The notes beneath the pieces were generated by a model. The model searched no databases, had not been told where the DNA came from, and saw only the letters and a list, made by a program, of their open reading frames with translations. Both the position numbers and the translations under genes were made by a program. DNA of 64,000 nucleotides from Oopsacas minuta (Eukaryota; Animalia; Porifera). The DNA is taken from contig JAKMXF010000088.1 in assembly GCA_024704765.1 (NCBI GenBank), positions 434,001 to 498,000 of the forward strand, given 5' to 3'. How positions within the stretch are numbered: the first letter of the stretch is position 1; each line of letters opens with the position of its first letter. Below are positions 1-64,000 of this stretch, in pieces.

Positions 1-150
1 CCAAAAAGTGTAAAAAATTCTACGTTTTTGTGGGAATCGGATGTTCCGTTTCATTAGGCACGTAGCATGTAGGAACAATTCGGTTGACATCCGTTTTTAC
101 GGGTTTCATGCATAATTTACCCAAAGGTTCATCCTTATGATATCATACAG

Positions 151-2258
151 GTACAACCGAACTTAAACTGTGGAGATGATCGTATCTGTATCCCAGATCT
201 GAGTTTAGAAGCTAGCGTTATGCTACCTACCCTCCCTAATGATCCCAGTAGTAGGTATGGTCATATTATTGCTGGAGAGGTTACGGAATTTAATATTAGC
301 GTAGAAGTAAGCAATTCTGGGGAAGATTCGTTTGGTACTACTCTACAACTAATTATACCCAGAGGTATAACTTATAGGATTCTATATGTGGATGATGAGA
401 ACCTTGTTATCGGTTGTAGGAATACTGCTCAGGTAATTTTTATTTGTTAAAGGTAGATGATATTGCTTGTAAAAAACGGTTCCTAACCTGAAGTGGAACC
501 TTAGTGGTCCAAGGAGGATAGCATGGGATCCAGAAAATCTCAAATTTATACTACAGTCTATAGGAGGGGTCCACATAATGTGTTAACATGGGCATAGGAG
601 GTCCACAAGTGAAAAGGTTGGGAATCGCTGATTTATGTTAAGTTCAGACCATATTTGTACAATTTGAGACTTCGATAGAAGCGGGTTTTTCGATATATCC
701 GTGTTACATATAATAGGAGTTGATTGTATTTATTGTAATACTCTCATTTAGCAATTGAAAGATTCAACAACATTATCATGCTCTCCATTGGGTAATCCAT
801 TGAAAGGTAGTGACGAAGATACAGTAAGTTTCAGTGTAGTATTTAATAGCGATAGTTTGAGGGGAAATGAAGAACAAATAGAAATACAGTTAGAAGTGTT
901 AAGTAGTAATCCTGAGGATAATTCTACTAAATTTGATAACAGGAGAAGTGTTAGTATTAATGTGACAGCAACAGCTGATATATCTACTAGTGTGAAGGCT
1001 ACACCAGAAAAGGTGAGAATGATCGTGAACTCTCGTAAATACGAACACCGATTGATATACAGTGGATGCCGGTTATAAGAACACCAATCTAATCACCATC
1101 CTCTGGAAAACTTATCATATATATATTTTGTAATGGTTTTAAGAACATGTAATGGCTACTCCCAAGGGTGTCCTTATAACCTGCATCCACAGTATGTGTA
1201 AATGTTAAATATATGTAGGTGGGGGTCTCTCATTTTTTGGACAGTAATATATTAATCCTGTACTAAATTACTAATTTGGGTCTCATGACTGCTGAACTGG
1301 TATTTCTATTTTTACATTTATTCTGATTCAGCTCGCATTCAATGAATCAACTCAACTCCGTATCAACCATCTCGTTGAAACAGAGAATCAATCAGAAATA
1401 TTTCACAGTGATCTAGGCCCTGAAGTTACATTCCTATTCCTCGTGCATAACAACGGACCAAGTCCTATAATAAATGCATCATTAAATATATATTGGCCGA
1501 TGGGTGTCAAGAATGGAGATAGGATTAATGATAAAGCAGCTAGACATTTCATTTTATACCCAACTAAATACACTTCTGATAAAATACGTTGTGATTCTAC
1601 GTACTTTAATGTAGCTAATTTGAGAGAAACGAAAATAGTAATAGATGAGGAGGATTTAGAGCAAACAGGTAGAAATACACGCTCCATAGATTTGAATGAG
1701 AATAATTTGGAATATAACGAGGATATATTGTTGATGGAACGAGAAAGGAGACAAACATCTATTGAGCCTACGAAATCCAATGTAGTTATAAATACGGATG
1801 TTTCCTGTGTAAATTATCACGATTATTGTGTAACTATAAAATGCAGTATGAGCGATATACCTAGTGGAAATTCATATGAACTATTAATTGCCGCGAAAGT
1901 TTTTGAGCCAACTCTAGCAGTGAACGCTCCTAAATCAATATGGAATATTACAGTGTCGTCAGAAGCGATAATACGAGACACGCATGTAGAGCAACCAGGG
2001 AACGGCGATCCGGATACAGCACAAGTTGCTATCAAGGTAATACCCAGTAGTTTAATTGGGATAAATGAAGGATTCACACAATGGTGGATTATCCTAGTTG
2101 CTATTTTTCTGTTCTTATTAATAATGATACCATCTCTACTTGCGTTATATTTCAGTGGGTTTTTCAAGAAACCTAGATCGAATAAAGCTAAATTGGAGCA
2201 AAGCAGGAGAGAGAATATGGAAGAACTTACGGCAGCTGCTCGCCCAGATTTCTTCTAA
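151..2258 (+). CDS. Integrin alpha chain, paralog 1 (3' part only: thigh/calf, TM and tail; 5' end lies before the window)
   Basis: Exons 151-432, 752-1012 and 1332-2258 have GT-AG ends and join in frame. Cys pair CGDDRICIPDL, a basic site (RERR), a TM helix (WWIILVAIFLFLLIMIPSLLALYF) and GFFKK. Exon phases match paralog 2. Confidence 0.93.
477..630. mobile_element. Putative hAT-like MITE family H (fragments also ~2611-2675, 23275-23351, 24089-24125, 45781-45876)
   Basis: Termini resemble CAGCGGTTCCCAACCT / AGGTTGGGAA(C/T)CGCTG with a GGTCCA-rich body. The 8-bp target duplication was not verified. Confidence 0.55.
646..726. mobile_element. MITE family A fragment
   Basis: gaccatatttgtacaattt..tatccgtgttacatataataggagttgattg, i.e. 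one terminal half. Confidence 0.7.
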
Positions 2259-2836
2259 CCCCCTTACCTTACCTTACCTTACCCTACCCCCCTTCAGGTG
2301 TATATTTTTTATCATTTCTATTCACTTATTTGTACCTTATTAATTCTCACTTATAACTGTTTGTTAGGATAATTATTTATAAATTATACTGTGTTTATAT
2401 TTGTAGTTTTCTAATTGAATATTGTTTGTTTGTATTGTTATTTTTGGGTAAGATATGATGCATTAGTAAACAAAACGTGGCTAAAATGCGTGAATATTAT
2501 CAATTTAACTTGATGGTCACTTTTTTTTTATAATATTGCCCGATAATTGTCACATTATGAAGTTATTGGCGTATTAAGTATGTCTTTTCATTGAGAGTAT
2601 TCCACTATTCCAGCGGTTCCCAACCTGCGGTCCATAGGATCTCAAAATGGTATCTTAGCCTAAGGAACCGGTTCATGCTGAATAAGGAAAACTCTACATA
2701 GGACATTCTTATTGTAGGTATCTGATATCATTATGATTTTGGTAGAATATAGAATTACACAATTTCTCCTACAATTGATAGGCTCCTATTGGAGTATAAT
2801 TGTTAAATATCCTGTAGTAATTTGTTAGTTTTTTCA

Positions 2837-5800
2837 ATGGACATTCGACTGTTATCTCTCTTGCTTGTCTCACTGTGTGGATGGATAACATGTACCAATG
2901 TAGATACAACAGAAGCTGTTTGGTTTAGAGGAGATGAAAGGTCTTATTTCGGTTATTCTGTTAATCTTTATCGCTACAGGAATAAACCTTCTATGAGATA
3001 TGTACTCATAGGAGCTCCAAGGGCTAACGGCTCTGTAGATGTATTTCAAACTGGGAATACTTATAGGTTAGTTCATATTATGTACAATCAACTCCGCTTT
3101 TTATCAAACACGCTAATATCGAAGTCTTAAATTATACAAATATGATCAGTATACAACTTGCTAATAGACCTGCTGAGCTGTATTACGAAAAGTTTTGCAA
3201 TTTTCACTTGTTTACGAACTATATATCTAGATGCGAAGCTCTGAACTCCTCCTCTTGTGTTGAGTTGAATCTCCCTGGCGTAGCTGGTCCTAATGCAATA
3301 AGTGATCAGGGAGAAGCTTCTGATGAAATTGAGGATAAGGCTAACATGTGGATGGGAGGGACTGTTACTAGTAATTATTATACTGGTACTGTTGTTACAT
3401 CCGGTCACAGGTATTGTTTCTGTTGTTATATCATATGGTATTGGATCAAAATATAATGGAAACCTTTATTAGCAACTTGTAATTCCAAAATCCGCCAATC
3501 TTAGCAACTTTTACATAGAAATTGCATAGTCTTTTGTATAGAAATGAGTGCATAGTACTAGCTAATTCACATATTAGCGAGGAAAATTCTTGAGAAATAC
3601 GATTTGCTAATAGGCGGCTTCCACTGTACCCAGAAAATCATGTAGGTATATGATCTCACGCATACATGCGACAAACAAATAAACAAACAAACAAACAAAT
3701 AAACGAACACACAAACTTGAAGAATACACTAGAAATAGTGTTACATAAACACTTGCTTAACAGACTGTATAATTTATGTAAATTTATCCTTTAGATACTT
3801 CTCGATGGATGGAGATGGTAGTGCTAGACACGATCCAATTGGTTTAACCTACATCTTATCAGACCCAGAGAGTGAAGGGGTACAATTACGTTCGTGTGAT
3901 GGAAGCTCCTGTAGTACACGCCGATCTTTCTATGGTATCTGTATGTCTGGATTCTCTACCTTGATTCTAAACGACGGATCACAATTGTACGTATCTGCTA
4001 CAGGGTATAATTATTTTAGGGGTACCCTATTCCGAGGGTTTGAGGATACGAATTGTGGTGATGGGATATTTAGAGAAGAGGTTGATTTCTTCGGATACAT
4101 GGGTTATGCACTTACCTCTGGTAGGATTCTGAATAGTGATGAAGATACTATTGTTTCATCAGGACCAAGGTTAGTTGTTTTTGCCAGATCCTCAAACCGC
4201 CACTGCCCATTATATAACAAGATGTGGCCCCGGGCTATGCAAAATCCTGGGACCGCCCCTGCGTTTAAATCTCAGTGAATTCATGTAGTATCTGAAATCT
4301 AATTTCTGTCATAGATATATTGAAAATGAACAAATAGACAAATGAACTACAGTAAAACCGGATATACTTAATATACCTACCTACCTTAACAAACTAAAAT
4401 GAGTAGAGAAACTTGTTTATAATTTCTATTTCCTTATTATTAGACAAAACAGTCATCTTGGTAACATATTCCTAATCAGTAATGACACAAGTGCGAATCT
4501 TAACACTGTCCTATCACTACACGGTACTACACAGGACTCATACTACGGATTTTCTATGCTAGCAATAGACCTGAATAGAGATGGTATGGATGAATTACTG
4601 GTGTCTGCTCCTATGTTTAGTCTACCTGGAACACCTGAGATAGGACAAGTACTGGTTTATCCAAATATTGGAGTGAGTGATACGTAGTTTCCTGTTGTAG
4701 GGAGTACAGTGTAACTTCCAAAAACGAGGTGCTAGGGGCCGAAAAATGTTACCCTGTTTCTGCCAGATTCCCCATTTGCGTAGATTCATTTATATGGGAC
4801 TAGGAATTCATTTTTTACTCCGTTTCCATAGGCCCAGTTATGGGATTCAATGTATTATTTATGACGTAAGAATCTGGTTGATTTGACAGCAAAATAATGT
4901 GATTCGTATATTAGTATTTGAAGGAAATTCGCTATTTGTCAATATCGTCACTCAAAAAATATTCGAGAAAACGGGGCGTCCCAACTTAAATAGGACAGTA
5001 CATACACATCGAATACTTATATGGTATGCGTTGTTTTGCATTTACCAAATTCTCTATTTAGTCCGGGCTCGGGCCTGCAACAACTGTGATCCAGGACATC
5101 CAGCAAATACCTTACTCACGTTTCGGCACTGCTATAGCTGATCTGGGAGATCTGAACAATGACGGTTATCCAGAGATTGCTATCTCTGCTCCCTACGGAA
5201 ATCAAGCTGGTTCTGTATTCATATACTCAGGGACTCCTCAAGGAATTCTCTCTTCTCAGCCTATTCAGACTATCACTGGAGAAGAAGTAGGTCTGGAGAG
5301 AGGAGCTGCATTCGGCGCATCTGTGTCAGGGAAGCGGGACATAGATGATAACGGATATAACGATATTCTAATCGGGGCATATGTTAATAGCTCTGCTTTC
5401 TTGCTCAGGTTTGCATCCTTACCAACCATTTCTGACTATTTCCCTTGATATTTATTTTGAAATTTCCGGTTTTTCAAAACTTCAAATTTTATAAGCAAAT
5501 AATTGAATTTTTCACAATTTTGTCAGATAACTACGAGAAATATCCAATATTTTCCTTAGATTTAGTAATTTTCCCCTAACTATAATGGATAATATATATG
5601 TACGTACAGTCAATTTCGTTATATCGAAGCTCAAGGGACTGTGATAAATACTTTGATAAAACCGATGGAATTTATATTACTTTGGCGGTTTGGGACCATA
5701 TTTGTACAATTTTACACTTCTATATAAGCTATTATTTCGCTATATCCGTGTTAGATATAACTGTAGTTGGTTGTATAATGTATATATTCCAACTGTAAAA

Positions 5801-8800
5801 CCTTATTTGTGTATTTTCCATCATGATAAGCTCTTGAGTAACTGTTACAGTTTATAAGCAATATTTACTGAATTTTTTTGTATTTCTAGGACTCTACCGG
5901 TAGTAACGATCTCTATTACGCCATCTAGTAACCCTGTATTCGCTGTAATTTCATATGAAGACGCTAGATCTGAAGGACTAACAGCTAACCTAACTATTGA
6001 TGGCAATGCTGAGTCAGAATACATATTTTTTACACTTATACTTCCAATTAGTTATACGTCCCAAAATAGCCCAGATACTATTAGAATTTCCCTTACAATA
6101 AACTCAGATCCTAACTTTCCTACTTCTAGAATATTCTTTGCAAACTCCACAACATCTAGTCGTAGATATCAAGATGAGTTTGTTCTTACTAGAGGTACAG
6201 TATTGTCTGAATCTGTCAGGGTATATATTCGTAATCTGGATACTGAACCTTATACTTTTTCCTTTGAATATTCAGTTATTAACCCAGAACCTCTAGATTT
6301 TAATACTTCTGTGGTTATTTTGAATCCTGGACTCGTCCCTATATTCTCGGTAAGTTTATTAAAAGTATTATTTCTAAAGATTTGCGTGGTTTGCGAATTT
6401 TCTTAATACTATTTGCATAATCGGCATATATCGTGAAACCAATTGGAAATATTGAAAGTCAATTTGACAATGAAAAATCCCGCAAATTTGTATGAGGAGT
6501 TGGTAAATATGTTTCATGTATTATTATCGTTATAAATGAATATTTGAAGATGAGCATTTGCTGACAATCAAATGAATAGACAAATGCAAGAAATATGTCT
6601 TATCCTGTGCCTTACATGGCTACATACATGGATTTATTAATTATTTGACTGTATTTCATAGGTACAACCAGATGTACAATGTGGAAATGGCAGTGTTTGT
6701 ATTCCAGATTTATTTATAACAGCCACACCTATATTCCCAGTCATCATGGGTAGTAATCCTACAGTAAGATATACTGAGATAATAGCTGGAGAAGTTACTG
6801 AATTCTCTATTGATATTACTGTTGGGAACAATAGAGATGATTCATACGGTACTATGATGACACTTACTATTCCTCCTGGTACTTCATTTCGTATTGCTAC
6901 TATTGATAGTGCAGATCTGGTTATTGCCTGCCAGAATCCGAAGGTTTGTATCTTGTATATACAGTGAACTCCCATTATACGAAGTACTCTGACCCCGGTT
7001 TCATCTCGTTATATACGAAATGAAACCGGAAAATTATATATATATCGCATTTATTCTCAATTAAAATTCAATGAAACCGCCACAAACGAGGCCAGTAGAA
7101 ACAGAGGAAAACATAAATAGAGCGACTTCCTAGTCCTATACGAACGAATCTCCACAAATGAGGAAACTGGGTAGTATTTTTGAATAGGAATTGTCTAGTG
7201 TCTCGTATGCCATACAAACTTCAATCCATGCGACCTCGATTATCCGTAGGTTTCTGATATTTAAGTCAACTTCCGTCTTATCGAAGCTCAAGATACTGCG
7301 AAAAAATACTTTCATATAAGTATTCTATTTAATCGATGAGATTTTGTTACTTTGATGGTTTGGGCCATATTTGTACAATTTCAGGTTTCTCTATATAAAT
7401 GGAAGTTCACTGCGACTGTTACGTAATATTTCGTTTAGACTATGAATGGATTCACATCCTTGACATGCTCTCCTCTCGGTCGCCCATTAAGAAAAGGACG
7501 GGATATACAATTCACAGTAGTCCTGGGTGTAGAAGTGCTGAATGGAGATGAAGGTAGTCTGTTAGTGCAGATGAATCTCGTCAATACTAATCCTGATCTT
7601 AACGCTACTCTATTTGATAATTCTGTTAACGTATCTGTTAATGTGACTGCTGTATCAGATATTGGTGTTGGTGTTGAAGTTAGACCTGATAGGGTGAGTT
7701 AATAGGAGGTTTAACATTTGTAAATTGGTTATGAGTCTACGTGGTTCGTATCTTATTTGGAGGAGTGGCATTTGCTCCTTCTGCCTCCCCTCCAGAGATG
7801 TGTGTCTAGCGGATTTCGCGGCTCTAACTGTAAAATCTCGTTAACTGTCATTTTGAAAAAGAATCTCACGGGTTTGTAAGACGCAAAGTTGTCATGTATA
7901 TACCCCCGAGTAAATATCTGACATTCTTCGAAATTGGAAATTTTCTCGTAGGAATTTGGAAAAAATTCAAATATTATCAGATTTAGTGAGACAAATGACT
8001 GAATTTCAATTTTTGCTATTTGAGCGCGAAACGCTCACAGAAATCCTGAATTTCTATCTAATTTTGCGTTGAAGTTGTTAACTGTTTACGAACGAAATTC
8101 GAATGCGGATATTCGTTTCAGCCTAGAAATATCAACAGACAATATTCCCACTTAAACCTCAACATTTTAACATATTAATGTTCTATTCAGCTCGCATTCA
8201 ATGAGACAACAGACCTGCGTTTACAAGATCTAGTAGACGATTCTAACAACACATTCTACACACACTCAAATCTAGGCCCTGAAATCGTATACACAATCAC
8301 TGTACGTAACCTTGGACCTAGTCCAATACTGACTTCTAACCTATTGATCAGATGGCCGGTTGGAATTCGTAGTACAGAAGACCCAGAAGATAACTCATTA
8401 AGAGATTTTTTCCTGTATAAAACTAGGATCAATTCAGCTAATATACAATGTGATTCGTCGTTCGTGAATTTAAGAAATATACAAGCGAGTATCGTGATTA
8501 TCGACGAGGGCGATAATCCTGTGGTTGGAGGGAGGAAGAGACGACGCGACGTGCCTCTAAATGACCGTACGATACCTATATCTGAGTTTAAGAGACATAA
8601 AAGACAGACTGTAGTGCAGGCCGAACCTGATTTCAATACGCATATACGTTTTGCGACAGACTCTCAGTATTATATTGTCGTACTTTGTAGTGTAGGTAGA
8701 ATTAGCGGTGGAATCGAGTATGAATTGCAAATAACGTCACGGGCATTTGAACCTACGCTAGTTATGCACGCGCCTCTGAGCGAATGGACGTTTGGAGTAA

Positions 8801-9102
8801 ACGTAACCAGCTCAATCCTTGACACACATATCACACAACCTGCTGAACATGAAGCTGATTCTGCACATGTCATTGTAACGCTTATACCAAGCAGTATCCT
8901 CGCTGGATCTGATGAATTCACTTTATGGTGGGTAATTGCTGTAGCAATAGTACTATTCATTCTACTATTATTCCCTATATTTCTTGCGTTGTATTTCTTT
9001 GGATTTTTCAAGAAGAATAAAACCCAAAAAGCGAGAGACGATCAGAAGAGGAAATTGTCAGAATGGAACGAACTTCAGAAGGGAAATACACCAAACTTCT
9101 AA
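2837..9102 (+). CDS. Integrin alpha chain, paralog 2 (complete, ~1089 aa, no alpha-I domain)
   Basis: Nine exons: 2837-3066, 3231-3410, 3795-4169, 4444-4672, 5062-5408, 5890-6349, 6662-6943, 7439-7693, 8191-9102. They total 3270 nt with consistent phases. Signal peptide, FG-GAP repeats (YFGYSV..GAP, YYGFSM..SAP, RFGTAI..SAP), Ca-binding loops DLNRDGMDE, DLNNDGYPE and DIDDNGYND, furin-like RKRRR, TM helix and GFFKK. Confidence 0.95.
3671..3706. repeat. (AAAC)n microsatellite; complementary (GTTT)n tracts at 46897-46928 and elsewhere
   Basis: Directly visible. Confidence 0.8.
4707..4852. mobile_element. MITE family B (TIR ~CAGTGTAACCTCCACAAACGG, TA target)
   Basis: Left TIR, core tatgggactaggaattc and tttactccgtttcc. 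Confidence 0.8.
5607..5773. mobile_element. MITE family A (TIR ~CAGTCAACTCCCGTTATATC, TA target)
   Basis: Both TIRs, TA flanks, shared core gggaccatatttgtacaattt. Confidence 0.85.
7075..7180. mobile_element. MITE family B fragment
   Basis: cctagtcc and ctccacaaa motifs. Confidence 0.65.
7263..7395. mobile_element. MITE family A fragment
   Basis: agtcaacttccgtcttatcgaagctcaag..gggccatatttgtacaattt. Confidence 0.7.
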
Positions 9103-9423
9103 CACTGCAAATATTTTCCATGTGTATATAGTCAGATGCTTTGTGATTTGAAAATTTTTGATTTTAACTGAGTTTTAAGTGCTTGTAATTTGTATGTATA
9201 TTTATAGTGTGCTTGTTCTTATTTGCTGTATATTTGCTAGTTGTGAATATTGTCTTTATTTTGAGGTATTGCTTTCTAGCCGTTTAGGGAATTTCGGATT
9301 TATAGGTTTGTTGCATTCTTGAGTCGTGGGGTTGTTGCTAGGGAGATTCCTTCACTTTTTTACATTTCTGGTGTTTAAAGTATACCGTATGTATGCATCA
9401 TGAAAATTCTGCCAACATAATAG

Positions 9424-9603
9424 CAGTCAACTCCCATTATATCGAAGCTCAAGGTACCGAAAAATTATTAGAAGTGAGTTCGATAGAACCGTTGGTATTT
9501 ATGTAACTTTGACGGTTTGGGACCATATTTGTACAATTCAGACTTCTATTTCAACGTGTGTTTCAAACGATATATCCGTGTTCGATATTACTGGAGTTGA
9601 CTC
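9424..9603. mobile_element. MITE family A
   Basis: Both TIRs and the core motif. Confidence 0.85.
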
Positions 9604-9668
9604 TACTTATATTCGGATCTTATTTGTGTTATCATTTATACATTTAATCTGTAAGCAAACATTTGTGA

Positions 9669-10826
9669 ATGACAACAGGAGTTGTAAATCAAGATCAGCA
9701 TTCATTTGATATTTTGCACGCAGTTATAAGCTCAACACTTCAAAAGTTTTACAGCAATACAATTAACTGGGAATACGATGATATATTGTTGGATATTTAT
9801 CGAGAATTTGAAGATAATATAGATAATATTCCAGAATCAATATTCAAGCTACATGGAGGATTAAATACCGAGAAATTCACAGTTTTTCGCGATTTTGCTC
9901 GCCTTGGCCTTATTCTTTATCAGTCAAGTTTCCTCGATTTCTCTTACAATTATGACAAGGATTGGGGTTCGAAATTCGCATCGATCCCTTCAGAAATATA
10001 TTTATTAACAACAATTTCCTTTCATTTATCTAAACTCAGTCAAACAATTCAAAGTTTAGATTATTTCCAAATGATTATCTCGCAACTAAAGTTTGAGATG
10101 TTACTAGTAGCATTTTTGTTAAAACATCCTAGTTCAATTAATATGGCATTTTTGGCTTATAGAGATGAGAATTGTAGTGAGACAGATCAAATATTTAGAC
10201 TCCAAATCCAGGAAATCCTATCAATCAAGCAGGGTGAATTACACCTACATCTTCGCAAGATGTTACGATATTTTAAAAGTAAACGTGTACTCTTACTCTC
10301 ACGATTAATCAATGATTTTCGGGCACTAAATGAGAAGATACTATATGAAGCAATACAAACGTTTTTTTCTCTTGAAACTAATTCATGGACTTTGTCACAT
10401 AAATTCTATGATTTTTGTGTAAATGCTGCGATCGATCCGTTATCAAATGAAGACATGAGTACACACCCAAAAGTGGTAATCGATAGCCTCAATGGATTTT
10501 TGAATAATAACAGTGAGGGGGACTTCGATAGAGAGACTTTAATTAATAATTTTCCATTTTCTAAAGTGCCCTGCTCTGATATTCCAATAGAAGAAGCGAA
10601 TAGAGTTATTTCTAAATATGTAGGACTTGATGAATTGAGTGAATCTTTTTCTCCAGAAGATGATCAGGGTAACTCGTTCAGAGGATTAATCGATTTCTTG
10701 ATTTCGCTCATTGAAAGTTCGGATGATGTTATCTCATTTTTGAGGTTAATGTGTGCTAGAATGCATCCTGCTATTGATTTCTTAGACTACCTTAACCAAT
10801 CTACTGCGTTCCCAAAATGTACTTAA
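9669..10826 (+). CDS. Intronless hypothetical protein, 385 aa, no recognised family
   Basis: A 1158-nt ORF in AT-rich DNA where such lengths are unlikely by chance. ATG start, globular helical-looking composition, candidate acceptor AG at 9654-9655. Confidence 0.7.
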   Translation: MTTGVVNQDQHSFDILHAVISSTLQKFYSNTINWEYDDILLDIYREFEDNIDNIPESIFKLHGGLNTEKFTVFRDFARLGLILYQSSFLDFSYNYDKDWGSKFASIPSEIYLLTTISFHLSKLSQTIQSLDYFQMIISQLKFEMLLVAFLLKHPSSINMAFLAYRDENCSETDQIFRLQIQEILSIKQGELHLHLRKMLRYFKSKRVLLLSRLINDFRALNEKILYEAIQTFFSLETNSWTLSHKFYDFCVNAAIDPLSNEDMSTHPKVVIDSLNGFLNNNSEGDFDRETLINNFPFSKVPCSDIPIEEANRVISKYVGLDELSESFSPEDDQGNSFRGLIDFLISLIESSDDVISFLRLMCARMHPAIDFLDYLNQSTAFPKCT

Positions 10827-11100
10827 ATACATAGAACTAAATATCATTTTTTTGCATTTTCTACTCTATTTTCCAACTGTTCTGGGTTTCCTGGATTATC
10901 CTCGGATATACGTCTTATCTAAGGAAAAACTATTGGATATTTTCGGGTGGAATCGGAGGAAAAGCGTGAATTGCCCTGATTTTTCAAGGAAAATCCCGGG
11001 AAATTTGTATAAGAGGTTGGTAAGTATGCTCTACGTATAAGTATCCTATTCCCATTGACTAAACAATTAAAAGTTCCCTCTCAAATTCTATACAATTAGC

Positions 11101-11123
11101 TATCATTTCTCCCCTGCATTAAG
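11101..11123 (+). promoter_or_regulatory. Candidate (trans-)splice acceptor abutting the TMEM97 ATG
   Basis: tatcatttctcccctgcattAAG|ATG. Confidence 0.55.
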
Positions 11124-11594
11124 ATGCTAGCTCGCTACATAGATTGGGTGTGTATCGTATTCCTTATAATCGCGACTATAATGGCTATAGTCATAGATTT
11201 ACAACCTCTATACCCTGAATCTACTCCTGTTATTAAACACATCCATAAAGCATTCTGTGATGATTACCAAAGCACTCTACTATGCTATGACACACCAGTT
11301 TGGCTACATACCATGACGTATATACAGCTTGTGTTCGTAATCCCTACGTATTTACTTGGGATATATGGAATGATATGTCAGAGAAATTGGGTTAAAGATT
11401 ACATGCTAATGCTCGGCTTCTATTTACTCACAACATCTATTGTGTATATTGTAGAGACCTATTATAATGACAAATCTCCGAAGAAGACATTATTAATTTA
11501 CTCAACTATCCCATTTGTTGTTATCCCTGGTCTTATGGTATTGAGGTTCTTAGCAATTGAATTGCCATACTCTAGCAAAACGAAGACTGAATGA
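11124..11594 (+). CDS. TMEM97: TMEM97/sigma-2 receptor-like EXPERA-domain membrane protein, intronless, 156 aa
   Basis: Four hydrophobic segments. IDLQPLYP ~ MDLQAVLP, TPVWL ~ PPAWF, QLVFVIP ~ ELVFQLP and NWVK..TT ~ KWIR..TT against remembered human TMEM97. C-terminal KxKxx ER-retrieval signal (KTKTE). Confidence 0.8.
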   Translation: MLARYIDWVCIVFLIIATIMAIVIDLQPLYPESTPVIKHIHKAFCDDYQSTLLCYDTPVWLHTMTYIQLVFVIPTYLLGIYGMICQRNWVKDYMLMLGFYLLTTSIVYIVETYYNDKSPKKTLLIYSTIPFVVIPGLMVLRFLAIELPYSSKTKTE

Positions 11595-12024
11595 TACACT
11601 GTATGGCGTATGTATGGTTATATTACGATAAATTCTTACTACACTAGACTCTTATTAAAATTATACAAAATCTATACGCATAACATTATGTGTGTATCTG
11701 TATCGACACAAAAACAAAAAATTGTTACACTTTTTGCTCGACCAGATTTACTAATATGTAATTAATACATATTTATTCATTACATGCATAGTTCTATTAA
11801 AGGAAATCTTATTAATATCGCCTTATGCGAATAGTATTATAATGGGAATTTTATTCGTAAGCAACATATTACAATTCTCCCATGATTTACGCCATTAATG
11901 GGTTTATTCATTTTCGTAGCAACATATTCTGTTGTAAAGTTTATATGTAGAAACATATGCGCTACGAATAAAGAAAGACTCTTATTAATATTTATATAGA
12001 AAATGTAATGAGTATTTGTACGTA

Positions 12025-12115
12025 CAGTAAACTTCCGTTTTAACGAAGTGATTCTTTACCCTCAATAGCTTAAAAGTAATTGATTTAATTCCGCTTATGA
12101 CGAAGTGATTTGTAT
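12025..12115. mobile_element. MITE family D fragment (other copies ~14988-15067 and ~62506-62640)
   Basis: TA|CAGTAAAC start; shared gaagtgattcttt..ccctc.atagctt.aaa.taattgat..tccgctta core at all three loci. Confidence 0.7.
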
Positions 12116-12701
12116 GTATGATTGCGTAGCATAATAGTAATTTGATTTCTCTGTCACAGATTTATTAGTGATATTTTTAATAGAGTTGATTCTGTAAAAA
12201 CGCAGCAAAATGGCTACCTAGTTTGTGTGATAAAATAGGAATGAACATGTTTGTATAGGCTAAGTAAGCTATAAAAGTCTTGACATCGTAAAGATTGAAA
12301 TAGTCCGCTTCAATGATAAATAGAGTGGGTTTCGCTTATAAAGACACCTGTTCTTTTCTTGTTAACTTCACAGTTAAATTTCAATTTAGAGTGAGACTCG
12401 ATTGAAATCTGTGAGACTAGACCAATTTCAAAGTAGACCTTTGAAAAGTAAACCTTTTTATTTCAGTATGATATTCAGAATAGGATCTACGTGATCACAT
12501 TTTATCTTATCCCATGATTGTATTGTATATTCATTGATTAGCCACAGAAGTATCTCTAATTACTATTTCCCATATCTACTCAATTCTTGGTTCTTATACT
12601 CTCATTCTATTTTGTGTTTTATATAAATTCATATATTTTGTTGCAATTTCAATAATTTTGACTAGTTTTATGCTTTGAAGTAAGAATTTTGACTTTTATC
12701 G

Positions 12702-15700
12702 ATGGAACTTGATACAGCAAGAGTAGCAGATTATTTTGTTATTTGTGGTTTGAATACGAACAGTCGTCCAGTCCCTAATCTCTGTGAAATACAGGAAGTT
12801 CATTCGGTGTCTTCGTTAGAATATGTGACACACATAACTGCAGTTAGATTTGATGAGAAGATCCCAGCGGAATATGTAGTGAGGAAGAATACACCAGCTG
12901 GACATAGGGTTGATTTTAGGATGTCAGAATTTACTACTAATTATTTTCATTTGTGTTATAAGAAGAGTAGAGATTTGGATGGGCCTGTTAGTCCTATTTC
13001 TGAGATTAGGTGAGTTGCTGCTATTTGTTGTAGAATTGTACGAACTCTCTATTTACAGTCAACTCCCGGTATATCGAAGATAATTACTTCGATGTACCGA
13101 TGAAATATAGGATACTTTGGTTTGGGACCAAATGTGTACATATTTCAGGCTTCGATATTTCCGTGTTCGACATAACGGAAGTTGGCTCTAGAGTCTTTTG
13201 ATCCTAAAAAGGAATATCGTTCGGTCATTAGTAAAGTAACGCAAAATTCAACACAGCTTTCCAATCTTTATTTCACGTTTTGTCATATATTGTAACTATC
13301 CACCCTCCCTAGACCATTCTTTAACCGTCTAACGGCCACATTATAATTAACATCTCAATAATAGACCTGAAAACTCAATTATTTTCCGTTTCTAAATTTG
13401 TTTGTTTATTTTAAGATTGTTTATTTTCATTTTTAGAGTATTTTTAACAGACACAAACCTACCCAGAGATTTCCAATTAGTAGAATGGCACTCATCTCAG
13501 AAACCTGTTAACTTTGGTTCATTAGGAAGAGAGATCTATCTTGGTTATAGAACTACAATATTACATGCACATACTGTAGCTATCACAGATTTAAATCTTA
13601 TTTGTGTTGATAAAGTGAGTTTTCCATTTCCTGTTACGTATTTGAAATTTTGCTAGGATTTGTGTCAGGTTCATCGACGTTCCTGATTTTGTGAACAATA
13701 TAATCTACTGTTATTTGAAAGCTTGTTTCAGCACACCACACATCCAATTTTGCTTATTTCATCGTTCTATCACTATAAACTGTATTATCTAGCTTAAATA
13801 ACCATGGATATATATATATATATATATTATACTATCTACGGTAGAACGCAGATAAGACATACACTCGGGTCGATGGGGTATCGTGAATCTATAATTTTTG
13901 AAATTATCCAGGTTGAGGGCATTCCTGTTATCTTACAAGTAATATTCCGTTTAAATAATTATAAATTCGTATAAAGCAATCATGTTTGTAGGTGTAAACA
14001 CATTCGTAGCCTACATTTACGATATATCAACGTATTTGCGTGTCTCTTAGCAACATAAAGTTATGTCTTAATCAAACCTGAATTTAATTACTATATGAAT
14101 AGTACAATATTTCATTCGATAATACTCTAGCTAAACTGTCTTGAAGTTGGTCAAAACACATGAATTTTGTATTAGGATTATTTTACTGTATTCTAATTCA
14201 GTGAGAATTTATTTATACAATTTCTATCTTGGATATCAGCTGGTATTTTAAATATCCGTGTTTGAGATAACGGGAGTTGAATGTATATTTATCCTATATT
14301 TCTGAAATTCTCTTTTCTTAGGGAGAAGTCCCCCCTCCGGGATTCAAACGATTGAAAAAGAACCTTGACAATCATATAATGGTAAGCACACTCAACATAT
14401 GTGAATATTATGTCTTAATGATATTTTAATTATAGGCAAAATCAAAAATACATTTATGCTATAAACTTGCTATGCCCAGACCCAAAGCTGTTTACTACAC
14501 TCCAGGTATGAGTAGTCTATTATTATTCTTTTGATAAATGTTTGTTTGTGTCTAAAAATATGGAATTGCTAACCATATGCATTTGTGTAAATTATCATTT
14601 TCAGTAGCTATTATTTGGATGTCAGCGTTTTGGTTTTCTACGATCGATTTGCTAAGAATATTCAATACAAAGTTTGACTATTCATAATTTGATCGTACAT
14701 TTATGCACTAGATCTTCGTCTACAGATTCACCCTTATTCTAGCAATAGTTGAGGATTATTTGTGTATATTTCTTCCGTAATTAAGTGTCATGATTGAGTT
14801 GTTTCGAGTATATTTTAGCGAACTTAGACACTTCTATAACGGTGTACTTTTTAATATATTATTTGGGTTTATCTTCAATTAATTTTATTAATGATTTCTA
14901 ATCAGCAACCTTGATAAGCAAAAGTAATGGTTATTCCATACGAATTCCTATATACCAAGTTAGCTGCCGTAATGTGAGATCAATATTAAACTCTCGTTAT
15001 ACAGAAGTGATTCTTTGCCCTCTATAGCTTGAAAGTAATTGATTTTCTCCGCTTATAACGAGAATTTCCTATCGATTGCTACCATGAAAATCACATATTC
15101 TTCGAATCTTCTATTCTATAACTAAGATATTCGAACCTTATACTTCTATTTCACTGTTAATTTACTATTTTCAGTATTCACAGCTGATCTATTCCTTAGA
15201 CAATATAGTTAACATGTCCAGTTTTATCATATACTACATGTGAATTTTATCATATACGTATATCGATTGAAGAATTTGAAATATTTATTTGGTAATTAAT
15301 ACGCAAGTGGATTTATTAATACGATCTGAATTACGTTTTCAAGATATTGCCACTCCAGTAATAATCTTACTTTTTCACTGTACGTAGCGATAAGTATTGT
15401 AAATTTATTTATTACTTATTTTGTAATATACTGGCTAGAAATGCGATTTCCATATTTTTCTGTATTTCTGTTATTTCGTTCTATGATATTTATACACCTC
15501 AAAATGCACTTAACAAATATTCTATGACCTATAGGGGACCACCAAGGGGCCCATGGACCTCAGTATCGGGACCGCTGCGATTCCAAAGCTTTTTGAAAAC
15601 CCCCTGAATATTTGTGGAACGAAAAGCCTGTACCCGTTTGTATCTGAATTTTTCGCAATTATTATTATGAAAAACGGTAACCTTTTAAAATCTTACATAC

Positions 15701-18700
15701 GTAATACCCAGCTTTATACCTATTATCTGACAATTCTAATCAGATTGCGTACGATTTACAATATATTGAAAGATATAGACCCTTTGAATTAGCACTTTAT
15801 TATAATGACAGAGCTAGAAGATCATACGATAATAGAACTGGTACCCGAATCTATTGCAGAACGTATTTGGGGCCTAAGTGAAATGTTCCCAGAGCGTGTA
15901 CAAACTGTTACTGGAAGTTTTACAACCAACACTGTGAAGGGAATTATATTTTCTTGGAAATTTATACGTAGTTCTCTCTGGGTTTTGAGTACGAGTTTGG
16001 CAATTGGTGTCCTACCATTGGTTGTAGTTCAACAGAGAATAGCGTTTGAAGATATGATGAATGAGCAGAGGAAACAAGGATTATTCGGCCCTGCTGTACC
16101 CGGTGACCCCAGCAGTCAACATGAACCGATGCGCACTTGAGACATTTATACGTATATGTCTTACTTATTAGTTAGAAAACATCGAATTATTAAACTATTT
16201 TAATGATCATATTGTCATACGTGTAATTTCGACTCGATTACTTAATTCATCTTAGAAATTGCATTTTGAAAATATTTGTCCTCTGGCAATATCAGATATT
16301 TACTTATTGTACAACACATGTAAGAATATTTTACTATTCACTGCTGCATTACTTTAACAGCAATGCTAAATCAGAATATAACTCGAGTAGTTATTTCTTG
16401 CTAAAAATACTATTACGTCACTCAATACCACCTCATGAAGATTATTATGCTTCCAACCCATTTCTCAGAGCTGAAAGTACAGTATTTTCTTACAATATTA
16501 TCATTCTTTTACTATTTATTAACTCAAAATACTGAACTAAGCATTCCTCTATAAATACCATTCACTTTCAACAGCTGTATATTTACTAATTACGTATATA
16601 CCTTTTATTCCGTTCTAACTTTCTCCAATATTCTTTAGAAATTCTGAGTTATTACCCAACAAAAGAATACCCAAAAGATCCGTTAGACCGGAACATATTG
16701 AGTTTCTGTATGCCAGCTGGTGTCAGTATAGAAGTATATGATGAAGATACTCTATGTCCATTACCTACTTCTGCTAATTTTGTGTTTACAAGAGATGATG
16801 GAGTTAAAGTTAGTTGCTGATTTATTGATATAATTAAATTACAAATTATCTAGTCTGAAGCCTGCGTCAAGGCTTCCGGAGGTGTTTTGCTTCTTGGTCT
16901 CAAGCTTAGTTGACTAATTCTCATTGAAAAAACGGCTAATCATGTATTGCAGTGTTCCCCTGAATAACCACCGGGGGATAGAAAAGGCAACAAGACTTGT
17001 GGATGAAATTAATTATCACATTCCCATATAAGTAACTGTTTGAGGACGAAACCTAGGTTGCTAATACTCAAACTCTACTGTAATATATTTCCTGTAGAGT
17101 TATGGCGTAGCTGTTACATTATATGAACCTGTACCAGAGGATCTTAGAAAAATAGATATGTTCAAATCACTTAATGTAGAAGCTAGTAAGAAGGTAAGTC
17201 CCGCCTAGAATGTGGGTATTTATTGTGGATACAGTATAATCTTCACAAACGGGCCTTGTAGAAACGAGAAACTTCTTGAAACTGATCGTTTTGGGGGGGG
17301 GTATAACACTGTATGAAAATTCAGAGAATTTTGAAAATGTGTTTGTATTTTAGCCAAACTTATTTATGAGTAAAGCAGTAGTTATAACATCTAAATGGCC
17401 TTTCTTTCCTGCATTCAGAACGTTCTTAACAACTCTATACAGAATATCTATCTCTAAATCTGTAATACCTCTTGAAAGGTATTTATCTTGTCTGTGTATT
17501 TGTGTGTTCTATTTTAAGACAATATTCCGTTTAGATATATTTATAATTTCATGAGAGGAATACCATTTCCTAAGCCAGATGGCTCTAAAGTTATGATGCA
17601 GGTAAGTATTTGGTTGTCTTTTTCGCGTATCTGTTTGATTCCAATTGATGATATGCCTTTATTGCAGTTCAAACTTCACAATGTTCTTTGAACATAGCAA
17701 TACTTATGCTAACCAATTTTATATTTCAATATTTTCCTATGGATAAGAAGTGAAATTCATGGAGATTAGAGATCTCGCAAGTATGTATCTCATCAATTTT
17801 ATCTAATATATTATATTATAGATAGGACCTGAAAGTATATTCTTCTCACCACCAGTCAACACATTAATGCCTCTTAAGTGAGTCATCTCAATAATTTCCT
17901 ATTTATCTTTCTATTCCCAAAGTACCATATGTTATCTATTTGTATTATTATTATTTAGCACAGCTCCATTTCACACTCTCCTACAGTGTCTCAATCCTAA
18001 GAATATAATTACACTCATACACTTGGTTTTATTAGAGCAGAAGATAGTGTTATTATCTTCTGTACAATCTACACTTATATCTGTAGCAGAGTCAGTACAA
18101 TGTGTGAGTATATACGTATACAGTGTTTATAGCATATTAGCGATTCGACTAATAGCAAAATCGCCATTAGCAACTTTTTGACGTGGCTTAGGACACCTTA
18201 TTGGCTCTTTTAGATGTGTCTTAAGGGTCAATTTCTAACTAATACGATACTACTGATAAGACTTATAGATTATAACTTTCCCTTGGTGTATTAACTACAG
18301 TGTAAACCTTAACAAACGGAGTGACAGGAACGCCGAAAAATGCTACCCAGTTTGTGGAGGTTCATTTGTATGGGACTATGAATACGCTTAGTTTGTTTTC
18401 ACTCCGTTTTCAGAAGTTCCCCGATGTAGAGGTTACACTGTACTCATAATTCTTATTTCATTCTAATAGTTACTCTACCCTTTTGAATGGCAAACTCCTT
18501 ACATTCCTTACATCCTGGATACCATGACAGATATGTTAGATGCTCCTGTCCCTTTTATATTCGGTTAGTTTCCAGCTGACTCTACTACTGAATTGTGTGA
18601 TATGTTTAGTTAGCTGTATTTAATATTTGATTATTGCAGGTATTCATTCTTTGGATTTTGACGTTGTTCCTTATTTGGAGAATCCTACTAGTGAAGTTAG

Positions 18701-21700
18701 CTTTGTTGATTTGGATTCTGATTATATTTACGAGTAAGTTCTACGGAAATTTGTAAACATTATTGATTCTCCCTACGCTATGGATAATGCTTAGCATTTG
18801 AGTTTTGATTACACCATAGTGAATAATATTACGGGATTATAGGTTGTATTTTAGCGGATTATTCAATTTTTGGCGGGATTTCGATCGTGACGTAGCATGT
18901 TGCACTAGTTTAGGTTGCTAAAATGCTGGAACTACCGCTTTTGTGACGTTTCAGCGGTACATAACACTTGATTTGTATCGAACATTTTCCAATTAATATT
19001 CACAATAACTGTATTTGAGTAAAATTTATGTATATTATTCCTAGAGGAATTTCTACAAAAGAATTAGCCAGATTAGCACTGCCAAAGGTGAGAATTATTA
19101 TTATATTTCTGAGTAATTGCAGTAGATTTCGGATAAGACGTACACCTTCTCGAAACAATAATTAATACTTCTTGCCTGTGTTTCGCTATTTTACATTTTT
19201 ATTAATTACGCTAGGGACCTTGTAAATCACTTCGTAGAGCTCTGACAGAGATCAGACAACATATCATTGGTAAGATCAAGTTATACTTTTAATTTACTAA
19301 TATTATATATCTTAACATTACATTTTCGTAGGTATGGGATTGTCAGCAGATGATTTAGCTGTAGATCTAGCTCCAATTAATATCACTGCCCGCGTGGAAG
19401 ATCAATTGGTATGTAAGAGAATACGTACAGTAGACTCCGCTAAATGGAGCAACCGGTTAAGCTTTAGGCCCTCGGTTTTTCGAGTCAACACTCTATTTCC
19501 GGGCCAATAAATTGTGGATATTGAGTTACTTTTCGTTTTGATTTCGAGGTTCTATACAAAATCCGTCGAATGACGCCAGTAGGTGTGTCTCTCAAAAATA
19601 TCTTACAAGCAAATTTAATAATTCACCTGTACAGGATTGGATTAAACTTTAGCTTTCGTCATAGCTCACTAATTACAATGTTTACAATAAACGTTATCAC
19701 GTTTGTGCAGGAAAAACATTATAATTATCAAAATTGTAATATAATACAATTCAGCATTATTTTAATAAATTCAAAAGTCCCATTTGCATATTTTCAATGC
19801 ATTTTACGTAGCTGTATTACTTGATTATGAAACCTTTGGAAGTAACTAACACTTATTTGTGACTTAATTATTCAATTGTAAGATTATTTAGAGTTTTAAT
19901 AGTTTAATTATTTGATAGTTTCAGCCATTTAAACCATTTTGCGGTATAAATAAGGCGAATTTTACAGCTGTTTGAGTGATGAAACAATTTCAAATATTTG
20001 TGTTTTATAGGCACGAATTGATCTTTTAATTCAAGATGCAATGTTGAGGTTCATGATAAAGCTTTTTACTCCGTACAGATCTTGTTTGATTCAACCCACG
20101 TCAGTGACAATTGACCATAATGAATGTTTCAATAGAAAAGGTATTTCATGTCGGTTTTGTATTTCGGGCCATGGATAGTAGTCAAGTCGTGGTAAGGAAA
20201 ACTTACAACTGACTGTACACTGTACAGTGTAATCTCCACAAACGGGCTGCAATCTGCCATGGACACTGAAAAATGCTGCTCCATTTCCCCCGTTTGTGGA
20301 GGTTCATTTGTATGGGATTCTTCACCCCGTTTCCATAGGCTCCATTAGTGGAGGTCTCACTGTATTTGGGGCTGTTTCTTGCTGTCAGTTGCCCATTCGG
20401 CGTTCCTTATTGACCAAAATTGTTAAGCGATTTTATTTGCGTATTTATATTTCAGGTTTTCTTCAAATTATGTCAAAAAACGAAAGAGGTTTTTTCATGG
20501 AATTTTTCGATACTCAGGTAATATATTTATAGATTTATACTTACAGTCAACTCTTGATACATCGAAGCACAAGAGACTAATTCCTTCGATCTAAGCATGT
20601 ATTTCCATGTATTCCTGTTCGATATAACGGGAGGTGACTGTAGATGATATGACGAATTTCTATTTGACTTTATCCTGTTATATTTGTATTATTTAGATGT
20701 TCCAGAAATTTATACAAGACCGCTTCACAGATGTTGAAAACAAATTGAATTTTTTCGATTCTTGTATTACAAAGGTATTTACGTGGATTATATGTACTAT
20801 AAAATTTCTATGATTTTACTATCTGTATATTTAGATAAATGCTGGAGCAGGCAGCAAAGAACCACTTATCGAATATTTCCAAATACAGTAAGTGAAGTTT
20901 GCATTCAAAATCAGTTTGCGGCGAGCATTGAATATTTCATTATTCTTATAGTGCAGATGCTATTGTCCGTACAGAGCCTGTTAGTAGTAAAGGGTTACCA
21001 CCAAATGTAACATACAGGTATGAAAAATTCATATAAAGAGGGACATTTGGCCCCTCTCTCCAAAAATGTACATTTCATCCAATGATCATCACGATTTCCG
21101 TTATATCGAAGCTCAATCGATAATTCCTTCGATATTACTGATGGAATGAATATTACCTTAACTGATACTGTGCTCTTTCTTTTAGCTATAATACATTTCC
21201 AAACTTAAATATGGATTATTTTCCTGAAGATGTTGAAACTGAAAAGGATATTATTCCTAAAAATTTCTCTCAACAGCTTGATGCTACGCGTGTGCTAAAG
21301 GTAAAATATGTGTGAATTTATGTAAAGTTAAAAAGTGCAAATTTGTTCAATTCCTTGAATATTTGGCCTCTTTGAGAATAGCAGATATATTTCGCATATT
21401 TTACATACATTTCTATGGTGTTATTTTGTTGTTAGGATGCTGTAAAGTACAAGCACGATCCATTTAAATGGCCGCGGTAAGTTACCTTGTACACCTTGGA
21501 TAGTAAGATATGCAATATGAATTATATAAACTCAACTCCTGTTAGATCGAACACTGATATATAGAAATACCCGCTGATATCGATGTCTAAAATTGTACAA
21601 ATATGCTCCCAATCCGTCAAATTTACACATATTTTCACTGGTTATATCGAAGTAAGAATCGCGATCCCTTGAGCTTCGGTATAACGGGAGTTGACTGTAT

Positions 21701-24700
21701 TTTCGCAAATAGTATTTACCTTTGATATTATTCTATTTAGCTTCTTATTGGGTCAATGCTACTCCCTCTGGTTCTTATATCTTCCAACATTTATACAGAA
21801 TAAATCTGCTAGTGAGCAAGTTAATATCGGAAATGAATGTCTATTGGTATGTTTGGCAGTTATTCGTTTATATTCATGTACATATCCATTTATGTGTTTG
21901 TTTGTTTAGCTTTTAGAAGCAATTCGCAGTAAAGATGTTCTTGTTACAGACGAGGTAAATATGTTTAGCTTTAGCAGTTGTGCATGAAGGTTTTGTCCAT
22001 CAAATATACACTGGATACCCCCCCTTTAGGAATTGCAATATATGATTTATTTTCATTCATAAAGCACATTCAAATGTAACAGATTTTACGCTTTTTCTTC
22101 TAGGTTGCATACTTGAGGCTTATGGAGATTGGCTCAGAACAAAAAGATCTACAACTAGTACGGAATGTTTGGAAAGATTTAGAAAGAGGAAATACTGAAT
22201 CTTCTACGAATATATTCACTCTATATTCAAAGGTTAGAAAATTGAAATATTCGAATACTCGTTTATATCCAGATCAGAAATTGTACAAACACGGTCACAA
22301 ACCCTGTCAAAGTAACAACTTTCATAGGTTATAACGAAGTAATTATTTCGGTCCCTTGAGCTTCGTTATAACTGGAGTTAACTGTACCAACATTTGAAAA
22401 ATTCATATTTTGCGTAAAATTTATTTATTAACATATCCATATTTATAGGCTCTTGATAACTGCTACACGAGGAGAGCACAGCTAAGATGGAAAAAGAGTA
22501 TTATAGCAGTTCTATTCTTTACTTCCTTATACAACAGTGCTACAATAGCTGGAGGTTCTCCTTTTAACAAATCTCTAGCTCCCCGAGGTGATCTCAGACG
22601 GAGAGTCCTGAGGGTTAAAAAGAAGATAACACTGGGCTCGTTCTATCCCGAGAAGATTAGAATCAGTCCTATGCATAGAGATGGTAATGACGTCATGATA
22701 GAAGATGAAGAATCGATGAGTGATTTGACTGTTGAAGTTTTGAAACAAACTGTAATTGATCCAGCATGTAACACTATGCTTGATTCGGATTCCGAAGACT
22801 CTATGTTTAATCCTCCTTCTCTTTCACCTTCTCCTCCACCCCCAGAGCCATCTAGACACACCCCTAGCCCGGTTTCAATACTCTCTCTACCCCCTATACA
22901 AATGCTAAGAGAAGCTAAGAAATATTTTAAACATTCACTGAAGAAAACTAGTGTGCGTTTGGTTAATCATCATGATACAAAACTTGAAAATGTTGTAAGA
23001 GTTAATAATGAAGATTCTGATGCTGCGTTTATTAATAAGGCGATGGCTCTTAAAATATCTGATCGCCTGCAAAATTCTATTGAGGCCGAATTGGAGAGTT
23101 CTATGGTGTTGAAAACTGCATCTGTTAGCGGTATGAATAATCGATTGAGTAACTCTCAGATTCTGACTAGTAAGGATTCAGGTTTTACTGAATTTACGGG
23201 CTCTAAAGGTAAGTAATTACCGAGTTCATAATTTTCCATTTATACAAGCGGATACCAACATTTTTTGTATTGCAGCCTATTGGAGGGAATCCACAGAGTG
23301 TGTTAAAGTTTCTATAGGGTCTCCACGGGTGACAAATATTGGGAACCGCTGCATAGGGGGGTTTTTAAGTGGCTGTTACCTTTAACCACTTTCATGAAAC
23401 AAAATTTGGATTCTTTAACGAGTGATAAAACATGAGTTTGACTTGGAGTATCAAAATACAGTTGTGTTTTACTATTTCCAATTCTTCTAATAGCGAATTC
23501 CACCTTTTTTCATGGACATAACTGTATTTTGTATTGGAAGTAGTTCGCATGAATTCACGTATTTGCAAGGAAAGTTCATGCAAATACAATTTGCTAATAT
23601 CCGAACTCCACTGTAGTGATTTTCCTCCAAATTTTAGGAGCAATAGATGTAGATCGTAAAGAATACTCTTCAGCAGATAATCTAACAGACACTAGACAAC
23701 CTCAACACAGCTCTACACCTGATAGACTTGCCTTACAACGTTCTGTAACAACACCCAACCCAAAACTCTCACCAACAGACGATTCGTTAGCAAACGAAAC
23801 TCGGTCAACTTCATTTTCACCTCTTCCAGAACCTCAGCAGAAATCAAGTAACAGTCCTCGGAGAGTTGTCAATCAAACCTCATCTAGTCCTGATTCCCTT
23901 GATAGCTTACGTACAGATAGTAGTAGTGGACAAACTCAAATTCATCCTTTTACTTCCCTAGTAATATACATGTCTAGTTCTACTAACTGTCCACATTGTA
24001 TGAGACAGATATATGATGAGGAAATTATTGCCATGTGGGCTGCTGAAGATATAGACTTGCAAATCAAGTGAGTGTTGTAACTTATCCCAGCTGTTCCCAA
24101 CCTGGGTTCCACCTGATCTCGAAATTTGTATTGCTGAGTACTCCTATTTATTTTAACGTGTTTATGTATTATTTAGATGTCAATACTGCGACAAGGAACT
24201 CATCCCTAAACTCACAATTCTAATGCAAGGGGTAACGAGAATTTATGACGTAATTCTTATACAGTGTAACCTACACAAAATATTATCCCGTTTGTGGAGG
24301 TTCCTTTGTATGGGACTAGGAATTTGTTTCTAGAAGTTTCCCCGTTTCTATTGGCCCCACTTTATAAAATGTAATTAATAGGCTATGGTGAAGGAATCAA
24401 TTGTAAAGAAGAAATCTATCCAACCTCATCCAACAAAATCTTTGAAAACACTATTTAAGAAATCAATCAGTGCCTCAACAGCTGAACACCCTTCAGTCAG
24501 TCGCAAATCATCTATTACAATGCCACGTAACCCCGTGGAAGCTGCCATAATTCCAACACCTTACATATATAGTGATGTATCTGAACGACTAACAGCGGCC
24601 ATCTTAGAGGACACAGAGCTACAAAATGTCCGACTTCATACTGACCTAGATGATGACGTGTCCGAGTTACAAGGTTCATATGATGATTCAGGGATTTTAC

Positions 24701-27036
24701 GCGCTAATTCTTTTGCGCCAGCTGATGAGACATACCAATACTATCGTGCTTATACATCTGGTGTTCGTACTTTACCGAAACGTGTACGGCCACGGAAACC
24801 GCCGCGATCACAAATACAGAGTACTTACAATGCAAATGTTCCTTATTTCGAATCAGCATCAAATGTGCGGTCGCGTGTACAGAGTGTTTATTATAATCAT
24901 TTATCGGATTCTGTGAGTGTCGACAGAGGGGAAATGTCAACTGCTTCTTCCGTATTCTCACTTGATAATAGTTCTGATCTAATGGAAAGTCCTATGTGCT
25001 TTGAACGTACGAGTTTTATCGAGGAAAACGATCAATCTATTTCTCAACTTATACGGAATAATCTAGAAGGAACTGATCATATACTTTTTAACAAAGATGG
25101 TAAAGACAATTGTCTTCCTGATGAAGGTAGCATGCCTTTTATTGGGAATATGAAAAACGATAGGAAATTGAGTACAGCATTTTTCCCGGATGAAAATACA
25201 ACGACTGATCCGTATTTGGAGATTAAAGATGAACTTGCATCGAAGTTAGAGTCTATGCCTCTACGGTCTGGACGATCCCAATCTGGTTCCTCTACACCCA
25301 GTGGGAGGGGCTCACCTGATGTACGTGTCGGACGATATGAGGATTATATTTCTATTCCATACTTAAGTCCTTTAGTGTTGAGGAAGTCTCTAGAAAATCT
25401 TATCAACAAGGAAGGACATGAGTTCTTGAGTACTATTGCCTTTGTTAAGAGATCTCCATTCATTTATTGGAATCTTGTAAGTTCATTTATTCAATTTTTC
25501 TTTGGTTTTTGTTGATAATTTGTTGCAGTCAGCCAACGCGATCATACAGTCAACTCCCGCTATATCTAACACGGATATATCCAAATACCCGCTTATAACG
25601 AATTGTGATATTGTACATATATGGCCCCAAACCGTAAAAGTAACATAAATTGCTTCGGAGGAATTATCACGGTCACTTAAGCTTCGATTTAACGGGAGTT
25701 GAATGTACATGTTGTTTGTTTATTTGTTTATTATTTACTTTTGTAGATTTGGTATTTTCAACGTTTAGGCCTTCGCAGTCATCTACAAGACATTCTACTC
25801 AAGGTATTTATCATATTTTAAATTTTGAATACAATAATTTATTCGTTCAATTCTCCAATTAGTGTGTACACTATAAGAAGTGTTATATAGAGACTCTATG
25901 GGAACCTATAGGTCCTGAGGTGATAGTACCATTCTTACATTCTTTCTGGAAGATGCGAAATTTGAACCGTAAGTATATTATTCATATTCAGTGTAACCTC
26001 GTTAAAATACGAACTCTACCGATTAATATACCTCCTCATTGAGCTATTTAGTTCCTACCTTTATAATGGGCGTAACCAAATACTAATTACCAACTGTGGT
26101 AACTATGGAAACTGGGAATAAATCTCACAGTATAAATTTGGTGTGCTATTTCTTGAAGGGGTACCAAATTTCGGTGATACCCTGTTCTCCCTTGATCCCA
26201 TTAAAATAATAATTGCCCAGCTAATATTCGAGGAGATACCTTATTTCCTTATAAATCTGTATAACATTATGTTATATTGTAGAAACGATATCTCCTAACT
26301 CAACACATAGAAGGATCCAGCAAGTAGAACACATCTTACAAGCTATATCAATTAATGTAGAGTGTATGGATCTGGTAAAAGCCGCGAGACATATCCTGGA
26401 TAGTAGGAAGTTAGATTCACCAGATGCTCCTAGTCCTAGCATGTATAGGGAGATGTTGTTCTTGTTCCTTGTACTAACGAAAGATGATAACAGTGATATG
26501 ACAGGTATATTTCGTGACTATAAAGTTTTGGGATAATTACGCGTGTTAATGAGAATTATTTCAGCTCCACATGATGTCCATATAAGCATAGCGGGCGGGC
26601 AGTATTTCATATCACATTATTCTATGACGTTATCATAACACAAAATGGCCAATTCATGTAAAAATTCAATGACTCAACTTCTAAATATGTTAATTAAGCG
26701 TGTTAAAGGAGGTCTGTGAAGATATAATCACTGTTAAAATGGTGAAATAATGACAATATTCATGCGACAGGTAAACTTGATGCGAGCGGAGGAGCTGAAA
26801 TAAGTTCCCAACTAACAGTGGCCTTAGTAATATACCAGATACTCACGTCACTTTCTATTGAATTAAACCCTGTAATTTATTATTTAGAAAAACTACGGAA
26901 ATATGATCGTCATTACAAACAGACAATAAGCTACCTGCCAAAAGAATACTCCCTCATGTTAACACAATACGACCATATACCTAATGACGTCTTTATACAC
27001 TGTAGGAAGATATTTGGACCTCTGCGTATAATTTGA
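12702..27036 (+). CDS. DENND4: DENN domain protein 4 (MABP-uDENN-cDENN-dDENN-PPR; Rab GEF), ~33 exons
   Basis: Starts RVADYFVICGL. Exons include 12702-13009, 13437-13614, 14322-14381, 14436-14505, 16639-16808 (FCMPAG), 17354-17478 (SKWPFFPAFR), 18470-18563 (YPFEWQTPYIP), 20697-20776, 22449-23208, 23638-24067 (CPHC..YDEEIIAMW), 24382-25476 (PYLSPLVLRK) and 26888-27036 (CRKIFG). A few minor exon edges are approximate. Confidence 0.92.
13056..13188. mobile_element. MITE family A, internally deleted
   Basis: Both TIRs, TA flanks. Confidence 0.82.
13808..13826. repeat. (AT)n microsatellite
   Basis: Directly visible. Confidence 0.8.
14218..14282. mobile_element. MITE family A fragment
   Basis: tatccgtgtttgagataacgggagttgaatg terminus. 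Confidence 0.7.
15805..16140 (+). CDS. TOMM22: Mitochondrial import receptor TOM22, intronless, nested in DENND4 intron 4 (14506-16638) on the same strand
   Basis: ESIAERIWGLSEMFPE ~ ETLSERLWGLTEMFPE; TM segment SSLWVLSTSLAIGVLPLVV with the conserved Pro; C-terminal QGLFGP ~ QILLGP. ATTAAA at 16189-16194 downstream. Confidence 0.92.
   Translation: MTELEDHTIIELVPESIAERIWGLSEMFPERVQTVTGSFTTNTVKGIIFSWKFIRSSLWVLSTSLAIGVLPLVVVQQRIAFEDMMNEQRKQGLFGPAVPGDPSSQHEPMRT
17232..17311. mobile_element. MITE family B, short derivative
   Basis: TA|cagtataatcttcacaaacggg ... taacactg|TA. Confidence 0.72.
18298..18440. mobile_element. MITE family B
   Basis: Both TIRs, TA flanks. Confidence 0.85.
20225..20362. 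mobile_element. MITE family B
   Basis: Both TIRs, TA flanks. Confidence 0.85.
20544..20640. mobile_element. MITE family A, short derivative
   Basis: Both TIRs, TA flanks. Confidence 0.82.
21528..21697. mobile_element. MITE family A
   Basis: Full core and the right TIR. Confidence 0.85.
22254..22384. mobile_element. MITE family A
   Basis: Core and ggtcccttgagcttcg..ggagttaactg end. Confidence 0.8.
24262..24371. mobile_element. MITE family B, degenerate
   Basis: Left TIR and core. Confidence 0.75.
25547..25705. mobile_element. MITE family A
   Basis: Both TIRs, TA flanks. Confidence 0.87.
26540..26823. mobile_element. Putative PIF/Harbinger (Tourist-like) MITE, family G
   Basis: TTA flanks; right end ggagctgaaataagttcccaactaacagtggcc; body colinear with 44325-44654. 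Confidence 0.75.
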
Positions 27037-27256
27037 GACCATTAACAATAGGCGGCCTTTTCCTATTTTACTATGTCTTTCGACCTGTTACACATATTTA
27101 TATATCAACCATTTGTTGTACAAAATATAATTCTATTTGCTGTGCACATTTAAATCGTACTTGTATTGTAAAATGAATAAATTTTGTGTTTGGATGTATA
27201 ATTAGAATTCTGGAGTGAATCGTTAATTTTCTCTCATAGATAATATTTCGGATTGA

Positions 27257-27403
27257 GGGAACTTCTCGGGGAACTTCTGGTAACGAAGTGAAAAATATTA
27301 GAGGTAATTCCTAGTCCCAAACAAATGAACCTTCATAAGCTGGGATGAGAGTAGCATTTATCGGCGTCCCTGACACTGTAGCCCATTTGTGGAGGTTACA
27401 CTT
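27257..27403. mobile_element. MITE family B in the DENND4-VIPAS39 gap
   Basis: aattcctagtccca core and tttgtggaggttacact end. Confidence 0.78.
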
Positions 27404-27689
27404 TATATGATAGGGACAGCAGTATTGCTGATTTAGAATTACACCATTTTTGACCTGGCTACCGAAATATATGTGTATTAACCGGAGCTATTAGCATGGT
27501 TTTGTTTCTGGACAAGTGACCCGTATTTAGAATGTTGACGCTTTGTGTGTTGTGTTTTTCTCCAAATATTCAAAAGATCACACTCTGAACTACATTTTTG
27601 CAATTTTTAGCATACTAATAGACAATATTTTTTATATGAATAATTGTGACCCAAAATACACTCCAACATTGTCTTAGAAATTAATTCAA

Positions 27690-27708
27690 GAATTGATTCT
27701 TCAATTAG
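27690..27708 (+). promoter_or_regulatory. Candidate (trans-)splice acceptor of VIPAS39
   Basis: ttgattcttcaatTAG|aaATG. Confidence 0.55.
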
Positions 27709-27710
27709 AA

Positions 27711-29105
27711 ATGGACGCATTATCTCCACTTTTATCAAAAGGTGCATCCAAGAAAGAAGCGAATTATTTTAATTTTGATGATGATTTTGAATCCAAATTG
27801 ATGTCAGATGAATACCAGGATGTTTCTGCGAAAGAGTTTCGCAGTTCTAGCATTGCACACCAAATGAAGGATTCTGTATTCACAGTCCAAGAAGATGAAT
27901 CGGGTATCAAAATAGGAGCGCCGATTTATCAACCAGAACTCGAAAAAATCGATATATCTAACCCTGAAACTGTCAAATTTACTACAACACCAGAAAAAGC
28001 CCCAGAAGAGCCGATTCCAGAAATTCTGGAAAAAATCGAAAGTGCTATTGAGCCTAGTGATATTATTCGCGATATTTTTCTAGGCAAACATACTTGGATT
28101 GGCAGATTTAGGGAACTTTCGAAAAAACGCGAGCTATTAAAACTTGCGTTAGAAACATACGATCAAAATACTATTTTCTCAGTTCTTTGGCATTTGAAAG
28201 CGACTCTTAGTAACGAAGTATTGATAAACACATTGGATGAATTTCCTGCTTCAAAACTGCATTATTATACTCTTTTACAACAGAAAGGACTAGAGGAGGA
28301 ATTAATTACAACCACACATGCTTGCAAGGACTATGGAAAAAGTGGTTTGTTAAAGTTAAAACAAGCTAGGAGATTAGGTGATCCCTACAAACAATTTCTT
28401 ATGATGAAAGATTGTGAAAATTATTTCAGGAAATTTGGGTTTATACAATTGGCGGATTTTGTTTTGGATGAATGTGATTTGTTGGACGCTCAACTTTCAA
28501 TTCATACTTTTGAGAAATCAACTGGCATGATACAAGAAGGAATAGGAAGTGTAGAAATATTCAGTCCAGTTCTGAAAACACCGAACTTTACAACTTTATA
28601 TTATCTCTGTCTACGACATTTTCATTCGAATACTGGCTTATCTTCTCCGACTAATTTCCAAGCTAAATTTGATATCTCAAATGCTGATTTCTTGTGTATA
28701 GCATTGAGTGCTAGATCACAGGTTAAAGACTGGCAAAGCGTTGATAATCTACTCAAGAAATACCAAACTAAAACCTGGTTTGGTAAAAATAATTCATTCG
28801 TGTTAGCCCCAGAGAAAATTATTGAGATTTTCCATCAAAAAGATCCTTCCCCGTGGGTCGCAACTGGTAACGAATTGAGAGACAGTTTAATAGTGTCTCT
28901 TCTCAACCAAATTGAGGACTTAGAAGAGAGATATTTATGGTCTTTTAACTTTTTATGTCATCCTGTTGTTATCGATACTCTCGTAAAATTGAAGGACAAA
29001 AATCGATTAGAAAATTATGTTACATATTTGCCTCGTACTTCAAAGTATTTGAGACAGATTGGTGACAAGCTTGCGGCTAAGTCGATTATTTGGAGAGATT
29101 CGTAG
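27711..29105 (+). CDS. VIPAS39: VPS33B-interacting protein VIPAS39/SPE-39, intronless, ~464 aa
   Basis: FNFDDD near the N-terminus; [40 protein letters not shown] ~ [52 protein letters not shown], KTWFG and terminal IIWRD. First ATG is at 27711; the ORF track's 27693 start is a TTG. Confidence 0.9.
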   Translation: [464 protein letters not shown]

Positions 29106-29369
29106 ATAGTTTTATATCCTGCTTGTATTTTAATATATTCAATTGCATGCTATCATTGTATAAAGTTGATTATCTACTTACCAAACTCTTTACAATTTTC
29201 CGGAGTTTCACATTATTTCCCTATTAAACACAAAATATCCAGAAATATTGTAAAAAGTAGAATAATATTCTCAGATTTTCAAGTGATATCTCGGGTTAAG
29301 TGTATTTGTTTGTGTTAGTTTATTGTTATTTTTGGCATAATAGAATTAGGAAATTCAACCCGATCACTG

Positions 29370-32300
29370 ATGGAATGGAGCTTCGAAAGTGAACCGATAG
29401 TACGACGCCACAGTCTCCAGGAGACGATTATTCCACTGACAGAACATTCTAGTACTCCCTCACTTAAGTCACAATATAGTGACCTAGAGGGAGAATGCAA
29501 AATTGTAAGTATTTACACATTACACATTTATAAATACAGTGTAACCTCCACAAATGGAGCCTGTGGAAACGGAGTGAATAAAATTGGCGAATGAACCTCT
29601 ACGAAAGGGGAATTCGGCAGAAACTGGGAAACGGATAGTACTTATGATTTTATTGAATTTTCAACTCGAATAATCCATAGTCTATAATTCTGTAATATTT
29701 CAGGTAAGATTCTTTCTTGACACGCTAAGTGGAGAATTAATGAAGACAATAGAAATAGAAGGTAGTCCTACATCTGCAGAAATGATATTTCTACTATTAG
29801 AGAAATATTCCCCTGTCCTAAGTACAGATATAAGTGTTTGTGATGACTTCCAATTGATACAGCTGGGACAAGATGGTTTGTAACATGTTTTGACAACTTA
29901 TCATTAACATATTACTATTACCAATTACAGTTAACCCCCCATTATATCGAACATGGATATGTCCGAATACCCACTTATGTCTAAGTGTTAGATTGTGCAA
30001 ATATTATCACAAATCGTCAAAGTATGTTACATGTTACTTTTCATCGGTTGTATCGAAAAATCGAAAAAATATCGCGGTCCCTGGAGCTTCAATATAACTG
30101 GGGTTTTTGATGGTAAATCAATTCTCGTTTGATCAGCTTATTTATAGCTATTTTATTCATTTTTATAACGTCTAGATATGGTAATATTCAGCACATACAA
30201 CTTGTTAATCCGTTTATTAGAGTTCGAATAAAATCAGACTATAATCAAGTTTCATAATTTGCTAACTCTATAGTCATATAACTTCCCAGCTGGTATTATA
30301 GTTGCAAGACATATTTATAGGCGCCGATCATAACTGTTTAAAATTGCTCTCAAACTTCACTCAGTTATATGTCTGTTAAGATCACTGAATATCCCAAGTT
30401 TCGTCGTATTTTGTACACAATTCACGAACCGTTGTTTGAAGATGGATCATTGAAAGGTTAGTTGCAGTAAAATATAATTATTGGGATTACCTCATTCGTT
30501 AATTTAAGAAATTCGTTTGCAAATACTTAGCAAATATTCGAGATGGAATGACAAATTGCATATCTGTTATATATTTATTATTATCTCTTATTGGTAGCTA
30601 GTCAAATATTTGTTCATTTCTTTAGCCAGGTTTTGTTTGAAGAACTAGTAAGTGTTACAAACTTGAAATTAGGCAGGTGTGTATTGTGTATGGTGTAACT
30701 AGGAACAATATCTTATTTCTCAGCGATCGCACTTTCTGAGAAAATGTTACAAATTCTTTGATCTATCAGTTTTGAGGGTTTAGCCAGCATATCTTAGGCT
30801 GACGTTATATTGAATGTACAAGTTAGTAAATTGATTGGCTTATGAGCAAAATTATCACGAAAAATCTCAAAAAATACAGCAAATTGTAATTCAAATTCCA
30901 AACACACTTTACAAGAAATATATTGATTAGTCAAATTACTACTCAATACACATTATAAGATTAGATTTACCGATAATCTATACAAGAATCCATTAGTTAT
31001 CTCCCATTCTCTTCACGATTAATTGAAACAATGTTAATGACCTTTTATCACTCAACTTAACTCAAATCTCTGATAACGGTTAATATGATACCAAAGTCTA
31101 CAATAGGTGCCATATGACGAGTTTCCACAAGTCTATCAATTATAATTATCTTACTGGTTTAATTGTGTTCTAATTGTTGTGTTTTTGTATAGAAAAGTTG
31201 AAATTATTAAGAAATAGTGTATTTTACAGTAATCGTACTATGTTCAGACCATAATTATACACTGTTCCTATGGCAGAGAGATCAAGAGCTTAAAAGATAA
31301 GCCAACAATCGTTATGACTATTAGGCTAGCTCATAAATTCACAAAGAAATATAGTGATAAACCACTTAATGAAGAACAAAGTATCACTCTATTCCTCCTA
31401 TTTAATACTCTTATATGGAGTTGTCATTATATATCCCTGATGCTATGGTCTGCCCTGCAATCTCAATAATTAATCCACCACATCAATGTACAGTTACTCC
31501 CTCCTTCATCTAGCATTCTATTTTAATATTACAGCTACTCTTTTCTTCTTACACAAATACAATGCGTTAGATATTAATGCAGTTTACAGTATTACCTCTC
31601 TGTAGTGAACCCACTCGGAACAGAAATTTTTGTTCACTAGCCAGAGGTGTTCATTAACCAGAGGTTCAAATTAGGTGATTGGGATCAATTTGGGGCTGAA
31701 GAATAGTGTTCAGTGTTTAGAGGTGTTCACTAGTGGAGGTTTCACTGATTTCGATTAGCCTAGCCCTTATCAAAATACTCCTTAGATTCTTCTAAGTTCC
31801 TTATACTGACTCAGTGTCAAATCTTGATCGGGGATTCTATTTTTACTTAAGATTATTACTTCCTCCTTTGACCAGGACCGTAATTTGGGATTTTCGTCTG
31901 AGCTGTAAGTAAATTTTGTTAACAGTAGAATCTTCACGCTACATTCAAACAGTTTATCAATACGAATATTTAAGTCGAATTTAATGCTGATAGACTATCA
32001 TTTCGAATAATTAACAATATGAATGCACTATTCAACCGTAATCAATCAAATTTACCCCATGCCCTTATGTTCTTGTTATCATTTCACTGATATATTTTTG
32101 ATCTGTACTGATACCATCGAGTTTGCATTAATTCAAACTCCATTAATACTTCCGAGGGATCTGTTCTTTTCGCATAAGTGTTTCATTAGTTATTGGATAT
32201 ACTCGTATTCACATTATAATTTGAGTGCTAAGATATATATAATTATTCAAAATAATTATTCACCATTAATGACAAATACGAAAGCTTTGTATATCTGATT

Positions 32301-35300
32301 TAGCAAATTCATTCGAATGAACGAACAAACTGCTCGGAATAATTCAATGATGGAGAGAGATATTAGAATGATTTGTAGCTGGCTAATCGATTTCTATATT
32401 GACAGTTACATACAGTGTGAGTAGTGAACAGATGTATATCAGATGTATATCAGGTTCTTCCTTACTAAATATGGATCGTTATCCATTTCCGAACATTTTA
32501 GAATTCATTTAGAGTCACTAGTCTGTTTGGGGTTTGCTTCCACATGAATTAATGGTATCTTATGAATATTTTTATTGTGTTTGAGAATGTTTTAGTGACT
32601 CAATTTCTGTTTTTGCTAGATTCGGATAAACTGTTTTGAATTCCAAATCCCTTTCTTGTAACTAGCTTCTACATATGCCAATGAGGTTACCTTTATATTA
32701 TTCAATCATAAGTAAATTATTACAAATCTGTCCGTAACAGCCAGTGGTAGCGAACAAGTTCAAAGCTTACCCATCAGCATTCGTGGGAATGTTAATTTTA
32801 TTTGTCATATGGGAAGATAATTGAATATTCTATGAGAATTCATACTGATATGCTATATGTTTTATCAAAGTTGTTAAACGTATTTGTATCGAATTTCCGT
32901 CCATTATCAGGGTATTATCCGGTACGTAACAGAATCGCTGTTTTCGTTAATACTTAACATGGATCATCGTTTTATCATACATATATGACGTCAAGAAGCT
33001 AGTATATATCTATAAGCACGAAGTTCTCATTCCATTTTTGCGTGTTTCTTTATCCAGGAATTTCTGGCTCGGTATTTCTTCTTCAGGAACTCTCCCCTAC
33101 GGGAGATAGTCAGTAGAAATTCGTGTCCCTATCTGACATACGTATCAAGATTACGTATTCAATGTTTTATTAACAGAATACATTGCAAGGTATTTTACTG
33201 TTTTGTGAGTATAAATTACGTGGATTTCTGCTACGCACCTCAACAAGCCTTTATGTGGCTTATATAATTAATTTTAACGTTCTACACATCAACAGAAAAC
33301 TCCTTGTATTCTGTATATATATATATATGGCCACTCCCTTTTCATAGAAATTTCTTGTCTATAATCTTTGATGTTTTGATAATGAATTGAGTTCATTAAT
33401 GTTGATATACGCAAAGCTGTTAGTCCTAGACAGGTTGCAGGGCTGTCTCCGTCAATACTTTTTATATTACGCCATTATTTGGTTTAGAAACTATCTGATT
33501 TATTGCCCGTATACTTTCATGTTTGTAGTATTAAACTTTGCACACGAATCGCTTATCAGAGAAAGTACATTTGATTATGCTATATAGTTGGACAGATGCT
33601 TAATACTAACCTACTTAGTAACTTGAATCATCTCCGTTAAAATATCATTCAAAGTATTCTAGATAGCAGATTCGGCTATACACGTATTTTAAATATTAGG
33701 TTATGTGGAAAAAGCTTTAAATTATTAGAATTTTGTTCTATAGAGTTAACTCTCGTTATATCGAAGCTCAAGGGGCTGCAATAATTACAGGGTTGCCATG
33801 GGTATGGAGATCATTTTCTTGCTATGGGAAACCCTTGGGAATTCTATTCCTCACCCTGGCGCCTTCTCTTGCGATGAATAAATTCATTTTTTTCAGAGTT
33901 GCTTTCGGAATGGATATATCGAGGTCTGAAATTATACAAATTTGGCCCCAAACCGTTGAACTCCGCGTATATCGATGTAATTATCGCCGTCCCTTGAGCT
34001 TCGATAATGGGAGTTGACTATAATAGCAAAATTTTTACTATCCCTTTTTTTAGTTCGGAAAATCGAACTCTGCTTGTTTCGAAGTCTTCAGAACAGTCTG
34101 AATCTGTTCGATAAATATTTCAACGAACATCGCTTATACGGGGTATAACATGGTTTTGATCAAAGTGAATACACATATCCTTTGGACTTCGATATACCAA
34201 AAATTGTCAGCATGCAAATTCCATCGTATATTTAAAATATTTCGCGATATGTTGATTTCCACATGTTGAATATTTCTATACTAATAGACTATTACATATA
34301 CTGCCAGTTAAAGAATAATGCTAACACCGATATCTTTTAAAGAATGTGTCTTGTAATATTCCACGAAACTAATTGGTAATTTAACTGTTAAGCTTATCCT
34401 TAGTTATCTGTACTTGTATTTCAATGTTGGCCAATTCGTATATATATACGTATATCATAAGCCCCCTTAGATCTATTGAATTATACTGACAAGGTTTACC
34501 ACACACTCTTTGTACTATAGAAAGTATAAATAAGAATATTGAATATTCATTTTTTGTATATTTCAGAATTTTAAGGTAAATATTTGCATTTGTTCTTTGT
34601 TAGCATTTGTTTGTTTACACATATTTATTATTATTGTTATTTTATAGGTGATAAGATACTTTATCCAGGAGATCAGCCGTTTTCTAATTCAAACAATTAT
34701 CCTTTTGGTAGTACAGAAAATTTCAATTTTCTTTTGAAAGATAAACGAAAATTCGATCAGAAATCAAACCCTTCAACTCTAGACTCGATGCTTAAGTTTG
34801 GCAAGTAGGTTTCTCATTGTGTTTCCCATCTTTATGAGAATTGAACCAAAACGTATAAATTCCACAATGTTTAATTCGTTTAAGTTTATTATCAGTTTAA
34901 TTAAACAGGTAGCAGAGCTGGCGTCTATGTAATCAACTGATAAAAATAGTTTATTGACTCTTTTCTTATAAATTTTCAAATTCCGCTTAACTATTTTCGT
35001 AATGTCTTTAATACAGTCAGGGGACAAAAGTATTCGACCACACAAATATATTGTCATAAATTGTATACTCTTTCCCGCTCCTATATATTGTGTAGTCTAT
35101 ATTCGTAGCTGCTATCTAGTAATTTGTATAGAATAACATATGTTTTCAAGAATTTCAAAAAAATATTTTAGATTGACACTTTTTGAAGGTGTTAATTATC
35201 AATAATTATTAGATAATTATTGATAATCAAAATATGTGGTAATTCAAAACCTATTAAGAATCTATAATTTCTGACTTGATATTTGAATTCTACGTAGGCG

Positions 35301-38300
35301 AGTTACCCCAGCTTGAAATTTCCAATCGGATTGAACAATTTTACCAGAGTTATAAAAGAATTTCAATTTGTCCCACTTGTGCCACTTTTTCAAAAAGTGG
35401 CACAGGTGGCAGGAAAAAGCGCCACTACAAGGAAATCAACTAGGGTTAGGAGGAATAAGTCGAAGTAATATTTTCGAATGATATGACTATGCTAACCCTA
35501 GAATTCCAAAATAACCTCTTGGTAGCGGCCACTTGTGCCACCTTGGGCAAAAGGTGGCACAAATGGCACAAAATTGAAATTCATCTATAACTCTGGTAAA
35601 AATTGTTCAATCCGATTGGAAATTTCAATCTGGGGTAACTCGCCTACGTAGAATTCAAATATCAAGTCAGAAATTATAGATTCTTAATAGGTTTTGAATT
35701 ACCACATATTTTGATTATCAATAATTATCTAATAATTATTAATAATTAACACCTTCAAAAAGTGTCAATCTAAAATATTTTTTTGAAATTCTTGAAAACA
35801 TATGTTATTCTATACAAATTACTAGATAGCAGCTACGAATATAGACTACACAATATATAGGAGCGGGAAAGAGTATACAATTTATGACAATATATTTGTG
35901 TGGTCGAATACTTTTGTCCCCTGACTGTATATACGAATATTTATCTGCAAATTCGTATTAACTGTGTTCGTGTTCACGAGGTTCCACTTTAACATTAGTT
36001 ATATGTGAATGAATACTCTACCAAGCTCTCTAATACATAATATTCCATATGAAATCAATCCATACAATTTACATGTAAGATTATTGTCAATCCTCATTAT
36101 CCCTATCAATATACATACTGTATTATTCCAGTTTATATTCTAATACAGTCGACTCCGGTTAATCGGACCATTTTCTCCTGAACGGAATCTAATCTAATCC
36201 AGGATTAATATTTAACATTTTTCGGTTAATCAGACACTCCGGATAATCGGACCACTTTACTCTGGACAAAAATGGTCCGATTAACCGGAGTCGACTGTAT
36301 TACTATTTATATATTGTATTTATCTAATTTGAGTGCTAAGATTTATTCAATTCAACACCTTAGGCATTATAAAAGTTAATTTGAATGCCACATGAATTAG
36401 ATTTCTTTTGTTTTATATAACAGCTGGCTTAAGTGTTAGAAAATGAACTATTCATAGAACTTTAATGTTAATTACCAATACCTTAATTTTACGTATAGTC
36501 AACTCCCGTTATGTCGAACACGGATATATCCAAGTACCCGCTTATATCTAACTCTGAAATTGTACAATATGGTCCCAAATGATTATCACGGTCCCTTGAG
36601 CTTCAGTATAACGGGAGTTTACTGTAATTCAATTGCAGTAGAATCCGACTCGTGTGTCAGTTTTAAGCGGAATTGACTGCACATAATCCTTACACAAAAT
36701 ATTATATATCCTTTACTTTAGTTTTCTATCTGGTGCTTATAAATCTACTCCAACATCCTCATCTAACTTCAGTCTAGTCTCTAATATGAGTTCAGATTCC
36801 AGTAGTAATACAGGTGGATCTACACCAATGTTAGATACAAGCAAGGCATTATTAACACCGAATTATCCCAGGAAATCTAGCCTTCCATCAATCGTAAATG
36901 ATGAACTAAAAACGAATTCGTTGAATAGAAATAAGAGCTATTCAAAATCAAAAAGTGCTCAAATTCGTAAGAACAGTTTCGGAGCGTTTATACGTTTTAA
37001 AGGAAAAAAGAAGGAAATTGACGACGATTTTGATGTGCCAAATCCGATCAGAAAATTCTCGACTATGCCGCCCGCACCAATTGAAGAATACGAACATCCG
37101 AGTTTGTTTATTCCAATTCATATTTGTATCAATAAATCTGCACAGAAGAAGGATGTTGTTACCAATTTGCCTTTAACACATGATTTGACAGTTGATAGAG
37201 CTCTCTCAAAGTTGTTATCAATGGAGGGAGTTAATAAGAATGATCATAGGCTGTACGGCTTATATCAAGTACCTACTTCCAAATCCGATACACTTTCTAG
37301 ACCTGAGAGACCAAGATCTCTAGCATGGGCTGATGATCAGGCTAAACGATTGGACGGGAGGGAACGATTAATCGCGCTACACACCCTGAGTAAATCTAGT
37401 CCTGCTATTGAGAGAAGATTTGAGTTGAAGAAGAATTCTAGTGTTGAACCGACTGCTAATCAGGGAGTGAGTTGCTGTACTATTAGTAGTAATTGTAACG
37501 TTTATTTTTTAAGGGCAACAAGCATGAACTTTATTAATCTAGGAACAAGTTCTGTTTGCGAGCCGCGTAGCACGTGCAAGCTATACGTACTTGTTAACAC
37601 ACATTCCTAAACACGTTAACACCTTAATATTCATAGCAACCAAATCTATTAAAGTATGCAATAATTTGATTATGAACCTGCCATATATTTTCATTTCTTC
37701 CATAAATAATTAGTAAAGATTAGTTCGTAAAATACTTCCTTTAATAAGAACTATAGCTATACTACAAATCTCTCTTGTCACAGTATTGTACCAATAGCAG
37801 CAGAGTTGATTTAGCGAAAATCCATAACTCTAATTGCATTCCTCAAATGTACCCGTTTACTTAATGGTGTCGAATTATTATTTGGTTATACAACTTATGG
37901 AATGCCATAATTCTGCTAATTGAGGTTAGAATTGAGTATTAATTATTGTGGTTGTTTTGTGTTTATATTACAGGGTTGTTAGAAGTTAATTATCATATTT
38001 TAGGGTGAAACAAATTAGCGAATTTGTGACGATTATCCAGATATACAGTAAAACTAGGATAAGACGAATTAACGTCTTCTCTGAATATGGGTTTATTAAG
38101 ATGAATGGGAAGTGAATTTTTACGGAAAGTATGTCTTTTCCAAGTTCTAGTGCAGCTATATTTCTAAAATATGATGATTGAAAGCTGAATTTTATCAGAT
38201 TTTGAGAATTGTTTCTTTAGAAAACGTTCAATCTTACATACAGAGCAGTTAACTTTGGAGAAGACTTCTATAATGACGTCAACAATGAGAGTCCAGTTGA

Positions 38301-41300
38301 GAACGAATGTATCCTGGATCCACCTAATGTACTCTCTACGGACTCTACAGTATCACCGACACAATCTACCGACACAATTACGACAGAAATTGAAAAACCT
38401 GATATTTCTGAATACGCTAGCGAGACTTCTCTGGCTAGTAAAGAGATACGAGAGGAGGAGCTTAACAATATGCTGGATCTACATAGGACTCCGAATACAC
38501 ATCCATACTTATTGAATCTTAGATCTTATCCTATATTGACAACTCTACTCATTCATTTGAATGATTCAGTTGTTTATATTGGGAGTGATTATCAAGAGGT
38601 GAGATTGTTTATTTGTTATAGCTAATTCCACGGGGACTATACGTATACTTAACTTCCGTTATATCTAACATGGATATATAGAAATGCTAGCTTATATTGA
38701 AGTCTTAAATTGTACAAATATGGTCCCAAACCTTTAAAGTAACATATATTTTTCATCGGGTTATATCGAAGCAATTATCGCGGTCCCTTGAGCTTGGATA
38801 TAACGTAAGTTGATTGTATTTGAATTGAATATATATTTTTAGATAATCTTAGTTCGATTTGAGTGATATTTATTCATAAGCTTTGTGATCTTTTCCCTAT
38901 AATGAATCAGTATTATTGGGTCATTATCTGCGACCCATTAAGACCATTAAGACGGAGCAATCAACAAATTAACATAGTTATGTTACTGACCAAGTGACCC
39001 GATAACCTGTGTCTCAATTATATATAATCATATGTCCATAATTGATTATATATAAACAGATCTCAACAAGAAACCGTATCTAATGTGTAATCCAATATTG
39101 TTGTCTTAAATATTATTCACTCCCTTTCATTGAATGTAATTCCTTTCTAGCTAGCTTCTTGAATTCTTTTGTAATTTTAGCAGTTTGTAATTAATAATGT
39201 TCAACGCACTTTTGCTTTGAGATCATGATCCACGCGTTCGCTTATCTCTCCTATCGAATTTGTGTTTAATTGTTACAATGCATACGGGCGTAATTATTGA
39301 ATGCTTAGCTATATGATAAATGTAACAGGTTACTTTGATATTAAATATGGAAATTAAGTGTTTGATAATTTGCAAATATACACAATAATTGTATTATTGC
39401 AGAAAGAATTTACTGATTACTTAGATAGAATTCTTTAAAGATATTCTATATTTGTCTTAAATATTACTACAGTGGAATTGTCATCATAAGGGTTGTCCTA
39501 GCGGCCTGGAATTAGACTTCTCTCTCCCTTGGTGCCCCCCCCGAAATATGGAATCTTGACACGTCTAATTTTGACCTTCACCTCTCGTTATAACTAATTC
39601 TGTTAAAATTAACTTTATCAATTTTGGGAATACATAGATATCGAATTAAAATCGCATTACTCTTATATCACAGCTCAAGAATGACAAATGCTTCTATGAA
39701 AGTGAAGTTCTACAAAACCGATAAAATATATGTTACTTTGACGGTTTGAGACCATATTTGTACTATTTAAGACCTCGATACTAGCGAGTATTTAGATATA
39801 ACCGTGTTCGATAAAAGAGGAGTTGGCTATAAAAACATGGAAAATTTGTTAATACAAATTATGAATACGTATATTAACATCATTTTGTTATGTTAGGGCC
39901 GATTGACAGACAGCAGTACATTCGTATCCTTGAAAGGTTCAGACATAAAACCTACTCACTGTCGTATTTCCTTCTCTCCCCCTCCCCCTAACATTCCTCA
40001 GCTCATTATGCATATTGAACCTATAGCAGATGCTATTGTGTTGGTTAATAACAAGCCAGTGGCCATTTCAACAAAGGTTCGTTATCTTTAAAATAGAAAT
40101 ATTTGATAATAGTATAAACTCATAAGTACGAACACCAATGGACCGTCAAAAATGTTCTCCTTACCCGAAAGTTTGCTAATTGAAAACATATTATACTTAC
40201 GTCACAATATACTCTAACTGCTTATAGGTTAATCCGGGTGATCTAATACAACTGGGAGACAATTTCCTATTCATGTACAGAAATCCAGCTTTTGAGCATC
40301 ACTACCCATCCTATCGTCTGAATTGGACAGCTCATATTAATGACACAGTACCACAGAGTGACGTCACTCAGTTACACTCAACTCCTAAACTAATCATGGG
40401 AGAATCTATAATAGAAAAATTCTGTATAGATTCAATCTCTGAGACAGATATTCAAAATATGCGATCTGTTTCTATGTATTCTGATGACGGATTTTATTCA
40501 GTGGGAACTCTTAGTCCGAATGAAAAGAAGACAATGCTGTTCAGTTTACCAAATTTTGATTATTTGATCGATGCTGTAACGAGGAAGTTTGAGATCTATT
40601 CTGAAAAGGGGAAATTGATACCTGCATGTATGTTAGCTCAGGGATTTGATTATTCACAGAAGAAGGAGCATTCTCTTGCTGTTAACTTCTTTCATAGCGC
40701 TTCATCGGCTCTTACTAATGCTATAAAGGTAATTTATGATTCTGGAGCTTGTTTGGGTTTCAATTTCATATTCAAAGGATAATTTTGAAAAACCAGTGAA
40801 ATCTGTAAAACCGTTTCAAACATTTATTTCCGTTTTTATAATTTATACTTTTTCTAGACTTCAGTTTCTAAACTTTCTCATATTCAAGCTGATTACATCT
40901 TGTAAGTTCATTTAAATTTCATAACATTTGATAATATAATTGACTCCTCTTAATTGGACGCTAGCATTCCTTAGGTTTTGTTCCACTTAAGCAGATTTTA
41001 ATTCCCCCATAGCGACGGGCTCTTACACACAGAATCATATCTTTCCCTCAATTTTAATATTTTACATTCTTCGGGACATGAACGTATCGTTCTCTTAGCT
41101 TTTATATATTGTCTATTCTCATGTATGAATAAATTGTAGACATGCAAATCAAACTGGTTAGACTAGATTAATTCCCACATTTCTATTAAATTCATTATCA
41201 TCATCCAGTGCAACTATCCTGACTAAACAAAATGCCAGCTTACCATGGTATAATTGCAAACAGCTGTTTGAGTACAAAAGTAATTATAGTGGGATTCTCT

Positions 41301-44300
41301 CTGGGATATGTTGTAGATATTCTGGCTTTTACTTTTGATCATCGTTTGAAATAATATCCCAAGGACGTAGAAATATATTTTCTACGTCTGGATCTGCCCC
41401 TGATTGGGAGGCAAAGTCAGTTGCTTTTTTAGGAATTATTAATAAAGTAATTCGAGACATAAATATTTGCAAGTTGGTCTTACATATTCTAATCTGAGTA
41501 GATATAAGCTTGTATATACTTATTTAGGAAAGTAAGACTTTCTAGTTACTCGACACACCCATTTTACTGAATATTTGTTAATCTGAGGCTAATTTGTATC
41601 AACCAAAGCATTCCTATATAGCACTTTGGTTACTAGGTTATGTAATACATTATCTCATTATACTATCACTCCCATTGTCTTGGAGATTGTAGGTTCAGCG
41701 ATTTCACTTTTTGATTTGACTATCCTGATATATGTAAGATAATTTGAACTTTTGTCTCGTAGACTTTTGATAATTTGTTTTGTTGAGCTTATTTCACATT
41801 TTTCTTTAAAGGTGAAATAATTTAGTTTCCTTAATCTGTGGGCTTCACATTGAGCGACTGTGATTGTATTTAATCCAGTTCGCTGGTTGTATCACCAAAT
41901 GGCTGACAACATTACACATACTCCGACAGGAGGAGGTCTAGATCTATACCCTCAAACCTGCCTTATATTGTCACAATATCATACTTGATGAATTTGTTTG
42001 TTCATGATATTTTATTGATATTTCTATTAGTCCATCACAAGCTCTCAATGTTTATGAATCCATCTCCAAAGAATTTGAATCTGCTCTACTTTGGCTGAAT
42101 AATGGTTTAGAATTTGTAACTTATCCAAACGTGTATTTTTCTAACCAACCATCTGAGGAAGAAGGAATGTGTGAAGAGATGAAACAAGACGTATCATCAC
42201 TACAGAAAGTTATTGATAATGGAGTTAATGAAACCATGGATTTTTTCCTTAAGGTAAATAGCTGATCCATATTTCTATAATAATTAGCACTACAGACAAC
42301 TCCCGTACATCGAACTCCACTTAATAATACTACAAATAGACAATAGAATTTAGATACTTTCCTTGATTAGTAAAGACCATGGATTAGTGAGTTGTGGGAG
42401 ACGTAGCCTTTAGGAGGAGAATGGAATCATCTAGGAGACATTCATTGTGAATAGTAAATGTTATCTCTGAATAGAGTCGATAAAGGACGGTTTTGGCCCA
42501 TATTAATACAATTTCAGACTTCGATATAACTGGAGTTGGCTGTACTACAGCTCTCTTATTCAACTTATACATTTATGAAATCTGTCTCTCTTAGCTTCTC
42601 CGTGCTCCATTAGCTGGCCTAATCGATGAGAACCACGTCCAATTAAGTTTGAGTCCTTCTAGCACATGTACTGAGACTAGCGGGTATATGTCTAGCTCTG
42701 CTTCAAATATTTCTAGATCTTCTCCAACACATAAACAACACTCTACACATAATCCTAATATTGATATTGTTAATGGTAAGTTCACCTGTTTATAGCAACC
42801 CTACATGCAATAAATCATAGCATTCTATATACGAATCTATTCACCAACTCCCTAACGTGCTTCTGTGACGTAGAAAAATAAGTTGTGCCCAAGTTTTTAT
42901 AGTTATTTCGTTGGCTACACCCCCAGCGAGGGAGGCGATTATTGAAGAGGAAAACGTTATTCGAGGGATTTACAAATCGAAGAAATAATATTTGTAGCTA
43001 GATTTCTCAGTCAGAAATTACTAGAATTTTAGGAAATTGGTATTCAGTATAACCTCCATAAACGGGGCTGTGCACCCGTGGAACTTCTCGAAACGGAGCG
43101 AAAAATAAATGGAACGAATTTTTAGTCCCATACAAATGACTTTTATTAACGGGGAATTTGGAAAACCAGGAAAACGGGGTAGCATTTCCCAAAGTTCCTG
43201 AAACCCCTTTTTTGGAGATCACACTGTATTACTATTTTCTTGCTATCTTGCAAGTTGCAACAAAAGATGCTTAATCCTTTCATAATTTTAATATTTAGAT
43301 TTACTTCAAGTATTCTATAAGACCCTACATGATACATACACATCTACAGAGCTAATCCCTGAGATATTCACTAACCTATTCGCACGAATAAAGAAGTATT
43401 TATCTAGCTTTATATTCGAGTACGGAGAGGAATTAGGCCTATACAGTCATACACGAGGTGTTCAAATGAAGAATTGTGTAGCAGAAATTGAGCAGTGGGC
43501 AATCCGTACTGGATTGATGCAAGAGTATGATACTCCTGCTTCTTCTTTAGATAGTATTCTTAGATTATTGTCTACTGGCTGTGATGAACTTGTCAAGGTT
43601 TGTTTGTTTGTCTATTTCAGCGTTTCCCAACTCGTGCACCCCTTATACGTTTATTGTTTGTTTGTTTGTAGATGGAATGGAACAGATTAAGAAAGAACTA
43701 TCCTCTTCTCTCTCCACCACAATTACATCACATATTATTACATTACAATCTACCTGGCATTCCAGGCTTGTCAGGGTTACCAGGATCTACGTCATATGAT
43801 CTTATGCCTCCTATATCTCTTGTTATAACACCAGAGCATTGGAGACCTTCAATCACTGAGGCAGACTCAGCATTTAATAATTGTAAGAATCTTATACGTA
43901 ATATACAGTCAACTCCCGTTACATCAAAGCCCAAGGGGTGGCGAAAATTATTCGATAAAACCGATAAAATTATGCTATTTGACGGTTAGGGACCATATTT
44001 GGATATTGTAATTTTATACTTTTCTATTCTATTAGCTCAAATAAAGGAACGAGGCTATCTCCCTCCCCCTTTCATATTCCCTTCACAGCCTTACATACTC
44101 ATGCCTGATAAAGTATCTTCTGACATTCCATTTGAACAATACGTTGACAAGTTGTATGCTAGCTTGAAGGATAAGCCTCCAACCAGTCCGGAGTCTTACG
44201 ATTCATCTAGCAATACTGTATCACCGATGCAGGACTTGGATAATGATTCTTCTCAAGATGAGTTTGTTACTGAGAGACGATTTAGCTCTTTTGATAATAG

Positions 44301-47300
44301 TAAGTTGGAAATAATTGTAGATAAGGCCCCTGTTAATGAAAAACTTGTTTCAGTTCCATGTGATGTCCATCTAAGCATGCAAGCGAGCTGCATTTCATAT
44401 CTCACTATTTTACGACGTTATCATAATACAAAGCCAATTCATCGAAAAATTCAATGACTCAACTTCTAAATATGTGTAATTAAGCGTGTTAGAGGAGATC
44501 TGTGAAGATATAATCACTACTATTCACCCGTTAGTTAGTAAATATTTTGTTGTTGAGTTTCACTGATAAAATGGTGAATTGATCACAATATTCATACGAC
44601 AGGTAAACTTGATGCGGGCGGAGGAGTTGAAACAAGTTCCCAAATAACAGTGACTAAAAGTGAATATATTTAACAGGATTTGACCCAATTCTGTTAATTT
44701 CCAGTATCCAGTAGTAACAGAATTGACATAGTTTTGATAATTTTTCATTTTTAGTTATTGGATGTTCAGATTTTGAATCAAGTCTATCAAATATGATGTG
44801 TCGTCGTAATTCAGTTGATTTTCTTCTCTCTTCTGGTGATAATGATTTCTTAACTGACTTTGAAAATGAAAGATTTTGTTTTACCCCTGAACACACTCTA
44901 AACGGTATTTTCAGCTCCACTTTACTTGACAGACCGAAATCTCTTGACTGTTTACACAGACATACGAAGAGTGATACTATTAATTATGACAACGTATTCG
45001 GGGTTAGTTTAGTGTGTTATTAGCTATGTTTTATTAATATATTATTACTCTATTTGTTAAGTGGAAATTATATGAAAATATTATTTTGTATGTAATTGGA
45101 ATTATTAAAATTGCACAAGCATGTTTCCCAGTTATATTCTTGTAAATTATTCATGTAATTTAGTAGAGTCAACTTCCGTTATATCCAACACGGATATATT
45201 GAAATACCCGCTTATATCAAAGTCTCGATTGTGCAAATATGATCCCAAACCATCAAAGCAACATCCGCCTATTTTCGAAGAATTTATTCCGGTCCCTTGA
45301 GCTTCGGTATAACTGGAGTTACCTGATTCACATGAATAGAATTTACTGATTTATTAGTCATTTACTATCTTCATTGAAGCATTGTGTAATAATCCAATAA
45401 CACTATGTCTAGGACAATATACGTGTGTGTAAACATATTGTTTCAAAACCAGTAACTATTCATTATTACTTGCGCGATCGATATCTAAGAGCTATCCCTG
45501 CCTATTTAAGATGCTTGTTTTGTAGATCATATATTTTTTACATCCTCCAAGCTGTGGCCCTAAACAATGAAATACCCCGTAGACATCAAAGGATGAGTAA
45601 TTCACTTACGAAGTTCATCCGTGTATTTTATACAATTCATTGTTATAGCTAAAACTAAAACACATCTATACTGCAGATGGCACTTCAAAAGATTTGATAT
45701 TTATATTTTGCAATTTCTTCTTATTGTAAAAGATTCTACACATCTGGACCAATATGATAATCCGTAAAATTAGGACTTCTTAGACCCATTGGTGGTCCAC
45801 TGGGGAGAGTAGGGGGTCCACAGAATGTTGTAAAATTGGTATAGAGGGTCCACTGGTGAAAATGGTTGGCGAAATCAAATTTGAAATTTGATATTATTCC
45901 TTAAAGATAAAAGAATGATACAAATATTCTTTTAGATTTCAGATATTCCAGTTTCAAGATATGAAGTAGGATTCACACAGAGTCCATCTACACCTCACAA
46001 ATCTTCAAGTTTAGAACATCATCAACTAAAAATATCTCACTCACCCCCTGTAAATGTGAAAAATAAAGAATCAGACCTATTGGATTTATTAGGCAGCCCA
46101 GATGTGTCTAGTGAGTCTGAGGGAGGAGATGTAACACCTAAGACTAAACGAAAACCGTTTGTAACTACTTTAAGTTTTGAAATAAAACCTTTCCTTACTC
46201 CACCGCTTCTATCTCATACAGTTAATTTGACAGATGAAGATTCCTCAAAGGTGTGAAATTATTATTCATATATAATACAATAATGTTTATTAAATCAGAT
46301 TAAAATATATTTGTCAAACTTTTTCTTGTCGTGGAGGTATTAGTCAATTATACATTGTAACCTCCACAAACGGGACCTCTGGAAACGGAGTGAAAAATAA
46401 ATAGAGCGAAGAATTCCTAGTCCCACAAAAATGAACCTCCACATTCCACTTTGTGGAGGGTACTCTGTATTCCACTGGCATAGCAATTGTAAACCAATAA
46501 TCTTAGCGAAAATCTTCTTTGGGAAAATGAGATTTTGGTGCAAAATTTGTTATGCCAATGACATTGACTTAAAGCGAATATGTTTGTACAGTAAATTTTC
46601 TTACTAACTGTCTCAGGCCTAGAAATTGGCCAGAACTGTCCTCTATAAAGTGGCCGTTATATAATTTCCATTGTATTAACGATTGTATATTTAGTCAGAT
46701 GATGAGACTCCTATCAATTCGAGATATCCACATATAGGATCTACACCAGTATCGAGAATAAGAGAGATTAATATAATTAAGGATATTGATAAACCTATTG
46801 GATTAGAATTGGTTAGAGGAGATAAGACTGAAGAGAATATTCCTGGAATATATATCAAATCTATTGCTAGAGATAGTTCTGCTAGCGGAGTAAGTTGTTT
46901 GTTTGTTTGTTTGTATATTTGTTTGTTTACTGGAACTTAATACACTTTAGAACTCACAACTAACGATAGGCTCAAAAATACTCTCAATTAATCACACACC
47001 ACTAAATCCAACTGATCTCAACAAGTAAGTATATTCTCTCTTAGCACAAAAGTTTACAATCAACTCCCCGTTATATCTAACATGGATATATAGAAATACC
47101 CGCTTATATTGAAGTCTAAAATTGTACAAATATGGTCCCAAACCGCCAAAGTAACATATATATTTCATCGGGATATAGAAGCAATTATCGCGATCCCTTA
47201 AGCTTCGATATAACGGAAGTTGACTGTATTATCCAAATATTTTAATTCCTTTATTTTAGTGCTAAAGAACTTATATCTTCTTCAGAAGAAAATATCCTTT

Positions 47301-47338
47301 TCAGAGTTTTACCCTGTGACAGACATTTCATAAACTAA
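29370..47338 (+). CDS. RADIL/afadin-family Rap1 effector, RA-RA-FHA-DIL-PDZ, ~1466 aa, 18 exons
   Basis: Exons: 29370-29504, 29704-29875, 34648-34804, 36722-37466, 38221-38598, 39897-40076, 40228-40728, 40858-40901, 42031-42253, 42595-42775, 43299-43597, 43672-43882, 44036-44299, 44755-45002, 45936-46250, 46695-46889, 46951-47024, 47260-47338. Total 4401 nt with all phases consistent. RA1 VRFFLD..EKYSP, RA2 ending RRFELKK, FHA GDLIQLGDNFLFMYRNP, DIL EQWAIRTGL and LSPPQLHHILLHY, PDZ PGIYIKSI..LTIGSKILSIN. Confidence 0.85.
29537..29640. mobile_element. MITE family B fragment
   Basis: TA|CAGTGTAACCTCCACAAA start, aaacggagtgaa. Confidence 0.8.
29928..30103. mobile_element. MITE family A, degenerate
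   Basis: Left TIR and core; right end eroded. Confidence 0.78.
31587..31747. mobile_element. MITE family E, single copy
   Basis: TA|cagtattacctctctgtagtgaac ... gttcactagtggaggtttcactg with an internally repeated gttca motif. Confidence 0.7.
33743..34020. mobile_element. MITE family A-derived composite with unrelated internal sequence
   Basis: Family A termini at both ends enclose ~130 bp not seen in other copies. Confidence 0.75.
35014..35927. mobile_element. 914-bp non-autonomous Tc1-like foldback element with ~340-bp terminal inverted repeats
   Basis: TA|CAGTCAGGGGACAAAAGTATTCGACCAC at one end and its reverse complement |TA at the other. Arms 35014-~35354 and ~35586-35927 differ by about 2 substitutions and 1 indel. 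No transposase ORF. Confidence 0.9.
36146..36297. mobile_element. MITE family C, copy 1 (152 bp)
   Basis: Perfect 29-bp TIR CAGTCGACTCCGGTTAATCGGACCATTTT, TA flanks. Confidence 0.92.
36496..36624. mobile_element. MITE family A, internally deleted
   Basis: Both TIRs, TA flanks. Confidence 0.85.
38646..38816. mobile_element. MITE family A
   Basis: Full length, TA flanks. Confidence 0.87.
39655..39829. mobile_element. MITE family A, reverse orientation, degenerate
   Basis: gaccatatttgtactattt core and one terminus. Confidence 0.78.
42293..42542. mobile_element. MITE family A-derived element with longer internal region
   Basis: Both family A termini with TA flanks; partial core. Confidence 0.7.
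43045..43226. mobile_element. MITE family B, long form
   Basis: Both TIRs and core. Confidence 0.83.
43906..44013. mobile_element. MITE family A fragment
   Basis: TA|CAGTCAACTCCCGTTA start and gggaccatattt core. Confidence 0.78.
44325..44654. mobile_element. Family G MITE
   Basis: TAA|GGCCCCTGTT start and TAA at the far end; colinear with 26540-26823 plus an internal insertion. Confidence 0.75.
45166..45325. mobile_element. MITE family A
   Basis: Both TIRs and core. Confidence 0.85.
46353..46467. mobile_element. MITE family B
   Basis: Both TIRs, TA flanks. Confidence 0.85.
47057..47226. mobile_element. MITE family A
   Basis: Full length, TA flanks. Confidence 0.88.
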
Positions 47339-47519
47339 TCTCGCTCACTTCATAACGCGATCATAATCTCTCAAACCGATAAATGCTGCATTCACATACT
47401 CACCTGTATATTTAGGATCTTCTTATTGTTATAATTACACTCAATTAGTGTATTTTAATTATTTAATTCGCCGTGTTCACATAATAAACTTAGAATTATA
47501 TTATTAATATTTGTATAGA

Positions 47520-47619
47520 AAACTTCATTGGCATGGGACTAGGAATTCTCCTATATATTTTTCACTCAGTTTCTAGAAGCTCTCCATTTCCACAGGCCTC
47601 GTTTATGGAGGTGACACTG
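47520..47619. mobile_element. MITE family B fragment
   Basis: gggactaggaattc core and right TIR. Confidence 0.78.
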
Positions 47620-48322
47620 TATTACATTCGAACTCCGGTTAATCGAGCCAAAATTGTAAGGTCCCGATGTGACCCTATTAAGCAGAGTCTGCTGTACTTT
47701 GTTATTCAAAGCTCTATTCTGAGTAATCTAATATATTACCCAATTAAAGAACAAGTGATTAAAATACGAGTTATATTTCTGGAAATATACTAATGCAAAT
47801 GATTCAAACCTCAAAACACAATTAATTGAACTTCCTTAAAACTGATCAACAATAATTACGTAATCCCGCCTCCCAGGTCAACACCCAACTCTTTACAAAT
47901 CAGCTGCTATATAGCTAAGTTTGGGTTAGATAATCTTTGATTAAATTACAGTATTGTATATCCATAATTGCAGACTACTGATAGTGATGTCTTCTCATTA
48001 ATTATCAGTAAACCCAGCTTGAAGGATTTGATTAATTATGAACAAAGTAACCACATCAAAAGGTGTGATTATAGTGTCTGTTTGAGAATTGTATAGTTGT
48101 AGTAATTGTATATGCCAATATATGGATATTGCAAAAGTAATTACGGATACGTCTTGGGCGGGATTTTACAGTCGTATGTATATGAATATTGGTAAATCGG
48201 TAAGTATTAGGATGTTGCTGTACCTCTGCGTATATCATATTTTTAAGGGGTTAATTAACTACAAATTCTTACACCTTTTGGTTACATGTACTACGGTCTG
48301 TGTAGATGAAGATTTAATATTA

Positions 48323-48577
48323 CAGTAAACTCCCGTTACATCTAACACGGGTATATCGATATACCCGCTTATATCGATATACCCGCTAATATAGATGTAC
48401 CCGCTTATATCGATATACCCGCTAATATAGATGTACCCGCTTATATCGATATACCCGCTAATATCGAAGTCTAAAATTGTACAAATATGCTCCCAAAGCC
48501 GGAAAAACACCTGAATTAATTTGTTATATTGAAGTAATTATCTCTTGAGCTTCAATATACGTAACAAGAGTTGACTG
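48323..48577. mobile_element. MITE family A with internal 18-bp tandem amplification
   Basis: Both termini; six ATATCGATATACCCGCT(T/A)-like units at 48353-48460. Confidence 0.87.
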
Positions 48578-48591
48578 TGCCATGAATAACC

Positions 48592-48616
48592 TATATCTTT
48601 ATTTGATATTATTTAG
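48592..48616 (+). promoter_or_regulatory. Candidate (trans-)splice acceptor of membrane paralog 1
   Basis: tatatctttatttgatattattTAG|cATG. Confidence 0.6.
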
Positions 48617-48617
48617 C

Positions 48618-49073
48618 ATGCAACCTTGGTGGGTGATCATATTCACCATTTGGTATGTGGTATCTCTGATCTATGTAGGGAAGAGATGTTGGTCTGGGGG
48701 CTTGTTAATAGGTGTTGCTACATGCTGGGGAATAATCGGGGGGACATGGGAACATGTCAAGGCTTATTACTCTGAGTTGGACGCCAGACCTGTGGAAGAC
48801 CGATGGATGCTTGTGGTTTTTGATGGTCCAATAGTACTCGCTTCCTCTTATATGCTCATCAAATTTCTCTTCAATACTCCAGCTTCTAATTTGCTGAAGA
48901 TATTTTTCTTATTTTTAGGTGCGGTATTATTTGCAAGCTTCATAATAACAACTGAAGCTAAACAGGATCTGTATTGGCATATACAACATTCAATGATACA
49001 CTTTGTTACTGCACTACAGTTTGGCGTAATTGCCTATTACTTGGACAGAGACAAGGCTAAGAAAATTAATTAG
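48618..49073 (+). CDS. Small multi-pass membrane protein, paralog 1 (~151 aa; His motif YWHxxHxxxH)
   Basis: Intronless ORF with ~5 hydrophobic segments. The ATG at 48618 aligns with the paralog starts and follows a strong acceptor; an upstream in-frame ATG lies at 48582. C-terminal KKIN dilysine. Confidence 0.75.
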   Translation: MQPWWVIIFTIWYVVSLIYVGKRCWSGGLLIGVATCWGIIGGTWEHVKAYYSELDARPVEDRWMLVVFDGPIVLASSYMLIKFLFNTPASNLLKIFFLFLGAVLFASFIITTEAKQDLYWHIQHSMIHFVTALQFGVIAYYLDRDKAKKIN

Positions 49074-49721
49074 ACTTTTAAGAGATTCTGATTTAATTCT
49101 TGTAATTACTGTAATTGGATTTGGTTGATAAATGTAGATTTATGTCGGGTAGCTGTCATAATTATTTATCAAATTGAATTATAGTCGAACGGATTAATGG
49201 GATATCGGTTAATTGAGTCACTTGTAGAGGAATAGAACTACAGTCAAACCTGCTTAAGGGCACCTGCACATAGCGGCCAGTGGCCACAATTTCTTGTCCC
49301 TTACTGGCGCTAAACTGTCTATAACGGTTCTTTTATCTAACGTCATGTTGTCGGCAAAGATTGCAAATTAGACTTTTTGCAATAGCTATTAATTCCGAAT
49401 TATTCAAACTTCCCAGAATGTTTTCATATCAATCCGTCAGTCAAGAATTCCTTCAATTTCCAATAATGATAATCTATTGAGATTATAATGGCATCTTGAT
49501 GGTTTAATATCAGTGAGACATTCTTATTTGAGATAGCCAAAGACACATCGGTTTTGTCTCACAGATATTAAATACTAAATAGCACCAAATTAACCATTTA
49601 ACAATTCTAATGAATTTTGTCTGTGAATCAATTTCTAAATAAGACAGTATGTTATTTAATCTGGACAATAGTCACAAAGATTTCCTTAAATATCTAAAGT
49701 TCATAAACAACTTTTTGCAAA

Positions 49722-50192
49722 ATGATAGAACAAACGATAGAACCGTGGCTACACGTATTTTCCATCTGGTATGCAATCAGTACCGCGTATACTTTACGGA
49801 AACTTGTTTATGGAGGCGTCCTCGTTGCTGTACTAGGCACATGGGGGTTTTTATCTGATATATGGACACACCTTTCTGTATATATTTATTGGGATCCGGC
49901 TGGTACAGAAATTCCCCTTCCTAAAGTTATATTTTTAGCCCCATTTGCTTTCGCTTTCCTACATCTATATTACCAGCTATGTGCTAATACGTATGCGACG
50001 AATTTAACAAAGATTCTCTTGGCTTTATTCTTCATTGTCGGTAATGTAACATTCACTCCAGCTGATGATTCACTGAAGGATATATACTGGCATTATAATC
50101 ATAGTGTACTTCATGTGATATCTGCAGTTACTGTTGGGGTTGTTGCTCAGCATTTGGATGAACTACGGATGATAAAGGAAAAGATAAACTGA
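49722..50192 (+). CDS. Small multi-pass membrane protein, paralog 2 (156 aa)
   Basis: Aligns end to end with paralogs 1 and 3 (PW, FSIWY, WxH, NLTK, DIYWHYNHSVLH); C-terminal KEKIN. Confidence 0.8.
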   Translation: MIEQTIEPWLHVFSIWYAISTAYTLRKLVYGGVLVAVLGTWGFLSDIWTHLSVYIYWDPAGTEIPLPKVIFLAPFAFAFLHLYYQLCANTYATNLTKILLALFFIVGNVTFTPADDSLKDIYWHYNHSVLHVISAVTVGVVAQHLDELRMIKEKIN

Positions 50193-50709
50193 TTGTTTTA
50201 GGAGTTAGTGTGTGTATTTATGTATTGGAACATTTTCAAGTTGTGTCATGCTATAAGGCCACTTTGGGTTGGAAACTTGTTTCAGCTCCACCGCCCGCAT
50301 CTGATTTGGCTACCGCGCTAACATTGTCATTATTTCACTATTTACTTAATGTATTTCAACTACAAGGTGTATAAACTGGCTAGTAACACAATAGAAGCAT
50401 CTTTTTCATAGTCTAGCCTATTTTCATATCAAATTTGATTTTAATAATTATAATATTTTTATGAACGAAGTCAATGGACCAATTTCCAGCTGATACCTCA
50501 CAAAATAATGAGATAATGATAATGAACCGCCCGCATGCATGTTCAGGTGGATGTAATGTAGAACTGAAACAAATTTATCATTAACACTGCGGACACTATT
50601 TAGATAAGAACACTTAACAAACTAAATATATAATAATAGACTTAATACGAATTCCTATACAATAATTATCCGTAAATAATCAAATGTAATTATTTGTTCT
50701 TTTTGTTTA

Positions 50710-51150
50710 TCAATGTATTCCCTTCAAATACTCATCAAATACTCCTACAGTAACTACAGTAATCAGATGGAGTACAGCGTGTCTAGAATGCCAGTATATA
50801 TCCTTTATTGAGTCCTTAGAAGATGGAGTAAATACTGTATTAGCAACAATGAAGAGTAATACCATTAGAACTTTTGTTAAATTCGTCGCATAACTATCCA
50901 TACAGAGCTGATAAAACATGTAGGAGAAGGCGATTATAAACGGGACTAAAAATAAAATTCTAGAGAGGGGAAGTCCACGGCCATCAGGGTCCCAATATAC
51001 GTAAACTGAAGCATGTAGCCAAATATCTGGTATAAATGACCAAGTCCCAAGCACCGCAACAATCCTATCTCTGGAGCATAGTTTCCTTACGGTATACAAA
51101 TTAGTGACTGTATACCAGATTGAAAATATATGTAGCCAAGGTTCTATCAT
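50710..51150 (-). CDS. Small multi-pass membrane protein, paralog 3 (146 aa), inverted
   Basis: Closest to paralog 2 in protein and DNA (atgatagaaccttggctacat). Keeps DIYWHSRHAVLH. The only minus-strand gene found. Confidence 0.78.
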   Translation of the reverse strand: MIEPWLHIFSIWYTVTNLYTVRKLCSRDRIVAVLGTWSFIPDIWLHASVYVYWDPDGRGLPLSRILFLVPFIIAFSYMFYQLCMDSYATNLTKVLMVLLFIVANTVFTPSSKDSIKDIYWHSRHAVLHLITVVTVGVFDEYLKGIH

Positions 51151-51336
51151 TTGTAAGTTGGTAGAATGTTTAGGTCTTTTATTTTAATGTGACTACTGCC
51201 TTGAGAAATTTGATAGTGTATGTTTAAGGAAATTGTTCACAGACATTTTAGAAACTAAAGGTATCAGTACGATGGGTGCCGTTATAAGAATACCCCTTGG
51301 GAGTAGCAATACATGTTCTTAGAACCGTCATCCACT

Positions 51337-51364
51337 GTATTTGTATTTCGTTTCCCTTTATTAG
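51337..51364 (+). promoter_or_regulatory. Candidate (trans-)splice acceptor of HGD
   Basis: gtatttgtatttcgtttccctttatTAG|caATG. Confidence 0.62.
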
Positions 51365-51366
51365 CA

Positions 51367-53671
51367 ATGACTAATCATATAATTGGAGGAACTGCTAAGC
51401 TTTCCTCTTCGGATTTATGGTCTGCTCTTTGCTATCATCCTGGGTTTGGGAGCGATCTCTCTTCCGAGGCTCTCCCCTCCTCTCTCCCTGTTGGACAGAA
51501 TAGTCCCCAGATATGTCCTTATGGATTATACCCCGAGCAGTTGAATGGGGCTGCGTTCACATGCCCCAGAGAGACGAATAAAAGGAGTTGGCTCTATCGT
51601 ATCCGTCCGAGTGCAGTGCATGAGCCTTTCTCTATCTTGAAGGAAGGCACGAGCCAAGACCTGTCAGATAATTGGGACGAAATAGCCCCCAATCCCAATC
51701 AGATTAGATGGAACCCATATCCTCTACCGGATGATAAAGTTAAAATCGACTTCATACAGGTAATCCTGGGCCAGGGATTAGTTTTGACTCTTGGAATTTA
51801 TGGATGTAAACTGGAAATTATTGTAAGAGATTGTTAAGTATGCCATTGCATTATGTCAAATAATTACTCGTTGTTTCATCAAAAGTTCTCTCAAGAAACA
51901 TTCACACTTCGATTGGAGTATTACCCACATTTTTGCATGTAGGGTCTTCACACATTGGGTGGGGCAGGAGATACCAGATCAAGACATGGAATGGCTATAC
52001 ATATATATGCTTGTAACGCTAGTATGGTAGATAGGTGTATGTATAACAGCGATGGAGACTTCCTTATTGTGCCGCAGTTAGGGGCTCTGAAGATTACAAC
52101 TGAATTCGGTAGAATATTAGTACAGCCGAATGAGATTTGTGTGATACAGCAAGGAATGAGGTGAGATAATTTAGTGTTCATATATTAGCAAAATCCGCCA
52201 ACAGTGTAATAATAGTAAATTTGAAGATTGTCAAGGAGATCGCCCGCCAAATTACGAGACTGTTAGTATATTTAATATTTGAATATTAATAATTATACAT
52301 ATCTTATTTTGTTACGTATGTTCATATTGGATATTTATATTTAGGTTTTCCATTGAGGTTACTGGACAAACTCGTGGTTATATTCTCGAGGTTTACGACA
52401 CTCATTTCCAGCTCCCAAATCTAGGACCAATTGGTGCAAACGGTTTAGCTGCTCCCAGAGATTTCCTTTCTCCAGCTGCTGCTTTTGAAAACAGAGAAGT
52501 TCCTACAGGATATCATATAATCAGTAAATTCCAGGGGAAGCTCTTCGTTGCTAAGCAATTCCACTCACCTTTTGATGTAGTAGCTTGGCATGGAAATTAT
52601 ACTCCATACAAATATGACTTGAATAGGTTTATGGTTATTAACTCAGTAGCGTTTGATCATGCTGACCCTTCTATATTCACAGTATTGACTTGTCCTTCTC
52701 TAAGACCAGGAGTTGCAATAGCTGACTTTGTTATTTTCCCTCCAAGGTAAACGAATACAGGATAAGTCAACTCCCGTTAAATCGAACACGGGATAGCTCG
52801 AAATACCCGCCTATATTGAAGTCTGAGATTGTACAAATATGTACTCAAACCGTCAAAGTAACATAAAGTTTATCGGTTATAGAAGTATTATCGCAGTCCC
52901 TTGAGCTTCGATATAATGGGAGTTGATTGTATATCGTAATTATATGGAAATTCTATAATCAGATGGATGGTACAAGAGCATACATTCCGTCCTCCTTACT
53001 ATCATCGTAACTGTATGTCAGAGTTCATGGGACTAATCAAGGGTAAGTATGATGCTAAAGAGGAGGGGTTCTCTCCAGGAGGAGGTAGTCTACACTCTAT
53101 GATGACTCCACATGGTGCTGATGCTACTGCTTATGATAATGCTGTTAGTAGGCCCTGTAAACCTGTCAAGTAAGTACAAAAATATATAAATAGGAGTACA
53201 GTGTAACCTCCACTAACCAAGGACGCCGAAAAATACTACCAATTCCCAGTTTGTGGAGGTTTCACTGATCCCCTATTCGCTTATTAGGTATTTAACCATG
53301 GATGTTGGATTGAATTTGTCTGCTCAGATGTTGTTCTAGGTCATTTTGAGGCACTATTCGCTTGATTGGAGGGGATTTGGGTATAACACAAAATGAATTA
53401 ATCCTCCATCCATGGTACATATCTAATAGACCATTTTTGTCAGAATATTTTTCTACATTTCCCTAAATAACTTAATTATAGGCTTGAAGACACTATGGCA
53501 TTCATGTTTGAGTCATCACTTAGCCTAGCACTAACTAAATGGGGAGATGATAACAGTCTTAAGTCTATGGATTATTGGAAATGTTGGCAACCTCTAAAAT
53601 CCAATTTCAATCCTGACTGGAAGCCTTCAGTACTACAGGACAGAGAGATTTCAAGTTCTCTACTCACATAA
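51367..53671 (+). CDS. HGD: Homogentisate 1,2-dioxygenase, ~469 aa, 5 exons
   Basis: Exons 51367-51759, 51943-52160, 52345-52746, 52963-53169 and 53482-53671. [38 protein letters not shown], iron ligands in [12 protein letters not shown] and TPHG. Confidence 0.97.
52764..52929. mobile_element. MITE family A
   Basis: Full length; fills most of HGD intron 3. Confidence 0.87.
53199..53267. mobile_element. MITE family B, short derivative
   Basis: cagtgtaacctccac ... gtttgtggaggtttcactg. Confidence 0.8.
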
Positions 53672-54076
53672 ACTCTAATTATTGATAGCAACTTGCATCC
53701 CTTATGTTTAGTATATTTATAGACTGTATCACTTGAGATTATAATCTAATTATTGTGTAGATTGACGTATGTTAGGCCGTACTTACGTACGTTTCCGCAA
53801 TCCTGAAAATCTTAAAATTTATAGTCTTCAACGGCTAGATAGGTGTAATAGGAAATTCCGTTACATCTCTTATACGTATATGTTTTCGCGCTGAAGTTCT
53901 CACATTATGAGATTAAAGACACCAAATTTGGCATGTGTCTCGCAGTGACATCTAGTTGTGCACCTGACATTTTAATTCGTTCGATTTATTTTTCACTTCG
54001 TTTCTTGGGGCGTACTAGAGATCCCAGAGCGATGAGGCAACTGCCTCTCCTGCCTCAATGGTAGTTACGCTCTAAG

Positions 54077-54110
54077 TTTCCAGGAGTTCCCCGTTTGTGT
54101 AGTTACACTG
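54077..54110. mobile_element. MITE family B terminal fragment upstream of CAPN15
   Basis: gttccccgtttgtgtagttacactg|TA. Confidence 0.65.
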
Positions 54111-54115
54111 TATGA

Positions 54116-54136
54116 TCTAATCTACATAATTCCTAG
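54116..54136 (+). promoter_or_regulatory. Candidate (trans-)splice acceptor of CAPN15
   Basis: tctaatctacataattccTAG|cgaATG. Confidence 0.58.
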
Positions 54137-54139
54137 CGA

Positions 54140-57100
54140 ATGGATCCGCAAGAACAATACAAATCTCTACAGCAATGGCAATGCTATTTCTGTAAGAACT
54201 TTAACACACTATTTGAGAAATACTGCAGTGACTGTAATACACCTATTGGCACCAGCTGTCCAGTTATAGACCAACCTATTCAAGTGCCGAATGATAAGAA
54301 ATTCGCTCCATCTTTCTCGAATCCTTTTTTCCATGGTTCAAGTACAGATAGTCCATTACCATATAATCCTGCGTTTAACCCGTCGCCAGAAGATCAGAAC
54401 TCTTTTATAGTTATTGACAGAGCTTCTGAGACTGTGGAACCTGTTTTTGCAGTCCCTGAGGGATTTGTGCCTCGTAAAGAGACTCTTGATGGTAATTTAT
54501 CTATACGTACAGTCAACTCCTGTTATATGTAACACGGATATATCAAATACCCGCTTCTATCGAAGTCTGAAATAGTACAGATATGACCACATATTTCTTC
54601 GGATATTTCGAAGTAATTATCTCGGTCCCTTAAGCTTTGATATAACAGGAATTGACTGTGCCTAGTTATTACAAGTAGCTTCAGTGAAAAGTGTACCCAA
54701 ATGCTGAATTGTCTCCGCAGGATTTTCAGCTACATATTTCTGCTAACTATCATACACATATTAAAATATAGGTCCATCAATATGTATCCCCATACACTCT
54801 GCTCCTACAGCTTACTTAGGGGAGGATAAACTATTTGAAAGTATCCTGCATAATCCTGTACCATATGGAGATGATGACACCGATCTTCCACCTCCTCCTC
54901 GTCCCTCTAATCCTACTAGACATCTTGAGGATTCTATAGATTATCAATCTGAGTATGATTATTCATTTATGGAGAGACAACAAATAGAACAGTTACAATC
55001 TATACAAGCATTTATTACTAGTTCTATGGTATGTAAAAGTTTTGGTTTTTGAACTATGCGCCAGTACTCGTTGGTATAGCGTAATCTCCACAAACAGGGC
55101 AGCCAAAATGCTACCCTGCTTCTGCAAAATTCCTCGTTTGTGGAGGTTCATGTATGGGACTAGGAATTCGCTTTTTATTTTTTACTCCGTTTCCATAAGT
55201 TCCCCGTTTCTCCAGGCTCCGTTTGTGTTGTTACTGTATTTACACATCTACAGGTATCAAAGCCAGAACCTCCTCCTGATCATCAAGATAGTGAAGAGTT
55301 TAGATTCTCACTAACAGCTTCTGCTAAAGAAGAAGCTAGACAGATATTCTATCCTCCAACAGATCAAATATATGATCCTCAAATACCTGCCGCCATGTAT
55401 CGATCACTAGATAGCAGTACACAGAGAGAAGTATGATTATATACATTCAACTCCTGTTATATCCGACCTCAGGGGACCGTGATACTTACTTCGATATAAC
55501 CCGATGAAATATATATGTTACTTTGGCGGTTTGGGACCATATTTGTACAATTTAAGACTTCAATATAAGCGAGTATTTCTATATATCCATGTTAGATATA
55601 ACGGAAGTTGATTGTATATTTTACTTCGCTTAATAGAACCACTGTTTAATCTGGTCAGAATGTCCTAATCGCGAAAAATATAACTTCAGATGAGTACTCA
55701 TTTCGACGATTCCTTTCTCAGATTATTGTCAATTTCTTTTGAAACTCATTTCTTTCATTCTAGGAAAATTGGTTGAAAGAACTATCAGAGCCTTACTCAG
55801 TTAATCCTATCCCTATCCCAGCTAATCTATTCCCCGACGACCCCCCCGTACCCTCTCCTAGAAAAATAAAAACTACTCCGATTCCTGCCCCCAGGCGAGC
55901 ACCTCAGTCTTCTCTCGCACCCTCTCTACCACCTTCTGAACCGCCTAAGACAGGTCCTCCTTCCCCCTCTAAGACCAAATCTGTTCTGCAAACAGATAAA
56001 ATAATCGTTACAACCTCACAAGAGGAAATTAAACTCGATGAAATAATTGCGTTTTTGAAAGAACAAAAAGTGAACTTTATTGATCCTTCTTTCTTCCCTT
56101 CTCCACGTAGTCTATTTATAAACCCTAAGACTCAGGATAAGGATAAATTACGGAAGGTAAGACCTAGCATATTGTAATTAGAAATTGGTATTTGTACTTT
56201 CAATTACTATTAATGTTGATAAATGTGCCATGGATGATATATTGGTGGAAAAATGATACATACTGTAATCTAAATGCTATCCCGTTTCCTTGTTTCTGCC
56301 CCGCTTGTAGAGGTTCATTTATAAGGGACTAGGAATTCCCTCAAAATTTTTCACTCTGTTTCCAGAAGTTCCTCGTTTCCACAGGCCCGTTTGTAGAGGT
56401 TTACTGTTATATCTTCATAGATAACTTGGCTACGTCCAGGAGATATCAGAACAAAATCGTGTCGTAAAGCTAAATGGACCGTGTTTAACCATCCGAACCC
56501 TGCTGACGTGTATCAAGGGGGACTAGGAAATTGCTGGTTCCTGTCAGCTCTATCTGTAGTAGCTGAGAAGGAGAAGCTGATTGATAATCTTATTATTACT
56601 AAAGAGTTTAATCCACAAGGAATTTATCAGGTACAGTTAACTCCTGTTATATCGAAGCTCAAGGAACCGCGATAATTATTTCGATAGGACCGATAAAATT
56701 ATGTTACTTGAACGGTTTGGAACCATATCTGTACAATTACAGTCTTTGATATAAGCGGGCGTTTCGATATAGTAACGAGAGGTGTTTTATCAAAGTGAAT
56801 TCATTAACTTTTCATAGATTTACAAATATGTTACACTAGATTTGCCTGTGTATGTGTGGGAAATGGGAGATTGTAACCATTGATGATTCGTTTCCTTGCC
56901 GCAGCGATTACAGAACTCAGCTATACTCAGAGGCTGTCAGAAATCAGTTATGGGTATGTCTTATTGAGAAAGCTGCTGCTAAGCTCTACGGTTGTTATGA
57001 AGCCTTGAATAGTGGTACTCTGTTAGAGGGATTATCTACACTAACTGGAGCTCCTTGCGAGGCAAGTTAATTACGTCATTTATAAATACTGAATTCATTC

Positions 57101-60100
57101 GGATAATGGACTTCCCTCGCTGAGGGGTGTAGCCAAATACCAATGTGGTAACCATGGAAACTGGGACATAATTGTTGTAGCCAAATACCAACGAGGTAAC
57201 CATGGAAGCGTGAAAATATATTATGTCCCCCTTCCTGCTATTTTCAATACAAAATCTAAGCAAATTCTTGCTACATATTTCTAGGTTATATCTCTGATTG
57301 AAATGCTACGAGGCAAGAGAGTAGATCCCAAAGAAGCAAAGGACGTTATCTGGTCTCAAATACTTCACTTTGAGAGTTCCCAATTCTTAATGGGAGTATC
57401 AACTGGCAATCGAGAAATTAGTGAGGATATTTATACAGCAGTAGGCTTATCTCAATATCATGCTTATTCGGTTCTTAGTGTTTGTGATATGGAAGGAAAT
57501 AGGTTAGTGGAGAGATCAATGGTAATTCTCAAGGATGACATTTTCGTTTGTCTGCTTGGATGTTGTTCTAGGTCATTTTGAGGAACTCCTTGCTTTGTTG
57601 GAGTAGGGACTTCTAAAACAGTAGATATAGAACTCGGATAAGACTTACCCCCTCGGGAAACAAAAATGACTACGTACAATCCGAGTGTACGTCTTTACGG
57701 ACATGGATTGACTTAAATGAATGGGAACTGAATTTTGAGTTAGAAAGAAGTAGTGTCTTAACAGAGTTTTACTGTAACATGAGATACACAAAATCCATAT
57801 CCATGGTTAGATATCTAATAAGAATAGAGCACAATTGCAATTTTTGTCAAAACAACTTTCTGAATTGAATTATAACAATCACAACACAAAGCTTTACACA
57901 TTACTGCGTATCTATCGTCCAGTACTAGTAATTCATTGATCACTTCTTTCAACTCTTAATAACCTTGTAGATTATTGTGTTTAAGAGATCCCAATGGTAC
58001 TACTCGCTGGAAAGGAGATTGGTCTAACAAGAGCCCTAAATGGACAAAAGAGATGCGTAAGCATTTGATACCAGGGGGACAGGAAGGAATATTCTGGATT
58101 AGTCTAGATGACATCTGTAATTACTTTACTTCGGTTTGTTATCAATTATAGTAAATTTATCTGTAATATCAAAGCTCAAGGGACCGCAATAATCGCTTCG
58201 ATATTACCGATGCAGTGTATGTTACTTTAACTGTTTGGGGCCATATTTGTACAATTTCAAACTTCGATATGACGGGAATTGACATATATTATGTACAGAG
58301 TGTACGATCTGTGACGTCCATACTGACCAAAATTATGGAGCAATATCTACTGTAATTATTCAAGATTTAATATCTTTTTGTTGAATTTTGCAGATTGAAT
58401 AATCTTATTTCCATCAATCAAATTCTATCTTCTGTGTGAAAATACTTAGAATATTTTACATGCTACAACGAATTACACACAGTCTTCCCCATGATTCTTT
58501 CACAATTCTTTCCATTTTTGCAAATTATTTCAACTGCTCCCTAAACGAATTACAACACTTAAAATAGCAATGCATACGAATCTATCATATACTCATAAGT
58601 TCTACATAACATCATAGTATAGATTAGAATTTGTAAGTGAAAATATACTTATCTGAACTAAAAACCAAATATATGAATTATTGATTGATTTAATTACTTT
58701 TTGACCTGAAAATTGATCAATAGAGATCTCAATTCTGTCTTATAAATTTATCAAATTCTGTCTTGTAATGAATATATTGAAGTTGCAATGAAACATTTCT
58801 CGCATCTTCACATTTACATGTCTGTTTATTAAGCACCTGGATAGTTTAGTATAGCGTTTCTAGAAAAGTTGCTTTCATAGAATATTACTGAAGAACTCTT
58901 GGATAATTTCTAGAATAATTACTTCTCGTTATATCGAACACGGATATACCGAAATACCCGCTTATATTGAAGTCTGAATTGTACAAATATGGGGCCCAAA
59001 CCGTCAAAGTAACATATAGTCTTAGGTTATATCGAATTAATTATCACGGTCCCTTGAGCTTCGATTGACTTTATGTTACTTTGACGCTTTAGAACCATAT
59101 TTATACAATTTAAGGCTTAGATATAAGCGCTATACCGATATATCCGGTTACATATAAAGAGAGTTACCTGTACATATTTAATCCACTAGATTGATGTGTG
59201 TAAAGTAAAGCTAGACTATATCGAGGCCAGAGAGAGCGCAGTGTTCCCTCCCTTCCTTGAGTGTCACTCCCCCGTCTACATTGTAGAACTATTCGATAGC
59301 ACAGAGTTAGACATATCTCTCTATCAACCGAATAAAAGATTCAGAGAGAATTCTGACGTAGCTAATTGGCCTACTGATATATCTGTGATTATATTTAAAA
59401 CTAATGAGGATGTTGATGAGACAGAGGGCAGCTGTGCTCCTAGCCCCTCTAAACTAGCAGGATTTATTGGTAATTATTAGAGGTTCCATAGGAGCTGTAT
59501 CGTTACTATGACCTGTACACAGTGGTGTTCCTCTAATAGGGAAATTCGTGCGAATACGACTTGCCAATAGGCGAACTCCATTGTATTTCATAGATTTATA
59601 TCTATGGTTAATACAAGGGATCACAACCCTTCCCATAGACTGCAATACAAATTTTGTGATCCTATGAACTCAATGTACCCAAGGTCTGACCGCTGATTTA
59701 TACATGTATTTTTATATATTTCTAGAAAGGAAGAAACAGGCTTGTGTTAATCAATCATTCAAACTCGAAGCAGGAGTATACATCATAGTACCACAAGCTT
59801 ATTCACATTGGAAAACAGAACACATTATTCCATACACAATAGCTACATTCAGCTCAAAAGCTCATATTCTACAATCAAGACCCTCTCGTCCTGGTTTCTA
59901 TGCAGAAGCTCTGTGTATTCTAGCCAGAGATTATGGTAGAGAGTTATCTACATCTACTGCTGAAGTTAAGCAATACAGATTGCGTGAGCATTTTCTTGGA
60001 GATTTACTGGTGGTGGAAAACCATTCTAATAACCATTATAATGTAAGTATATTTAGACTACTATTAGTTGGAAACTTGTTTCAGCTCCACGGCCGCAGCT

Positions 60101-60535
60101 CTTTTGCCTGCAACATGAATATTGTGCGATTTTTACAATCTTGATAATGAAATGCAGATCGCCCACATAGACATCTTGTGGAGCTGAAATAAGTTTCTCA
60201 ATAACAAGAGCTTACATACATACATATATACACTGACGTTTACACGATTATTTCGAATTTCAACATTCTCTCTTATTCAGATACAAATTGACGGTAGAAG
60301 ATGCTATAACGTAGTAGCAACACGCGGTTCCACAAGCACACGAGACTGTATTCCACCCAAACACAAGCAAGTTATCAACATTCTAACATATGACAATACA
60401 ACACTACCAATTAACATACAATATACATTCCACAGTTCTCTTGATCAAAATAATACTGCAGGAGAATACGGAGTTATTTCATTCCCTGAGTTAACCAATA
60501 AGAATAGAGAGTTACACTCTCCAATCTATATTTAG
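54140..60535 (+). CDS. CAPN15: Calpain-15 / SOL (RanBP2 zinc finger, CysPc, SOH domain), ~947 aa, 12 exons
   Basis: Exons: 54140-54491, 54772-55028, 55254-55430, 55764-56156, 56421-56630, 56840-57061, 57285-57502, 57971-58133, 59190-59469, 59726-60042, 60281-60535. WxCxxCxxxNx6CxxC, FIDPSFFP, QGGLGNCWFLSAL, QLWVCLIEKA, HAYSVL, and SOH motif NVVATRGS..DCIPP. Confidence 0.92.
54510..54658. mobile_element. MITE family A
   Basis: Both TIRs. Confidence 0.85.
55077..55236. mobile_element. MITE family B
   Basis: Both termini and core. Confidence 0.83.
55444..55614. mobile_element. MITE family A, reverse orientation
   Basis: Full length, TA flanks. Confidence 0.87.
56262..56406. mobile_element. 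MITE family B
   Basis: Core and right terminus. Confidence 0.78.
56634..56781. mobile_element. MITE family A inserted at the TA of a splice donor
   Basis: CAG|GTA+CAGTTAACTCCTGTTATATCGAAGCTCAAGG. Confidence 0.85.
57128..57207. repeat. Two-copy 48-bp-period direct repeat, related to 26068-26117
   Basis: TGTAGCCAAATACCAA(T/C)G(T/A)GGTAACCATGGAA at 57128 and 57176. Confidence 0.75.
58149..58284. mobile_element. MITE family A, internally deleted
   Basis: aagctcaagggaccgc..gggccatatttgtacaattt..cgggaattgaca. Confidence 0.8.
58916..59170. mobile_element. Inverted dimer of MITE family A
   Basis: A forward copy to ~59045 is joined to a truncated reverse copy ending 59170. Confidence 0.8.
60056..60211. 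mobile_element. Family G MITE, short form (further fragment at 50257-~50345)
   Basis: TTA flanks; TIR aaacttgtttcagctccac / gtggagctgaaataagttt. Confidence 0.72.
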
Positions 60536-60966
60536 TATACTTGTAGTTTTTATCGCAAGCAGGTAATCTAATTATAGCGTTTGTATAATTTTTGATATCT
60601 CTACTAGTCGTCTCAGTCTTTGCGTGATTCCACTAAACATTGAATTTGAATTCTTATTGTTTGTATGTTTGTTTTTACATTTACTATTGTGCTTTTTTAG
60701 TATTCACAAATTATTTTTGCTCTTGAACTTTCTCTGATTATTTTATTGATGGAATTGCTCCTTTTCTTGTCCACAATTCGTTGAGTTTATTGGAGGTGAT
60801 CACTACAGTTTATTCGTGTAATTGTTAACCAATTTTTATCATAAATATGTCGCGTTTACTACAGCTGGTTATCAGCTGGTTATGACTATAATTAGCCACG
60901 AAATATATACTGTTTTAATCGCTAGATTAATATTTTCAAGTTACAACAATCCTGTTTATTCGTTTA

Positions 60967-61048
60967 CAGTGGAACCTCGTTAATACGAACTCCGGAAAAG
61001 CGAAAAATTTGACCTTCCGTTGGTGTTTGTATTAACGCGGTTCCTCTG
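60967..61048. mobile_element. MITE family F, 82 bp, 30 nt before the TBCC ATG
   Basis: TA|CAGTGGAACCTCGTTAATAC ... GTATTAACGCGGTTCCTCTG|TA. Confidence 0.8.
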
Positions 61049-61050
61049 TA

Positions 61051-61078
61051 TTTTGTTGTTGTTGATTAGTTAAGTCAG
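61051..61078 (+). promoter_or_regulatory. Candidate (trans-)splice acceptor of TBCC
   Basis: ttttgttgttgttgattagttaagtCAG|ATG. Confidence 0.58.
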
Positions 61079-63922
61079 ATGGCCTCTATTGAACCTATTG
61101 CCCTCTTGAGTGAGGAGGAGAAGATAAAGAAGCAGAAAGCTTATGAAGAAGGAGTAGCTAAACGCTACGAGGAGAGAATATCCAAAAAGCAACAGAGAAA
61201 ATCTAATATTGAGCACAAACCTGAGGAAACAGTTGACTACTTCTGGAAAGAGTTTAATTCTCAGAATTCTGATATTAATTCTATGTTTGAGCAATTATCA
61301 GAAGCTCTAGAGCCTAACACTATTGCTAAAGTAAGTTAGTATTGTATATTGAAGATGAGGAATTACATTTTCGTATGAATAAACGATCCAGGACCCGGAT
61401 AAGAAACGGTGCGACCGGTGTTAATTGTCAAGGGAACATGTCCCCTGCTCACTCTAGCGACGACCATTTGCTTGTTTCAATGACCATTGACTCTGGAATT
61501 TTCTAGTTTTGTATATTTTCGAATTGGCTTGTGGCTGATAAAATTCAATTAAACATTATTCGTTTGCATATTGTCTCTGTTATGATTACTCGAGTATTTC
61601 TCTGTAATTTGCTAGAAGAACTTTCATTATTTGTGGCTAATTCTTGAATTATATATTTGGCAAAACGGTGAATTATGTAATCTAGTGGATTATTCGTTCG
61701 GTTCATTCATAGACTACGAAATCCATATTAGTTAATTGTAGCAAAATGATAAGAATTACAGGTTTACTGATTAATATATTTAGTTGGAACTCTTATGATT
61801 CAGTTATTTTAACCTAAAATATGTTGTCATGTATATTTCATTTGTTTAAGGGGGCGAACTCTGTTGATACGTACAACTTTCAAGTTCCAACAAAATAAGT
61901 TCCCATTCATTATCATACGATCTCTATTCATATTAACCAGTTTAAAAGATAAAAGACCGTGACGCTAAGACGATCAATTTCTAGTTTCCTTATACGTACT
62001 CCCTTTTCTATGAATCATTTCTGTTAATACAAAACTCCCTATATGATGCACAAAATTGTAAGCGTTGATTACAGACATTTATGGGTGAATGGAAATACAG
62101 TCGACTCCGGTTAATCGGACCACTGGTTAATCGGACAATTCGGTTAATCGGACCATTTTCTCCTGGACGGAATCTAATCTAATCCAGGATTAATATTTAA
62201 CATTTTTCGGTTAATCAGACACTCCGGATAATCGGACCACTTTACTCTGGACAAAAGTGGTCCGATTAACCGGAGTCGACTGTATTTCCTAATTAGCATC
62301 TGCTGACATTTGAAATTTGTTGCGGGAAGCTTTTGATGCGTTGCAATTTATTGGTAGATTAATATGATTTCTCACAGGTTTTCCTAACTGCAATTAGACA
62401 ATCATTGCGCCAGTCAGTAAATTTACATATTGCCAATTTTGTCATTTAGCAAAACAATCAAGGAGTAATTGGAATCTGGATATGGGTGTAGCCAGTGGAA
62501 GTGGTTCTCCCGTTATAACAAAGTAATTCTTTCCCCTCTATAGCTTGAAAATAATTGATCTCACTCCGCTTACAAAGAAATACCGCTCCTAACGAAATGT
62601 AACCGGCATGCTGAGCACTTCGTCATAACCAGAGTTTACTTTAAATATTCACATTTTTCCCATGTTTTGGACATAGTACAAGTTATTGGCACCTGCAGTT
62701 ATACATGAATGAAGAATCACTTTAGTTTATACTTCTAATTGTATACTGAATTTTGAATATTGAACTTAGCATTGTGCCTTATTGCAGAATTGGATTCAGT
62801 TTTGGTTTATTGAATTTATATTATTGTTGACGGAAAATAACATCAGTGTAATTATTTAAGGATTCGAAAGACAGGTTTCAGTGGAAGAAGAGTCCGAATC
62901 TTAGAAGTTATCTATTGTATAATCTACATTTCAAATATCCTTATTCGAAACTACATTTACTAATCGTATGTCACACCACGAGCTATTTAATATGTTGTCT
63001 CATTTATTTCAAAATTAAGACAGTGAAACCTCGGCGTTCCTATTTTTCCGTTTGTGGATGTTACACTGTAGAAGGTCAGTTTGTATTTTTTACGAACTGG
63101 AAATTTTATTTGAGATATTTCATATTTTCTAAGCTTGAATTCCTTCAAATTTCCTTATGTTTTTAGGAGATTGATGTTAAACTGGAAATTATGCAAAAGT
63201 ACATGAATGACTCTATACTCTTCCTGAATCCGTTTGACTTAAGAATAGCACAATCTACTATAAAGAAATTACAAGCTGATTTAACTAAGGAACGAGAAAA
63301 ATACGCGCCGCGGAAAAAATTCGGTTTCAAATCCAGACAGAAACAGACACAAAATGGAGGACAAGTCCCCAAGAAGGAGCCTTCTGTGGTTGCTAAAATC
63401 TCTCCTGCGCCATTACCAGCAAGCAAAAACTCGTTTGTATTGAAAGACCGTAAAAATGAGAATATTATAATCACCCCAGAAGAAGTTTTCAACAAAGATT
63501 TGTTAATTCTAAATTTAGACAATTGTACACTTTACATACACAGCATCCCCGCTACAGTCCATATGACTAATATTACTAATTCTCAGATATCATTCGGGCC
63601 CGTTAAAACCTCAATCATGATACACGACTGTGTTAATACAAAGTTTTCCCTCGCTTGTCAGCAGCTACGTATACATACATCAGTAAAATGTGATTTCTAT
63701 ATACACGTAACGAGCCGAGCAATCATTGAAGATAGTTCAGGATTACGTTTTGCCCCTTTCACTAATACATATCCGAATTTACAAGATGATTATATGATAT
63801 CTGGGTTAGATGAGAAATTGAATAACTGGGCTATCGTGAATGATTTCAATTGGTTATCGAACAATGAAGCGTCGCCAAATTGGCGTATAATTCAAGAAGA
63901 TCAAAGGATGGCTTGGAAATAG
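61079..63922 (+). CDS. TBCC: Tubulin-specific chaperone C, 335 aa, 2 exons (61079-61330, 63167-63922)
   Basis: MQKYMNDSILFLNPFDLR, PRKKFGFKS, GPVKTSIMI and ACQQLRIH with the arginine finger; C-terminal NNWAIVNDFNWL. Confidence 0.95.
62098..62282. mobile_element. MITE family C, copy 2 (185 bp)
   Basis: Nearly identical to 36146-36297 plus 33 bp carrying two extra GGTTAATCGGAC motifs; TA flanks. Confidence 0.92.
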
Positions 63923-64000
63923 GTTCTTTTGATGTTTGTAGATTAATTTGAATTGTTTTAATCAGTGATTATTAATATTTTATTGTTTGTTATCATATTA

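Follow-up and report, generated by a model that had tools for sequence, protein, structure and literature searches.

Start-codon-proximal acceptor sites conserved among glass sponges suggest spliced-leader trans-splicing of about half of the genes in a window of the Oopsacas minuta genome

In Caenorhabditis elegans, SL1 trans-splicing acts on monocistronic genes and removes the outron. Spliced-leader (SL) trans-splicing is also known from glass sponges, the hexactinellids (Douris et al. 2010, cited in PMC7986045), which are counted among the SL lineages (PMC7986045). The only long-read study, on Aphrocallistes vastus, found a leader about 37 nt long, added in trans, on only 4% of reads (PMC10282587). 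Intercistronic distances within operons are about 100 nt in C. elegans, 84 nt or less in Ciona and 60 nt or less in Oikopleura, with a median of 517 nt in Trichuris muris (PMC7986045). No operons have been reported for hexactinellids (PMC7986045), and our literature search found no newer paper. Trans-splicing goes unmentioned in the O. minuta genome paper. That glass sponges use SL trans-splicing is established. The locus described below belongs to the same animal class as the published cases and has candidate unpaired acceptors 5' of the ATG, as SL addition requires. It differs from that work in the side from which it is seen: the published studies dealt with leaders on RNA, did not place acceptors genome-wide and did not cover O. 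minuta, whereas we consider the genomic side only.

We studied a 64,000-nt stretch of DNA (the window) from O. minuta, class Hexactinellida (assembly GCA_024704765.1, contig JAKMXF010000088.1). Genes lie densely here and nearly all run one way. All 12 genes in the NCBI annotation lie on the + strand (p = 0.0005, uncorrected), and 13 of 14 do so once unannotated ORFs are counted (p = 0.0018, uncorrected for window selection), as the initial annotation of this DNA had stated. Its other measurements were reproduced as well, namely all positions of genes, the AG end positions (11123, 15792, 27708, 48616, 51364, 54136 and 61078), the AG-to-ATG distances (0, 0, 1, 2, 2, 3, 8, 12, 13, 17, 20 and 22 nt) and the stop-to-ATG gaps, for which the recomputed set is 578, 566, 297, 1107, 674, 264, 1279, 648, 468 and 543 nt. 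The NCBI CDS starts are the same ATGs for the orphan gene, TMEM97, DENND4, VIPAS39, the RADIL-like gene, membrane paralogs 1 and 2, HGD and CAPN15; two intact ORFs, TOM22 and, on the minus strand, paralog 3, are absent from the NCBI annotation. The sites considered are the following.

2804..2828, + strand: nearest AG of integrin 2, 8 nt before ATG 2837, within chance
9631..9655, + strand: nearest AG of the orphan gene, 13 nt before ATG 9669, at a chance distance
11099..11123, + strand: TMEM97 acceptor-like site, a C/T-rich tract and AG abutting ATG 11124
12660..12684, + strand: nearest AGs of DENND4 (TTTGAAGTAAG), 17 nt before ATG 12702
15768..15792, + strand: TOM22 acceptor-like AATTAG, 12 nt before ATG 15805
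27088..27205, + strand: conserved block of the DENND4 3'UTR
27684..27708, + strand: VIPAS39 candidate acceptor TTAG, 2 nt before ATG 27711
29325..29369, + strand: RADIL-like ATTAG, ending at 29349, with a downstream block, before ATG 29370
48592..48616, + strand: membrane paralog 1 candidate acceptor, a T-rich tract and TTAG, 1 nt before the annotated ATG 48618
49675..49699, + strand: nearest AG of paralog 2, 22 nt before ATG 49722, without support as an acceptor
50710..51150, - strand: paralog 3, 146 aa, unannotated, divergent from HGD
51340..51364, + strand: HGD candidate acceptor, a strong T/C tract and TTAG, 2 nt before ATG 51367
54112..54136, + strand: CAPN15 candidate acceptor CTAG, 3 nt before ATG 54140
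61054..61078, + strand: TBCC candidate acceptor, a T-rich tract and CAG abutting ATG 61079

Taken alone, the window gives a weak signal that is not significant (p about 0.1): an AG lies 0–4 nt 5' of the ATG in 6 of 13 starts, against 26% under the null (binomial p = 0.096; Mann-Whitney p = 0.07). The short AG-to-ATG distances to which the initial annotation had drawn attention are closer than chance only for the six sites at 0–3 nt; those at 8–22 nt are not, and for integrin 2, the orphan, DENND4, RADIL and paralog 2 the distance of the nearest AG is that expected by chance. A pyrimidine tract and YAG 5' of the first AUG are found in six to seven of the 13 genes, the remaining six being chance-like. 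With an acceptor matrix (PWM) built from 31 inferred introns of the window, the candidate AGs scored between random AGs and real acceptors (mean percentile about 70); CAPN15 reached percentile 99, paralog 1 percentile 95 and HGD percentile 93.

The comparison with relatives is more convincing. We compared the loci with their orthologues in five further hexactinellid assemblies, Vazella pourtalesii included (the labels spB, spC and spF are used below for others). An AG lay within 4 nt of the ATG in 19 of 32 orthologous starts against 29% under the null (p = 3.5e-4). For the O. minuta genes with a distance of 4 nt or less the figure was 14 of 17 (p = 8e-6), and for those with a larger distance 5 of 15 (p = 0.45). 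Because the genomes come from relatives, with Vazella and spC particularly close, these conservation tests are not fully independent, yet p is still 7e-5 when spC is left out. The near-ATG AG is kept in the orthologues although the upstream regions are otherwise unalignable. None of the 16 dinucleotides is more enriched than AG over the 6 nt that directly precede the ATG (25 of 44 vs 12.5 expected; p = 7e-5), and the 6-mers that lead in enrichment over the upstream 150 nt are TTAGCA and ATTAGC. Of 25 sites, 21 carry a pyrimidine at −3, as against 51% (p = 6e-4), giving them YAG character, and the T fraction beside the AG sites is 0.47 as against 0.32 (p = 8e-8). The YAG and T-tract character across sites accords with the resemblance to intron acceptors proposed in the initial annotation; the PWM scores within the window are intermediate.

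Gene by gene, the AG distances are 2, 2, 4, 2 and 3 nt in five species for VIPAS39 (the rest of whose upstream DNA is unalignable), 2, 3, 2 and 2 nt in four species for HGD, 3, 2, 3 and 3 nt in four for CAPN15, and 0, 0 and 4 nt in three for TBCC. For TMEM97, Vazella, spB and spC have 2, 14 and 2 nt, against 0 in O. minuta, and the orthologues of paralog 1 have 18 and 6 nt. The orthologues make a convincing case for putative acceptors in these six genes. At TOM22, an (A/T)ATTAG motif is present in 4 of 4 species, with spacings to the ATG of 12, 2, 8 and 3 nt.

If such acceptors served ordinary introns, donors should be found in the gaps upstream. Strong donor-like GTs numbered 11 in the gaps against 12.9 expected with the antisense strand as the baseline, and since they are no commoner than chance the acceptors look unpaired. 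Any strong donor was present in only 6 of the 19 gaps 5' of conserved acceptors, where 75% or more would be expected if every gap had a real donor (p = 8e-5). This absence of a cis donor partner is a statistical result only, and the O. minuta copy of TMEM97 departs from it. Comparison across six hexactinellid genomes shows, at the level of genomic DNA, that candidate acceptors without donors exist and are kept by selection.

The reading that we regard as probable is that at least six genes, and probably TOM22, carry functional unpaired acceptors to which a spliced leader is joined, and that these acceptors are not marks of operons. The acceptor would consist of a T-rich tract and YAG placed 0–3 nt before the ATG in TMEM97, VIPAS39, paralog 1, HGD, CAPN15 and TBCC, and probably 12 nt before it in TOM22. 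A short outron, transcribed from the upstream region of each gene, would be removed, and we infer that the exon joined at the AG is the leader known from glass sponges. The mature 5'UTR would then comprise the leader and 0–3 nt, and the annotated ATG would become the first AUG. Such acceptors occur whatever lies upstream of them, as SL1 acceptors do on monocistronic nematode genes. The likeness to SL1 genes extends to an acceptor near the AUG, without a cis donor, on a gene with its own promoter (here HGD, beside a divergent gene); the origin is independent and the leader different. The claim of the initial annotation that the genes are SL trans-spliced is supported for about half of them, with their conserved acceptors, YAG and T-tract character and lack of donor partners, and not for the rest, whose AGs lie at chance distances. 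No SL RNA gene was recognised within the window by Rfam, whether the gathering score or E<=1 was applied, Rfam having no hexactinellid SL model, and a search for O. minuta RNA-derived contigs or protein fragments of TMEM97, the orphan, the paralogs, VIPAS39, TOM22 and HGD found none, with an empty metagenome scan.

Integrin 2, the orphan, DENND4, RADIL and paralog 2 may or may not be trans-spliced. A search of the other hexactinellid assemblies for the orthologous start of integrin 2 recovered none. An AG followed by C stands 12–15 nt from the ATG of the orphan in four species, and a T-rich stretch with GAAG is kept 15–22 nt from that of DENND4 across species; the nearest AGs of DENND4 may belong simply to the 5'UTR. 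For the RADIL-like gene the AG distance is 20, 18, 11 and 21 nt across species, and a conserved block, CAACCCGATCACTG (29356–29369), runs up to the ATG and is kept in four species. The distances of paralog 2 (22, 40, 4 and 25 nt) are chance-like.

An alternative, which we consider unlikely, is that HGD-CAPN15-TBCC, DENND4-VIPAS39-RADIL or orphan-TMEM97 are each transcribed from a single promoter as one pre-mRNA that is cut by SL trans-splicing and 3' end formation. As in nematode and tunicate SL operons, the genes are co-oriented and unrelated, and conserved acceptors occur on the downstream members VIPAS39, CAPN15, TBCC and TMEM97. The one-strand orientation of the annotated genes would fit, as would gene order, which as many as five of the other hexactinellid assemblies share; HGD-CAPN15-TBCC and integrin-orphan-TMEM97-DENND4[TOM22]-VIPAS39 recur intact in three to four species, for which there is no synteny baseline. 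Two independent Vazella assemblies agree that only 49 nt separate the orphan stop from the TMEM97 ATG, a spacer too short to contain a separate promoter, and this keeps the operon idea alive. The gap between paralog 2 and HGD is 140 nt in spB, stop-to-ATG gaps of 233–300 nt would come down to 100 nt or less when an inferred 3'UTR of DENND4 length is subtracted, and the Trichuris median shows that operon spacing can be long. Unlike those of nematode and tunicate operons, however, the gaps are mostly long and species-variable: they span 264–1,279 nt in the window and 49–1,429 nt in the relatives, mostly 233–1,429 nt. Compared between species, one and the same gap can run from 49 to 476 nt, another from 233 to 639 nt and a third from 258 to 622 nt, which means that gap length is not constrained. 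Neither a specialised second leader nor a polycistronic RNA is known here.

Several sites speak against the operon reading. In spC an NHL-repeat gene on the minus strand stands between VIPAS39 and RADIL, an interruption of the chain by an opposite-strand gene, and in spF a Na/H exchanger gene lies between the two; RADIL even so retains its AG context. The HGD acceptor is among the best, yet the HGD start is only 216 nt from the divergent ATG of paralog 3 at 51150, and the acceptor therefore does not indicate operon status. The conserved block at 27088..27205, with AATAAA at 27176–27181 and a GT-rich tail in a four-species alignment, is likely the DENND4 poly(A) site. Its poly(A) signal, the only one that conservation supports, is about 530 nt away from the acceptor of VIPAS39, which lies downstream. 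Upstream of DENND4, a conserved ATTC(C/T)TGGTT (12583–12592) and a conserved TATA-like block (12620–12627) suggest that this gene has its own promoter. Divergent neighbour, displaced RADIL, long variable gaps and poly(A) signal together leave the earlier proposal that some chains may be operons unsupported. That glass sponges have true operons resolved by SL trans-splicing, for example orphan-TMEM97 or HGD-CAPN15-TBCC, strikes us as doubtful; they would be the first in Porifera. Operons are the part that would be new, and they can now be tested at named junctions.

More improbable still is an arrangement in which the acceptors belong to 5'UTR introns spliced in cis, with a donor ending a short non-coding first exon in the gap, an own promoter and no leader. 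A cis 5'UTR intron is possible at TMEM97 in O. minuta because a perfect donor, TTG|GTAAGTA, stands at 11020, 104 nt 5' of the acceptor; GTAAGTA also occurs 220 nt upstream in spB, and the orphan has a donor-like GAA|GTGAGTT 195 nt upstream. The donor counts given above run against it, and the gaps of CAPN15 (0 of 4 species), TBCC (0 of 3) and HGD (1 of 3) mostly hold no strong donor. The CAG|GTAAT that the initial annotation had put at 60563 as a possible cis donor for TBCC lies at 60560–60567 and falls under the donor threshold. The 49-nt Vazella spacer is too small for an exon and an intron.

Least credible is that nothing is spliced and that mRNAs begun further upstream simply read through AGs which, in this AT-rich genome, are there by chance or belong to a translation-initiation context: the non-significant window count, the chance distances (8–22 nt) of half of the listed AGs and the intermediate PWM scores would suit it, but it is opposed by the gene-by-gene conservation in five other genomes, by the YAG and T-tract character, by AG alone standing out among dinucleotides, by an AG register that varies (0, 2, 3 or 4 nt) and so argues against a fixed initiation context, and by nearby ATGs just 5' of the AG in paralog 1 (in frame, at 48582), HGD (in frame) and CAPN15, which would burden an unspliced 5'UTR.

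The acceptor signature is common to the six hexactinellid genomes, and the conservation of ATG-abutting sites across them suggests that SL trans-splicing may be a routine, selected part of expression for about half of the window's genes. This bears on the debate over how often SL trans-splicing arose in animals, and it has consequences for the annotation of start codons, 5'UTRs and unannotated nested genes like TOM22, which lies within the DENND4 intron 14506–16638 and whose orthologues match Pfam Tom22. Paralog 3 has no entry in the protein collection; it is 38–46% identical to paralog-2-type ORFs of other species.

By an exact match of its 156-aa TMEM97 ORF, the window maps to Oopsacas minuta assembly GCA_024704765.1, contig JAKMXF010000088.1, at ~434,001-498,000. 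It has a G+C content of 30-40% and carries 14 genes, 13 of which lie on the + strand, as the initial annotation had noted; this one-way orientation has a p of 0.0018, a nominal value for a window picked among >1,000. No tRNA genes were found within the window, and an Rfam scan of it returned no match at gathering score and none at E<=1. The genes are as follows.

Genes of the window (positions, strand, identity; source)
ends 2258, +, first integrin; ORFs and Pfam
ends 9102, +, integrin alpha; NCBI annotation
9669-10826, +, orphan, 385 aa; NCBI annotation
11124-11594, +, TMEM97/EXPERA, 156-aa ORF; NCBI annotation
12702-27036, +, DENND4, DENN protein, 1,778 aa; NCBI annotation
15805-16140, +, TOM22, 111 aa; intact ORF in DENND4 intron 14506-16638, Pfam Tom22 in orthologues
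27711-29105, +, VIPAS39; NCBI annotation
29370-47338, +, RADIL-like DIL/PDZ protein, 1,466 aa; NCBI annotation
48618-49073, +, membrane paralog 1, 151 aa; NCBI annotation
49722-50192, +, membrane paralog 2, 156 aa; NCBI annotation
50710-51150, -, third membrane paralog, 146 aa; intact ORF
51367-53671, +, HGD, product KAI6658517.1; NCBI annotation
from 54140, +, calpain-15 (CAPN15); NCBI annotation
61079-63922, +, TBCC; ORFs and Pfam

Neither TOM22 nor membrane paralog 3 appears in the annotation or the protein collection of O. minuta. In Vazella pourtalesii and in two other hexactinellid relatives, spB and spC, TOM22 likewise lies within the DENND4 intron, in the same orientation as its host gene.

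It had been proposed that AGs close to the start codons are unpaired acceptors for the trans-splicing of a spliced leader (SL), and the AG coordinates, AG-to-ATG distances (d, measured from the nearest upstream AG) and gaps on which the proposal was based all reproduce. AG makes up 5.4% of the window dinucleotides, and the chance baseline is d<=4 nt in 26% of the 1,089 + strand ATGs, with a median d of 11 nt. The gene starts of the window have d<=4 in 6 of 13 cases (binomial p 0.096, Mann-Whitney p 0.07), so that the signal is not established from the window alone. The sites located 8-22 nt from the ATG (second integrin gene, orphan, DENND4, TOM22, RADIL and paralog 2) are at chance distances. 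Acceptor and donor matrices were trained on 31 of 58 introns, those with consensus-like donors. The 58 introns were inferred from conserved exons by an ORF-based tblastn exon list (inference from tblastx segments was discarded because it produced spurious long introns), and those of HGD match the annotated protein. The candidate AGs scored with the acceptor matrix are intermediate, above random non-coding AGs and below real acceptors, with a mean percentile of ~70 and values >90 only for paralog 1, HGD and CAPN15.

Homology searches with VIPAS39, TOM22 and HGD exon 1, against targets that included long ENA assemblies and Logan contigs, identified orthologues at 58-81% identity in several of these assemblies and in Logan contigs, and the comparison set comprises 13 loci taken from six hexactinellid assemblies besides that of O. 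minuta (Vazella pourtalesii and spB to spF). Gene order is kept both in the integrin-orphan-TMEM97-DENND4[TOM22 nested]-VIPAS39 segment and in the paralogs-HGD-CAPN15-TBCC segment. The upstream regions are unalignable past a few bases, yet the ATG-adjacent AG is retained, with d across species of 2, 3, 2, 2 for HGD; 3, 2, 3, 3 for CAPN15; 2, 2, 4, 2, 3 for VIPAS39; 0, 0, 4 for TBCC; and 0, 2, 14, 2 for TMEM97. Starts outside O. minuta have d<=4 in 19 of 32 cases against a null of 29% (p 3.5e-4). Where the O. minuta gene has d<=4 (six genes), 14 of 17 orthologues do so too (p 8e-6; still p 7e-5 when spC, the closest Vazella relative, is left out), whereas for the five genes with a larger O. minuta d only 5 of 15 orthologues have d<=4 (p 0.45), which indicates that proximity to AG is a gene-specific trait.

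The composition of these sites was also determined. In the last 6 nt before the ATG, AG is the most enriched of the 16 dinucleotides (25 of 44 versus 12.5 expected, p 7e-5), followed by TA and TT, consistent with TTAG; among 6-mers within 150 nt upstream, enrichment is highest for TTAGCA and ATTAGC. Of 25 close sites, 21 carry a pyrimidine at -3 (p 6e-4 against a 51% background), and at -17 to -3 these sites have a T fraction of 0.47 versus 0.32 (p 8e-8). The register of the AG ranges from 0 to 4 nt, at odds with a fixed initiation context. An ATTAA-N-GTTCC motif noticed upstream of TMEM97, CAPN15 and TBCC was rejected, being unenriched in an unbiased k-mer test.

Strong donor-like GTs, scored with the donor matrix from the same introns, number 11 in 31 orthologous gaps against 12.9 predicted from the antisense-strand rate. 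Under cis donors, at least 75% of the gaps upstream of conserved acceptors would be expected to contain one, whereas any strong donor is present in 6 of 19 (p 8e-5). No strong donor was found upstream of CAPN15 in four species or of TBCC in three, and of the HGD gaps of three species one holds a strong donor, at its far edge. The candidate donor CAG|GTAAT at 60560-60567, which the initial annotation had offered as a possible partner for TBCC, has a sub-threshold score and no counterpart in the relatives. One exception is TMEM97 in O. minuta, where a perfect GTAAGTA (11020-11026) lies 104 nt upstream of the acceptor; a cis-spliced intron in the 5'UTR is therefore possible, and this gene may have an ordinary one.

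YAG acceptors that are conserved, lack a donor partner and sit directly before the first AUG are most likely the genomic footprint expected of SL trans-splicing, and we infer that a leader is joined at the acceptors of the window. This reading has good sequence support at TMEM97, VIPAS39, paralog 1, HGD, CAPN15 and TBCC, and it is plausible for TOM22. The acceptor observation is real, and only half of it is above chance. SL trans-splicing is already known for glass sponges: hexactinellids are among the listed SL lineages (PMC7986045), and the leader of Aphrocallistes vastus is ~37 nt (PMC10282587). Trans-splicing goes unmentioned in the genome paper of O. minuta, and our literature search found no hexactinellid leader sequence. 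Exact and cluster look-ups of single-exon proteins, the homology searches with VIPAS39, TOM22 and HGD exon 1, and a metagenome pattern scan for the TOM22 start yielded genomic contigs only and no RNA-derived sequence for the window genes. The contribution of the window lies in two tests, one of conservation across species and one of missing donors, and in a small set of junctions for direct operon testing.

The further suggestion that HGD-CAPN15-TBCC and DENND4-VIPAS39-RADIL form operons fared less well. Strong co-orientation and a conserved gene order are in its favour, but operons are unproven, and we consider it rather unlikely that even one pair of genes in the window is co-transcribed. 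C. elegans and tunicate operons have spacers of ~100 nt or less, unlike those of Trichuris, with a median of 517 nt (PMC7986045). Also in favour is the spacer between orphan stop and TMEM97 ATG in Vazella, 49 nt in two independent assemblies (L002 6989-7037, identical in L003), which contains little beyond a T-rich tract and TAG; in addition, the paralog 2-HGD gap is 140 nt in spB, and if a 3'UTR as long as that inferred for DENND4 is subtracted, no more than 100 nt would remain in several gaps of 233-300 nt. However, the same gap differs several-fold among species (49-476, 258-622 and 233-639 nt), and the HGD acceptor, among the best, lies beside the divergent start of paralog 3, only 216 nt upstream, so that acceptors are no marker of operon-internal genes. 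No paper found by literature search reports sponge operons.

A VIPAS39-RADIL operon is unlikely, since other genes lie between the two in spC (an NHL-repeat gene on the minus strand, L012 11851-13086) and in spF (a + strand Na/H exchanger gene, L014 12176-14035), and the split RADIL keeps ATTAG/CAG and the conserved CCCGATCACT context in both. These lineage-specific insertions indicate that local synteny is not frozen. The DENND4 3' end also argues against a chain, lying ~530 nt before the VIPAS39 acceptor as judged from a conserved 3'UTR block of ~120 nt (27088-27205, four hexactinellids). The block, with AATAAA at 27176-27181 and then a GT-rich stretch, probably combines the DENND4 poly(A) site with a regulatory element. 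AATAAA/ATTAAA occur in the gaps at about the chance rate, so that poly(A) sites other than this conserved one are not placeable by motif. Conserved blocks upstream of DENND4 likewise speak against operons: ATTC(C/T)TGGTT (12583-12592) and a TATA-like element (12620-12627), ~110 and ~75 nt from the ATG and conserved in four species, make up a candidate core promoter.

Four species share the 14 nt abutting the RADIL-like ATG (29356-29369, CAACCCGATCACTG), one of them with a 3-nt insertion; either a 5'UTR element or a coding region beginning upstream of the annotated ATG could account for this. The spC orphan-TMEM97 gap is 364 nt and includes a ~300-nt stretch of repeated CGGGAC/GTCCCG motifs that is missing in Vazella. 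GTCCC(G/A) and its complement form clusters, absent at the corresponding O. minuta places, upstream of TMEM97 in spC (L007 6519-6658) and of CAPN15 and TBCC in spB (L010 12893-13006 and 19183-19316). The spB clusters, in which the motif often occurs as GTCCCAATTAA, hold 10 of the 24 copies in the locus; such clusters may represent either a family of repeats or a motif of promoter type.

Follow-up and report, generated by a model that had tools for sequence, protein, structure and literature searches.

The host gene, the nested TOM22 gene and its product

The window, a stretch of 64,000 nucleotides of the Oopsacas minuta genome, contains a DENND4-like gene whose fourth intron, situated between the parts coding for the N-terminal region and for the uDENN domain, holds a complete TOM22 gene on the same strand. 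The positions of the host exons, of the guest gene and of the other elements found in the intron are given in Table 1.

Table 1. Features of the DENND4-like host gene and of its fourth intron (positions within the window)
Feature	Position	Strand	Details
Host coding exon 1	12702..13009	+	Starts MELDTARVADYFVICGL; donor GTGAGT at 13010
Host exon 3	14322..14381	+	GEVPPPGFKRLKKNLDNHIM; read off the sequence, block conserved in tblastx
Host exon 4	14436..14505	+	AKSKIHLCYKLAMPRPKAVYYTP and one further base, which opens the next codon; phase 1; then GTATGAGT
Host intron 4	14506..16638	+	2133 nt, GT..AG; whole TOM22 unit inside
Conserved non-coding hairpin-forming element, ~70 nt	14634..14707	+	TCGATC..GAATATTC..TGATCG; 136 nt past the exon 4 donor
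Dispersed palindromic (MITE-like) repeat copy, ~75 nt	14985..15062	.	Insertion
Candidate (trans-)splice acceptor AG	15791..15792	+	GAATTAG/CA, 12 nt before the TOM22 ATG
TOM22 coding sequence	15805..16140	+	111 aa, intronless, single copy
ATTAAA, candidate TOM22 poly(A) signal	16189..16194	+	49 nt past the stop codon
Host exon 5	16639..16808	+	Start of the uDENN domain; preceded by TTCTTTAG

The introns of the host were delimited by GT/AG offsets shared across several species, and Pfam domains were searched separately for each exon. Exon 1 corresponds to an open reading frame of 103 amino acids with 72-75% identity in all relatives and a donor common to 5 species; it gave no usable match in the protein atlas, and neither exon 1 nor exon 2 matched any Pfam domain. 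The acceptor and the donor of exon 4 are each common to 5 species (86-91% identity to relatives), as is the donor of exon 5 at 16808. Exon 5 is 89-98% identical to relatives and matches the uDENN domain (E 8.2e-9), and exons further downstream match DENN (E 3e-10, 1.6e-9 and 8.8e-4). DENND4 proteins have an N-terminal MABP module followed by uDENN, and PPR repeats towards the C-terminus. The order found here, RVADYFV..GL and repeated LCYK/LGYR ahead of uDENN, presumably fits DENND4 as represented by human DENND4A. As originally predicted, exons 4 and 5 join in frame across the intron through a canonical GT..AG pair in phase 1, the frame remaining open (...AVYYTP-E-ILSYYPTKEYP...), and the length of this intron is far above the usual size in the host, the other delimited introns of which measure about 60-430 nt. 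The mean intron in the O. minuta genome is 341 nt (PMC10280926).

The presence of an intact, intronless TOM22 on the host strand was likewise borne out. Residues 4-97 of the window protein aligned with residues 32-124 of human TOM22 (chain 7ck6_C; phmmer E 2e-14), and the family profile gave E 1.5e-18. The Pfam Tom22 model (PF04281) hit the window protein with E 3.9e-5 and 24 bits, below the 28.7-bit cut-off, and was matched by 8 of the 8 aligned sponge orthologues, with a best E of 1.5e-7. The alignments contain the LWVLSTSLAIGVLPLVVV transmembrane helix, an invariant P71, an N-terminus rich in E/D and a Q-rich tail; the N-terminus of the window protein is about 28 residues shorter than that of human TOM22. 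At E <= 10, a search of the 61.46-Mb assembly for another copy returned no second sequence resembling TOM22. Values of dN/dS between 0.10 and 0.20 indicate purifying selection on TOM22, the synonymous sites of which are saturated between clades.

In Vazella, a Trinity transcript has the TOM22 orthologue as its top ORF (.p1, ‘complete’), an indication of a separate short mRNA. The contigs carrying this orthologue are all genomic, and a scan of JGI metagenome contigs for RNA of the TOM22 locus found nothing. Look-ups of the exact products of O. minuta TOM22 and of the adjoining EBP gene were blank, and the search for TOM22 homologues returned no O. minuta entries.

Conservation of the nesting and content of the intron

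The nesting of TOM22 in the DENN-domain gene was fixed anciently and has been kept in at least three further sponge clades. The original prediction had looked to relatives for the same arrangement, and it was found in five other glass-sponge-like assemblies: the same strand, GT/AG and phase 1 are kept in L002/L004 (Vazella pourtalesii by the EukProt label), L005, L006/L007, L008 and L009/L010. The orthologous introns of these relatives are 1255-1733 nt long, each with TOM22 inside, and only 226-466 nt separate the end of TOM22 from exon 5. The host donor GT, the acceptor AG and the phase are constant in the six lineages, the intron sequence itself being unalignable. Because the nesting recurs in relatives with its splice sites and phase conserved, it is neither a chance nor an assembly effect, and the low dN/dS together with the saturation of synonymous sites between clades shows that it is ancient. 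Nested genes had been described as usually antisense to their hosts, but same-strand nesting is not unusual: about 37% of nested human genes lie on the strand of their hosts (PMC3192792), and the glass sponge Aphrocallistes vastus has 2432 nested genes, about 12% of its genes, many of them conserved, for example glassin (PMC10282587).

Only three blocks of the intron can be aligned between clades, namely the element at 14634-14707, the last 20 nt or so ahead of the ATG, and the coding sequence; the start of the TOM22 3' flank can be aligned within clades. In the comparison of L008 with L009, conservation of the upstream non-coding sequence was confined to this 20-nt stretch and to the element at 14634-14707. 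The element folds into a 13-pair structure, with pairing in 97.4% of cells and compensatory changes at 2 pairs. Its covariance model recovered from the genome the element itself alone, with no second copy, a pattern search found one other site, and Rfam and tRNA scans were blank; a genome-wide motif or RNA family was rejected. The element is a candidate promoter or transcription factor site of TOM22, or a candidate structural element of the pre-mRNA. It lies 75-181 nt from the host donor and 483-1105 nt from the TOM22 ATG and, being nearer to the donor, may serve the host instead. Pairing of its 5' arm with the 3' region of TOM22, which would loop out the guest gene, was also considered and rejected, since the duplex energies were no better than those of shuffled sequences (z from -1.9 to +0.9) and L008 and L009 had no consistent partner.

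The MITE-like repeat has at least 40 copies in the genome with 80-92% identity, including further copies in the window, and its insertion at 14985-15062 contributes to the extra length of the intron in O. minuta. The GC-richer patch at 15500-15640 is unique in the genome and matches no family, and for this reason was treated as non-coding; the 79-aa ORF at 15553-15792 was also taken to be non-coding.

Candidate processing signals and the expression of TOM22

The AG at 15791-15792, the ATTAAA at 16189 and the stop at 15879-15881 in the frame of a hypothetical splice from exon 4 to 15793 were read directly from the sequence, as the original prediction had them. From these it had been argued that the acceptor would poison the host. 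The premature stop stands, but when the AGs of the intron were scored with a position weight matrix (PWM) against the host's own acceptors, this one scored -1.6 and ranked 31st of 92, with several upstream AGs far better. Nor is the out-of-frame outcome common to all lineages: in L002 (Vazella) and L009, a corresponding splice would read into TOM22 in frame. The AG is also part of the TAG that closes an upstream in-frame reading frame. Its low rank, its absence from L008 and its doubling as an upstream stop were counted against the proposal set out below.

The sequence ATTAGCA directly before the ATG is kept in L002 and L005-7, and L009 has TTAG 8 nt upstream of the ATG; in L008, AATTAC replaces AATTAG and the acceptor is absent, the AATTA core being present in all clades. 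Each of the six lineages has a YAG 2-21 nt upstream of the TOM22 ATG; by chance this would occur in roughly 30-45% of cases. In the Vazella clade, splicing at the AG that precedes the ATG would delete an upstream ATG. The motif is not confined to TOM22: AATTAG(C/A)A stands directly before the ATG of TOM22 in two clades and before those of the neighbouring EBP and VPS16 genes, and TTAG followed by 2-3 nt and ATG is repeated at several neighbouring genes in several species. A crude test over 264 kb found YAG within 12 nt of first ATGs at 41% versus 34%, which is no clean excess, and an excess of TAG among upstream in-frame stops is confounded by ordinary intron acceptors.

A canonical hexamer is present in the TOM22 3' flank at +26 to +73 in L002, L008 and L009, and none was found in this flank of L005 and L006. 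Upstream of the TOM22 acceptor, a conserved AATAAA/ATTAAA is absent across the six lineages, and spacing of the operon type is accordingly absent. On the same ground, an operon with a short upstream isoform was rejected.

Hexactinellids are listed among the groups that use spliced leaders, and operons have not been reported in them (PMC7986045). In A. vastus, long reads revealed a trans-spliced leader of about 37 nt, present on only 4% of the reads (PMC10282587).

We consider it probable that the locus is an ancient same-strand nested gene of the glass-sponge type, in which TOM22 has its own intronic promoter and receives a spliced leader. The host pre-mRNA would be spliced from 14505 to 16639, the whole TOM22 unit being removed with the intron. 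Transcription of TOM22 would most likely start at an intronic promoter 3' of the exon 4 donor, possibly near 14634-14707. Such a transcript would have no upstream donor, and thus its acceptor would take the leader and not exon 4; the 5' end of the mRNA would probably be formed by trans-splicing at the YAG near the ATG (15791-2 in O. minuta) and its 3' end about 20-30 nt past the ATTAAA at 16189, giving a short mRNA of its own. Interference between host and guest, through cryptic splicing to intronic AGs or premature polyadenylation, would be expected as a by-product. That splicing of the host and maturation of the guest would compete, as first suggested for this locus, follows logically from the layout and is a known concept. 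The further suggestion that TOM22 is released from the excised intron is unsupported: lariats are uncapped, and cleavage and polyadenylation take place during transcription.

Two other readings accept the nesting and differ in the origin of the TOM22 mRNA. TOM22 could be promoterless, the host pre-mRNA yielding either leader-spliced TOM22 cleaved after 16189, with the host transcript aborted, or DENND4, so that the two outputs compete. The shared strand, the tight embedding close to exon 5 in relatives, the conservation of the arrangement and the trans-splicing reported for the group (PMC10282587) are in keeping with such a nested operon, for which hexactinellids offer no reported precedent (PMC7986045). 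Moreover, the acceptor is weak and not conserved in L008, the sequence 5' of it has neither a conserved poly(A) signal nor the roughly 100-nt spacing of operons, and the conserved 14634-14707 element may act as a promoter in its own right. The reading would also make an essential housekeeping gene depend on the promoter of a Rab-GEF gene. In nematodes, an acceptor with a donor upstream in the same RNA is cis-spliced, and by this rule the host RNA should give exon 4-TOM22 chimeras and not leader-capped TOM22. We regard this reading as unlikely. An elaboration of it, in which the hairpin element, the guest acceptor and the poly(A) signal form a switch choosing between DENND4 and leader-capped TOM22 on a shared pre-mRNA, appears highly improbable; if true, such an operon with a cis-acting RNA switch would have persisted from the last ancestor shared by these glass sponges.

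We are likewise doubtful, and rather strongly so, that TOM22 is a conventional nested gene with an intronic promoter and its own cap but no trans-splicing, the AG being only part of the TAG stop and of an AT-rich, promoter-proximal AATTA motif. The in-frame stop, the AATTAC of L008 with the AATTA core retained in all clades, the low acceptor score, the small share of A. vastus long reads with a leader (PMC10282587) and start-codon statistics that are not clearly positive all agree with this reading, but the recurrence of TTAG shortly before the ATG at several neighbouring genes of several species and the upstream ATG that splicing would remove in the Vazella clade argue for an acceptor. That there is no nesting at all, exons 1-4 and exons 5 onward being two genes in tandem on either side of TOM22 whose in-frame join is a coincidence, can be given almost no weight. 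The lack of Pfam matches in exons 1-4 would agree with two genes, but the donor, acceptor and phase are conserved in six lineages around an unalignable intron, exon 5 opens in the middle of the uDENN domain and has no start codon, the frame of exon 4 closes 9 codons inside the intron with no conserved poly(A) signal after the exon, and an N-terminal module before uDENN is the known architecture of DENND4.

Comparison with known systems

The locus offers a clean and deeply conserved case of a same-strand gene within a gene, involving a housekeeping gene, in early-branching animals that use spliced leaders. Given RNA data, it would be suited to asking how a trans-splicing organism stops the host donor from cis-splicing to the guest acceptor and whether intronic guests have promoters of their own, and its locus-specific conserved hairpin is a concrete, testable element.

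The TOM22/DENND4 layout adds no new kind of system, since both nesting and trans-splicing have already been reported for glass sponges. It most resembles the nested genes of A. vastus, in which, as here, a single-exon gene lies wholly in an intron of a compact hexactinellid genome and is conserved among glass sponges (PMC10282587). The strand, TOM22 and this host are not discussed for that set, whereas the guest described here shares the strand of its host and is a core mitochondrial import gene present once in the genome. The cholinergic locus, with VAChT in the first intron of ChAT, is also an anciently conserved case of an intronless ORF on the host strand, and its two RNAs, host and guest, can arise from an upstream sequence common to both (PMC3053374). 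However, its products serve a single pathway and have 5' exons and promoters in common, whereas a functional link between TOM22 and a DENN Rab-GEF is not evident. The operons of nematodes and tunicates that are resolved by spliced leaders resemble the locus in same-strand packing and, if the candidate signals of TOM22 are real, in an acceptor just before the ATG and a poly(A) signal soon after the stop codon; they differ in having an upstream poly(A) signal and intercistronic spacing of about 100 nt, both absent here. Finally, transcriptional interference by nested genes, which includes exonisation, intron retention and cryptic polyadenylation, has been described from RNA of human cells (PMC3192792); TOM22 likewise places acceptor-like sequences and poly(A) signals within the host transcript, so that truncated or mis-spliced host RNAs would be expected, and interference at this locus is predicted from its sequence alone.

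Identity and structure of the nested genes

The window consists of AT-rich eukaryotic DNA (GC 0.30-0.40), and the host intron separating exons 4 and 5 is several times longer than the mean O. minuta intron of 341 bp (PMC10280926). Reading and translation of positions 14300-16900 showed that the two exons join in an open frame (…YYTP-E-ILSYYPTKEYP…), and that the intron contains a complete ORF on the strand of the host. The original prediction of a nested TOM22, together with the exon junction, the AG, the ATTAAA and the position of the stop codon, was borne out at sequence level in every detail. On the opposite strand no ORF of 50 or more amino acids was found between 13000 and 18500.

On sequence similarity, the guest is TOM22. 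Its alignment to human TOM22 from the TOM complex structure (7ck6_C) has E 2e-14 and spans 94 residues, taking in the transmembrane helix and its proline; a sponge-orthologue profile gives E 1.5e-18 for the same chain. The Pfam Tom22 family was matched by 8/8 aligned orthologues; taken by itself, the Oopsacas protein scores 24 bits, under the 28.7-bit cut-off. When the whole assembly (61,460,524 bases in 365 contigs) was searched in six frames for a further TOM22 copy, only the nested one was returned at E <= 10. In an exon-by-exon Pfam search, exon 5 of the host matched uDENN (E 8.2e-9) and later exons matched DENN (E 3e-10 and 1.6e-9), identifying the predicted product as a DENN-domain protein; exons 1-4 matched no Pfam family, and a protein-atlas search with exon 1 likewise returned no usable match. 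Assignment to DENND4 is likely, given an N-terminal module preceding uDENN and motifs that we take to resemble those of DENND4A.

Features of the DENND4-like/TOM22 locus (window positions; L-numbers denote orthologous loci of glass-sponge-like relatives)
Feature	Window position	Strand	Length	Details
Conserved gene neighbourhood	9669-29105			integrin-alpha / EBP / DENND4-like (TOM22 inside) / VPS16-like
Starts of EBP and VPS16-like genes	11084-11123; 27671-27710			(A)ATTAG or TTAG, 2-3 nt, ATG
Host exon 4	14436-14505	+		AKSKIHLCYKLAMPRPKAVYYTP plus one base, phase 1; GTATGAGT directly 3'
Host intron 4	14506-16638		2133 nt	1255-1733 nt in relatives
Conserved element	14634-14707	+	~70 nt	L002 9456-9525; L005 9305-9374; L006 9178-9246; L008 9246-9321; L009 9218-9294
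MITE-like repeat	14985-15062; ~12028-12103; ~62507-62578		~75 nt	terminal inverted CTCGTTATA/TATAACGAG
GC-richer patch	15500-15640			overlaps 79-aa ORF
Additional ORF	15553-15792		79 aa	
Candidate acceptor AG	15791-15792			
TOM22 ORF	15805-16140	+	111 codons	exon-4 donor to ATG 611-956 nt, stop to exon 5 226-466 nt in relatives
Stop after hypothetical exon 4 to 15793 splice	15879-15881			after 29 codons
Candidate poly(A) signal ATTAAA	16189-16194			49 nt past TOM22 stop
TGATC[GA]	~16204-16209			61-64 nt past TOM22 stop; also in L002, L005, L006 (+61 to +63)
Host exon 5	from 16639	+		preceded by TTCTTTAG

Conservation of the nesting in related sponges

The search for relatives yielded five TOM22 proteins with 61-72% identity. 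One of them bears the label Vazella pourtalesii in EukProt and is listed there as the top ORF, marked 'complete', of a Trinity transcript. The contigs of the relatives carry integrin-alpha, EBP, host exon 1, TOM22, the remaining host exons and a VPS16-like gene in this order, and the microsynteny is common to all six lineages. Extensive microsynteny with O. minuta has also been reported for the A. vastus genome (PMC10282587). In every relative examined, tblastx and tblastn place TOM22 between the orthologues of exons 4 and 5 on the same strand, with the host GT and AG in identical codon phase.

Three clades were compared: Oopsacas, the Vazella clade (L002/L005/L006) and a second clade of relatives (L008/L009). 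TOM22 has a dN/dS of 0.10-0.20, with a between-clade dS of at least 2 or saturated. These values, with nesting present in all relatives, point to an old arrangement in which both genes have been maintained. The greater length of the Oopsacas intron is partly due to a dispersed palindromic, MITE-like repeat, of which the genome holds at least 40 copies on both strands at 80-92% identity. The GC-richer patch is unique in the genome; the 79-aa ORF overlapping it matches no family and is not conserved in the relatives, and the patch is probably non-coding.

Outside the coding sequences the intron is unalignable between clades, apart from the conserved element, which is the sole upstream non-coding block kept in all of them. 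In all lineages it lies 75-181 nt past the host donor and 483-1105 nt 5' of the TOM22 ATG. The element can be folded into a hairpin with an outer stem CGATC(A/G)/TGATCG and inner stems; pairing holds in 97.4% of cells, two pairs are compensatory, and three G-U cells would be mismatches if the opposite strand folded. As these figures come from six distinct sequences, the RNA hairpin reading is suggestive only. The element also holds DNA palindromes (GAATATTC and TCGATCA/TGATCGA), so it could equally be read as a transcription-factor site or promoter. No second copy was found genome-wide and no match in Rfam, and pairing between its 5' arm and the 3' region of TOM22 did not exceed chance. The core of the hairpin arms, TGATC[GA], recurs shortly after the TOM22 stop in Oopsacas and the Vazella clade and is absent there in L008 and L009; this recurrence was noticed post hoc and may be due to chance. 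This conserved, locus-specific predicted hairpin is the one feature of the locus for which the known arrangements do not account.

Sequences flanking TOM22

Oopsacas and the Vazella clade have the motif ATTAGCA immediately before the TOM22 ATG. In L009 a TTAG stands 8 nt 5' of the ATG; L008 has AATTAC instead, its nearest YAG lying 21 nt upstream. In the Vazella clade an upstream ATG would be lost by splicing at the TOM22-proximal AG. This pattern, with the removable ATG, fits a candidate spliced-leader acceptor and would make a weak case on its own. Similar motifs also stand before the EBP and VPS16-like starts in several species (L002, L005 and L006 besides the window).

A position-weight matrix was built from 15 host acceptors common to at least four species. 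The candidate AG scores -1.6 (true sites, leave-one-out: median 3.0, range -4 to 12.5) and ranks 31/92 among the AGs of the intron, where those at 14817-8, 15533-4 and 14606-7 are among the better (6.8-8.7). It doubles as the in-frame TAG bounding the ORF. A 264-kb sample showed no clear YAG excess 5' of first ATGs; an excess of TAG among upstream stops is confounded by the acceptors of ordinary introns.

The AG had been proposed as a 'poison' acceptor for the host. In Oopsacas, splicing of exon 4 to it would indeed lead to a premature stop, but this outcome is not kept across the lineages: a splice at the corresponding site would preserve the TOM22 frame in L002 and L009, and would be out of frame in the remaining four. 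In L002 (Vazella; 9999-10001) and L009 (9993-10001), joining exon 4 to the TOM22-proximal YAG would encode an N-terminal DENND4-TOM22 fusion with no premature stop.

Downstream of the TOM22 stop, canonical poly(A) hexamers occur at +26 to +73 in L002, L008 and L009, and none was found in L005 and L006. Between exon 4 and TOM22 no poly(A) signal is conserved across the six lineages; an operon-like short upstream isoform accompanying TOM22 is therefore unsupported.

Probable expression of TOM22 and comparison with known systems

The locus is probably best read as an ordinary, ancient same-strand nested gene. Host splicing would skip the whole TOM22 unit, and TOM22 would have a short mRNA to itself, to which a spliced leader would probably be joined immediately 5' of the ATG. 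Transcription of TOM22 probably begins within the host intron. The TOM22 5' end, its poly(A) site and an intronic promoter are inferred from the genomic sequence, as would be any chimeric or truncated host RNA.

The original prediction envisaged one shared precursor for which the TOM22 and host outputs compete. The same-strand placement is common to all lineages, but this model is unlikely: it is mechanistically awkward because the host donor, lying upstream, would be expected to promote cis-splicing, and the locus lacks signals of the operon type. Less probable still is a conventional promoter driving TOM22 without trans-splicing. In A. vastus just 4% of long cDNA reads carried the trans-spliced leader of ~37 nt (PMC10282587), and the motifs before the TOM22 ATG were described above as fitting a leader acceptor. 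That TOM22 is not nested at all is very unlikely, and there is no support for its suggested release from the spliced-out intron.

For an ordinary nested gene, the orientation is no mark of oddity. Nested genes had been described as usually antisense to the host, but while ~63% of human nested genes are antisense, ~37% are on the same strand (PMC3192792). Exonisation and cryptic polyadenylation in host RNAs are among the established effects of nested genes (PMC3192792). Neither nesting nor trans-splicing is mentioned in the paper on the O. minuta genome (PMC10280926). Abundant conserved nested genes and trans-splicing are already known from the literature on glass sponges, and TOM22 within the DENND4-like gene is thus a further case of a known arrangement.

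Follow-up and report, generated by a model that had tools for sequence, protein, structure and literature searches.

The CREST superfamily, which comprises the alkaline ceramidases, the PAQR/hemolysin III proteins, Per1/PGAP3, SID-1 and TMEM8, has been defined by a His where TM2 ends, an acidic residue a short way beyond it and an HxxxH motif where the last TM segment starts (Pei et al., 2011; PMC3146951). Seven or more TM segments are present in most of its members, seven of them being conserved across the superfamily, some members have an Nout-Cin topology with an outer catalytic site, and myomaker, which lacks the Ser and the Asp, nevertheless binds Zn (2026 review, PMC13562381). The family of small glass sponge membrane proteins described here resembles these proteins in its helix bundle and motif layout: TM2 has a His at its end, an acidic residue comes shortly afterwards, and the HxxxH in the last TM precedes a small or hydroxyl residue, all of these being predicted to lie on one side of the membrane. 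It differs from them in having five helices and about 150 aa instead of the seven-helix core, in the absence of the Ser of the SxxxH motif, and in carrying additional invariant residues, D120 and H124.

Among the CREST proteins, Per1/PGAP3 (PF04080), an ER/Golgi GPI-specific phospholipase A2, has a luminal N-terminus, a cytosolic C-terminus and a luminal active site, as is predicted for the sponge family, and a Per1 cluster was the top named Atlas neighbour of a subfamily-A member (score 0.93, 202 shared features). The di-lysine tails of the sponge proteins would also fit a Per1-like location in the early secretory pathway. Nevertheless, no sequence match to PF04080 was found, there are five TM helices and not seven, and the N-terminal Cys-rich luminal segment and the signal peptide of Per1/PGAP3 are absent. 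TMEM8/DUF3522, which includes myomaker (PDB 8T03, 8T05) and PGAP6, shares the Nout-Cin arrangement and the outer-leaflet site predicted here; myomaker has seven TM helices in contrast to the five of the sponge family, and like this family it lacks the Ser of SxxxH.

The genes were found in a window of 64,000 nucleotides of the Oopsacas minuta genome (contig JAKMXF010000088.1, positions 434,001 to 498,000), in which three neighbouring genes make up a small, previously undescribed multi-gene family of membrane proteins with a conserved His cluster (Table 1). As the initial annotation had stated, the three paralogs are intronless and encode small membrane proteins: no stop codon and no intron interrupts the ORFs of 151 (or 163), 156 and 146 aa. 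The longer version of paralog 1 would begin at an in-frame upstream ATG at 48582, but the Met at 48618 was taken as the conserved start because both the alignment of orthologues and an independent gene call (P0008) support it. The strong divergence attributed to paralog 1 was confirmed by pairwise identities of 31-32% to paralogs 2 and 3, which are themselves 58% identical, and each of the motifs listed for the family, PW, F(S/T)IWY, WxH, NLxK and D(L/I)YWHxxH(S/A)xxH, was recovered in all three proteins, as were the two ER-retrieval endings, KKIN and KEKIN. Paralog 3 is oriented tail-to-tail with paralog 2 and head-to-head with a homogentisate dioxygenase (HGD) gene. Inverted-repeat arms at 50062-50166 and 50715-50819 indicated that paralogs 2 and 3 are an inverted duplication. 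Dispersed repeats were observed on the flanks of the three genes.

Table 1. Positions of the three paralogs and of their conserved sites within the window.
Feature	Positions	Strand	Details
Paralog 1 (subfamily A)	48618..49073	+	Intact ORF, 151 aa; C-terminal KKIN (KKxx)
Paralog 2 (subfamily B)	49722..50192	+	Intact ORF, 156 aa; C-terminal KEKIN (KxKxx)
Paralog 3 (subfamily B)	50710..51150	-	Intact ORF, 146 aa; without di-lysine tail
Paralog 1 TM5 motif, DLYWHIQHSMIH	48966..49001	+	D117, W120, H121, H124, H128; invariant columns
Paralog 2 TM5 motif, DIYWHYNHSVLH	50079..50114	+	D120, W123, H124, H127, H131; invariant columns
Paralog 3 TM5 motif, DIYWHSRHAVLH	50767..50802	-	Family alignment
Paralog 2 WTH with invariant His50, predicted luminal end of TM2	49863..49871	+	Alignment, AlphaFold2 model
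Paralog 1 site equivalent to WTH	48747-48755	+	
Paralog 3 site equivalent to WTH	51013-51021	-	

The three paralogs are apparently transcribed, as suggested by contigs over all three ORFs in run X4, whose behaviour is that of an RNA library. Its depth over paralog 1 was very high, one contig (49732-50377) lay at paralog 2, and another (50557-51323) covered the ORF of paralog 3 from end to end. The same run showed GT..AG spliced joints in the adjacent gene and a depth of 0 at 49404-49570.

An alignment of ten members from five assemblies, ranging from 146 to 157 aa, was used to define the constrained positions of the family, which falls into two deeply split subfamilies, A and B. Nine residues (Y17, H50, Y54, F71, D120, W123, H124, H127 and H131, numbered as in paralog 2) were invariant in all ten members, residue 58 was always D or E, and H11 was kept in eight of them; neither the W in WxH nor the NL in NLxK was kept across the ten sequences. 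Six members end in KKxx or KxKxx. AlphaFold2 produced five-helix models for both subfamilies, with a pLDDT of 89.9 for paralog 2 (subfamily B) and 84.8 for subfamily A, in agreement with the approximately five TM segments originally reported. The predicted topology, N-out/C-in, was backed by positive-inside counts and is compatible with the di-lysine tails of those six members. Under this topology H50, D120, W123, H124, H127, H131, residue 58 and H11 would all be located at luminal helix ends, the depth from these ends being estimated from the model at about 7.5 Å for H50, 4.5 Å for H124 and 9 Å for H127. In TM5 of paralog 2, D120, W123, H124, H127 and H131 occupy one helical face (an arc of 240-340 degrees). 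According to helix geometry, four of the TM5 residues span about 16 Å along one face and therefore not all of them can bind one ion.

When the features of CREST proteins were compared one by one with these models, the agreement was partial. The seven-TM core is replaced by five helices in 146-157 aa. The invariant His50 is located five residues before the end of helix 2, as the His of SxxxH would require, and the position four residues upstream, where the Ser should be, is occupied by Asp in subfamily B and by Gly in subfamily A. As for the Asp at the start of TM3, the acidic residue 58 is found eight residues after His50, in the loop that follows helix 2, with helix 3 starting at residue 69; the invariant D120 that precedes TM5 could substitute for it. 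All ten members have the HxxxH with which the last TM should begin, as H127xxxH131; it sits in helix 5, 6-10 residues from the helix start, with S or T after it at position 134. The CREST link put forward in the initial annotation on the basis of its motifs is thus partly supported: the TM2-end His, the last-helix HxxxH, the predicted Per1/TMEM8-like N-out/C-in topology and the Atlas neighbours speak for it, whereas the number of helices, the absence of the Ser of SxxxH and the lack of a significant match in sequence, profile or fold speak against it.

Sequence and profile searches against Pfam, NCBIfam and PDB returned no family above threshold. The best Pfam match of paralog 1 was DUF3522 (PF12036; E 5e-4), with residues 60-129 aligned to positions 113-188 of the 188 of the profile, so that the alignment stopped exactly after the HxxxH, at the C-terminus of the profile. 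Its score, 18.6 bits at full length and 20.7 for the C-terminal fragment, was below the gathering threshold of 29.3, and DUF3522 was matched by only one of the ten members, the matches of other members being to unrelated TM families, with E-values in the same range. Nothing was retrieved by the profile search against PDB. The alignment of the family with eight PAQRs of the same genome by hhalign (P 0.036, score 20.2) was not significant against reversed controls (15.0 and 17.6), its best local alignment, likewise non-significant, placing D120...H127xxxH131 over FD...SHxxxH. Hence no significant CREST match was obtained from the PDB profiles, Pfam or the sponge's own PAQRs, nor was any other known family matched. 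When two members with 28% identity were used as queries for Atlas feature neighbours, the named families were all Ceramidase, Per1 or DUF3522, with scores of 0.92-0.93 and 196-202 shared features; these language-model neighbours carry no E-value, and the recognition value of the second query, 2009, was under the mark of 2300. TSPO, EBP/EXPERA, ERG28, PAP2 and fatty-acid hydroxylase were set aside on the basis of their motifs and the lack of a Pfam match.

Fold searches added generic helical bundles only. Foldseek against PDB gave no matches, and VIA wide retrieved generic bundles, rhodopsins and GPCRs at Z 7-9 with both models. Myomaker was obtained at Z 7.2-7.4 with the subfamily-B model alone, level with rhodopsins, GPCRs and soluble bundles; it was the only CREST structure among the best 50 VIA rows for this model (Z 7.4, rmsd 4.1, 135 aligned), and no CREST chain was present among the best 50 for the subfamily-A model. 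A second look with VIA, the Atlas shape search and BFVD likewise yielded generic helical bundles.

Our preferred reading, which is put forward tentatively, is that the family would be an ER-resident Zn-dependent lipid hydrolase of the CREST type acting at the luminal face. Its N-terminus would lie in the lumen, with the C-terminus in the cytosol, where the di-lysine tail could mediate COPI retrieval. A metal site in the luminal leaflet, most likely for Zn2+, would be formed by H50 at the end of TM2 and the H127/H131 HxxxH at the start of TM5, and H124, D120 and the acidic residue 58 would probably have water-activating or second-shell roles. The most likely activity would be that of a hydrolase cleaving an acyl bond (ester or amide) in a lipid of the luminal leaflet, as modelled on the outward-facing CREST enzymes Per1/PGAP3, PGAP6 and ACER1/2, and the bundle, open towards the bilayer, would represent a reduced form with five helices, possibly sharing ancestry with these enzymes. 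The description of the family as "fusogen-like" is pure speculation.

If the link with CREST were real, the Zn site of an intramembrane lipid hydrolase could work in a five-helix scaffold of about 150 residues. This would define a minimal catalytic core for a superfamily that includes ceramidases, adiponectin receptors, GPI-remodelling lipases and myomaker, and proteins this small would be appealing subjects for studies of structure and mechanism. If it were not, these genes would still constitute a lineage-restricted, strongly constrained family of putative membrane metalloproteins, with no detectable relatives among approximately 15 billion proteins.

Judged by sequence searches, the family is restricted to a handful of related assemblies from a small sponge clade that includes this glass sponge. 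An exhaustive profile search (1.84 billion representatives, approximately 15 billion proteins) returned six matches, all of them family members or their fragments and none a bridging sequence towards CREST, and a word-index protein search, for which one of the paralogs was used first and the 10-sequence profile (E<=10) afterwards, retrieved family members only.

The absence of any annotation or known domain, together with the dispersed repeats that flank the genes, would be in keeping with chance frames or decaying pseudogenes without protein function. Nevertheless, the ORFs have remained open although synonymous sites are saturated between species, and dN/dS was 0.13-0.34 where measurable, so the conservation is far beyond chance; by these substitution patterns the family is under purifying selection. 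Furthermore, polar residues are invariant within TM helices, confident AlphaFold2 models were obtained from just 10 sequences, the RNA-like run X4 covers all three ORFs, and a genuinely decaying copy of the family, P0010, which has been relocated and has lost the last His, has a different look; a lack of protein function is hardly credible. A very improbable origin for these genes is capture from a giant virus (Nucleocytoviricota) and domestication in the ancestor of these sponges, which would account for the absence of introns and for the viral look-alikes found. The nearest Atlas clusters in language-model feature space (134-172 aa, some with partial Ceramidase/DUF3522 Pfam matches) and the top BFVD rows were short uncharacterised giant-virus membrane proteins, similar to the sponge family in length and predicted helical-bundle shape, among them a Clandestinovirus protein (BFVD A0A8F8KQE8; E 0.038, TM 0.50/0.56). 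However, the structural scores of these proteins were not significant (0.038 being the best E), no homology to them was detectable by sequence, and the literature on small CREST-like proteins of giant viruses provided nothing relevant. The intronless state is not diagnostic of a viral origin either, because the nine PAQR domains of this genome are likewise each contained in one uninterrupted frame. The broader suggestion of horizontal acquisition, made in the initial annotation, is not supported, because the GC content resembles that of the surroundings, the locus has kept its position just upstream of the HGD gene in all five assemblies, the A/B split is deep, and sequence searches found no relatives in viruses, including a scan of IMG/VR, or in bacteria.

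Regarding function, no family was linked significantly to the sponge proteins by sequence, profile or fold, which would suit a lineage-specific orphan without CREST ancestry. This could be a transporter or channel for metals in the ER, or a metallochaperone, perhaps working as an oligomer, in which the TM5 ladder of D120, H124, H127 and H131, together with H50 and H11, would form a path for the binding or conduction of metal ions or protons. From the luminal surface to mid-membrane, the invariant TM5 residues follow each other on one face at i, i+4, i+7 and i+11, a geometry more suitable for a pathway than for one site, and a five-helix bundle alone would be too small to enclose a lipid pocket. 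Nevertheless, both Atlas feature searches pointed only to CREST and not to transporter families, the combination of a TM2-end His and an HxxxH in the last TM is the CREST layout, and no support for an oligomer was obtained, the complex prediction for paralogs 1 and 2, which addressed the idea of an A-B heterodimer, having a score of 0.01 that counts neither way; such an orphan is considered somewhat less likely than the lipid hydrolase. In b-type cytochromes, axial His ligands are held in four- or five-helix membrane bundles, and a small membrane protein binding haem or another redox cofactor through H50 and one TM5 His would agree with the presence of invariant His at comparable depth in two separate TM helices and with a COX15/CtaA cluster in the Atlas shape search (TM-score 0.51). 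This COX15 match was, however, one among many generic rows, no haem-protein family appeared in any sequence or feature search, and the location of three of the four His on the same helix face (i, i+3, i+7) is atypical for bis-His haem, which makes a haem-binding role quite improbable.

Returning to the preferred reading of a luminal lipid hydrolase, the genes for GPI-anchor remodelling in this genome were also surveyed. PGAP1, Frag1/PGAP2-family genes and a Peptidase_C13 (GPI8/legumain-type) gene are kept, but Per1 and TMEM8 were not found by the same search method that found PGAP1, nor was a canonical DUF3522 gene found by a six-frame search. The genome of this glass sponge is known to be without several core metazoan genes. 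If the CREST link were real, the family might fill the apparent Per1/PGAP3 gap in its GPI-anchor remodelling. That a minimal five-helix CREST derivative performs the Per1/PGAP3 step itself, in which GPI anchors lose their sn-2 acyl chain, is improbable; if true, no smaller intramembrane Zn hydrolase would be known. Still more speculative is a role in myomaker-like remodelling of lipids, connected with the syncytial tissue that glass sponges have. Additionally, a ceramidase gene, split into exons, was observed in the genome of this sponge.

The initial annotation had described three paralogous genes for membrane proteins in this stretch, and this observation was confirmed, since the three corresponded to uninterrupted ORFs whose products aligned over their full length. 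Paralog 1 shared 31–32% identity with paralogs 2 and 3, and these two were 58% identical to each other; all of the sequence motifs that had been listed were found in the three of them. The GC content of the genes agreed with that of the flanking DNA (0.37–0.40 and 0.33–0.37, respectively). The published assembly of Oopsacas minuta (Hexactinellida) has ~61 Mb in 365 scaffolds, with a G+C content of 36% (PMC10280926). A calpain gene comes after HGD in the window.

Positions of the three paralogs and of the adjacent gene in the window
Feature	Position	Strand	Description
Paralog 1 ORF	48582/48618-49073	+	Uninterrupted ORF, two candidate starts
Paralog 2 ORF	49722-50192	+	Uninterrupted ORF
Paralog 3 ORF	50710-51150	-	Uninterrupted ORF
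Homogentisate 1,2-dioxygenase (HGD) gene	51313-53200	+	Intron-containing, next gene downstream of the trio

Only these three copies were present in the genome of the window (61,460,524 bases, 365 contigs searched). When 1.84 billion cluster representatives (~15 billion proteins) were searched exhaustively with a profile, six matches were obtained, all of them members or fragments of the family, and word-index protein searches added just one further member. Relatives were found in four other assemblies, ERZ25069837, ERZ25072740 (two haplotigs), ERZ20067936 and ERZ25072730. In each of the five assemblies, that of the window included, the family was located immediately upstream of HGD; in two of the other four the calpain gene was near it too, as in the window. 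Six-frame ORF searches of those loci provided an alignment set of ten full-length members, which a maximum-likelihood tree divided into two subfamilies, A (paralog-1-like) and B (paralog-2/3-like), with a support of 100/99 for each; both were present in four of the five assemblies, within the stretch retrieved per locus. Between species the synonymous sites were saturated (pS 0.7–0.83, with pN 0.2–0.45), and dN/dS was 0.13–0.34 where dS was estimable; that the ORFs are non-functional was considered one of the less likely explanations. The family is lineage-restricted and undescribed, and is made up of small predicted ER-type membrane proteins with a predicted luminal His/Asp cluster.

The models obtained with AlphaFold2 from the ten-sequence alignment were confident five-helix structures in both subfamilies, with a pLDDT of 89.9 and a pTM of 0.83 for subfamily B (helices 8–31, 33–55, 69–89, 94–111 and 121–155, in the numbering of the 156-aa paralog 2) and of 84.8 and 0.78 for subfamily A. 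In the same numbering, nine residues (Y17, H50, Y54, F71, D120, W123, H124, H127 and H131) were invariant across the ten members; position 58 was Asp or Glu in all of them, and H11 was kept in eight. Basic residues averaged 2.0 per sequence in loop 1-2 and 3.1 in the C-terminal tail, with none at the N-terminus, and loops 2-3 and 4-5 were net acidic. This distribution predicted that the N-terminus is luminal and the C-terminus cytosolic. Six of the ten members had endings of the canonical KKxx or KxKxx type; these COPI retrieval signals function only on a cytosolic tail. Under the predicted topology H11, H50, Y54, D/E58, D120, H124, H127 and H131 would all be on the luminal side. Furthermore, the TM5 residues D120, W123, H124, H127, H131, S/T134 and L145 fell within one 100-degree arc, indicating a single continuous conserved face, and by depth along the helices H50 would be level with H124 to H127.

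A kinship with the CREST superfamily had been proposed for these proteins. The defining features of CREST are a core of seven TM segments, an SxxxH motif at the TM2 end, an Asp where TM3 begins and an HxxxH motif at the beginning of TM7 (PMC3146951). This H3-S-D site was restated in a 2026 review, according to which myomaker binds Zn though it has neither the Ser nor the Asp, and Per1/PGAP3, ACER1/2 and the TMEM8 proteins are Nout-Cin with the site at the outer leaflet (PMC13562381). Language-model feature searches in the Atlas were carried out with two members only 28% identical to each other, and the neighbors were exclusively CREST families (Ceramidase, DUF3522 and Per1 clusters; scores 0.92–0.93, 196–202 shared features). 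The best Pfam match of paralog 1 was DUF3522, the TMEM8 family (E 0.0022; 5e-4 for a fragment), in which residues 60–129 aligned with the final 75 positions of the profile, the alignment stopping right after HxxxH. Nevertheless, its score was 18.6–20.7 bits vs a cut-off of 29.3, it was present in one of the ten members, and others matched unrelated TM families equally well (7TMR-DISM 0.001, NMN_transporter 0.0025, DUF6768 0.005, DUF6442 0.007). In an hhalign comparison with eight PAQRs from this genome, the best local alignment placed D120...H127xxxH131 on the PAQR FD...SHxxxH, with a score of 20.2 vs 15.0 and 17.6 for reversed controls.

Regarding the fold, Foldseek gave no match in the PDB. 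VIA-align yielded Z values of 7–9 for rhodopsins and GPCRs, for a designed bundle of five helices and for the tails of vinculin and catenin; myomaker, at 7.4 and 7.2 with the subfamily-B model, fell within that generic band, and with the subfamily-A model the best 50 rows included no CREST chain. Neither the Atlas shape search nor the viral structures of BFVD provided a significant match, the best being a Clandestinovirus protein (E 0.038). The proposed kinship was partly supported: the His layout, the HxxxH motif, the shared sidedness and the Atlas neighbors spoke for it, and the acidic residue is a plausible counterpart of the CREST Asp. The absence of the Ser and the five helices instead of seven spoke against it, the Pfam and hhalign signals were weak, and no fold match was specific. 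Homology with CREST is plausible yet unproven, with the balance roughly even, and the present evidence does not allow the family to be classed within CREST.

The best reading, offered tentatively from sequence and models, is that of a reduced CREST-like metal-dependent lipid hydrolase. A metal site would most economically explain why four His and one Asp are invariant and a further acidic position is conserved, all of them predicted to be grouped on the same face of the membrane in a small, putatively ER-resident protein. Zn2+ would be held by H50, H127 and H131, and the attacking water might be positioned by D120, H124 or D/E58, the same arrangement serving the CREST hydrolases that cleave acyl chains off lipids of the adjacent leaflet. 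Since a five-helix bundle is too small to enclose a lipid, either the bilayer would have lateral access to the site or oligomerisation would complete it. The main rival, judged rather unlikely, is that the family is an orphan unrelated to CREST, whose His/Asp ladder, ~16 A long on TM5, would bind or conduct metal or protons. A haem-binding protein was held to be less likely.

The horizontal acquisition suggested in the initial annotation did not find support. The A/B duplication is older than the species compared. The composition resembled that of the flanks, and the position upstream of HGD was kept across species with saturated synonymous sites. The taxonomic survey then recommended, which covered viruses and bacteria (the 1.84 billion-representative profile search, a word-index profile search and a viral scan), detected no homologue by sequence in either. 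Nor is an uninterrupted frame diagnostic of transfer, since each of the nine PAQR/HlyIII domains of this genome also lies in a single frame without stops. Many of the Atlas feature neighbors were short giant-virus proteins; viral capture was regarded as less likely.

A role in GPI-anchor remodelling was also considered. Per1/PGAP3 and DUF3522/TMEM8 were not found in the draft genome by a six-frame search, exon by exon, in which absence is no proof. The same genome contained alkaline ceramidase exons, PGAP1 (3e-60), a Peptidase_C13 gene (GPI8/legumain-type) and eight Frag1/PGAP2-family genes, a Frag1 match not necessarily being PGAP2. Given this pattern, the family could conceivably carry out the GPI phospholipase A2 step that is apparently missing, which was deemed very improbable. 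One PAQR/HlyIII domain was at G000:C88:791739-792416 and the others at eight other places, one PAQR being on the contig of the window, ~300 kb off.

Transcription was examined in sequencing run X4, which is not recorded as RNA yet behaves like an RNA library: it was the only run whose contigs skipped the GT..AG introns of HGD (51757>51941, 52158>52343), and its depth was zero across intergenic 49404-49570. Its contigs covered each ORF plus flanks (49732-50377 for paralog 2, 50557-51323 for paralog 3), and paralogs 1–3 appear to be transcribed unspliced. Paralog 1 had many contigs at a depth >20,000 and appears abundant; as contig depth is a poor gauge of expression, nothing beyond these two statements is claimed. 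Run X5, from a different organism, contained copies of all three genes with ~5–8% of bases differing.

Two degenerate copies show how relaxed constraint looks in this family. P0010, a relocated decaying subfamily-A copy at L023:10001-10492 (ERZ20067936, contig ptg000036l), has the last motif His changed to Arg, several conserved Trp/Gly changed and a C-terminus that reads through; its surroundings are transposon-rich, with hAT/ZBED-like transposase genes. In ERZ25072740, an N-terminally truncated third subfamily-B copy (L005:8765-9184 and L006:8773-9072) is intact as far as the end of the His motif in one haplotig, the copy in the other ending before TM5, indicating a polymorphic or decaying duplicate.

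Additionally, an 18-nt tandem repeat, TATATCGATATACCCGCT (48352-48467; 6.4 copies; 97% match at a period of 36), was located ~115–230 bp upstream of the paralog 1 start; the k-mer depth of the stretch around it, 20–100x the single-copy level in DNA-like runs, indicated that it belongs to a dispersed repeat family. Very high contig depth was observed at 47567-47733, 48235-48568, 49237-49403, 50239-50572 and 51241-51407, with many contig joints between these places (e.g., 47573>50272, 51331>48451). Copies of one interspersed repeat therefore flank each of the paralogs, and they may have aided duplication and inversion. HGD and paralog 3 are arranged head-to-head, with just ~160 bp between HGD and the paralog 3 start, and a promoter common to both, or a functional tie of the family to tyrosine catabolism, may be conceivable.
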